This document shows positions 1 to 51,945 of a stretch of 51,945 bases of DNA, one piece after another. How positions within the stretch are numbered: position 1 is the stretch's first letter; each line of letters starts with the position of its first letter. The notes beneath the pieces were generated by a model. That model did no database searches. It saw only the letters and a program-made list of their open reading frames with translations, and was not told the origin of the DNA. The DNA lies in assembly GCA_043228905.1 (NCBI GenBank), contig JBHGNT010000214.1, positions 1 through 51,945 of the forward strand. The letters are read 5' to 3'. Position numbers and translations under genes: made by a program. The stretch is from Azolla caroliniana. Lineage: Eukaryota; Plantae; Polypodiophyta.

Positions 1-678
1 CTACGGTGTGAAACCGAGTGAGACGAATAAACCAAGGATGTGCAACATTGCACATGCACTTAGCAAATAAACCTAAGGCCTAGTGGCACTTGAGTTTATA
101 CAGAGGGGTGCAAGCAAGGTTTGAACCTTGCACCTCTAAGATAAAAGATGATTGCCTTACCATTAGGACAACTATCATATAGCGTAGATTTTATGTATTT
201 CTTTTTTATATACGAATTATAGATGAAACAACCATAGAAAACCATGTGCACAAAACCATGGTTCTAAACCCATGGTTTGTGCATGACATAAGCAAAACCG
301 TGTGCACAAAACCATGGTTTTAGCCCATGGTTTTGTGCATGTCACAAGCATGGAAAGACCTATAAAAGCCTCTAGTTGGGCTTGTGTAAGGGGGGCTCAA
401 TATGTGATATCACCAACACCATTATCATCAATATAATTATATTTGTCTTTATCTTCTTCATATTTTCTACTTCTCAAGTGTACAATCTTTCTTCTTCTCA
501 AGTAAACCAATTTCATCTAATCTTACATTGATCATCATCTCTTCGATAATTCTGCAAACATCCTCCCCAGTCCAAGACCCCGGTGGTCGCTCGAGTAGCA
601 CACGCACGCGCGAATCTTCGCGACACTGTACGAAGCCCCCCCCGTCCAACGGCACAACCACCCAGCGTGGGGCCTCAC
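1..678 (+). mobile_element. Probable LTR (5' end outside window, right end uncertain)
   Basis: Same layout as the LTRs at 12281 and 16042: antisense tRNA-like box pair (117-170), CATG-rich cluster (~240-350), TATAAAA at 361, pyrimidine-rich R/U5-like tail. No clean terminus or TSD is visible. Confidence 0.45.
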
Positions 679-1041
679 CTTTGATTTGAATAAAGGTCCA
701 ACTCACCGCCAACTGGTCGGCCTTTGGACCTGCGTCAATGTACTCCCCACCACCTACAAATGGGATTTTGAAACCATGATTGACACACGTTTTTCCCCCG
801 CTTATACCCCCTTCTCCCTTCGCCGGCCACAACACCTGCACCTGGCTCACCGGCCCCAAGAAAGATTTCTTCACAACAACCGACCAACTGCAGGAAATCC
901 AACTACCACCAATGAACATCCGCCGTCTTTGCCATCATTTCCGCCGCCCCCCGCCCCCCAAAGAACCCCCCTACTCAATCCTACTCGCCCCCGATGCCCG
1001 AAGCTCCCCTCCCACAGTGCACCCAAGGGTGTGCACTCATT

Positions 1042-1618
1042 AGGTTGGGGGGGATGTTAAGCGCTAGAATAACAACACAACCAGTCACGTATAAGAACGC
1101 ATCAACAAGGACGTAGATGAAGAGGAAACAACAAGAGGAAAGGAAAGCAAAGAGACGGTCAAGTGTGAAAGGGCCATACCCTAAACGTGAAAGCTATATA
1201 AACCACATAGTAGTGGCTTTGTGGGGGTTCTCCCATTTGTAAAGATCTCCTATTGATTAGAGCTAGAGCTTCCTCTCCTCCTCCTTGTAACCTTTGAGCT
1301 TAAGAGAGATTAGTGAGGTGTTTAGTTAGAGAACACTAATCTCTCTCCTTGTTGGTGCTAGACCTCTTAGCAAAGGGGGTTAATAAACATACTCTTCCTT
1401 CTTATTGTCTATATCTATTAACCTATTGTCTATGAGAGAGAGCTTGAAAGAGTGAGAGAGATATTGTGCTCAATCATTTACTAATCGTTAAGTGAGTGTG
1501 AGACTCAGAGGTATACGACAACCATTTCCGCCCGATTCGCCATCAAGAGGGTATACACCGGTCCGAATCCCGCCACGACATCGAGGAGCTTACTCCACCA
1601 ATACATAGATCCTTAACA
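1042..1618 (+). mobile_element. PPT and 3' LTR of an LTR retrotransposon extending left out of the window
   Basis: G-rich tract AGGTTGGGGGGGA (1042-1054) is immediately followed by TGTTAAG (1055); the segment ends in the inverted terminus CTTAACA (1618). TATA-like CTATATAAA near 1194. Confidence 0.75.
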
Positions 1619-2529
1619 CATCTCCTTCTTCGTCTGTTTTTGTCCTTCCTGCTGGCTTTCTTTTCTTGATTCCGTTCTTGGCTATCTCCACTTTGCTTCT
1701 TGTGGAACCATTTCCCGTGCATTCTCAACATTTCCTGCCGGTGTCAGAAGTTGTTTTGAGATTATTCGAACTCACTACCTTTTGTTTGCAAAAAGGCGTT
1801 TAAGATACACCACTTCAACCTCTTGGTTTTCTTCTTTTCTATCTCTTTGTTTTACTTTTTGTCTTCTGTTCAGCAGGTCACTAGCTTCATGAGCGACCTC
1901 TACATCCCTTGTTCTTGCGAGCTTCCTCCCTCGCGTCCTTCCTTCTCTCTCTTCTTCTTCTCCTCTTCATTTCCCCCCTCTACCCTTCCATTTTAGCCAC
2001 CATGGGCATGGCTTTTATAGAGTGGTCAACCGCCCTACCACCATCTTGAGGCGGTTGACAGACCACCACATGCAGGCGGTTATTTATTTATTATTATTAT
2101 TTATTTTATTTATAAATTCTACAAATTCGATTTTATAGTTGTAAATTTGAGAAATTACAAAAATGACCCTTATTTAATTTCGAATCCCCCTTTTTACATA
2201 ATTATATTTGTGTCCCGAGTTGCATTAGTCCTTCCGAAGCTTGTATCTTAGGCTTCTGAACTTTGATTCACGAACCGAAAATTCCTTCATGCTCCTTGTC
2301 ATAAGCTCTAGACGGGAAATGTACTTCTATAGATTTTTGACATCGTGAAGCAACTAGTTCACGACACCATCTCATTCCTCGACTTCGTCTCACACATTGT
2401 GACTGCCATTTGTTGCTCATTGTCGATTTGATTTCTCGCACATCATCGCCACCATTCTCGCACAATTCATCGTTGCTATGTCTTTGCCGCGTATTAGTCT
2501 TCGACTTCGTCTGCAAAGGGGATCGCCTT

Positions 2530-3034
2530 AGTGGTCGCCAAAATAGTGTTGTTGGTATAGGGTTAGGGTTATGATAATTATGATAGCATGATGTTAATGA
2601 TGGGTGCGATGAAGAGCATTGCTGAGTGATGGAGAGATGAGTAAACATTGATAAGCATTTCTAGGCACCACCCCCCTCCCAAGGGGGGGTTCAATGTGAG
2701 AGAGGGAGAAAGAGAGAAAGAGAGAAAAGGTGTCAAAGAGAGAGAGAGAAGTTGAGAGAGAACTATTCCTTTCTTCATTCATTCCCCATAAGGGGTTAAA
2801 TAGTTACAAAAGGGTAGAACATAGGGGTGCAAGCCCCCTTCGCCATTCACACTAGTCACTCACTCACACCTCCTCATATCTGTCCACATTCACACACGTG
2901 TGCATGTGTTCACATAAGTATCGACTCATACTTACAATTATACTTGTGCACATTTAGTCATACACATCAACCACATTATAGCATTCGACCCTCGCTCATC
3001 AAACTCTACTTTCCGTACATCTCGTACGGTAACA
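2530..3034 (-). mobile_element. 5' LTR (2547-3034) and PBS of a minus-strand LTR element inserted in the Copia-A 5' LTR
   Basis: On the minus strand TGTTACC (3034)...CAACA (2547), then CTATTT and TGGCGACCAC (2540-2531), which resembles the complement of a plant tRNA-Arg(UCG) 3' end (from recall). Copia-A LTR-like sequence starts just right of 3034. Confidence 0.6.
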
Positions 3035-4280
3035 TGACCTATTGGCATAAAAGGATGACTCCTTCCAATTTGTATCTTGGTGTGAACACGTCCAAATAGT
3101 TAGGCCTTGCTATCTAAGCAATAATTTTAAAAGAATAACGTGTGTGGAAATGTAACAGACACAACCGTGTAACATAGATGATGAAGAGAAGGTTTAATGG
3201 AAAGCTTTGAACACGACAGAATGTAACCAGGAGAGACAAAGAATGAGAGAGAGTGTGTGTGTGAGCCGAACACACAAAACTTAGATTCAAAAATAACTGT
3301 CCGTTGCTCTGTATAAGATGCGCTCAATCGACGCTTTTTATACAAGTCCTTATGGACAGGCAGAAGTTGTTATGTACACATAACGTTGGTGAGGGTAGGT
3401 CGCTAATATTTACATTAGTGAAGGGTATGTTCACTATTATTAAAAAGGGGACTAATGATTGGATAGAATGAATGATATGTGCATGCACTATCATGATTTA
3501 GACAACCAATGAATAGAGAGCCTTTTAGAAAGGCACATCTATTCAAGGGGCCTAGGAAAAGGTATAAATATGAGGCTTAGCTACCCTCATAAGGATCATC
3601 ACGTCGGAAGGCTGCTGTCGTAGACACCGGTGGTGCGGGCTAGGCTTTCGTCTCGACGATCGTGTTTATCTCTTCCAAGGTATTAGTCATCCTAATATCT
3701 GGCGGTATGGGACGTCGGTGGTAGGTTGGCTATGTCTAGATCATAGCTCGGGGGTGGTCGGGTGGAACGGGTTCTTCTATCCAATCTATTTTCTTCCTTA
3801 TTACTTGATTTGGTCTATTGATTAGTAATAGACTCTTAACAGTGGTATCAGAGCTTTTACTAACAATTTTTTTGTTGTTTTGATGTTTTTTGCGTGTGAG
3901 CGAGGGGGATCTAACAAGGCTCGTCATGCTCTTCTCAGGATCAAAACAACACTCTAAACCCGGTATTCTTCTTTTTTGATCTCTTCTCTTTTTCTATTAT
4001 GCGTTCTTTATGGTCGAATCAAATTGGTATTACGTTTTATTCTCTTTCTTTCTACCTCCTACTACGCTACGATTTTACTTATTATTATGCATCGGGCCGA
4101 GCGTGTTTGCACTAATCCCACACGCTCAACTCATGGCCTTTTGCATATTGCGATATATATCCCACTCTCTCCTCTCTTGAACTCTTACGATAATAATTAT
4201 TCTTGTGCATTGGGTCGAGCGTGTTTGCTCTAATCGCACACGCTTATATCATGGCCGTTTTGCATATGATGTTGAGTATA

Positions 4281-4610
4281 CCACTCTTCCCCTCTATTGA
4301 GCCATCACTTGGCCGATTCTAAGGGATGATGTGGCCTTGACGAGGTGTATGTTGCCTACCTATGCCACTCTACTCTCTATTAAGCCATCAATTGGCCGAT
4401 TCTATGGGATGTTGTGGCCTTGACAAGGTATATGTAGCTTACATATGCCACTTTCCTTTTTAATTAGCCATCAATTGGCCGATTCTAAGGGATGATGTGG
4501 CCTTGACGAGGTATATGTCACTTACCTATGCCACTTTCCTCTTTAATTAGCCATTACTTGGCCGATTCTAGGGATATGTGGTGGTCTTGAGGAGGTGCAT
4601 GTCAACTACC
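4281..4610 (+). repeat. 83-bp tandem repeat, ~4 diverged copies, in the Gypsy-1 leader
   Basis: GGCCGATTCTA recurs at 4311, 4394, 4477 and 4560. Confidence 0.85.
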
Positions 4611-5600
4611 CTAGGGTTTTGTATCTTAGGGCATGTTTGATTCCATACACCTAATTGTTGATTATTCTAATTAAATTTTAATTTCATAAGTATTGTTTCA
4701 CTTATATGATTTTCTAGTAATTATTATTTACCCGCCCACAATTAACTATCCTTTTTCCACTTCCTTTTCATGTATAAAGTATTTACATCGTTTATTTTTA
4801 ATGTAACCTTTACGTGTAGACTATTTTTTTCGTATGGAGTGGCTTGTTGAACGATTTTTTTTCAGCGGGTCATCTAGGTTTAACTCTTATCATCAAGCCT
4901 TAGAAAACGAGTAAAACCATATGAGTTCCCTTATTGATGTTTTACTCATGGATTTGAGTATTACATCTTTGCGCACAACACCGTCATCACTTGTATCAAT
5001 TTGTGGCTTATGTCACAATTGTGCAAGTTATAACAATCATATTGGGATGTATATGTGCATACCTTGCACTTCCCATTTATTTGTGACATTGTTTTTTTCG
5101 TAGGTAACACATGGGTTTTTTTTTTTTTTTTTACCCTTGTTTTCGTCACTACTTAACTCTTATGAGTAGTGCCTTATTTTATCATTTTATCATCACGTTT
5201 GCTTATTGCTCGCAAGACTAGAATATTACTTGTGAGTGCACTTGTTTTTTCACGTAATACACTTTCTCGACCATATAATACATGATGGGTTGGCATTAAT
5301 ATAAGGCTATCTAGGAAATTTCATTGATGTAAGAACCATGGTTGAGCCTCGGGGAGCCGCCATGATTACTCAAGATAGAGATCCGAGAAATACATCTTAG
5401 CTATGTTTTCCCCCATGGTTTTTAAAACACCATAGTGTTACCATAGTTATCGGATCTCGAATCACATCTCATATGTCTAGAGGGGTAAAGACATGAGATA
5501 CTTTCTTGGATAAAGTTCTTTCAATCAAAATTTCAAGCATTCATTTTGCTTGTGTATTTTCTGAACCTCCTTATTTTATTGCATACCCACAGCGTGCATC

Positions 5601-6899
5601 ATGGAACAAGTTTTGAACGCAGTTGGAACAATCTCTCCAAATGAGACCTCTCAACCCCAATCCGCATCTCGCACACAAGCTGAGATCACTATTGAGCAAT
5701 TGCTCACTACTACCTTGAATCAATTGGCCGAAATGAGACAGGCCAATATGGCATTGGAAAAGAAATTCCAAGAATTAACTATTGAGTCCAAGAAAGAAGG
5801 TGAACCTTCCTTCGTAGTCACGCCTTTCAAGGGAGATAAGAAAGAAAGAACCGAGGAGGCCATTAGCACTTGGCTTGGTCGTTGGGAGTCTCACTTTGAG
5901 CTTCATCCCAAGCCCGATGCAGTAAAAATTGGTTATGTCGGTCGTGAGTTAGGTGGCCGAGCTGCTGCTTGGTGGCGTGGCCTAAGGACCGCAAAAAACT
6001 TACCCACAACTTGGGAAGGTTTCGTTGATGTTTTTAAGAAACAATTCTTGCAGCCACCTTCTCAAACCGAACAAGCGCAACACTTGCTCACATTGTCTAG
6101 TAAGCCATTTACCTCTCTCGAGGATTATGTGCATCACGCTCGGACCCAGATCCAAAAATCGGGACTTACGGGTGAGAAATGGTTTGTCGCTTGTTTTTTG
6201 AATGGTATTCCCAATGGGGATTATCATTGGATTGTCCATGACAAGGACCCCACAACTTTCGAGGAAGCCGTCAACATTGTGTTGCGATACCATAGGACTT
6301 CCAAGAAAGACCACAATAAACCTGAGTTCGCCAAAACTCCGAATGTCAAGTTCATTGGGAAACGTAAGCAATCCAGTGACACTCTTGACCGCGACTCAAA
6401 GAAACCGAACCTCTTCTGTGCATATTGCAAGAAGCGGGGCCACACAAAGGATACCTGTCGTCGTCTTGAGAGGAAGTCAATGAACACCCCTCCTCAAGAC
6501 AAATCTACGAGTCACACAGGTGAGTCTTTTGATATTGTTGAAGTTCATACCAATCACTTAAGTTTATGTGAATGCACTTTTCCTTCACATTTACTTGGAC
6601 CTAATGATTTACTCCGAGCAGTCGGATATATCAATGGAACACAAGCACATTTCTTGTTTGATTCCGGTAGTTCTCACAATTTTCTTAATGATCACTTTGT
6701 GCAGCAAATGGAGCTCCACATAAACGCAAGTGCTCATATCTATCAAGTTCACATGGCAAATGGAAACGTTCAATACATCAGTGGCATTGTTTGTCAACTG
6801 CCAATTCAAATAGATACTTATTTGGAGAAGCTTGACTTTCATGTTATGAAATTACAATCCGCAGATGTCATTTTAGGATATCCTTGGTTTTTTAAATAA
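5601..6899 (+). CDS. gag: Gypsy-1 Gag plus aspartic protease
   Basis: 432-aa ORF with a retrotransposon capsid-like region, zinc knuckle CAYCKKRGHTKDTC, and protease motifs FLFDSGSSHNF...ILGYPW. Confidence 0.93.
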   Translation: MEQVLNAVGTISPNETSQPQSASRTQAEITIEQLLTTTLNQLAEMRQANMALEKKFQELTIESKKEGEPSFVVTPFKGDKKERTEEAISTWLGRWESHFELHPKPDAVKIGYVGRELGGRAAAWWRGLRTAKNLPTTWEGFVDVFKKQFLQPPSQTEQAQHLLTLSSKPFTSLEDYVHHARTQIQKSGLTGEKWFVACFLNGIPNGDYHWIVHDKDPTTFEEAVNIVLRYHRTSKKDHNKPEFAKTPNVKFIGKRKQSSDTLDRDSKKPNLFCAYCKKRGHTKDTCRRLERKSMNTPPQDKSTSHTGESFDIVEVHTNHLSLCECTFPSHLLGPNDLLRAVGYINGTQAHFLFDSGSSHNFLNDHFVQQMELHINASAHIYQVHMANGNVQYISGIVCQLPIQIDTYLEKLDFHVMKLQSADVILGYPWFFK

Positions 6900-9800
6900 A
6901 AACCCTTCTTTGTCCATTGATTGGGTTAATCACTCAATCACATTTGAACTTAATAATTGTAAACATTTTATTCAATGTTCCAAACTTCCTTCTCATTCAC
7001 TTGTGTCTTCTAAATCTTTAAGTGAGTATTCTAGTTCATTAATTTATTCGTGTGTAATTGATCCTGCGGTTCAATTTTATTATTTTAATATTGACGCCAC
7101 ACAATTACCACATTTTGAGCAACGATTACTCGACTCTATTTTAGAGGATTTTCAAGATGTGTTTCCTACTGAATTACCGCTTACTTTACCACCTAAACGT
7201 AATGTGGACCATCAAATTGAACTCATCCCTGGGGCTGCTCCTGTGAGCATTCCACCTTACCGACTTAGTCGATTAGAAGAGGATGAGATCGCTAAACAAC
7301 TTAAGGAATACTTGAGTATGGGCCACATTAGGTATAGTAAATCACCTTGGGGTGCGCCAGTTCTATTAGTCAAGAAGAAGGAAGGTTCGTGGCGAATGTG
7401 TATCAATTATCGCCGTTTGAATAAAATGACAATTAAGAATGCATATCCATTACCTCGTGCCGATGATTTGATTGATCGTTTGCACGGGGCTCGATATTTT
7501 ACAAAAATTGACTTACGAACTGGTTATCATCAGATTCGCATCGCCGAGGATGATATTCCTAAAACCGCTTTTCGTACGCGCTATGGCCATTATGAGTTTT
7601 TAGTCATGCCGTTTGGGTTGACTTATGCTCCAGCCACATTCCAACAAGCGATGAATGATGTTTTCCGAGATCAACTCGGTGATTTTGTTGTCGTCTTCTT
7701 GGATGATATTTTGATATATAGCCGTACCTTGCAAGATCATGTTCAACATGTTCGATTTGTTTTGCGAAAGTTGCGTGACAACTCTTTCTATGCAAAACAT
7801 TCAAAATGTGACTTCTTCCAAAAATCTATTGTGTACCTAGGTCATTTAATTACAGAAAATGGCGTTGAAATTGAACCTTCTCGTATTGAAAAGGTTAAAC
7901 TTTGGCCCATTCCTTGTAATATTCGTGAACTTAGATCATTCTTAGGGTTTGTTGGATTTTTACGAAAATCAATTCGTAACTATTCCAAATTGACTACGCC
8001 ATTAACTGACCTTTTAAAAGGTCATCCACGTAAGTCTGTCAAACCAATTTCATGGAATGAACAACTTGACAAATCATTTGAGACACTCAAGGAGCATGTG
8101 TGTCAGGCTCCCACTCTTCTATTACCAGACCCTTCTAAGCCTTTCTCAATTGAAACCGATGCTAGTGATTATGCTATTGGTGCCGTTCTTTATCAAGGTG
8201 GTCACCCTATTGCTTTTGAAAGTAAGAAGCTTGATGCTGCTCAATCTCGGTATTCGGTTCAAGAGAAAGAGTTGTTTGCGGTGATAAACGCACTTAAAAC
8301 ATGGAGGCACTATCTCTATGGAAATAAATTTGTGGTTACAACAGACCATCAATCATTAAAGTATTTTTGTGACCAGCCCGATCTTGTTGGTCGTAAAGGC
8401 CGTTGGGCTGACCTTATGCAAGATTTTGATTTTTCCATACGATATCGCAAGGGTTCTATGAACACCGTTGCTGATGCTCTTAGTCGCATTAAAGAAGTTA
8501 ACATGCTTAGCTTCACGGAAATAAAATCTGATCTTTTAGATCACCTTCGAGGGAAATACCTTGATGACAGTTATTTCTCAAAATACTGGACGAAAGCCGA
8601 ATCTGGTTTAGATGCCGATACTAGCACCCTACCCTCGAAGGCGACCTTTCACATTACAAACGGTTTGCTCTACCGTAGTGGAAAGGTCTGTGTTCCAGAT
8701 TTACCAAATGTTAAACAGAAATTTTTTCATGAATGTCATGATGCACCATCTGCTGGTCATCCTGGAATACAACGCACACTCGTTCTCATCTCGTGTACTT
8801 TTTTCTGGCCTAAGATGCGCTCTGACGTGCATAAATACGTAACTCAATGCTTACAATGTCAGATTAATAAGTCGGAACGACTTAAAGCTGCTGGTCTTTT
8901 ACATCCCTTAGATATTCCCAACAATAAATGGGAAAGTATCTCGATGGATTTTATTGTTAGTTTACCTCGTACACAGAGGGGTCATGATGCCATATGGGTT
9001 GTCGTTGACAGGCTAACAAAATTAGCTAGATTTATTCCTACAAAAACCACGGTAACCGCTCAACAGTTGGCTTATCAATTTGTTGATGAGTTATTTCGTT
9101 TTTATGGATTACCGATGGATATTGTTAGTGATCGAGATTCCAAGTTTACTAGTGACTTTTGGACTCAGGTCTTTAAGAAACTAGAAACTACGTTGAGCAT
9201 GAGTTCCACAGATCATCCTCAGTCTGATGGACAAACTGAACGAGTTAATCAAATTATTGAGGACATGCTTCGAGCTTATGTAGCAAAAACCCCTTCTAAG
9301 TGGGAGCAATACCTTCCTATCTTAGAATTTGCCTATAATAGCTCTAAACATACATCCACTGGATATAGTCCTTTTATGTTGATGTATGGTTTTCAGCCAC
9401 GTGCCCCAGTTGATGTCACGATTCATCGTGATACATTAGACAGTACACGCAATTTTTTGCAAGACATGAACCAAATGTTGCATATTGCCAAAGAAAATGT
9501 CAAGACAGCTCAAGATCGTGCTCGATTTTATGTTGATCAGGATAGACGTCCTCGTGCATTTACTATTGGTCAAAAAGTTTTTTTGCGTGTCCCGACTGAT
9601 TCTACGTCATTATCTACGGGCAAGTGCGCTAAGTTAGCCCCACGATATTGTGGCCCATTTGAAATCCTTAAGCGAGTTGGGTCATCTGCTTATCACCTTG
9701 CCTTACCTCGTAACGTTGGTATTCATCCTGTTTTTCACGTCAGTCGTCTAAAACCATTTTTAGGCTCTGGTGATAACACCATCACAATCCAAGATCTTGT

Positions 9801-10005
9801 AACATTAGAGGATTTTTCTTACAAACCTCATGTTCCTGAACGAATTCTTGATTCTCGTACTAAACGTTTACGTTCTAAAGAGATTCGGCTATTCAAGATC
9901 AAATGGATGGATAAACCTATTGATGATGCCACATGGGAACGCGAGCATTCGCTTAAGGCACAATTTCCTCACTTTATATTGCAAGAGTGCAATCTTTTGA
10001 AGTAG
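6895..10005 (+). CDS. pol: Gypsy-1 Pol (RT, RNase H, integrase, chromodomain), +1 frame relative to gag-PR
   Basis: Uninterrupted >1030 codons: TKIDL..GYHQ, MPFGL, FLDD, ETDAS, HHCC zinc finger, SMDF/SDRD/TER integrase core, GPF motif, and chromodomain PERILDSR...IKW...ATWE. Confidence 0.95.
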   Translation, partial: NKNPSLSIDWVNHSITFELNNCKHFIQCSKLPSHSLVSSKSLSEYSSSLIYSCVIDPAVQFYYFNIDATQLPHFEQRLLDSILEDFQDVFPTELPLTLPPKRNVDHQIELIPGAAPVSIPPYRLSRLEEDEIAKQLKEYLSMGHIRYSKSPWGAPVLLVKKKEGSWRMCINYRRLNKMTIKNAYPLPRADDLIDRLHGARYFTKIDLRTGYHQIRIAEDDIPKTAFRTRYGHYEFLVMPFGLTYAPATFQQAMNDVFRDQLGDFVVVFLDDILIYSRTLQDHVQHVRFVLRKLRDNSFYAKHSKCDFFQKSIVYLGHLITENGVEIEPSRIEKVKLWPIPCNIRELRSFLGFVGFLRKSIRNYSKLTTPLTDLLKGHPRKSVKPISWNEQLDKSFETLKEHVCQAPTLLLPDPSKPFSIETDASDYAIGAVLYQGGHPIAFESKKLDAAQSRYSVQEKELFAVINALKTWRHYLYGNKFVVTTDHQSLKYFCDQPDLVGRKGRWADLMQDFDFSIRYRKGSMNTVADALSRIKEVNMLSFTEIKSDLLDHLRGKYLDDSYFSKYWTKAESGLDADTSTLPSKATFHITNGLLYRSGKVCVPDLPNVKQKFFHECHDAPSAGHPGIQRTLVLISCTFFWPKMRSDVHKYVTQCLQCQINKSERLKAAGLLHPLDIPNNKWESISMDFIVSLPRTQRGHDAIWVVVDRLTKLARFIPTKTTVTAQQLAYQFVDELFRFYGLPMDIVSDRDSKFTSDFWTQVFKKLETTLSMSSTDHPQSDGQTERVNQIIEDMLRAYVAKTPSKWEQYLPILEFAYNSSKHTSTGYSPFMLMYGFQPRAPVDVTIHRDTLDSTRNFLQDMNQMLHIAKENVKTAQDRARFYVDQDRRPRAFTIGQKVFLRVPTDSTSLSTGKCAKLAPRYCGPFEILKRVGSSAYHLALPRNVGIHPVFHVSRLKPFLGSGDNTITIQDLVTLEDFSYKPHVPERILDSRTKRLRSKEIRLFKIKWMDKPIDDATWEREHSLKAQFPHFILQECNLLK

Positions 10006-12460
10006 GGGAGTATGTTATGTACACATAACGTTGGTGAGGGTAGGTCGCTAATATTTACATTAGTGAAGGGTATGTTCACTATTATTAAAAAGGGGACTAA
10101 TGATTGGATAGAATGAATGATATGTGCATGCACTATCATGATTTAGACAACCAATGAATAGAGAGCCTTTTAGAAAGGCACATCTATTCAAGGGGCCTAG
10201 GAAAAGGTATAAATATGAGGCTTAGCTACCCTCATAAGGATCATCACGTCGGAAGGCTGCTGTCGTAGACACCGGTGGTGCGGGCTAGGCTTTCGTCTCG
10301 ACGATCGTGTTTATCTCTTCCAAGGTATTAGTCATCCTAATATCCGGCGGTATGGGACGTCGGTGGTAGGTTGGCTATGTCTAGATCATAGCTCGGGGGT
10401 GGTCGGGTGGAACGGGTTCTTCTATCCAATCTATTTTCTTCCTTATTACTTGATTTGGTCTATTGATTAGTAATAGACTCTTAACAGAAGTACTGTCAGA
10501 GTACTCACACATACTTCAATGCTCATCAATTAGCCTCCTACCCTAACTCCCAAAATTATTTCTTACGAGGAATAGCGCTTTAACGGCCTCTTGGCTTATG
10601 CACCGTTACGACCTTTTTGCGGACAGTTTTACGCACCCAGTCTACGCATTGGTTTACACACCCAATGTTGAGCTTGTATCTCAACACTCCCCCTCAAGCT
10701 CAACTTGAGGTTCCGCCCCCTCTTTCGGATCTTCACTCTGGCTTCTCCTGGCTTCACGCCTCACACACACTCCTCGACCCGTTCGATTCCGCGCGCCTCA
10801 ACCCATTCGATTCCGTGTGCCTCAACCCTTCCGGTCGGCTTGTCTGCTTGTGCGGCCCTTCTGAGCTCCCTTGTTATCGCGGTGATATCTCTTCTTTCGC
10901 TGCCCTTTCCTCCACTTGGTCCACAGTTGATTCGGCATGTCCAAATCAAACATTTCGATTGAATCGGTCACTTTCGATTCATTTTCGTTTATGTTTGAAT
11001 TGGTTGTCTCCAATTCGTTTTCAGTCTTTAGGCCTTTGACAATGTCAGACCAAGTCTTGGTCTTGGCCTTATCGCCCCATTTTTTGGATGACTTCGGCTC
11101 TTCCCTACGATTACGGCCCCTGTACTCATCTTCGCCTTCTTTAGCCGACCCGAAATCGCGGTGATCAATTCCGCTGCGATGATCCTTTCCGCTCCTTTCA
11201 AGCTCACACTCCTGTTCCTTTCTCCCCCTTATGTTCGGTGTGTCGAGGTGGCGTAACCCAATCGCATCCGAGAATTGTCGTAAGCGGCTTGGTGAATACG
11301 TCGGCAATCTGCCAACAAGTCGGAACATACGCTAGTTCGACTTCACCGGAAAGGACACGCTCACGGACAAAATGGAAATGCACCTCAATGTGCTTGGTCC
11401 GAGCGTGAAATACGGGGTTTCTCGCAAGTTGGATGCTGCTGAGGTTGTCGTAATAGATCGTTGTCGGAGCGAATACCTCCACATGCAGATCCCATATTAG
11501 CCGTTTTAGCCAAATGACTTCGCACGTAGCGACAATCACCCCTCGATATTCAACCTCCGTGCTCGACAGTGCTACTCTCGGCTGCTTCTTACTACTCCAT
11601 GTGATCGCCGCAGTTCCCATTGAGAATGCGTATCCGGATGTGGATCTTCGATCGTTGGCATTTCCGGCCCAATCGGCATCTGTGTAGCCAACTAATTGTT
11701 CGTCTACGCCTGCCCGATACAGCAACGCCATGTCTTTAGTGCCGGTGGCATATCACAGTATCCTTTGCACACACTGAAAGTGTTCGGCCGTGGGCTGCGA
11801 CATAAATTGACTGATCAAGCCGACCGGGTAGCTGAGATCCAGCCGAGTGATCGTCAAATAGATTAGGCTTCCGACAATATGTCGGAACCATGTCGGGTCA
11901 CACGCCTTACCCGAATCTCGGCGAAGCTTGACGTTTCTAACCATAAGGGTCGAGATGGGCTTACAATATGCCATCCCGAACTTGAAGAGCATATTTAGCA
12001 CGTAATGACGATGGCTGATCAATATACCTTCGAGGGTGCGGATCACTCCGATCCCAAGAAAGTATTGAAGGTCTCCAAGATCCTTCATGTCGAATGATGC
12101 CGCAAGGTGACACTTTACGCGATTGATTTCATCCAGGTCGACACCGGCGATGACTAAATCATCAACATAAAGTAAAAGAAAAACCGCTCCATGTCAACCT
12201 TGCCGAGTGAACAATGAAGAGTCTGACTTCGATGGCGCAAACCCCATTGTACGCAATCGTTGCGTAATCTTCCTGCATGATGTCAAGATATGAGGGTATA
12301 AAGTTTGTGAAAGGAAAAGAGAAAACTGTGAGATATCCCACATAGGCACGACAAATACGGCTCTCATAATATATAAGGTAGAGCAAAAGTTATTATCTTT
12401 GTGTTTATGTGTGGAGCATAGAGAGTTCAAGGTAACTTGAACTAAGAGTGGAGGTGGCCT

Positions 12461-13093
12461 AGCCACTTGTAAAGGTTTTGGCCGACCAAAACCGGACCGA
12501 CGATGGAGCCGATGGAACCGACATCCAACGGTAGCCACTGGTCACCGGCAACATCCGGCACTGGTGAGGCGACGGCAACCGGTAATCGGCGGTATCTGAC
12601 GACTAAATAAATAAATATATAAATATATATACATATATATATATACAAGGAGGACAAGTAAGGATTCGAACCTTGCACCTCCAAGTGAGGAGTCAATTGG
12701 CTTACCACTAGGCCAAGATATTTAGTAGAAAGTATATTTCTATCATCGTACTTTTACATGGAAATTCTCATACATGAGAGCCACTCGTAAAGGTTTTGGC
12801 CGACCAAAACCGGACCGGCGATGGAGCTGGTGGAACCGACATCCGGCGGCAGCCACTGGTCACCGGCAACATCCGGCACTGGTGAGGCGACGGCAACCGG
12901 TAACCGGCGGTATCCGACGACTAGATAAATAAATATATAAATATATATACATATATATATACAAGGAGGAGAAGTAAGGATTCGAACCTTGCACCTCCAA
13001 GTGAGGAGGCAATTGGCTTACCACTAAGCCAAGATATTTAGTTGAAATTATATTTCTATCATTGTACTTTTACATGGAAATTCTCATACATGA
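12461..13093 (+). repeat. 316-bp tandem duplication inside the solo LTR
   Basis: GCCACTyGTAAAGGTTTTGGCCGACC...ATTCTCATACATGA occurs twice; marker GGATTCGAACC at 12662 and 12978. Confidence 0.92.
12662..12715 (-). promoter_or_regulatory. tRNA-like Pol III type-2 internal promoter cassette (second copy 12978-13031)
   Basis: Minus strand: A-box TGGCCTAGTGG, B-box GGTTCGAATCC, starts 43 nt apart. D-like, anticodon-like and T-like hairpins are present but there is no acceptor stem. Confidence 0.7.
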
Positions 13094-16041
13094 AAGCTAA
13101 AATGAGTGACATGGTTAACATGCACCACATGTAATACATGAGCGCCAAATGGCAAACATGCATTTTATGCATGTCTTGTACCCTCACATGCATCATATGC
13201 ATGAGAGCATCTATAAAAGAAGGGATGAAAAAGAAGAAGGGTTAGGTTTCTTTTGGGTTATGAAATTAAGAAGAAGAGAATTCGTTATCGAATTGATCAT
13301 GTAACTTGTTTCTTAAAATCTAAAATCAAGAGTTCAATCTTAATCTCTCTCAATCTAAAGTCAAGCGCTCTATTCTATCTCAAGCTCTCTCTCTCTCTTT
13401 CAATCTAGCTTAAGTACTTTCTCGCTAAAGCTTGCGCCAACTTCAAGTCCTTCCGCTCCAGAACCCTGGCGGTTCCGCCTCACGATCCGCGCATAGTGAC
13501 AGATCTTCACGACAACGCACAGTGGTCATCTTCGTGACCAACGCGAAGGTCTCGTCGTAATCCACATCGTGCTTCTGCGTGTAGCCTTTTACCACTAATC
13601 GGGACTTTTAACGGTTGATAGAGTCGTTGGTGTTGTACTTGACCTTATACACCCATCTGCATCCGATCAGCTTCACACCCTTCGGTGCGTCAACCAGGTC
13701 CGAAGTCTCGTTGTCCAATAACGCGTACATCTCTTCTTCCATCGCGGCACGCCAGTTTGCGTCTTTCACCGCTTTTGCGTAGCTCTCCGGCTCACGCACT
13801 TCCGCCACTCGCGTCATGTACACATAATGGTGCGCCATGTACTCATTATACCCGTATCTCTTTACGGGGTTCTTTAGGCAGGTAGATCGGTGTAATTCGT
13901 GATTAGCTGATTTTGCGGCCCTCTCAACCGACTTCGACCTCTTCCGTAGGGGTTCCTTTTCAATTGGTTGAACTCGTACTCCAACATCTTCTTCTTCCCC
14001 TTCTCTCTGCGCGTAAATCGTCTCCTCGATTCTTTATGTGGGGACAAGACGGTCGAGTCTCCACTACTCGTTGACTCTTCACACAGTTGACCATCTCAGC
14101 TAAACCCCTCACTCGGCCCACTTAGTTGAAATGAGATCTGACTCTCTCGTAGAGCTTCGATTTCCTCATCGCGCGAAGGCATCTCATCCTCGCTGACCTC
14201 TTTTTCTGAATTCGGAGTGGAGACATTGCGTACTAGGGGCGAAGACAAGTACCACGAAGTGGACTCGTCGAACACAACATCTCGACTTACGCGAGCTTGT
14301 TTGGTTCAGGGGTTAGAGCACTCATAACCCTTCTGTTCATCTAAGTAGCCAACCAAGATACACTTCTCGGCTTTGGCGTCCAACTTCCTCCGTTTCTCCT
14401 TCGGCACATGCACATACGCGATGCTACCGAAAACTCTCAACTGTGCCAAGTTCGGGTTCTTGCCGAAGTACAGCTGGTGTGGCGACACTCCATTGACAGA
14501 AGTCCGATTCTACAAGTAAACAACCATCCTTACGGCTTCAACCCAATAGAACTTCGACAGATGCTTCTCTTCAAGCATCACCCTTTCCGCCTCTTTATTG
14601 TCTGATTCTTCCACTTGGCCATGCCGTTCTGCTACAGCGTGTATCTACACGAGAATTCGCGTTGAATTCCCTCCTTCTGTAGATAACTCGCGAATTGGTT
14701 GGAGAAGTACTCCTTCTCGCCATCGAACCGTAGGCACTTGATCTTACGCCTAGTTTCCCTTTCCGCAAGGCTCTTTACCTTCAGGAAACACGTGAAGACT
14801 TCACTCTTTTTCGCGATCAAGCATGCCCAAGTGTGCCGAGAGAAGTCATCGATGAAAGTCACGAAATATCAACTTCCACTGAGACTCACGTTCTATGTTG
14901 TTCCCCATACATCCGAATGGATCACAACGAGCGTATTTCGACTCAGGTTACACTCATTGGGGAATGGAAGTCGGTGATGCTTTCCCAACTGGCAGGCTTC
15001 ACAGACTTGGCCCTTTCGGCCACTAAATTTCGGCAAGCCGAAAACGATGTTTTTCATCCGCATTTTTCAAAGCTTCGGGAAATTGACTTGGCCAAACCAC
15101 TTGTGCCACAAGTCGATATCTGATTCGACCTTTTGTCCTTTTGCGAACATAGCGGTGCCTACGTCGTAGGTCTCGGGGATAAACATCCTCCCTTCACGGC
15201 GTCCTTGTACGATTATCTTGCCTTCCTCTTCTATGAAGCACCCGAGATGCGTGAATCGAACTTGCATCCCCTGGTCAACGATCTGGCCGACCAACACCAG
15301 GTTCTTGGTTATTGTTGGGATGTGTAGCACGTTCATGAGCTTCCCTTTCTGTCCAACGTAACTGAGGGGAACTTCACTGACATGTTCGATGGTATGCAGA
15401 GTGTCGTCTCCTGTTTCGACCATTCCTTGCTTTTCCGGTTTCTCCAAGTACGTGAACCATTCCTTGTGACTTGTCATATGATTTGATGCTCCAAAGTCAA
15501 CATACCACACCTCATTTGCCCTCGAGGTGTTCACGACCATTGAATTAGCCTTGTGCTTCATTACGAAGGCTGGGCCCAATCCATTTCCAACTCGTTTGGA
15601 ACCTTCCACGCCTCTTTGCGTCTCTTCGGCTCGATCCAGCTTTGTCGGAATCAGCTCGTTTCTTCCAACACTCGTTCTCCCTGTGGCCTTTCTTGCCACA
15701 GTACCATCAATATGCCGTGGCCTTCTCCTGCTGGTTTCGGCGCCGCCATGACTCCCCCTGCTTCCGGAGGGTTCGGAACTACTTCCGGCATTTTGATTAT
15801 GGCACACGTTTTGCTCTTTTCGGCCGCCTCCATTGCTCACCGATCCGCCACGTCCGCCACGACCACGTGTGCGTACTCGTCGATGCACCCACGTGATTTT
15901 CCTCTTTGAACAACATCGATTGAACCTCAAAGAATGATGGCGTATTCTCCCTTGTGCAGACTGTCGTTCGGAAAGCTCCGAACTTGGACGCTAGCCCTCC
16001 AAGGCACACATGCACTATTTCATCTTCCTTGATGTTCACGT

Positions 16042-16814
16042 TGTCATGCCTTTCGGCGCCAGATTGTTGTGTGAGTCGGGTGGGAACCGTTGGGGTTTTG
16101 GACTAGGAGGAGGAAGAATTTGAGGCAACCTAGTTATGAGTAGATTATAAGAAAGAGAGATAGAAATTCGTGAATGCCACGAATATAGTTTTTTAGTTTT
16201 ATTAATATTTAAGCCTAATTATACTTTGGAATAGATTGGAATCGATAGGAATAGATTGGAAAAGAGAAATCGAAAACCTCGTGATTCCCACGAGTATTAT
16301 ATTAATCAATATTTAGACCCTAATAATCACCCCATAATTTATTTATTTATTTTTTCTCCCTTTATTACATTGTGCTCCCATCCTTATATAGTGATGAGAG
16401 AGTCTTAACAATCCATGCTTTTTCTCTAACTATAGACTATATGATTTCTCTAACATGCTTCTTCTAAAAGTGAACATGCTTTTTCTAACCTCATGGGTTT
16501 TTATCGACTATAGTGTTCATGCACGCTAAATGTGCATGTGTAGCTTTTTTCTATCATGCGTTTTTCTTCTAACTAAAGCTTTTTCTTAGAAAATATGCAT
16601 GAAAAAACCATTCTATCTGGGATATCTACTTTTTTTATCATTCAAGATGTGTTAGTGTAGTGGTAAAGCTACAAATTATTAACATGGAGGTACAAGGTTC
16701 AAATCTTGCCCTATGCATGTAATATATATTTTGATATTTCTTTCTTTTTCTTCATATTTATTCAATCGGTTATTTTATACGTTTTTCACGTACTATACGA
16801 AATACACTACGACA
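16042..16814 (-). mobile_element. Solo LTR inserted in Copia-B gag
   Basis: TGTC...GACA termini and a perfect 4-bp TSD ACGT (16038-16041 / 16815-16818). Removing it restores collinearity with Copia-C gag. The minus-strand start TGTCGTAG resembles the Gypsy-3 LTR start TGTCGTGA. Confidence 0.88.
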
Positions 16815-16957
16815 ACGTTGACGGAGGCGAGAGAATCACATATTTCCTTGATTTGGGCCGTGTAATCGGCCACGGACAGATCTTTCTGTCAGACATTGCT
16901 GAGCTCCTGTCTAATCTGCAACTTTCTGGCCATTGTGGTTGCGGTGAAAATATTCTT

Positions 16958-17883
16958 GAGATTCGCCCACGCGTCCTTTGGCGTCGTGGCATCCCGAATA
17001 TAGCTCAAGAGTTGGTCGCTCACACAGGACGGAAGGCAATATAGAACTTTGCTTGCTGCCTGTTCCCAGGTCGGGAAGTCTCTGTGTGTCGATTTGGGTG
17101 TTGTGTCGTTAGCTCCATCAACATAACTCCAGTTGTCGTGCCCAAGTAGGTACTGGTGCATCTTGTACGACAAAGATGCATAGTTAGGAAGCGACTTAGC
17201 CATCACTCTATCCATTCTTATTTCTCTTCAGTTCTTCATGGTGATGTTTGTCTGTTTGTTGGCCGTAGAGGATTTCAACCCTCCCGCTCTGATACCATGA
17301 AAGAGAATAGCGTGTGTGGAAGCGTAACAGACACAACTGTGTAACACAAATGACGAAGATAAGGTTTAATGGAAAGCTTTGAACACGACACAATGTATGT
17401 AGGAGAGACAAAGAACGAGAGATTCGCCCACGCGTCCTTTGGCGTCGTGGCATCCCGAATATAGCTCAAGAGTTGGTCGCTCACACAGGACGGAAGGCAA
17501 TATAGAACTTTGCTTGCTGCCTGTTCCCAGGTCGGGAAGTCTCTGTGTGTCGATTTGGGTGTTGTGTCGTTAGCTCCATCAACATAACTCCAGTTGTCGT
17601 GCCCAAGTAGGTACTGGTGCATCTTGTACGACAAAGATGCATAGTTAGGAAGCGACTTAGCCATCACTCTATCCATTCTTATTTCTCTTCAGTTCTTCAT
17701 GGTGATGTTTGTCTGTTTGTTGGCCGTAGAGGATTTCAACCCTCCCGCTCTGATACCATGAAAGAGAATAGCGTGTGTGGAAGCGTAACAGACACAACTG
17801 TGTAACACAAATGACGAAGATAAGGTTTAATGGAAAGCTTTGAACACGACACAATGTATGTAGGAGAGACAAAGAACGAGAGA
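16958..17883. repeat. 461-bp direct tandem duplication spanning Copia-B U5, PBS and gag start
   Basis: 16958-17418 equals 17419-17879 with GAGA microhomology at the junction. Two PBS copies (17286-17297, 17747-17758); duplicated peptides appear in the ORF track. Confidence 0.93.
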
Positions 17884-18482
17884 GTGAGTGAGTAGAACAC
17901 ACAAAACTTAGATTAAAAAATAACTCTCAGTCGCTCTGTACAAGATGCGCTCAATCGGCGCTTTTTATACAAGTCCTTATGGATAGACAAAAGTACTGTC
18001 AAAGTACTGACACATACTTCAATGCTCATCAATGACCCTCCTACACTAACTCCCAAAATTATTCCTTATGAGGAATAACGCTCTAAAGGCCTCTCGGCTT
18101 ACGCACCGTTACGACCTTTGTGTGTACGGTTTTACACACCCAATGTTGAGCTTGTATCTCAACAATAACCTAACGTTGTAAGGAGAGAGTTTCTTGATCA
18201 TTCTTATATTATGAGTCTCTGAGTGAGAGAGAGAACAGAAATAACAAAGCTTCCATTAAATCTTAAGAACATGTTCGTCTTCTTTCTCTCATTCTTTTTG
18301 TGTTGTTTATTGAGCACTTCTAGACAAGTCATCATACATATTCAAACACCATATGCCACAGTTGGTATCAGAGCGACTTGTTGTTCAACGACGACAAATA
18401 GTAGAAAAGATAGAGAAACGAAGAGAAGATATCTGGCTAAAAGAAAAGACCAGGTTAGTAAAATCTTATTTTCAGAAAGAAC

Positions 18483-19837
18483 ATGGCTTCAACATTTGGC
18501 ACAAGAGTTGAAATCCAAAAGTTCGATGGAAAGAACTTTGCCCTATGGAAAGAGATGATGCAGGATGTGTTGATCATCAGAAGATAGGTCGAAGTCATTC
18601 GACACAGTGAAAAACTTGTTTCGATGACAGCCAAAATTGCGCGCTCCACCATCCGAATGCATCTGGCCGAAAACTTCTATTTCAGCATGGGAAAAAAGAC
18701 GATAACGTTCTCAGTATGGGAGAAGTTACAGGTTGTGTATGAAAAGAAATCCTCCTCATCAAAGCTAATGCTGATTCGACAACTATTCAACATGAAGATG
18801 AGAGAGACGGATCCAACGACCTCCCACATCAACACCTTCAGTCGGGTATTGTCTGAACTCTCCTCACAAGGGATCAACTTTAAAGAAGAAGTGAAAGCCC
18901 TTGCCATCCTATCGAGCTTGTAGTGAAATGGGAGGTATTCTGCACGACTTTTTCCAATAGCCGACCAAATCTAAATCTAGAGGAAACAGTCAGCTAAGTT
19001 CTCACAGAGAACATTCGGCGAAAATCGATGGAACTCACCATCAACAAGTCAGCAAAATCTCACCACTCAACCGAGTCGATCGACCAATTCAGTCAATTGA
19101 GAGAACAAGCCGATAGAACCGGTTGGAATACCAATCAGTCAAAAACGAGGGGAGACCGACATCGGTCGAAGTCGAGAAATAGCCGACTAGGAGACTTCTG
19201 CACCCATTGCAGAAAAGCCGGTCACAATGTTTCCAACTGTTGGTCGAACAAGATAAAAGAGAGTGGCCAACGCTCTGATCGGAATTGAGGATGATCCGAC
19301 ATGAACCACTCTCCAGTCGGCAACCAAGTCAATGTTGCCGACACCCGATCAAGAGAAATCCTCTCCTTAGAGGACTCGATGATCGGAGAAATCCTCTACA
19401 ATGTACAAGATGCACATGTCACGTAACCCCGAACATCAAATGGTTTTCGAACTATTTGGTCGATGCCAACGGCACAATCCGACTAGGCAACGGGCAGGAA
19501 TGAAAAATCACTGGAGTAGCCGAAGTAGCAATTCAATTGTCAAATGATAACAAAATTGTCCTACACCAAGTTTGGCACGTACCCCCATTGAAAAGGAGTC
19601 TGGTCTCCATCGGCATGTTAACCGAAGACGGGTACAGAACAACTCTGAGTTAGTCGGCATGGATGATCAGCCGTGGAAACCTGAAAATTGGAAGCGGGCA
19701 CAAGCACAACAACTTGTACCCAATGATAGCGATCAATCTGGAAGGGGCCGTGAATGTGGCCAAGAAGACCAACCCAAACCTATGGCATGGCCGACTCGAT
19801 CGTATGTCTCAAGCCAGCCTAGATCGGTTGATACCGG
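18483..19837 (+). pseudogene. Copia-A gag, protease and GAG-pre-integrase
   Basis: MASTFGTRVEIQKFDGKNFALWK..., zinc knuckle CTHCRKAGHNVSNC, LWHGRL; multiple stops and frameshifts. Confidence 0.85.
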
Positions 19838-19940
19838 TGTCGTGAAGTACGAAAGCTTCACATTAAAAGTCTACAAAAAGATAAATACGTAACTAAAATA
19901 AAATATATCTTGATAATGTTTTATAAAGGTAATATTAAAA

Positions 19941-20091
19941 GGAAATTGGTAAATTCATAGTTTTTTCCGTATTTTCATAGTTTTTTTGGGGGGATGGAAT
20001 TTGGCTATCATTTGTAGTGCAAATAATCATATTTCTGAACTTAAAAAAAAACTGTGAAAATACGGAAAAAACTTTGAATTTATCAATTTCC
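19941..20091. mobile_element. 151-bp Mutator-like MITE
   Basis: ~47-bp TIRs GGAAATTGGTAAATTCATAGTTTTTTCCGTATTTTCA / TGAAAATACGGAAAAAACTTTGAATTTATCAATTTCC; 8-bp TSD TATTAAAA (19933-19940 / 20092-20099). Absent from the sister 3' LTR at ~39870. Confidence 0.88.
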
Positions 20092-20909
20092 TATTAAAAA
20101 CTAACTATGATAATATTATACATTATATGTAGAAGCAAATAAAACATATATATATTATATTACACAAACAAGAAAAGACTTGAACCAATAACCCCCACCT
20201 TATGACTTTAAAACCTTACCATTTACCCTATAATTGTAGTATGTTTAAAACTGTATGTCTTCTTTTATTTGAAGTTGTAAAAAGTAGCGTGCGGAAGCAA
20301 GTATGAAGACCGAACAGAAGGAAGAAAACTCAGGTTTAATGGAGAGCTTGAGCTTACGCAGTATATGCGGGAGAGACAGAGACAGAGAGAGTGAGAGAGA
20401 GAAAACACAAGAATTATTTCAAAAAGGTACTCAATCTCTATTCACTACTCTATACATATGTGTGTTCAATGAACACTTTTATACAAGTCCTAAAAGGACT
20501 GACAGAAGTACTGACAGTACTTCAATGCTCATTAAGAGCTCCTACACTAACTCCCAAATATATTCCTCACGGAATATCTTTCCTAACGGCCTCCCGGTTT
20601 ACGCATTCGGCCTAACCGATCGGTCCCAACCGATCTGGTCCTCGGCTTCTTTAGCCGATCTGGCCGATGTTGAGCTTGTCTCTCAACACTCCCCCTCAAG
20701 CTCAACTTGAGGCTCTTCGGGATCTTTGGGCTCACAGCTCTGGTTCCTCCTGGCTTCACGCCTCGCTCGCGCTCCTCGACCTGTTCGACTCCGCGCGCTT
20801 CAACCCTTTCGGTCGGCTTGTTTGCTCATGTGGCCCTTATCAGGTCTTCTACTGTTGCGGTGTTGACGCTTCTCCTGCTGCCTTTTCTTCCACTTGGGCC
20901 TCGGTTGAT

Positions 20910-23900
20910 TCAGCATATCTGAATCAACATCCGAACCGACTTGGCTACCTCCGATCGGTTTTCGCTCTCGTCCGAGTTGGTTGTCTCCAACTTGTCTTCG
21001 GTCTTCTCGCCCTCGATGGCATCATCTTCCCCATGCGTGGTTGGCTTCGGCTCTCTCCTTCGGCTGCTCCCCTTTTGTTCGCTTCCAGACTTTTCAACGG
21101 GTCCGCCCTCGGCTTCTTCAGCCGATGCTGCCTCGCTTGGTCGTTCGGGACTGTTTCTCCCCCTCAAGTTCGGCACGTCAAGGTGACGCAATCCGAGCGT
21201 ACCTGAGAATTGCCGCAGTCTGCCGATCCGTCGAAACGTACTGAAGTTCGACTTCACCGGAAAGAACACGCTCACGGACGAAATGGTAGTGCACCTCAAT
21301 GTGCTTGGTCTGTGCGTGGAAAACGGGGTTTTTCGCGAGCTGGATGCTGCTGAGGTTGTCGCAGTAGATCATCGTCGGATCTGACACCTCCTCTTGCAGG
21401 TCCTTAAGTAGCCGCTTCAACCATATGGCTTCGCATGTTGCGACAGCCGCTCCTCGGTACTCAGCTTCGGTGCTCGACAGTGCAACTATCGGCTGCTTCT
21501 TACTGCTCCACGCGATCACGACACTCCCGAGGGAGAACGCGTATCCGGACATGGATCGGCGATCGGCGGTGTTGCCAACCCAATCAGCATCGGTGTGGCC
21601 GACTAACTGCGCGGCTGCACCGGTCCGATATAGCAGTCCCCAGTCCTTAGTGCCGTTGACATACCGAAGTATGCTTTCCGCACACTGAAGGTGCTCCTCG
21701 GTAGGTCACGCCATGAACTGACTGATCACTCCGACCGGATAACTGAGGTCGGGTCGGGTGATGGTCAGGTATATGAGGCTTCCGACAATTTGTCGGAACC
21801 TCGTCAGGTCGCATACCTTTCCCGTATCTGGACGAAGCTTGACAATTTTGTCCAGAGGAGTTGAGACGGACTTACAGTCAGCTATCCTGAATTTGAAGAG
21901 CATACTCAGCACGTAATGATGTTGGCTGATCAATATGCCTTCGGGGGTACGGATCACTTCGATCCCGAGGAAGTAATGAAGGTCCCCCAGATCCTTCATG
22001 TCGAATGATGTCGCAAGCTGGAGCTTCACGCGGTCGATTTCACCTAGGTCAGCGCCGGTGATGACCAAGTCATCAACATATAGTAAAATACTAACCGGTC
22101 CGAGTCGACCTTTCCGGATGAACAAGGAAGAGTCCGATTTTGACGTGACGAAGCCCATCCGACACAGTTGCTGCGTGATCTTCGTGTTCCAGGCACGCGG
22201 GGCTTGCTTCAGTCCGTAAAGGGACTTCTTCAGTCAACATACTGTCGAGGAGTTCGTTCCAGAGTGAAATCCGGGGGGTTGTACCATGTACACCTGTTCC
22301 TCAAGGTCACCTTGCAGGAACGCATTCTTTACATCCATCTGATGTAAGTGCCACCCCTTCACCGCAGCTACTGCGAGCAAAACACGGACGATCGTCATTT
22401 TCGCGACCGGCGCAAACGTCTCATCGTAGTCGATGTCGTGTTTTTGCGCGTAACCTTTTGCCACTAACCAGACCTTGTATCGGTTGACCGAGTCGTCGGT
22501 GTTGTACTTGACCTTGTACACCCACCTACATCCGATCGGCTTCACACCCTTCGGTGCGTCAACTAGATCCCAGATCTCGTTTTCCGCCAATGCGTGCATC
22601 TCTTCCTCCATCGCGGCACGCCAATTCGCGTCTTTCGCCGCTTCTGCGTAGCTCTCCGGCTCACGCACTTCCGCTATACGGGTCATGTACGCATAGTGAT
22701 GCGCCATGTACTCGTTGTATCCGAACCGCAAAACAGGATTCTTCTGGTGGGTAGATCGGCGTAATCTCACATTAGCCGATGTCGAGGCCTTCTCGGTCGA
22801 CACGGACTTCACCTTTAAAGACCCATCACCGGTTCCCTCGGAGTCGGACTCGCGTCGGTCTGACTCGTTCCTATCCGTGTCGGAATCCGACACCTTCTTC
22901 TTCCCTTTCTCTTTGCGCGTAAGCTGTCTCCTCGGCTTCCTGCGCGGGGAATGCACGGCCGAGTCTCCACTACTCGCCGACTCTTCATCGGATTGATCGT
23001 ACCGACTCAGTCGTCCAATCGGTCCAGTTAAACGGAGTGAAATCGGACTCTCTTCGCGGGTCTCGATTTCGGGATCATCCGGAGGCATCTCAGCCTCGCT
23101 GACCTCATCGTCAGAACTCAGATTGGAGTCGGGGGCTGGTACCAGGACGCGGACTCGTCAACCACAACGTCGCAGCTAACACGCGCTTGTTTGGTGCGAG
23201 GGTTATAACACTTATAACCCTTCTGCTCGTCCGAGTAACCGACCAAGATGCATTTCTCGGCCTTTGCGTCCAACTTCCTCCTTTTCTCCTTCGGTACATG
23301 CACATACGCAATGCTACCGAACACCCTCAAGTGTCGCAAGTTCGGCTTCGTTCCGAAATATAGCTCGTGCACCGCCACTTTGTCTCTGATTCGGTTCTGG
23401 ATGTATACCGCGGTCCTTACCGCCTCGGCCCAGTAGAACTTGGGCAAGCTCTTCTCCTCCAGCATTGCCCGTGCCGCTTCCACAACTGACCGATTCTTCC
23501 TCTCGGCCACACCGTTCTGCTCCGGCGTGTATCTACAACTGAATTCGCGCCGAATTCCCATTTGTTGTAGATAACCGTTGAATTGACCGGAAAAGTACTC
23601 TTTCCCGCCATCCGACCGCAGGCACTTGATCTTTCGTCCCGTTTCCGTTTCCACGAACCCTTTGAGGTCCCGGAAACAGTCGAAGACTTCGCTCTTCCTC
23701 TCAATGAGGTAGATCCACGTGTCCCGCGTGTGGTCGTCGATGAAGGAGACGAAATATCGGCTCCCGCCAAGACTAACGTTTTGTGCTGGCCCCCATACAT
23801 CGGAGTGTATAAGGTCGAGCTTGTTCCGGCTCCGGTTCCGCTCGTTGGGGAAAGGAAGTCGGTGTTGCTTCTCGAGCTGGCAGGCTTCACAAATTTGTGC

Positions 23901-24393
23901 CTTTCGGCCACTAAATTTGGGCAATCCGAACACTACCTGTTTCGATTGAAGATCTTGAAGCCGCTGGTAGTTGACGTGGCCTATCTGCTTGTGCCACAAG
24001 TCGATGTTCGACTCGGATTTTTGTCCCTTCGTGAACATTGCGGTGCCGCCGTCAGTGGAGTCGAGGATGAACATCCTCCCGTCTCTGCGCCCTTGCGCAA
24101 TCACACGACCTTCTTCCTCAATGAAGCACCCGAGGGGTGTAAACCGAACCTCCATCCCTTGGTCGACGATCTGTCCGACCGAGACCAAGTTTTTCATGAT
24201 TGTCGGAACATGCAACACGTTCATGAGTTTCCCTTTTTGCCCGACATGGCTAAGGGGAACTTCTTCGACATTTGCGATCAAATGCGGAGTGTCGTCTCCA
24301 GTTGCGACTACTCCAGGTTGAATCGGGTTTTCAAGGTACGAGAACCACTCCTTATGGCTCGTCATGTGGTTTGACGCGCCGGAGTCTACGTAC
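20910..24393 (-). pseudogene. Copia-C pol (PR, INT, RT, RNase H), disrupted into several ORFs
   Basis: DSGASNHM at the Gypsy-2 junction, [49 protein letters not shown]. Confidence 0.93.
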
Positions 24394-24856
24394 TGTCAAG
24401 ACTGAGAGAGAGAAAGAGAGAGAAAAAGAGATAGAGAGATAATTGAAAGAGAATTATTATATTGAAGCGTAAAATGGATTACAAAGAGTAGGCTACAAAA
24501 TGGCGTTGAACCAATTTAGGTTTGGGATGGGTGGTAGATCCCTATTTATAAGTAATAGAGAACTCTCTAGAATATTCTAGGTTATCCTAGAATGTAGAGT
24601 AATCTAGAAGATCTCTAGAGTATTCTAGAAGGTTCTAGTGGTATAGAACACTCTAGAATATTCTAGGTCATTCTAGAATGTAGAGTAATATAGAATATTC
24701 CTATGATATTAGATTTCATATTCTAGAGACTATACATATAAGAATATTAATACAATGGTTAAGGATTTGACATGTGTACAACAAGGTCGTGGGTTCAAAT
24801 CCTTTCGAGTCATAATGTGAGTGTCATGATCCTTTCGATGCATGATGTGACTGTTA

Positions 24857-27287
24857 TCATGACACTATCCCCCTTCTTCGACGACACGTCTCACGGGTCG
24901 TAGGGTTTGTATTAGGACCTGGTTTACAAGGATATTGGCGATGAAATGCATTGACGAGTTCTGCAGCATTGGAAAGATTTGTGGCAGGTTCCCAAGTTCG
25001 ATCATTGGGGGTATAGCCTAGCCAATCGACCAAGTAATACAACTTGTTGCGCACGATTTTAGAATCGAGAACGGCAGCAACTTCAAATTCAGGCCCGTCC
25101 AAGAACTCGACAGGTGGTGGGGGTGTCGTAAGACGGCCCGGAATTGAACTTGTAGTATAAGGTTCCAAAAGGGATACATGAAACACCGGATGAAGATGCA
25201 TGTGCGGAGGGAGGTCAATACGAAATGCAACATCACTTATCTTACCAGTGATCATGTAAGGGCCAAAACGTTGGTAATCCAATTTATTGCAAGGTCGAGT
25301 GGTCTTGATGTTGTGTTGGAGAAGCCATACATGATCCCCAATGCGGAACTTTTTTGAGGAGTCTAGACGATGACGATCGGCAAGCCTCTTGTGTGTAAAT
25401 TGAGCATCGTGCAAATTGTGGAGAATGTTAGCTTGAATTTCTTGGAGGCGACTAAGACGATCCTCGGCAGCAGGGTTGGTAGGAACTTCTGGATGCGCAT
25501 TCATCGTCCATCGAGGATGACAGCCCGTATTTGCGAAAAATGGGGAATATCCTGTAGAAGAATGGGCTGAGTTGTTGTAAGCGAATTCCGCCAAGTGCAA
25601 AAATGCAACCCAATCATCTTGTTGATAGTTGATGAAACAACGAAGATATTGTTCCAATGTCTGGTTGGTACGCTCTGTTTGACCATTTGTTTCAGGATGA
25701 TAGCCCGAAGAAAGCTTAACTGAAATGTGGAGAAGTTTGAACAGGTGCTTCCAAAACTTTGAGATGAATTGTGGACCACGATCACTAATAATATCATCTG
25801 GCAGACCATGATGCTTAAATACCTCCCGCATAACGAGATCAGCCGTCTCTTGACTAGTAATTGACTTTGTACATGGCAAGAAATGTGCCATTTTGGTAAA
25901 TCGATCAACTACTGTGAGAATTGCATCAAAACCTTTTGAAACTGGGAGATCAGTAATGAAGTCCAAGGATATAGACTTCCAAGGTGTTTCCGGAATGGGA
26001 AGTGGTTGTAGTAAGCCATAGGGTCGGTGACGAGGATTCTTTGATCGACAACATATATCACAACTCCGAACATACTCCTCAACAAAATGACGAAGGCGAG
26101 GCCACCAATAGCGTCGAGAAATTAATTCTAGAGTCTTGTGAACTCCAAAATGACCAGCCATTGGTGAGTCATGGCAATGTTGCAAAACTTGTAGCCGTGG
26201 GGGACCATCAGGAACATACAATAAATTTTGTCGAAATAGAAAACCATCATGCCAATAGAACTGACAATAGTCATTACGAGGATTTTTCGACTGTGAGCAA
26301 GAAGCACGATCCGGGACGATATGATCCAAAACATCCTTGGCGAAATCATCAGTGGCCATATGATCTCGAATGGAATCAAGAAGAGTGGAATTTTCAAGAG
26401 CTGTTATGGCATTAACTACCATTAATCGTAATCGATTAGGACCCAAAAGGATTTGTTTTTGATGCTCAAAAGCAGGTTCCCCTGGACGAAGTTCCATATA
26501 AGAGCGCCGAGAAAGAGCATCTGCTTTGCCTTGCTGCATCCCAGGGCGATATATGATGATAAAGTCGAAGTGAGTCAAAAATTGCGCCCACCGGGCTTGT
26601 CGCCGACTCAAGACTCGAGCATTTTGGAAATAAGTCAGGTTCTTATGATCATTGTAGACAATGATCTGCTGAGAAGAACCTTCTAGGAAATGTCGCCATT
26701 GTTGAAACGAATCCACGATTGCAAGAAGCTCTTTGTCATGGATCTCGTAGTTGATCTCTGCAGCTTCAAACTTTCGTGAATGAAAGGCGACAGGGTGTAG
26801 TTGTCCATCATCTCCAGTCTGCGAGAGGACACTCCCTAGTGCAAAATCGGATGCATCGGCTTCGAGGATGAAGCGTTTTGTTGGGTCGACATGTGCTAAG
26901 ATAGGTGCCGTTGTAAATGCTCGTTTTAAGCTTTCGAATGCCTCGGATGCATCTGAACTCCATATAAATGGTTGATCTTTATGTGTGAGCTGAGTAAGCG
27001 GAAGCACAACCTTGGAATAATCTTTAATAAATTTCCGATAAAAATTTGCAAACCCGAGAAAACATTGCACATCACGCACTGAAAGGGGCGTTTGCCACTC
27101 TAAAATTGCCTGTACCTTCATGGGGTCCATAGCAATACCATTTGACGATACAACATACCCCAAAAATTCCACTTGATTCTGGCCGAAACTACACTTTTCT
27201 AGTTTTGCGTAGAGACCATATTCTCGGAGTCGGCATAGTACTTGACGAACATGTGCATCATGCTCCTCTTGGGTCTTTGAGTAGATG
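24857..27287 (-). pseudogene. pol: Gypsy-2 truncated Pol (RT C-terminus, RNase H, integrase, chromodomain)
   Basis: The frame starts at IYSKTQEEH, just after the missing YxDD. It contains EADAS, SLDF/SDRG/TER, GPY, and chromodomain FEVAAVLDSK...YLVDWLGY...TWEP. Confidence 0.93.
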
Positions 27288-27410
27288 TGGTAAGCTCGAC
27301 TTGTGCTGAAAAAACTCGACTCACTTGATTTGATGAAATGGAACCACGACTAGGAACTAACTCTACATAGCTAGGATGGTCCAGCCAAATGGCTCCTATT
27401 TTGGCCGAAC

Positions 27411-28535
27411 TTACTCGTTTAACACATCCTCTAATTGACTCAAGACATCGAATCTATTCTCATGACATGGACTATGAGGCTTATTTATGTTATTAGAAGT
27501 AACAATAGAACTCGATGTAGGGTTTTCATGGGCACTTACTTGGTATACTTGACGCCTAGGTTTATGTGGACAATTTACAGCTATATGTCCTGGACCACCA
27601 CAATATAGGCAGAGGCGATGCGCTCGACGTCGTTGCTTCTCAGCATCTGATAACGGCCCACGACGTTGTGTTGACTCTATTTCCATCGGAGTTGGGCCAT
27701 CCCTTGTAATGGGTCTAGAAACTTGTGGAGGCGTTGCGACTACGGAAGCGTAAGTCTGTTCAGGTTGGCGGCGTAACATTTGTTGGCGCTCAGAACGTCG
27801 CTCAAATAGGCGATTATCACATCGCACAGCTCGACTAATGGCTTCTGTAAGTGACTTCGGATCTTCAGGGAAAGTAAGAAGAAGATCTTTGACATCATTT
27901 CTCAAACCTTGACGGAATTGATCCATTAAAGCTGCCTCATCCCAAGGGATATCGCATGCCAAGAGACGGAAATCGGCTGCATAAGATGACGCGGGACGAT
28001 CTCCTTGTCGGAGCCTTCGAATCTTGTTTATCGCTGTCCTAGTGCTGTCGGTGTCTCCGAAACTAGCTTGAAACTCTTTAACAAAGGCCTCGAAATCCTC
28101 CAACAATGGTGATTTCTTCTCGAGAAGTGGTGCGAACCATGCTAACGCCGTACCGCATAGCAAAGTTCCCACTAATCCCACACGAGCAGCATCAGTTGGA
28201 TACCGATTGGGATGTAGCTGAATAACTAAACGAACTTGATTCAAAAAGCCTCGAAATAAAGACCTCGTACCATCAAACTTGGCAGGGAGGCTGATCTTTG
28301 GCTCTCTAGGGGAGTTCTGAGCCCCCGACGCTTGCTCTCGTAATGACAATATAGTCGCCTCAAGTTGATGAACCCGCTGTGATAACTCTTCATATTGTTG
28401 AGCTTTTTCGGCGCTCACGTGTTGTAGATCTCCAAGTAGCCTTTGATTCTCATGCTCTAATGCCACAAATTTATTCGTGAGCATGTCGAGCTCAGAAAGA
28501 ACACGCATGTATTCTTGTTTGCTCACGGACTCCAT
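27411..28535 (-). CDS. gag: Gypsy-2 Gag
   Basis: 374-aa intact ORF with an N-terminal coiled-coil-like segment, LPAKFDG capsid motif, PTPMEI, and zinc knuckle CLYCGGPGHIAVNC. Confidence 0.93.
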   Translation of the reverse strand: MESVSKQEYMRVLSELDMLTNKFVALEHENQRLLGDLQHVSAEKAQQYEELSQRVHQLEATILSLREQASGAQNSPREPKISLPAKFDGTRSLFRGFLNQVRLVIQLHPNRYPTDAARVGLVGTLLCGTALAWFAPLLEKKSPLLEDFEAFVKEFQASFGDTDSTRTAINKIRRLRQGDRPASSYAADFRLLACDIPWDEAALMDQFRQGLRNDVKDLLLTFPEDPKSLTEAISRAVRCDNRLFERRSERQQMLRRQPEQTYASVVATPPQVSRPITRDGPTPMEIESTQRRGPLSDAEKQRRRAHRLCLYCGGPGHIAVNCPHKPRRQVYQVSAHENPTSSSIVTSNNINKPHSPCHENRFDVLSQLEDVLNE

Positions 28536-28610
28536 AGCTTATGAGGGGAGAGGAGAAGGAAGAAGAGAACTTGTTAGGGTTTGTGGAAGACGAAGAGATG
28601 AAAGGAAGGT

Positions 28611-28621
28611 AATTGGTTCAA
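28611..28621 (-). promoter_or_regulatory. Self-priming PBS of Gypsy-2
   Basis: Minus-strand TTGAACCAATT, 2 nt inside the 5' LTR boundary, is exactly complementary to LTR sequence AATTGGTTCAA (28746-28736), which lies 26 nt after the TATA box (28780-28773). Confidence 0.85.
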
Positions 28622-29094
28622 ACTGTCAAGACTGAGAGAGAGAAAGAGAGAGAAAAAGAGATAGAGAGATAATTGAAAGAGAATTATTATATTGAAGCGT
28701 AAAATGGATTACAAAGAGTAGGCTACAAAATGGCGTTGAACCAATTTAGGTTTGGGATGGGTGGTAGATCCCTATTTATAAGTAATAGAGAACTCTCTAG
28801 AATATTCTAGGTTATCCTAGAATGTAGAGTAATCTAGAAGATCTCTAGAGTATTCTAGAAGGTTCTAGTGGTATAGAACACTCTAGAATATTCTAGGTCA
28901 TTCTAGAATGTAGAGTAATATAGAATATTCCTATGATATTAGATTTCATATTCTAGAGACTATACATATAAGAATATTAATACAATGGTTAAGGATTTGA
29001 CATGTGTACAACAAGGTCGTGGGTTCAAATCCTTTCGAGTCATAATGTGAGTGTCATGATCCTTTCGATGCATGATGTGACTGTTATCATGACA

Positions 29095-30100
29095 CGTACC
29101 ACACCTCGTCCGATCTTGGGGTGGTCTGTTTCATTGAGTTTGCTTCGTGTCTCGTCACGAAGGTAGACCCTTCTCCGGCTCTCCCGGAGTCTTCGGCGTA
29201 GTGCGATCGCTGCCGATTTCCCTTGTCGGGATGTCCGGAGCCGTTTCCGGAACCGGTTCTCTCCGAATCGGCACGCTTCTTCCAGCACTCACTTTCCCTG
29301 TGGCCTTTCTTGCCACAGTACCAGCACTCCGCGATGGCCTTCCCTTGCCGGTTCTCATCGCTTCGACTCCCTCTGTTTCCGGAGGGTCCGGAGTTGTTGT
29401 CAGCATCACTTCGGTGCCTTTTTCCTTGATCTCGTCGGCCGCCTCCATTGTGCGCCGACTCGCCTCGTCCTCCACGTCCACGGGGCCTATCTCCCTCCGT
29501 GTACAGCATTCTGCTGTCGGTGTGCGTGCTTGTAGACGCACCCGCGTGGTTCTCCTCTACCAGGAGCATTGACTGTAAGTTGAAAAAGGACGGCGTATTC
29601 TCCCGGGTACACACAGCCGTTCGGAATGCTCCGAACTTAGACGCCAAACCTCCGAGACAGATCTGGACCATCTCGCTCTCCTCGATGTTCACCTCTATGG
29701 AGGCGAGGGAGTCGCAGATATCCTTGATCTTCGAGGTATAGTCCGCCACCGACAAGTCGCGTTGTCGTAGATTTCTCAACTCCTGTCGGAGCTGAAGCTT
29801 CCTGGCTGTGGTGCTCGTGGCGAAAATCTTCTTCAGATTTTCCCACGCACCCTTCGACGTCTTTGCATCCCGAACATAGCTCAATAGTTGTTCGCCCACA
29901 CACGACGCGAAGCAGTATAATACCCTGCTCGCCGATAGCTCCCACGACGGGAAGTCTTTGTGTGTCGATTCGGGTGCTGCGTCATTAGCTCCTTCGACAT
30001 AACTCTAGTAGCCATGCCTGAGCAGGTACTGGTGCACCTTGTAGGACCAAGATGCGTAGTTGGTTCTGTCGAGCTTCTCTGTTGGAAGCGAGCTCGCCAT
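29095..30100 (-). pseudogene. gag: Copia-C gag
   Basis: MASSLPTEKLDRTNYASWSY... with an early TAG; zinc knuckle CWYCGKKGHRESEC; cut at WYV by Gypsy-2. Confidence 0.9.
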
Positions 30101-33100
30101 GCCTCTATCCATCGTTCTTCTTGTTCTTCTTCGTCAAGCTGTGTCGACTGCAGAGAGGTTCTCAACCCTCACGCTCTGATACCATGTAAAAAGTAGCGTG
30201 CGGAAGCAAGTATGAAGACCGAACAGAAGGAAGAAAACTCAGGTTTAATGGAGAGCTTGAGCTTACGCAGTATATGCGGGAGAGACAGAGACAGAGAGAG
30301 TGAGAGAGAGAAAACACAAGAACTATTTCAAAAAGGTACTCAATCTCTATTCACTACTCTATACATATGTGTGTTCAATGAACACTTTTATACAAGTCCT
30401 AAAAGGACTGACAGAAGTACTGACAGTACTTCAATGCTCATTAAGAGCTCCAACACTAACTCCCAAATATATTCCTCACGGAATATCTTTCCTAACGGCC
30501 TCCCAGTTTACACATTCGGCCTAACCAATCGGTCCCAACCAATCCGGTCCTCGGCTTCTTCAGCCGATCCGGCTGATGTTGAGCTTGTCTCTCAACAGAA
30601 GAAATATTGTATGGTTTAAATCCTAAAAACCATATAATGTACTACATGTGCACCATATATTGTATCACATGGGCGAGAGAAGACTTGAACCACCAACCTC
30701 CACATTATGAACCTCAAAGCCTAACATTTAGCCAATACTCATTATATGCATAAAAAAAACAAAAATGTGTTATTTTATTTGACGTAGCATTGTATAGTCT
30801 AAACCATGTAATACATGTGCACCATATAGCACACATGCAAGACCACTCTTTGCATGTGTGACATATGGCCCACATGCAAAACCATCCCCTTCCTATAAAA
30901 GGAGAAGGGAGTGTAGTCACAAGGATATCAAGGAATCAATCAATAATATTGAATAGAATTATTGTATGGAATTGATCGAAATTATATTGTACGAGATATC
31001 ATAATAAAGAAAGAGGGAGAGAAGGTAAAAGCTATATATACAATCCTCAAAAGAGACGAGAAGAACTAGCTTGGCGGCGGCGGTGCTCAACTCACAACGA
31101 AAAGGCGGAGGTTCGAGTCTTATCCTCATCGAAAGATAGAAGGGAAGATAATGGTCTACTATCAAGAAAGAGAAGAGTGACTACCTTGTGAGACAAAGTT
31201 TGACGGTTCAACGATGCTCGCAACCATTTTGTAACTCTTTCATGAAATAATTATAAATTTCTTACATTCCCTCAATTATCATTTTACATCCTATCTTGTC
31301 ATATCTTGTTGATCGCTATTGATCTATTCCACTCTTTCGTCTCTTCCGTCCAAAATCCCAACGATTCCTTCCTCACTTTCATGTTGTCTTCTGTCTACGC
31401 AATGTTACGCTTCTAGGCGAGCCCCACCACGACACTATTTGGTGAACCCGACGTGAAATGGGGAAGTAGAAGAGACATCTAAAGTAAAGATCAACATCAA
31501 CATGGCAAGTACAAGCACAATGGATCCGGTAAGGTTGTTTATTGAAAAGTTGAACCAAGATAAATTATTTCATGCCTTACGAGAAGTCCGTGAGAAGATT
31601 GGTGTGTTTGATGGCACAAATATTTCAAAGTATGTGAATATATATTATGATCAAATGGAAATGTCTGGTGTGAATGATGTCAATATGATAGCAAAATTTT
31701 ATAAATTAGTGGACATGGAATTAAGAGATAGAATTCATGAAATACAAACATTGCATAGTTTGGATTGAAATGCATTCAAAGAAGCACTTGTGTCTGAATA
31801 CTCGTGTGAAGATTTCTCTCGCATTACTATGCGTTCATTCCATGAATAGGTCCTAAAAGAAAATAAAGGATTATCTGTGGCTGACACGAGAAAAGAGTTT
31901 GATAGATTGTATGGACACTTAAAGCTAGAAGAAAGAAATTCTTTGTCTTGGCAAAAGGTTGCTTTATTTTTGCAGGCAGTTGACAAGAGATATAGAAAAT
32001 AATTGGAATTTATGCTTGAAGTACCAAATACCGAGGATGGTATAACTGCATATTGGAATGAGGTAACAAATGCTTGTAATAAATTTATGAAAAGAATGCA
32101 AAGCAATGGTGCAATGCTACAAATACCACATGTGGGAATCACAAATCGGCTTGAGCAAAACATCGAAGTTCAAAGACTTGGTCGAGAACCATCACATGAA
32201 ATGGTCGATCAACCACGAGAAATGACCGAAACTAAGAGTGAGTCTTTGCTTGATGATTTAGTTCAAAGTATTAAAGATCTAACAATTAAAGTGGCAAAGC
32301 TTGAGAATGGTCCGACTTCGAGGTCAAGGGAACCATTTCGACCTCGATGTATGTGGTGTGATAGTCTCGAACATCGACTACGTGATTGTGAAGAATATAA
32401 AGACATGGAAAATCGAGACTTGGTCTATTGGAAAAATGGTAACATTTACTTAACTGAAACTAGAAGTCCACTTACAAAGAACTTTGGTGATGGTGGTGTT
32501 AAGGTTAAGTTTGAAGAAGCTAAAGCAAAAAAGGCTTCTGCAATGTACTACTCGGCAACGACAGGAATGCGTCTTGATGATACACCATACCGATCATCAT
32601 TTTGGGAGAAGGTTGTAAGTTCCACACAAAAGCAAAAGTTGAAGATGGAAGACCTTCGTGTTGCCGGAGATGCTGTAAGAAAAAACACTAGATGGGATGT
32701 TCCAGTAGATGCTATGACAGTCTATGCTCAGATGGCAGAACACCAAGAGCATGAGGTGATAGTGGAAGAAAAAAGGAAAAGGCCAGATGATGAGATTGGC
32801 TCAACAAAAAAGCATGAGAGAAGAGAAAGCAAAAGAAAAGAGATGGACACAAAAATCGAAAAAGGTAAATCTAGTACTTCATTCAAATTAATGTCTGATG
32901 TTGAAAATGATATAGATTTAAAGAAAATTTTAGAAACAAGAATACTAGACAGTCGAGTAGAATTTACACTAAGAGAAGTGTTAGGTATTGCGAAAAAGGA
33001 ATTTCATGATGAAATAATTGATATTGTGCGAAGAAAGAAGCAAGTAAATGAGCAGGTTAAAGAGACAAATCCGAAGGTGGCATATGAAGTGGTGATCAAC

Positions 33101-34843
33101 GAGTCGAACAATATCCTTGTTGACTCTCAACATGCATCAACCTCAATGATAAGTTCAACAGATGCAAGAAGCCACTACTCCCGCAAATGTTGGGCAAGAG
33201 CCACTACTGAGCATCATGTGAAGATTGGAAATGTTCCAGACACGGTTATGGCCCTTATTGATCATGGTTCTGAAATAAATATAATGAGTGTTGATTTTTA
33301 CAAGAAAGGTAGATGGCCAATTGATACTCAACATGGTTGGCGCGTAAAAGCGGCCACATCAGTCATCGAAGATTTATTTGGTGCATGCCCAAATGTAAAG
33401 GTTACTATTGGTGATATAGAGGTAGATCAACATTTCTTTGTGCAGGAAGGATCTACCTATCTGATAATCTTGGGGCAACCATACATCACAACGGTACGGA
33501 TGGAGACCAAAGTCCTTGACAATGGTTTTGCCTATGCGAAGATTCGAAGCCAAGATGGATGAAGAACTGTACAATTTATGACAGTTCGCCCAAATCATGA
33601 GAGGAACAAGCAAGATCTTCGTGATCATTCGATACCAAAAGAATGTGATGATTTTGATAATCAAGGTTTTGACTAGGACTGTTGCAAATGAGGGTTTCAA
33701 TAGTCCCATTATTAAAGGACCCTCACATAGGGCATTACAACATATGAATAAGTCATTTCATGTTTCTAAAAGTGGTGCTATATGTGTGACTAGGATGTAT
33801 GAATGCAAAAGGAACTTGAAAAAGAATGCTAATTCGTTTCAACAGGCATTGAAGGATAATGGAGTACTTGAAATGGAAGAGCACATCGAAAGTGTTCTGG
33901 AAGAAATTTCTTTTGCAAATACTATAGAAGAGTTAGAAATGTATTTGAAAGAAGATGATGAGAGTGTTAGGAAGATACATGTACTCAATTGATATGTATT
34001 ATGAGATTGATAGGTATAATTGTAAATATGAAGAAGTAGAAAGTTTATGTAATACAAAATACAAAACAATAGATAAAAAGGTCAAACCTGCTACAATACC
34101 ATTACCTATTGGTAGTGAAGAGAAGATGGAGGCAACAACAACCGAGCCTATGCTTCGACCAATAGAGAAGATCAGAAGTCACTTCACTTCGGAGACAATA
34201 AATAGCTTGAGAATCGGAGGGGCTGAATTTCTTCTGCAATTAGAGATCACGACTTTCAAAAAAAGGATCTTTAGGCATGAGAAAGCGTTCACATTCAAAG
34301 CTGAGGAGATTGGTTGTGTAGATCCAAAGGTGGTGACACCAATAGTAATATTTATTATCCCTCATATTCCTTGGAATTTTAAACCTATTGCAGTACCGAG
34401 AGCTCGATTACCTCAATTGTTGGAGCTACTGAAGGATAAAATCAAGATGAAGATTTTAGAGCCTTCAAATGCACCATACTCCAATAGATGGTTCATAGTT
34501 CCAAAGAAAGACGGTTCTCTAAGATTCATTCAAGATCTACAACCAATCAACAAAGTCACAATCCGAAATGCAGGAATCGAACCAATCGTTGATGAATTTG
34601 CGGAAGCTTTTGCTGGGAGAGCAATTTACTCTATGGGAGACCTATATTCGAGATACGACCAATTTCAGCTAGCAATTGATAGTTGCAATATTACAACAAT
34701 GAAAACACCAATTGGATTGGTTCGAATGTGCACTCTACCTCAAGGTGCGACAAATTCAATTGCTCATATGATGAATGCAATGAACAAAGTTCTACATGAG
34801 TACATCCCAAAGGTAACTATGCCATTTTTAGATGATATTCCTA

Positions 34844-37701
34844 TAATTGCGTCGCGTTTGCAAGTGAAAAAGTTGAAAATTTTCACCATTTGGTAAAATT
34901 GAAAAATGCCAAATTTTGGTCAAATATAAAAGGTAACTTTGTGTATTTTTAAAGAAAAATGAAAACTAATAAGTTTTTAGATCTTAAAGAAATCAAAAGT
35001 AGAGGATTTCAAAACAATGAACGTTTTTATTTCATTCGATAAAATGTTGTCTAAATTTGTTACACAGTTGCACAAAAAATACATTTGGGGGTTATTTGCA
35101 TAAATATCATCATTCTTTTCATGAGAATCACTCCTATAGATAATATACAACTTTGACTCTTCCTCCTCATTTTCAAATGTACCAATCAAATCATTGTCTT
35201 CACCAAATGGTGTCTCCAAATTGTGTGCACTAAATCTTCTTCACCTTCAATTTGAGATATCTTCTAGACTTGGTAATATCTCTTTTATTATGTATATCGT
35301 TGTTGTCCTTAAACATCCAACTTTTGTCAGTGTAAAGTCATACACAATGATATCCACCTAACTAATGTCAATGATAGATGTATTACAAAGGTTTAATGCA
35401 TCATCACATCCAAAACTTTACCAATGCAGAATTGGTACCCTAGCTCATGGCCATCTACATGTGTAGTTATTAATATCCCCACCTTGAGTTCTTGCAAGTT
35501 TCCTTGTCACCTTAGTCATGCTCGTGTTGTCATCTTTTGTTCCACATAAATGTTTCTCTGTTGTAGATGAACCAAACTATGAAGATCAACATTAAGTGCT
35601 TGAAGTGCTCATTGAGAACCACGAGAATACTTTATAGACCATGTAAATGACATTTGCAAGGTTCAATTACCATCAACACAATTATTAATGGTTTTTTGTT
35701 AATCAATGATGCACATGTTCACCACAAGGTATCTTGTTATGCAACATACTTCTTTGGACTATCGATATGCATCTTTTTCTCTTCTAAAAACAAAGATTTT
35801 AGTACGATTCAAGTTCATGTTTTAAAAACCTCTTTTATTTGAAAAACAAGAAGATTTTTAAACATGAACTTGATACGTTGTATCGAGTTGATGTAAAAAA
35901 CAGAGTTTTGATCATAATTCCATACAATGTATTGAATTCATGTTCAAAGCTTGTTTTACCATATTTAAAAAAAATTAATAATAGTAAGTTCAGCTTGAGT
36001 TCATATAAGAAACAGATTTTTCAATACAATGTATCAAGTTCATGTTTAAAGTATTTTTTTCTTTTTTCTTTTTTTCTTTTTTTTCTTTTTTTTCAATTTT
36101 GTTTAAGGAAAAAAATAATTTTAAACATGAATTCGATACATTGTATTGACTTGTGATGAAAACTCTAGTTTTTTCATCATTCATTAAAGCTCAAAAAAAA
36201 ATTTCAAAAATAACAAACAAAAAACCAAAATAAATAGAAAAAAAAACATTTTTTTTAAAACCCAAAAGAAAAGCTTTAAACAAGTTAGATTTTCAACACG
36301 AACTCAATACAATGTATGGAGTTCGTGTAGAAAAGTCGACTTTTTGACACGAACTCGATACATTTGATCGAGTTCATGTTGAAAAGCTAACTTTTTGACA
36401 TGAACTCGATACAATGTATCGAGTTCATGTTTAAAGCTTTATTTGGGGTTTTTTTTTAAATTGCTTTTTTTTTCTATTTATTTTGTTTTTTTTTTTTTGA
36501 GCTTTAATAAATGATGAAAAAAACAGAGTTTTCATCACAAGTCGATACAATATATCGAATTCATGTTTAAATATATTTTTTTCCATAAATAAAATAGAAA
36601 AAAATCAAAAAAATCAAAAAAATAGAAACAAATAGAAAAAAATTAGAAAAATATACTTTAAACATGAACTCGATGCGTTGTATCGAATTGTGATGAAAAA
36701 TCTTGTTTTTATATGAACTCAAGCTCAACTTATTATTATTAATTTTTTTTAAATCCGATAAAAAAAACTTTGAACATGAATTCAATACACTGTATGGAAT
36801 TATGATCAAAACTCTATTTTTTACATCAACTCGATACAACATATCAAGTTCATGTTTAAAAATCTTCTTGTTTTTCAAATAAAAGAGCTTTTTTAACTAA
36901 ACTCAAATTATACTGAAATCTATGTTTTTACAAGAGAAAAAGATCCATATCGATACACCAAAGATGTATGTTGCACAACAAGATACCTTATGGTGAACAT
37001 GTGCTTCATTGATTAGCAAAAAACCATTAATAATTTTATTGATGGTAATTGAACTTTGCAAATGCCATTTACTTCACAAATTTTGTAGGGGAATTCTCAA
37101 AAGGAAGAAGAGGATAACATTGTAGATACCCTGATAACTGTGTGATATGTTCAAATTGATATATTAATGTTCACATCTAAAGTTTGACAGTTTTGACAGT
37201 TTATGAATATCATCTACATTTTAGGAGTTGTGGATTTATCAAAATTGTTTATGAATATTGTCTACGTTTCTTGAGTTGTGAATTGATGGATGTTAATGAG
37301 CAATAAATTTATAGATGATGACATTAAGGATTGCAATGTTACCACTTATACTTAAAACTTTTTCAAGTCTAACAAAAGATGTAATCTTAATCTCATCAAG
37401 ATGGTGAAACCATTAATCATAACTTGTGCCTTGAGTTAACCATTGTGATTTTCTTTAAGTTAACTACATTTCATATCTACAAACCATCAACATTTAAACA
37501 TTTAATGAAAAACTATTCAATTTTAGAAATTATCATTTTCAAACTTCTTAAATATCCAAAAATTAGCAAATTTTACATACTATTTAAAACATGTGATACT
37601 GGTGTATCAAGTTTTTGAAAATTTTCTAAAATCGCAAGATTATAAAAGGAATCTATAAATGGAATGCGCGATCTTTCCACTTGTGAACACGAACGTGTTT
37701 A
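34844..37701. mobile_element. ~2.85-kb AT-rich insertion with decayed terminal inverted repeats (probable non-autonomous DNA transposon) in Gypsy-3 RT
   Basis: RT reads ...FLDDIP|I before the insert and resumes as IKGCLE after it. Left end AATTGCGTCGCGTTTGCAAGTGAAAA resembles the revcomp of the right end, AAACACGTTCGTGTTCACAAGTGGAAA. TSD is ambiguous (TA/TAT). Confidence 0.65.
35643..37072. repeat. 1.43-kb foldback (inverted repeat with ~650-bp arms)
   Basis: GTAAATGACATTTGCAAGGTTCAATTACCATC... is mirrored at 37072 leftwards. Near-identical peptides on opposite strands in the ORF track (35839+ vs 36878-). Recurrent GAACTCGATAC/GTATCGAGTTC motifs. Confidence 0.92.
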
Positions 37702-40700
37702 TTAAGGGATGCTTAGAAAGAGATAAAGATGAGGCTATGGTTGGAAATAGTTGCAGAAACTTTGTGATGGATCACATTAATGATTGTGAAAGTATTTTAA
37801 ATAAGCTTGAGCAGGTACATTTGACACTATCAGGAACAAAGTCAAGCTTTGGGCAGAACGAAGTTCTGATAGTTGGTCATATGTGTGGCTGGTATGGAAG
37901 AAAGCCTTCATCGATCAAAATTAATGAAATACAAATTATGAAGGAGGTTTGTGAATCGGTAACAAAGGTGAGAAGATTTTTAGGTGCATGTGTGTTTTAT
38001 CATATTTGGTTACCACACTTTGCACATGTATCAGATCCTCTCTACTAACTTTTAAGAAAAGGGAAGAAGTTTATTTGGACTGATGAACATACACAAGTTG
38101 TTCAACAATTGAAAGAAGCATTGTTGAAAGCTCCAGTTCTTCGTCAACCAAACTACAATAGTGAAAGACCAATTATAGTGACAGTTGATACTAGCCCAAT
38201 TGGGATCGGTTGGGTTATCAACCAAGAAGATGAAGACCAACATCAATATGCTATCAGGTTTGGAGCAAAGATATTAAATGAAAGACAAAGAAATTATGCA
38301 CAAGTTAAACGAGAATTGTTGGGTTTCCTTATTGCATTAAAAACAGATAGAGATTACCTGATCGGAGCAGATGTAGTGGTTGAAACAGATTGTTTGCCAC
38401 TCATCGGAATGATAGCAAGTTGCACCACACGAGATATTGCAATGCTTCAATGGATTGCATACATTAGAACCATGAACCCAGAATTACGGCATACATTAGA
38501 ACCATGAACCCAGTAAATGAATTTCGAAGACGAGTATTCAAGTTTTTTTCATGTGAAGGGCATTTATGGAGGCGCCCAAAAAGGCCAACCGAAAATCCTC
38601 TTCTAGTCATTTGTAAGGATGACATTAAGAGAAAATTAATTAATGAATTCCATGATAGTTTGTGGGCAAGACATAGAGGCATATGGGCAGCATTTATGAA
38701 GTTGAAAGAAAAGTATTGGTGACCACATATGTATAAAGATGTAACGAAATTTGTGGAAACCTGTGAAGTCTACCAGAGGTATTCAACTATTCGATATCAA
38801 GATGAGTTAAAACCAACATATTCATCATCAATGCATTATAAATGGATGGTCAATCTAGTGACAATGCCACTTGGGGAAGGTCAAATGCGATACTTAGTAC
38901 TAGCAAGAGAGAAGACCTTACAAACCAAGTTGAAGGAAGACCACTACGACAAAAAACAACTAGAGCTGTATGTAAATTTTTGTTAGAAGATGTAATATGT
39001 TGTTACGGGTGTGTTGGTAAAATAATTGAGGAGAACTTGACTCTGATGAAGCTAGAGCATTCTTCAGCTGGATAGGGGTCAAATAATCACTTACAGCTGC
39101 GTATAATCCAGAAGTCAATGGAAAGATTGAAAGAGGACATATCCCAATAGTTAGGCGATCATGAAAAGTTGTAAAGGTAAAATAAGAGATTGGCCACGCA
39201 TGCTACCTTATGCACTATGGGCGGATCAGACAACGCATAGTTCGGTAATAGGATACATGCCAACTGAATTGATACTTGGCTAAAAGCCCATCATGCCGGT
39301 AGAAGAATCAATTATGTCATGGATATCTATTCCATAGAGAGAGGAGGTGAGCAGAGAAGAATGGCTTGCTTTGCGAATTCAACAATTAGAGTGTTAGCCT
39401 AAAGATGTAGAATTAGCAGCCCAACGATTGAAGGAAGCTCGACTAAAGAATAAAATTCGTTTTGATAAACCTCACAGAATTTGACATAAGAAGATAGAAG
39501 AAGGGGATTGGGTGCTTGTGTATGATGACAGTTTAGATAATCAACATAACACCCTATGCAAGTTTGCTGAAAGATGGTTTGGGCCTTACATAGTAAGAAA
39601 AGTATATGATAACTTAGTGAATTGGATGGAAAACTAATCCTAAACGTGGTAGTTAGAAAGAGGATAAAAGTATTTAAGAAAAGGTTTGAGCTCGAACTTC
39701 CTCCAATAGCTCAACATGAAGGTGAAAGATAGTGGCACATGTTGGAGGATGTGCAGGTCTAGAGGGGGTGGATGTCGTGAAGTACGAAAGCTTCACATTA
39801 AAATTCTACAAAAAGATAAATACGTAACTAAAATAAAATATAGCTTGATAATGTTTTATAAAGGTAATATTATAAACACACTATGATAATATTATACATT
39901 ATATGTAAAGGCAAATAAAACAAATATATTATATTACATGGACAAGAGAGGACTTGAACCAATAACCCCCACCTTACAACTTTAAAACCTTACCATTTAC
40001 CCAATAATTGTAGTATATAACTATATGTCTTATTCCTAAACCATATAATGTACTACATGTGCACCATATATAGTATCATGGGCAAGAGAAAACTTGAACC
40101 AACAACCTCCACATTATGAACCTCAAAGCCTAACATTTAGCCAATACTCATTATATTTGTAAAAAAAACAAAAATGTCTTGTTTTATTTGAAGTAGCATT
40201 GTATAGTCCATGTAATACATGTGCACCATATAACACACTTGCAAGAGCCCTCTTTGCATGTGTGACATATGGTTCACATGCAAAACCATCCCCTTCATAT
40301 AAAAGGAGAAGGGAGTGTAGTCACAAGGATATCAAGGAATCAATCAATCATATTGAATAGAATTATTGTATGGAATTGATCGAAATTATATTGTACGAGA
40401 TATCATAATAAAGAAAGAGGGAGAGAAGGTAAAACCTATATACAATCTTCAAAAGACAAGAGAAGAACTAGCTTGGCGACGGCGGTGCTCAACTTGCAAC
40501 GAAAAGGCGGAGGTTCGAGTCTTATCCTCATCGAAAGATAGAAGGGAAGATTATGGTCTACTACAAAGAAAGAAAAGAGCAACTACCTTGTGAGACAAAG
40601 TTCGATAGTTCAATGACGCTCGTAGCCATTTTGTAACTCTTTCATGAAATAATTTTAAATTTCTTACATTCCCTCAATTATCATTTTACATCCTATCTTG

Positions 40701-40747
40701 TCATATCTTGTTGATCACTATTTATCTATTTCCACTCTTTCGTCTCT

Positions 40748-41397
40748 TCCCATCCGAAGGGACCTGTTTCCCAACACGTCTTTGCTTGGAGTTTAGGAAT
40801 GTAGCCAACTGTTATCGTGGTGTGGCTCGCCTAGAAGCGTAGACATAAGACAACGTGAAAGTTGATGAGACGAGTTGATGAAGAAATCACCCGAGGCCGA
40901 AAGGCTGAGGTCGAAACCGAAATCGTGTAGACAGCCAACTCAAGAGACTATATCTGTAAATAGTCGAAATAAGCCTTTGTGGGCTATACTTGTAAATAGT
41001 CCGAAAATTGTACTAGTATAAAAGCAACTAGGGCAAATCTGATAGTGTGTGTTAGTGATCATTATTGAAAAGTTAGAACGGGACAATTGTCTCCGTAATT
41101 GAGAGAACGCGTGAGAGAGGGAGAGTGTGAGTAAGTGCAACTCCATAGCCGTCTGTTGACGAAGAAGAACTCGAGGTCGTTTCCTATGAGTTTTTTGTTC
41201 TACCCCCTCATCATCATAGTGATCTATTTTCGGAGCAAGCGGACTCCATGTGGTTTTTCCCAGTTCAGGTTTCCATGGTAAAATCTGTGTGTTCTTTGTT
41301 TTTTTGCTATTCTGTTCTTCGGTTTTCTATCAAAGCATTATTTCTTGCAAACGAATATACGAACGGTAACCGGCTGTGGCCAGTCTTGAGCGTGACA
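40748..41397 (+). mobile_element. Copia-type solo LTR in Copia-A with its 5' tip displaced by inversion
   Basis: 5' tip TGTTGGGAAACAGGTCCC lies reversed at 40776-40748; the body runs ~40863-41397 and ends in GTGACA. TSD AGACG on both sides (revcomp 40777-40781; 41398-41402). Confidence 0.8.
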
Positions 41398-43931
41398 AGA
41401 CGGACTTTTGCGAGCGTTATCGATACGGGAAACATACCCGAGTCCGCACTCTCTCCATTACGAAACGGTACGACAACCCCTAGAGCTCGTGCACACAGAT
41501 ATATGTGGGCCTATATTTGAGAGATCATTAGGAGGCTCCCGATACTTCATCACATTTGTAGATGATTGTACACAGAAAGTCTAAGCTTATTCAATTAGGT
41601 CGAAAGCCGAAACGCTCGAGGTATTCTCTCAGTGGATAATGGAAGTGGAGAACCGGTCACGGTATAGAGTGAAGACACTCCAATCCGACAATGGAGGAGA
41701 ATACACCTCTCGAGCCTTTAAACAGTACCTGTCCTACAAAGAGATCCGACATCAAAAGACCGTTCCATACACACCCATGCAGAATGGAGTGGCAGAACGG
41801 ATCAACTAAACAATCCAGGAGAGGGTGACGACAATGCTCCAACAAGTTGGACTAAAGTTGGAGTTCTGGGTCGAAGCATTGCAGATGGCACTATTCCTGA
41901 TCAATAAGCTGCCATCAAAAGCAATCAGGCTTGAAGTGCCACATGCACTATGGTCAGGCAAACAACTGATCTATGATAGGCTCTGTATATTCGGATGGAA
42001 AGCCTACACATTCATCCCCAAGGAGAAAAGGACCAAGATGGCACCCCATGCAACAAAGTGCATATTTCTCGGTTATGGAATCGATGGGGACTTCCGTTAT
42101 AGGCTATGGGACCTAGAGAACTGGAAATTGATTCGGAGCAATGACGTAGTCTTTAATGAAGTCTCTATTCTCTCTATTAGGAACTAGCAGAAAATAGTTG
42201 GTAAGAAGGTCTCCTTCGAAGTCGATAGAGACATCGTCGAAAGACTGACCCACCGAGCCGAATTAGAGATTCGACAAACAGTTGAACTTGCCCCAGCCAA
42301 CAATAAACCCGCCGACTCCGAATCGGTAGGAGGTCCACTAGTCGAACTCGAAGACAAAGCCATCAAAGACAAAAAAGGCAAAGTCAACAAGGTGCGAGGC
42401 GGAAACGATAGAATTGACCCGATTGACCCACCCAAGGCCAAAGAGAAGAACAGAACCGAGTCAGCTAAGTCCTCTACCTCTAACTCAATTGATCCTGAAG
42501 AAGGGGAGGATGGCATGACATCACCGAAATCCTACTACAAGGGTGAGTCATCTCACAGGACTCCAGAAGATGGTTCAAGCAATACCAATCGGTCAACCGA
42601 GTTGACTGAAGAAATCGAATCGACAAAATTGGCACTCAGGAGATCCGGACGAGTCAGAAGGCCTACCTAAACCCTAAACCCTAAACAAAGTTTTATCAAT
42701 TGGGCCTTGACTACGTCAACTACACGGATGTAGATGAACCAAGTACTTATGAAGAAGCTATAGCCGCACCGGACGCCGATACATGGCTACAAGCCATGCA
42801 ATCCGAGATGGACTCGATTTGACAAAATCAAACATGGGAGCTGGTCAAACTACCAGCAGGAAGAAACCCGCTACCTTGCAAATGGGTATTCCAATACAAA
42901 TATGTATCTGATTCTAAGAAAGCCAAGTACAAAGCTCGACTCATTGCGAAGGGATTCAAACAGGAACATGGAGTCGACTACGCTGAAATATTTTCTCCAG
43001 TAGTCAAGATGAACACCCTTCAGCTCCTACTTGGGGTTATGGCGACATAAAACCGAGAGCTCGAGCAGTTGGATGTAAAGATGACGTTCCTACACGGAGA
43101 TCTGGAAGAGGACATTTACATGTCCCAACTGGCAGGCTTCTCGGTGACGAGGGAGGAAAGTCACCTCGTATCTCGACTGAAGAATAACCTTTATGGCCTA
43201 AAACAGGCACCAAGGATGTGGTACCAAAAATTTGATTCCTACATCAGGCAACTTGGATACCGCCAATCTGACTCCGACCCATGTTTATATACTCGACAAC
43301 AGGCCGACGAGTCCCAGATCTATTTGATCCTATACATTGACGACATGTTGATTGCAGGGAGCAATCAAACTGAAATCGGAAAGCTAAAGTAGAGCCTTCA
43401 CAACAAGTTTGCGATGAAGGAACTTGGACAAGCCCGACATATATTGGGCATGAGGATAGAACAAAATCAGAAGACAATGACTCTCTGACTCTCCCAATCC
43501 GACTACATCTACAAAGTGCTGAAGCGCTTCAACATGGAAAATTCCAATCCAACACCAACACCGCTTCCGACATCAATCCGACTATCAAATAGAGACTCTC
43601 CTTCGACGGACGAGGAGAAAGAGCTTAATGGAAAGATACCCTATGCATCAACCATAGGAAGCATCATGTATGCGATGGTGACGACTCGACCCGACCTTGC
43701 CTATGTCGTAGGGGTCGTTAGCCGGTACATGTCAAACCCAAGACGAAAGCATTGGGAGGCCATCAAGCACATCTTTTGGTACCTAAGAGGGACTGAAGAT
43801 GCACAACTGATTTTCGGATCGGCAAATCCAATCAAAGTTAAAGGCTACACCGACTCCGACTACACCGGGATTTCGGACAATTGGAAGTTGACATCAGGCT
43901 ACATCTTCACCTACGGTGGCGGTGCTATATT
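41398..43931 (+). pseudogene. Copia-A integrase, RT and RNase H start
   Basis: TDFCE..RYGK, QSDNGGEY, QNGVAER, KCIFLGY, DVKMTFLHG, LYIDDML, GYTDSDY; ends at GGGAI. Confidence 0.88.
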
Positions 43932-44380
43932 TGTTGGGAAGTCGGTCCCTCCAGATGGGATCTGGTTATGAATGAAGATGGGACTATGACAAGCGATTGA
44001 GCAGAGGAAAGCCGAGTAAGGAGCAGAAGATAAGTCTGAGATACAAAAAAATTTGGACAACATTCGGACAAGTCGATCAGGATGATTAGCCAAATCAGGC
44101 TAGATATTGACTATATCTCTACCGACCTAAATACATGCCGAACGCCTTGTAATCATAACCTAGATTAAAAGTGTAATCTAGGTTCATGGGGGAGATAACC
44201 CCATACAATTGTAATAAGAAAGAGTTGTCCTTTTACAGGGGAGTTTGTTGGCATAAAAGGCCGACTCCTTCCTATTTGTATCTTAGTGTGAACGTGTCCA
44301 AATAGTTAGGGCTTAATATATAAGTAATAACCTAACATTGTAATGAGAGAGCTTCTTGATCATTCTTGTATTATGAGTAT

Positions 44381-44421
<41 letters not shown>

Positions 44422-44556
44422 GAAATAACAAAGTGTCCATTAAAGCTAAAGAACATCTTCATCTTCTTGATCTCAGTCTTTCTGTGTTGTTTGTTGAGCA
44501 CTTCTAGATAGGTCCTCATACATATTTCCACACATATTCGAACACCATATCCCACA
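43932..44556 (+). mobile_element. Copia-A family LTR
   Basis: TGTTGGG...CCCACA; the 3' half aligns with 3043-3125 plus 18165-18360; (GA)n tract at ~44382-44417. Confidence 0.85.
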
Positions 44557-44937
44557 TGACTGATTCGAGGGGCTATAATTGTAAATAGTCTACATGTACC
44601 CCTAGTGGGGTATGTTTGTAAATAACCTCAAAGTTGTTTTAGTATATAAGCAACTAGGGCATACTTTATAGGTGAGAAGAAGAGTGTGTATCATTATTAG
44701 TTGTTGCATAGTTATCTAGTGAGGTAGTTGCCTTTGTAACTGTGTAAGAGAGAGAGAGTGTGTGTGTGTGTAAGAGTTAGTAACTCTACAGTCATCAGTC
44801 TGACAAAGAGGAACTCGCGGTCGTTGCCTCTTGAGTTTCTTATTGTACTTCTCCTCTTTCATAGTGATTCTGTTTCTCAGGGTTTGTGGACTCCTTGTGG
44901 TTTTTCACTTTTCAGGTTTCCACGTTAAAATATCTGT
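44557..44937 (+). mobile_element. Partial LTR of the family seen at 40863-41397
   Basis: Shares GGGCTATA.TTGTAAATAGTC, AGTATA.AAGCAACTAGGGCA, GAACTCG.GGTCGTT and CAGGTTTCCA in the same order. Confidence 0.7.
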
Positions 44938-46438
44938 CAGAACCAAGAGAAAAGATAGAGTGACAGAAGAAAGATATAAAGAGATCACAAGAAGAGAGGA
45001 ATGAAATGATAAGAGAAGAATGAACAAGGAAGGGCATTTTGGGAATTAATGAAATACTCAAGGGTATATATCTAGATGTTGTGCCTCTAATTAGAAAATT
45101 TAACCCAAGTAATAGAGAGAAATTAATCACAAGATTAACAATGGACATGACTATAAATGCTTAAAAATGTCTACAATAAAAGCAAGTTGTGCAAGATGTT
45201 AACAGAAGAAAATCACATTCCCACGAGGTGATGATTGCTAATAAAATAAGGCGAATACATCCTATCCTAAGACTCCTTCTCAAGCCTTGAGAAACATTTA
45301 TCTCAAGAATTCACTCGTTGTAAAGTAGTGATTGATTGATTAGTTTTTATTTCATTGAGATATAAAGGTGCCTAAAAACGTATGGCTCTCACAAATTGGC
45401 GTACTAAAGTTGTGAACATTACCACGTTAGGCTTCTATGTATGAGAAAGCAATACAGATAACCAAATACCCTTTTTATTTTCTATGGAATTCATGTGGAC
45501 CCCAACTCCTATTATAGGAATAAGTGATGCTTGTAACAATCCCATTTGGATGGTAGATGGAGCTCTCGAATTGTGGGGGGGCTTGCGTCGCACGATCAAC
45601 TCTGGCCATGGCCAATTGTGGTTGGTTGTTCCCCTCCCGATGATTCGTACGTATCAATGACCATTGACCAATTAAGAGTTTCTATTCCCCACCCTCTAAG
45701 AAGCATAGTAGAATAGCCACTTTGCTTGTGTATTTTTAAAATTAGCTTTATGACCATTTATGGTTGGCCAAAGTTGATGGTTCCAAGATCATGAAAATTA
45801 AGATTAAGTAAAAAGAAGAAGAAGGAAACCAACATAAGTATTGACGATGTATGCTCAATTAACATAACATTGCAGTTACAATTAAGGATCACACATTGGC
45901 GTAATTAGTGTGGTGCGCACAATTGATGCTATCAACGAACAAATACAACTTCTAATTAGAAGCGAAATTAGGGAATGAAGTTTCAGCGTATCGTCTCAGT
46001 TATGAGAAACCCGCGTTTGCTATAGACGAAATCATAATCAGCAAAACCGGGCTTCAAATACCCGCTCGCTATTTGGAAGAGCACCTGGTAACTAGATCTT
46101 AAAAACGAAACTCTCTTGCTCACAGAGACCCATATCCGATCGACAGGGAAATCAATCTCTCGAAATTTTTTGATGGCAGACGAGTTGGAGTCATCTTCGC
46201 ATCTCGCAGTAAAACAAAGGGCCTTCTTACGGGTTCCAGTAATATGGATGGTTGGTTAACGCAGAACAAAATGATCGTATGATAATCATAACCAATCGTA
46301 GCCTTTGGGCAGGCGGGCGGGGCGGACGTTAAATGAATCGTCCGGCTCACCTTTAAGAAGAAAGTGGGTGATTAAGGAAGATAAGCAGAGTCTTAATCCT
46401 GATTAGCAGGTGATTAAGGAACACCGCTCTGCATACAT

Positions 46439-46447
46439 CTATATAAG
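46439..46447 (+). promoter_or_regulatory. Candidate TATA box of the BI1-like gene
   Basis: CTATATAAG followed by a CT-rich leader; CCAAT (~46292) and GGGCGG (~46315) lie upstream. Confidence 0.45.
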
Positions 46448-46966
46448 AGTTTCCCTACCATGTCCATCCTCATCGCCATCGCCATCGCCATCTTCTTGTT
46501 CTTCCCTTTTTCCTGTCTGGTCTGGTCTCATCTGATCTGATCGGATCGTGTCGTGTCTCATCGCCTCCTTTTTCTTTCGCCTGTTACCAATCCCTGAGAC
46601 GAAGCGGAATCTTCTTTCCTTCAAAGAAAGGTAGAAAGGACGAGTCGAATCGCTGATTCTATATCAGAAGCCGTGATCTCCCTCTACAAAAGAAAGGTAG
46701 AACGAATGAATCTTTGATATACATCAGGGGAAAAAAAAAAACAGGCAGACGGAGCTAATCTCTTAGGTATCCTAAGTAAAGAAAAGGGAAGGAAATAGAA
46801 GGAGGAGAGCACCTATAGAGAAGACAATTCTCCTCTCCTGTGTTAAAAAGAAAAGAAACAGTCATTTCTATAGCAGTTCCATAGGCCAGACAGGCAAGCA
46901 CAGCGAAAGAAAGAAAAGACACCAGAAGATCTACAAGAAGGCACAGAAAGATCAACAGAGAGAAAT

Positions 46967-49900
46967 ATGTTCAGGAATGACAAGTATGGAGTCAACGATC
47001 CTGAGGCAGGCCCAGTGTTGTACCCAGGCATCCCCAGTGGGGAGAACGCATTCAGGTGGGCATTCATCCGCAAGGTATATGGAATCCTGTCCATCCAAAT
47101 CCTCATCACCACCCTTGTCTGTGCCCTGCTCGTCTTCTATTCTCCTGTGGCCGTCGCCATCGTCTCCAGCACTGTTCTTTGGATTGGTCTCATCATTTTA
47201 CCGTTCATTCGTAAGCCTTCTGCTATTCACTTATTCTTACATTTTCAATCAATTTCCTTTCTTTTCATGTGTTTCACGATATTTGTGCATTTTTGAGTTG
47301 GCAATGGATTATCTTTCATGTGTTTAGAATCATACTGCTTGTATTTTGTGTGGAAATTGATAATATTTTCCAACCATAGAATCATATCAATTTGTTTATT
47401 GTGTTGTAGTGATGGATAATTTTCCGTTTCTTTAAATGTTAGATTGTTTTGCATTGTGTTAGATTATACAGGTTTAACACATGGATCATTTTTTCTAGGT
47501 TTAACGCATTGTAATATCTATAATATATTCCCTTGCAATCAGTTCTCCTTGTTCCTTTGTAATTGAAGGACTATTCTATGTTCAAAATACAATACAGCAT
47601 AGTGGACATAAAATTGTGAAAAGAACATCTCGATCTTGCATTGTTCCTTTGTAATTGAAGGACTATTCTATGTTCAGAATACAATACAGCATAGTGGACA
47701 TAAAATTGTGAAAAGAAAATCTCGATCTTGCATTGTTCCTTTGTAATTGAAGGACTATTCTATGTTCAGAATACAATACAGCATAGTGGTCATAAAATTG
47801 TGAAAAGAACATCTCGATCTTGCATTGTTCCTTTGTAATTGAAGGACTATTCTATGTTCAGAATACAATACAGCATAGTGGACATAAAATTGTGAAAAGA
47901 ACATCTCGATCTTGCATTGTTCCTTTGTAATTGAAGGACTATTCTATGTTCAGAATACAATACAGCATAGTGGACATAAAATTGTGAAAAGGACATCTCG
48001 ATCTTGCATTGTTCCTTTGTAATTGAAGGACTATTCTATGTTCAGAATACAATACAGCATAGTGGACATAAAATTGTGAAAAAAACATCTCGATCTTGCA
48101 TTGTTCCTTTGTAATTGAAGGACTATTCTATGTTCAGAATACAATACAGCATAGTGGACATAAAATTGTGAAAAGAACATCTCGATCTTGCATTGTTCCT
48201 TTGTAATTGAAGGACTATTCTATGTTCAGAATACAATACAGCATAGTGGACATAAAATTGTGAAAAAAACATCTCGATCTTGAATTGCAGACCAATAATT
48301 TCTTATTGCAATATGTTGATTTGATGTATGTTTTTTACGTTATGCTAATCTTGAGGTCTCTTCTCAAACTTGTTTTTGAATATCTTTACTAATCTGCACC
48401 TTTGGTTCATCCATATCAAAATTTGGTAAAAGAAGCTCTCTAAGTTTATTCAAAACCAATAACATCTCATTCTGATTTCAATATACTCTAAGGTCTTTTA
48501 TCACTATGTACCTTGCCAGGCCATTCTCATGGAATGGTCTTCAATCCAAATATTATTATGTGGTATCCTCTTTGGTTCATTACGCGACACATTAGCTTGA
48601 CAATGAGAACCAATTTGATCATAAATTTCCCTAAATTCCCTTTAAAAGGCAGTACAGGAAAGACTTTGTCTTAACAATTAGATCCAATTTGATCATATAT
48701 TTCCCCAAATTCCCTTTAAAAGGCAGTACAGGAAGACAGAAAGGGGATGTATTGGCCGAATAATTGCTTAAATTCCTCCTGTAATTGAGAAAAAATGGGA
48801 TAAATTTACTATAAAACTGTCCACCTAGCAAATACATTTGGCTTCTCTAGGTTTCAGCAAGGGCATTTGAGATATTTCTTTGACATTTTCACATTTCTTA
48901 TAGACAAACACAAGAATTAAAATCTTCCCAAATATTTTCCAAAAGTTAATCCTTAATGTTATGAAGTTGCAAAGCTCATCATTCATTTTGTATGCACCAA
49001 AAGATCCAAAATGCCTCACATATCGTTTTTCATGGAATTCCAAACGATCACACTTTTTGGACATCTAAACTCTCAGCTAATGGAACACAGTTTGGATTTG
49101 CCCAAAATCTTCACCAAACACGTCACCAAATTCATTAATTTTTTTTATCTTCTGACCATTTTGAAACACCTGATTTGTTATCATAAATATCTGTATTTAC
49201 CCTCCAATAAAACATATAGCATCATGTCCATTGAAGATATGACTTATACCTTAATACTCAGCAGGATTGTTTCTCAAGGTTTTTTGGAAATATGATCCCA
49301 TTCTACACCCGATCTTCTACAAAATATGATACAATCCATTCAATGATCCCATTCTACATCTGGTTTCATGATGTATCTGGTAGAATCATCCTCAAGCTTC
49401 TTAGTGTAATTCCAAATCTTTCCGGATAGTATTGCAAAACATATACTCAATCAACATGAATGTACTTACTCAGAAAACACCCATATTGCAGTAAAATATC
49501 ATAAACAATTGCATCTCGTTTTCGTTGGTCTTATGCACGTCTCTTGTTGCATTACATGTCACAATTATATTTGTCATGACTATTTTTGGGTGTGAACTGA
49601 AAGTACAGTTTTTGTTTGTGACATGAAAATCATATTCAAACCGGAGTTTGAGTATATGCACATTATGAATCTATCGTGCATGTATAGGTATGTATGTATG
49701 TATATATGTATGAAGTTTGTTTGTGGTGGAAACAAATTACTTTTGCATTTTATGCCAAAAAATGTTTGTGTGTTGTTTCTGACCTGAAGGTGGCTTTGGA
49801 AACAAAATATTGTTTTCTCATTTAAATTTCCAATTGCTTGTGTATGTACAATAAACTTGTTGTTTTGATATGCATTTTGTAAACTGTTTTTGACCATACA

Positions 49901-50887
49901 TATGGAAGAGCTTTAATTTGTGGATTCATAATCTTAATGGCACAACTTCACCTATGCATTGAGAAGATTATAATCAGTGTATATCTCAATGTCGTAGTTG
50001 CTATATGCATATTATCTGTCTTAGTGAGCTTTTATTATTTTCTTTCTTGGATAATTTGAATTAAGATGGGAAACTGTATTTCTTTATTTATTGCTTACCA
50101 TTTTTCCTAATGAAGATGAGTATTTGTATTTTTTCATTATCTAAAGAATCGTTGCCTTCTGTGCTAGCAGTTCTTTGTCCCCTTTATTACTACCGTCAGA
50201 GTCACCCGCTCAATCTTTTGTTTCTTGGACTCTTTACGGTTTCAATGAGTCTTATGGTGGGAGTTGTCTGTGTCTTTACAGAAGGTTCTCTCTCTCTCTC
50301 TCTCTCTCTCCATCTTTTTAACTTATTTTGGTCTTACTTATGTAACTTGCAGTCAAATGATAGGGAATGAACGGTGAAGATAGTCAAGGATATATTGATT
50401 ATGTGTGTTGTGTGGTTGGTTCTAAACAGGAAGAGTTGTATTAGAAGCACTCATATTAACTGCAGCTGTTGTGCTTTCCCTAACTGCATACACGTTCTGG
50501 GCGGCAAAGAAAGGTTATGACTTCAACTACCTCGGCCCTATGCTTTCTTCTGCACTTATGATTCTCATTCTATTCTCTATTATTCAGGTGATTTGGTTTT
50601 TTTTGTCCGTACCCTTCATCTTCAGAATTCTCACAAGTTAATTCATCCAAACTTGATAATATTGTTTCATCATGATTGTGTGCCAGATATTTTTCCCATT
50701 TGGACCTCTTGCCACAACTATCTATGGAGCTGTTGGGTCAATTATATTCAGCTTGTACATTGTGTACGATACTGACAACCTGATCAAGCGATTCGACTAT
50801 GATGAATACATATGGGCGTCTGTGGCTCTCTACTTGGATATTCTGAACCTTTTCCTTTTATTGTTACGTCTTTTGGGACGACGGTGA
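46967..50887 (+). CDS. Bax inhibitor-1 family / Lifeguard-like (TMBIM) membrane protein, 4 exons: 46967-47210, 50171-50284, 50430-50587, 50687-50887 (238 aa)
   Basis: All introns are GT-AG and phases join to 717 nt. Motifs: RWAFIRKVYGILSIQ, HPLNLLFLGLFT, VLEALILTAAVVLSLTAYTFWA, YIVYDTDNLIKRFDYDEYIWASVALYLDILNLF, including both conserved aspartates. Confidence 0.95.
47549..48282. repeat. 92-bp minisatellite, 8 nearly identical copies, in intron 1
   Basis: TTGTTCCTTTGTAATTGAAGG starts at 47549, 47641, 47733, 47825, 47917, 48009, 48101 and 48193. Confidence 0.97.
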
Positions 50888-51945
50888 AATTGACACACAT
50901 ACACACGTGCACTTCAAAAAGTTGTACAGGTTTTTAAAGAATATTTGATGTGGAATATTAAAATATCTGGAAAGCACACTAAAAAATATACACAGGTCCC
51001 TGCAAGATGTTTGACAATGTTAATGGCCAAATGCTTAACTCATGAATAAGATGGTATTTACTGTAAAATCTTTACCTGCAGCTACAAGTTGTAAAATGTG
51101 GACTTTTATTATTATTATTTGAGCCAGCCATAGCTCACATGAAATTAATAAAGAATGACATTTGTTCTGTATATGATGCCAATCAGGGGTGTTTAATATG
51201 ACCATCTTCAAAGAAAATAAGTTAAAATTAATCTAATTCTGAAAGAATGAAAAGAAGAAAATTCTCCTATTTTCAATGTGTATTTGCAAATTATGTATTA
51301 AATGTATAAGGCGAAGAGAATATCAACAAAGTGGGAGTAATATGTAGTAGGACAACCATGTTGAATTGTATTAAAATTTTATATTGAACGTTATGAACAG
51401 ATTTATAGGTAGAAAATATGTTGATTTATGAACATATAGCAACAAGTAGTTCAATCAATTGTGGACATTATGGGTATATAATGATTTATTGACATCATGG
51501 CCTACATCCTTGGTTAATTAGCATATAATTGAATGTTGTCAATTATTTGAACAACCATATAGGGATTAGAATGAATTGGAAATATTAAGACAATAGTATC
51601 TTGATAATCTTGACTTATGTTAATGGACTAATTGAAATATTAAACTTGAAATTTTAGAAAAAATTGTGACCAGTGATTGTACTCGAACCCTTAGTTGTCA
51701 CACTCAAAGCCACCATTAGTGGCTCTAGTAAATGACCATTGTGCAAAAGCACAATTCACCATGTAGACAACAAGAAGTAGAGGTTAGATACTATGGTCAA
51801 AGCCACCATGGATGAGTATAAGAAATAGACCGAGTAGCTCCTTGTCAACTCTTTTCGATGGGAGGCTACCTAAGGAACTTTCCCACCAACATGGTTGGGG
51901 ATAGACCGTGGATGCGATTCCAACCTCTAACATGCCACTAGATCT

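Follow-up and report, generated by a model that had tools for sequence, protein, structure and literature searches.

Long terminal repeats and cassettes of the window

The window, by which we mean the whole 51,945-nt stretch of Azolla caroliniana DNA analysed here, holds long terminal repeats (LTRs) from several retrotransposons, and five of these LTR types carry a cassette made of an A box and a B box, the motifs of an RNA polymerase III (Pol III) promoter. LTR A (1..625, forward strand), whose 5' end lies beyond the window, has a CATG cluster and a TATA box at 361 and ends in ...GACA, with no primer binding site (PBS) after that end; its cassette, recognised by the box scan and shuffles, occupies 117..170 on the reverse strand. 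The solo LTR B (12281..13514, forward; TATA at 13212) belongs to an abundant family and shows a tandem duplication private to itself (about 12461-12781 and 12779-13097), with one cassette in each copy (12662..12715 and 12978..13031, both reverse), recognised by reading the boxes and from family contigs. Contigs of runs X9, X12 and X18 link the second of these to the enhancer region, and in run X18 the sequence is contiguous through to the TATA box; run X12 also contains three single contigs whose joints pass over part of the B cassette, with unassigned sequence in between. LTR C (16042..16814, reverse; 4-bp target site duplication (TSD) ACGT; TATA near 16388) is laid out in U3 like the Gypsy-3 LTR, and its cassette (16653..16706, forward) is antisense to it and 108 nt from its 5' end.

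Gypsy-2 (24394..29094, reverse) has LTRs identical at 471/471 positions and the TSD CGTAC, and bears a chromodomain (PF00385). Its cassettes lie on the forward strand at 24748..24802 in the 3' LTR (24394-24864) and at 28978..29032 in the 5' LTR (28624-29094), the latter 62 nt from the LTR's 5' end and upstream of an array of HSE motifs and a TATA box at about 28781. The PBS (28611..28623, reverse) is complementary to the predicted 5' end of the element's own RNA (about 28746-28735) and covaries with the start of R across the clade to which Gypsy-2 belongs, as befits the self-priming described for Tcn1 (PMC6317226, partial text). The window copy is without protease and most of the reverse transcriptase (RT), both of which are intact in the relatives L011 and P0001. 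We call Gypsy-2 a Tcn1-like chromovirus because it shares the chromodomain and self-priming PBS with that group (PMC6317226, PMC2864245, partial texts), a provisional assignment that goes by these features.

Gypsy-3 lies on the forward strand, and its 5' LTR (19838..20275) is interrupted by a Copia insertion, beyond which it resumes at 30598-31434. Each LTR holds two cassettes on the reverse strand: a (20176..20230) and b (30681..30734) in the 5' LTR, and a (39950..40003) and b (40090..40143) in the 3' LTR (39773..40742). The tRNA-type PBS (31440..31457) presumably pairs with tRNA-Trp. The nearest named RT matches are from Riccia (60-65%) and Adiantum (56%); no relatives of Gypsy-3 were found in the viral and genome contigs scanned, nor a B-type cassette in the viral contigs scanned. 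A search for host exons gave no match. Contig depth is highest at the B-box bin, a quantity that cannot rank parts. Set beside the Phygy-like non-chromoviruses (PMC6317226, PMC2864245), Gypsy-3 has a tRNA PBS, and its scanned frames contain no chromodomain; the available parts of these descriptions of Tcn1-like and Phygy-like elements make no mention of a Pol III cassette, the term 'polymerase III' occurring 0 times in that of PMC2864245. The cassettes are hosted by elements of both kinds, Gypsy-2 being a chromovirus and Gypsy-3 not, as had been proposed.

Box pairs against chance and against tRNA genes

All ten A/B-box pairs listed in a first-pass annotation of the window were read as quoted and at the right coordinates, with box starts 43-44 nt apart in every one, as in tRNA genes. 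A scan with a generic consensus (at most two mismatches in the A box and one in the B box, spacing 41-46) returned 13 matches at 10 distinct sites, whereas 25 shuffled sequences averaged 0.64 and never gave more than 2. Nine of the 10 sites are pairs already listed; the pair at 40143 requires two B-box mismatches, and the scan added a weak sense-oriented pair at 31067, within the Gypsy-3 LTR. Looser settings returned 32 matches where 11.6 were expected, and 23 where 6.2 were, so the signal resides in the strict matches. Taken LTR by LTR, all five cassette-bearing LTRs exceeded all 300 shuffles (p=0.003), whereas none of eight other LTR-like stretches of the window, with edges placed by eye, did so (Gypsy-1, Copia and others; p 0.31-1.0), in keeping with the reported absence of the cassette from the Copia and Gypsy-1 LTRs. 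A chance origin of the pairs is ruled out by the window scan and the per-LTR shuffles together.

No tRNA gene surrounds the boxes, neither ARAGORN nor Rfam having returned a tRNA. The antisense orientation claimed for the cassettes is demonstrated by the direction of gag-pol in Gypsy-2 and Gypsy-3; in LTRs A, B and C it is read from the enhancer and TATA layout and from resemblance to the Gypsy-3 LTR. An enhancer-like cluster does separate cassette from TATA box: CATG clusters reach 4-10 per about 180 nt in this interval against a background of 1.05 per 200 nt, and HSE arrays 6 against 0.18. The type of enhancer switches among members, some having HSEs and others CATG-rich sequence, while the cassette stays.

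Two parts of the first-pass description are not borne out in the form given, namely that flanks and spacers are dissimilar and that five families are independently involved. The cassettes of A and B agree at 76% over 76 bp (E 2e-9), those of A and C at 75% over 52 bp and those of B and C at 72% over 68 bp, and a TA-rich tail following the cassette is common to B, C and Gypsy-3. With such homology among A, B and C, five independent origins are not tenable.

Occurrence in related elements

Gypsy-2 falls in a chromovirus clade of 20 rows (98/98), in 11 of which U3 is present on the contig. An antisense cassette was found in all 11, situated 10-62 nt inside the LTR and with a box spacing of 43-44 nt, and eight of the 10 clade cassettes tested lie above shuffles at p<=0.007. 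Outside the clade the cassette is present in L026 (60% protein identity) and L028 (55%), the latter with a poor A box, and absent from L036, L037 and L042 (53-56%). These U3 counts leave out L029 and L031 (no LTR start), L041 (cut short) and L034 (broken). Open frames of more than 1000 aa occur on 10 of the 12 cassette-bearing contigs. Three clade members, L014, L015 and L016, have damaged B boxes together with open pol frames. Loci of high GC content (L035, L038-L040, L043-L058, L060-L080 and L082-L089) have weaker, scattered pairs that were not placed in LTRs.

In family contigs from the runs of four additional organisms the cassette is continuous with the LTR, which speaks against a private SINE insertion, and among the matches listed, loose ends included, there were no free copies outside LTRs. 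The first-pass annotation had named four outcomes that would speak against its claim: private SINE insertions absent from most family members, boxes decaying at the neutral rate, random orientation, and as many spaced pairs in shuffled LTRs. None was observed in the window or the contigs of relatives. Its central proposal, a conserved module mimicking a tRNA gene (tDNA) and fixed in families, is supported: the module is antisense, and boxes and spacing are kept above the level of spacer and flanks.

Conservation of the boxes

Across 11 cassettes (L016 and L025 being omitted as near duplicates of L015 and L021), mean pairwise identity is 0.60 in the A box and 0.74 in the B box, compared with 0.35 in the mid-spacer and 0.31-0.41 in the flanks, where composition alone predicts 0.27-0.38. 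The variable loop, which was outside the search pattern, is conserved as well (A in 11/11, G in 10/11, G in 11/11 and T in 11/11), and loop and boxes sit in tRNA register. C56 is retained in 15 of 16 cassettes and is followed by G or A. At the B-box CpG, G>A exceeds C>T by 6:1, which is suggestive only, as the rows are related. A conserved tRNA fold was considered and is excluded by the stems, which do not covary (208 of 500 shuffles scored equally high); the cloverleaf of a tRNA gene, with its acceptor stem and covarying stems, is lacking.

In 12 of 14 cassettes, the exceptions being LTR C and L028, the 40 nt upstream have an A+T content of 0.78-0.85, on the side where TFIIIB would sit, and such a stretch is a feature of plant tRNA promoters (PMC11700998, partial text). 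Boxes A and B, the spacing of a tRNA gene and, in those 12, the AT-rich upstream region give the cassettes the sequence features of a type 2 Pol III promoter.

A candidate docking site beside the Pol II promoter

Since the boxes are retained while the surrounding DNA turns over, they likely dock the Pol III machinery, and the cassette may protect the element's own promoter from silencing. As read from these sequence patterns, there is about an even chance that the antisense cassette is a DNA docking site for TFIIIC and TFIIIB that keeps the Pol II promoter open. In this scheme a tRNA retrocopy or SINE head would have been captured antisense in U3, either in no fewer than two events, one in the chromovirus clade and one among LTRs A, B, C and Gypsy-3, or in a single old event, the cassette then having passed between U3 modules. 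Once fixed in antisense and conserved as DNA sequence, it would be predicted to bind TFIIIC and TFIIIB, and the bound factors would leave the adjoining enhancer and TATA box open against silencing.

Barriers made of tRNA genes in Schizosaccharomyces pombe require TFIIIC and Pol III and act in either orientation (PMC2040200, partial text), so that barrier activity alone leaves the fixed strand unexplained; the outward orientation could hold Pol III transcription off the enhancer and set TFIIIB on the enhancer side. Against a docking role stand the damaged B boxes of L014-L016 and the cassette-free L036, L037, L042, Gypsy-1 and Copia, as do the poor A box of L028, the LTR C and L028 cassettes that have no AT-rich stretch upstream, the three X12 contigs that pass over part of the B cassette and the weak sense pair at 31067; in the literature found, tDNA barrier activity in plants is undocumented. 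The broader proposition, that a tRNA-gene promoter was domesticated in two or more distant Ty3/Gypsy lineages of seed-free plants as a portable anti-silencing module, its outward-facing cassette binding TFIIIC and TFIIIB and so shielding the Pol II enhancer, is one we advance tentatively, at somewhat below even probability. If true, each new insertion or solo LTR would give the host genome a chromatin barrier of the tDNA kind.

It is unlikely, by our estimate, that the cassette is instead a working Pol III promoter whose antisense RNA, running from U3 into the 3' end of pol or the host flank, tunes or limits the element, for instance through small RNAs. In its favour, the cassettes retain their two boxes, the spacing and the AT-rich stretch upstream, foamy virus LTRs do yield Pol III RNAs from A and B boxes (PMC3993851, partial text), and in nine of 21 cassettes a run of four Ts comes no more than 51 nt from the B box. 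However, terminators share no common position (11 to 386 nt away); four relatives have none within 400 nt, and LTR A has none over the 116 nt that can be read; the sequence downstream is at chance identity (0.31) and no fold covaries. The antisense small RNA offered as an option in the first-pass annotation is weakened accordingly.

Quite improbable, too, is a functionless passenger, descended from a tRNA or SINE head that ancestral LTRs took up. The damaged boxes and cassette-free sister clades would suit it, as would a second antisense cassette that one subclade (L019, L021) carries in frame within its PR-RT linker, by which such pieces have been captured more than once. Yet the spacer is close to saturated, whereas the boxes and the spacer's length (42-44 nt) persist and the flanks vary by tens of bases. 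The majority of a family, moreover, keeps the canonical A box where the window copy deviates: at 40133 in Gypsy-3 the canonical GG end is found in most of the family depth in three of four runs. There is also no TSD, and no free SINE family among the loose ends listed.

We give a low probability to a role in the genomic RNA, in which U3, complementary to tRNA D and T loops, would pair for strand transfer, dimer formation or packaging. The bipartite PBS of Ty3 and a tRNA-like stretch in the U3 of HIV-1 are precedents for tRNA pairing, and such a role would account for the strict antisense strand, the place adjacent to the polypurine tract, the conserved loop sequences and the missing terminator and covariation. 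The chromovirus clade, on the other hand, is self-primed, its PBS covarying with the RNA 5' end, and so uses no tRNA primer; agreement between the Gypsy-3 cassettes and the T arm of the element's own primer, as deduced from the PBS, is limited to 2-3 of 7 positions; and pairing has no need of an AT-rich upstream stretch. An equally low probability attaches to a landing pad or decoy that steers integrases targeting Pol III start sites into or away from existing LTRs. The A box at 20230 does have a Copia insertion 45 nt upstream, but of about eight nested insertions (mapped by eye in the window) this is the only one so placed, Gypsy-1, Gypsy-2, Gypsy-3, B and C having inserted far from cassettes.

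Relation to known systems

Among known systems Helenus, which the first-pass annotation did not name, and Cassandra come closest; both are non-coding and have the promoter in sense. In the Helenus miniature terminal-repeat retrotransposons (TRIMs, TRIMp3; Kojima 2024, PMC10886601, partial text), as here, tRNA-like LTR sequence is conserved around boxes A and B, usually without a functional tRNA, and an origin by SINE insertion into the LTR was proposed. Helenus elements are non-coding and 311-1263 bp long, Pol III being proposed to make their template RNA, and in the sole plant family, from Selaginella, the tRNA-like part is in sense, whereas here it is antisense and points away from the element. 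Gypsy-2 and Gypsy-3 differ further in carrying gag-pol and in having the cassette beside a Pol II enhancer and TATA box. They share the boxes within the LTR and are not short non-coding TRIMs (about 0.3-1.3 kb), nor is theirs a promoter transcribing the element, being antisense in all window cassettes and scored relatives. The same source states that 'not a few LTRs' in Repbase hold tRNA-like parts, its analysis having covered TRIMs only. Cassandra likewise has an internal Pol III promoter in a plant LTR, of type 1 and derived from 5S rRNA, in a non-autonomous element whose own transcript it drives in sense (PMC10886601).

Foamy virus LTRs resemble the present case in placing A/B-box units in an autonomous, Pol II-driven retroelement, and differ in that the units form hairpins with terminators and yield miRNAs (PMC3993851); in the cassettes described here neither a fold nor a terminator is conserved. 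The tDNA-Ala barrier at S. pombe cen1 shares the proposed action, in which Pol III machinery halts the spread of heterochromatin, but such barriers are host tRNA genes and orientation-independent, whereas the present modules are tRNA-less mimics on mobile elements with a putative barrier role (PMC2040200). In a literature search whose coverage excluded most subscription journals and Repbase entries, the arrangement was undescribed; the available parts of PMC12220202, PMC5408687 and bioRxiv 2026.03.01.708851 added nothing further except a mention of Helenus.

Should the cassette bind TFIIIC, autonomous plant retrotransposons would be able to counter heterochromatin through their DNA sequence, with no need for a viral suppressor protein, and abundant solo LTRs would scatter tDNA-like barriers or TFIIIC sites across seed-free plant genomes. 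A single B-box mutation could then test whether tDNA barriers operate in plants, and would also probe how some Gypsy families remain transcribed in heterochromatin rich in transposable elements, the setting in which RLG1 of Physcomitrium is expressed (PMC7466625, partial text). LTRs with antisense cassettes are, in addition, a possible source for Helenus-type LTRs.

tRNA-type boxes in the LTRs

The cassettes considered here are tRNA-like pairs of A and B boxes (type 2 Pol III promoter boxes) lying antisense in the U3 of LTRs A (1..625), B (12281..13514) and C (16042..16814, minus strand) and of the Gypsy-2 and Gypsy-3 LTRs. All ten pairs placed in the window by the first-pass annotation were recovered at their coordinates, with box starts 43-44 nt apart. 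Scanned with a generic A/B-box consensus, the window gave 13 matches at 10 sites, against 0.64 expected and a maximum of 2 in 25 locally shuffled windows; these sites comprise nine of the pairs noted earlier and one weak sense pair at 31067. Each of the five cassette LTRs exceeded 300 shuffles (p=0.003), and none of eight other LTR-like stretches did so in the same per-LTR test. No tRNA was found by ARAGORN or Rfam.

Some lesser motifs were also seen. The weak sense pair (31067-31120 and 40469-40522, plus strand; 43-nt spacing, 3-4 mismatches) lies downstream of the Gypsy-3 TATA, and at 76-128 (plus strand) LTR A, whose B box is nearly palindromic, has an A-box-like 11-mer on the other side of that box, facing it, with three mismatches in total. 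At about 51679-51723 (minus strand), 3' of the host gene, a lone B box with an A-box-like motif ~34 nt upstream is possibly a relic.

The proposal of five independent families did not survive alignment. LTRs A, B and C are related to one another, with cassettes that align at 72-76%, and a TA-rich tail is common to B, C and Gypsy-3. Against this A/B/C/Gypsy-3 group the chromovirus cassettes diverge in the mid-spacer (0.30) and T stem (0.19); the boxes themselves show no such difference.

Conservation and possible function

Across 11 cassettes the boxes are more conserved than their surroundings, with mean pairwise identities of 0.60 (A box) and 0.74 (B box) against 0.35 in the mid-spacer and 0.31-0.41 in the flanks, where composition predicts 0.27-0.38. 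The variable-loop letters are nearly invariant, though outside the search pattern. Spacer length varies by only 2 nt, the A-box-to-TATA distance by far more (110 to 264 nt), and the enhancer lying between A box and TATA comes in two types, HSE array or CATG-rich, depending on the member. The D, anticodon and T stems show no covariation in a 16-row alignment. A+T content over the 40 nt preceding the A box is 0.78-0.85 in 12 of 14 cases; A/T-rich upstream regions are typical of plant tRNA genes (PMC11700998). Judged from sequence, such a pattern marks a promoter working at the DNA level rather than a structured RNA.

The cassette is real and conserved, with a putative function. Where it sits, on which strand, how it is conserved and that the tRNA fold has been lost are plain; the reading we favour, at an even chance, is a TFIIIC/TFIIIB docking site that would keep the neighbouring Pol II enhancer open. 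It would have been captured from a tRNA or SINE head, its boxes may be bound by TFIIIC/TFIIIB, and the bound factors could, by analogy, hold the enhancer in open chromatin. In Schizosaccharomyces pombe, tDNA barriers require TFIIIC and Pol III yet work in either orientation (PMC2040200), so the fixed cassette strand needs an additional reason, the simplest perhaps being that Pol III is kept from running across the enhancer.

That the cassette makes a functional antisense Pol III RNA is unlikely; foamy virus LTRs do contain Pol III miRNA units with terminators (PMC3993851), and here the distance to the first T4 run downstream ranges from 11 to 386 nt where there is one at all. That it is a passenger relic, given box identities above those of spacer and flanks, we consider quite improbable. 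Pairing of the U3 of genomic RNA with a tRNA has precedents and is very doubtful here, being weakened by the self-priming of the chromovirus elements and by Gypsy-3 cassettes matching the primer arm of their own element at only 2-3 of 7 positions. An integration landing pad, favoured by one Copia element inserted at 20275/20276 (TSD GAAGT/GAAGA), 45 nt upstream of the A box of cassette a, is equally doubtful.

Helenus elements carry the same kind of cassette but are short and non-coding, and the cassette is proposed to drive their transcription (PMC10886601); the elements of the window fail two of the three defining features, and in Selaginella Helenus the cassette is in sense rather than antisense. 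In our literature search, no description came up of autonomous plant Gypsy elements with conserved tRNA-type boxes placed antisense in U3. Kojima mentions tRNA-like parts in a number of Repbase LTRs (PMC10886601); the feature may therefore have been noticed at sequence level, though not analysed.

Distribution in relatives and other runs

Of 575 confirmed matches to the Gypsy-2 pol alignment in a metagenome scan, 79 loci were kept; with 10 from viral contigs, all 89 were scanned for boxes. In a 41-row tree Gypsy-2 falls inside a starred clade of 20, of which 11 rows have U3 on the contig; in the remaining nine the contig stops or is broken short of it. In all 11 the cassette is antisense, 10-62 nt inside the LTR and with a spacing of 43-44 nt. 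Shuffling gave p<=0.007 in eight of ten tested; L015 (p=0.037) and L014 (p=0.37) are weaker, and B boxes are damaged in L014-L016. Outside the clade, the cassette is present in L026 and L028 and was not found in L036, L037 or L042. Ten of 12 cassette-bearing contigs have open frames >1000 aa, which makes the module a part of coding elements.

One chromovirus subclade has a second antisense A/B cassette, in frame in the protease-RT linker, which it lengthens (L019:7234-7286 and L021:1010-1062, minus strand, and again in the second pol copy around L021:6330-6390; P0015 and P0079 are the proteins), with 42-nt box spacing and a different D-loop end. Elsewhere, three tRNA-Tyr-like copies lie beside a chromovirus fragment (L019:473-5170), a tRNA-Pro gene also has 43-nt box spacing (L059:2931-3001), and in a high-GC locus an A/B-like pair occurs twice, 545 nt apart (L065:1491 and 2036, plus strand).

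Contigs of four sequencing runs per LTR, from two studies, were compared with the Gypsy-3 3' LTR and with LTR B. For Gypsy-3, two X9 contigs connect B box and spacer with the 5' part of the LTR, and loose ends in X9 (four contigs) and X18 (five) carry another spacer and then an A box in register; among the joints listed are versions with cassette a alone or b alone. Where the window's Gypsy-3 A box deviates, most depth in three of the four runs carries the canonical GG. For LTR B, ten of the contigs listed (X9, X12, X18) span from the B box to the enhancer region, one reaching the TATA, and in three single X12 contigs part of the cassette is passed over. Given the joints listed (15 of 94 for Gypsy-3, 15 of 80 for LTR B), free SINE copies or cassette-less subfamilies may exist.

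Host elements and setting

The window, from a seed-free land plant, consists of nested LTR retrotransposons adjoining one host gene. Gypsy-2 (24394-29094, minus strand) encodes a chromodomain and is flanked by a 5-bp TSD; its two LTRs are identical, and this copy is without protease and most of RT. The PBS and the predicted 5' end of the element are complementary and covary across relatives, as in the self-priming Tcn1 chromoviruses (PMC6317226). The RNA 5' end (28746-28735, minus strand) covaries with this PBS in L016, L017, L020, L021 and L023, and resembles a sense B box with one mismatch, without an A box. Gypsy-3, with a tRNA-type PBS, gave no chromodomain in the frames scanned, and its nearest named RT matches are from Riccia and Adiantum. 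LTRs A, B and C are without internal parts and were oriented by layout; on the minus strand, LTR C ends, at 16042-16061, in a tRNA-PBS-like 13-mer, 3 nt past CA and 7 nt before the TSD, and its 3' edge is ambiguous. At 40743-40862 the terminus of a different abundant element takes the place of the Gypsy-3 3' LTR end and is followed by an inverted LTR-end piece, and two foldback/MITE-like inverted-repeat insertions lie at 35643-37072 and 19935-20097. A Pfam search of exon 1 of the host gene (46968-50887, plus strand) gave no match; the gene has introns, the first of ~3 kb with a 92-bp tandem array, and its product presumably resembles a Bax-inhibitor-1/LFG membrane protein.
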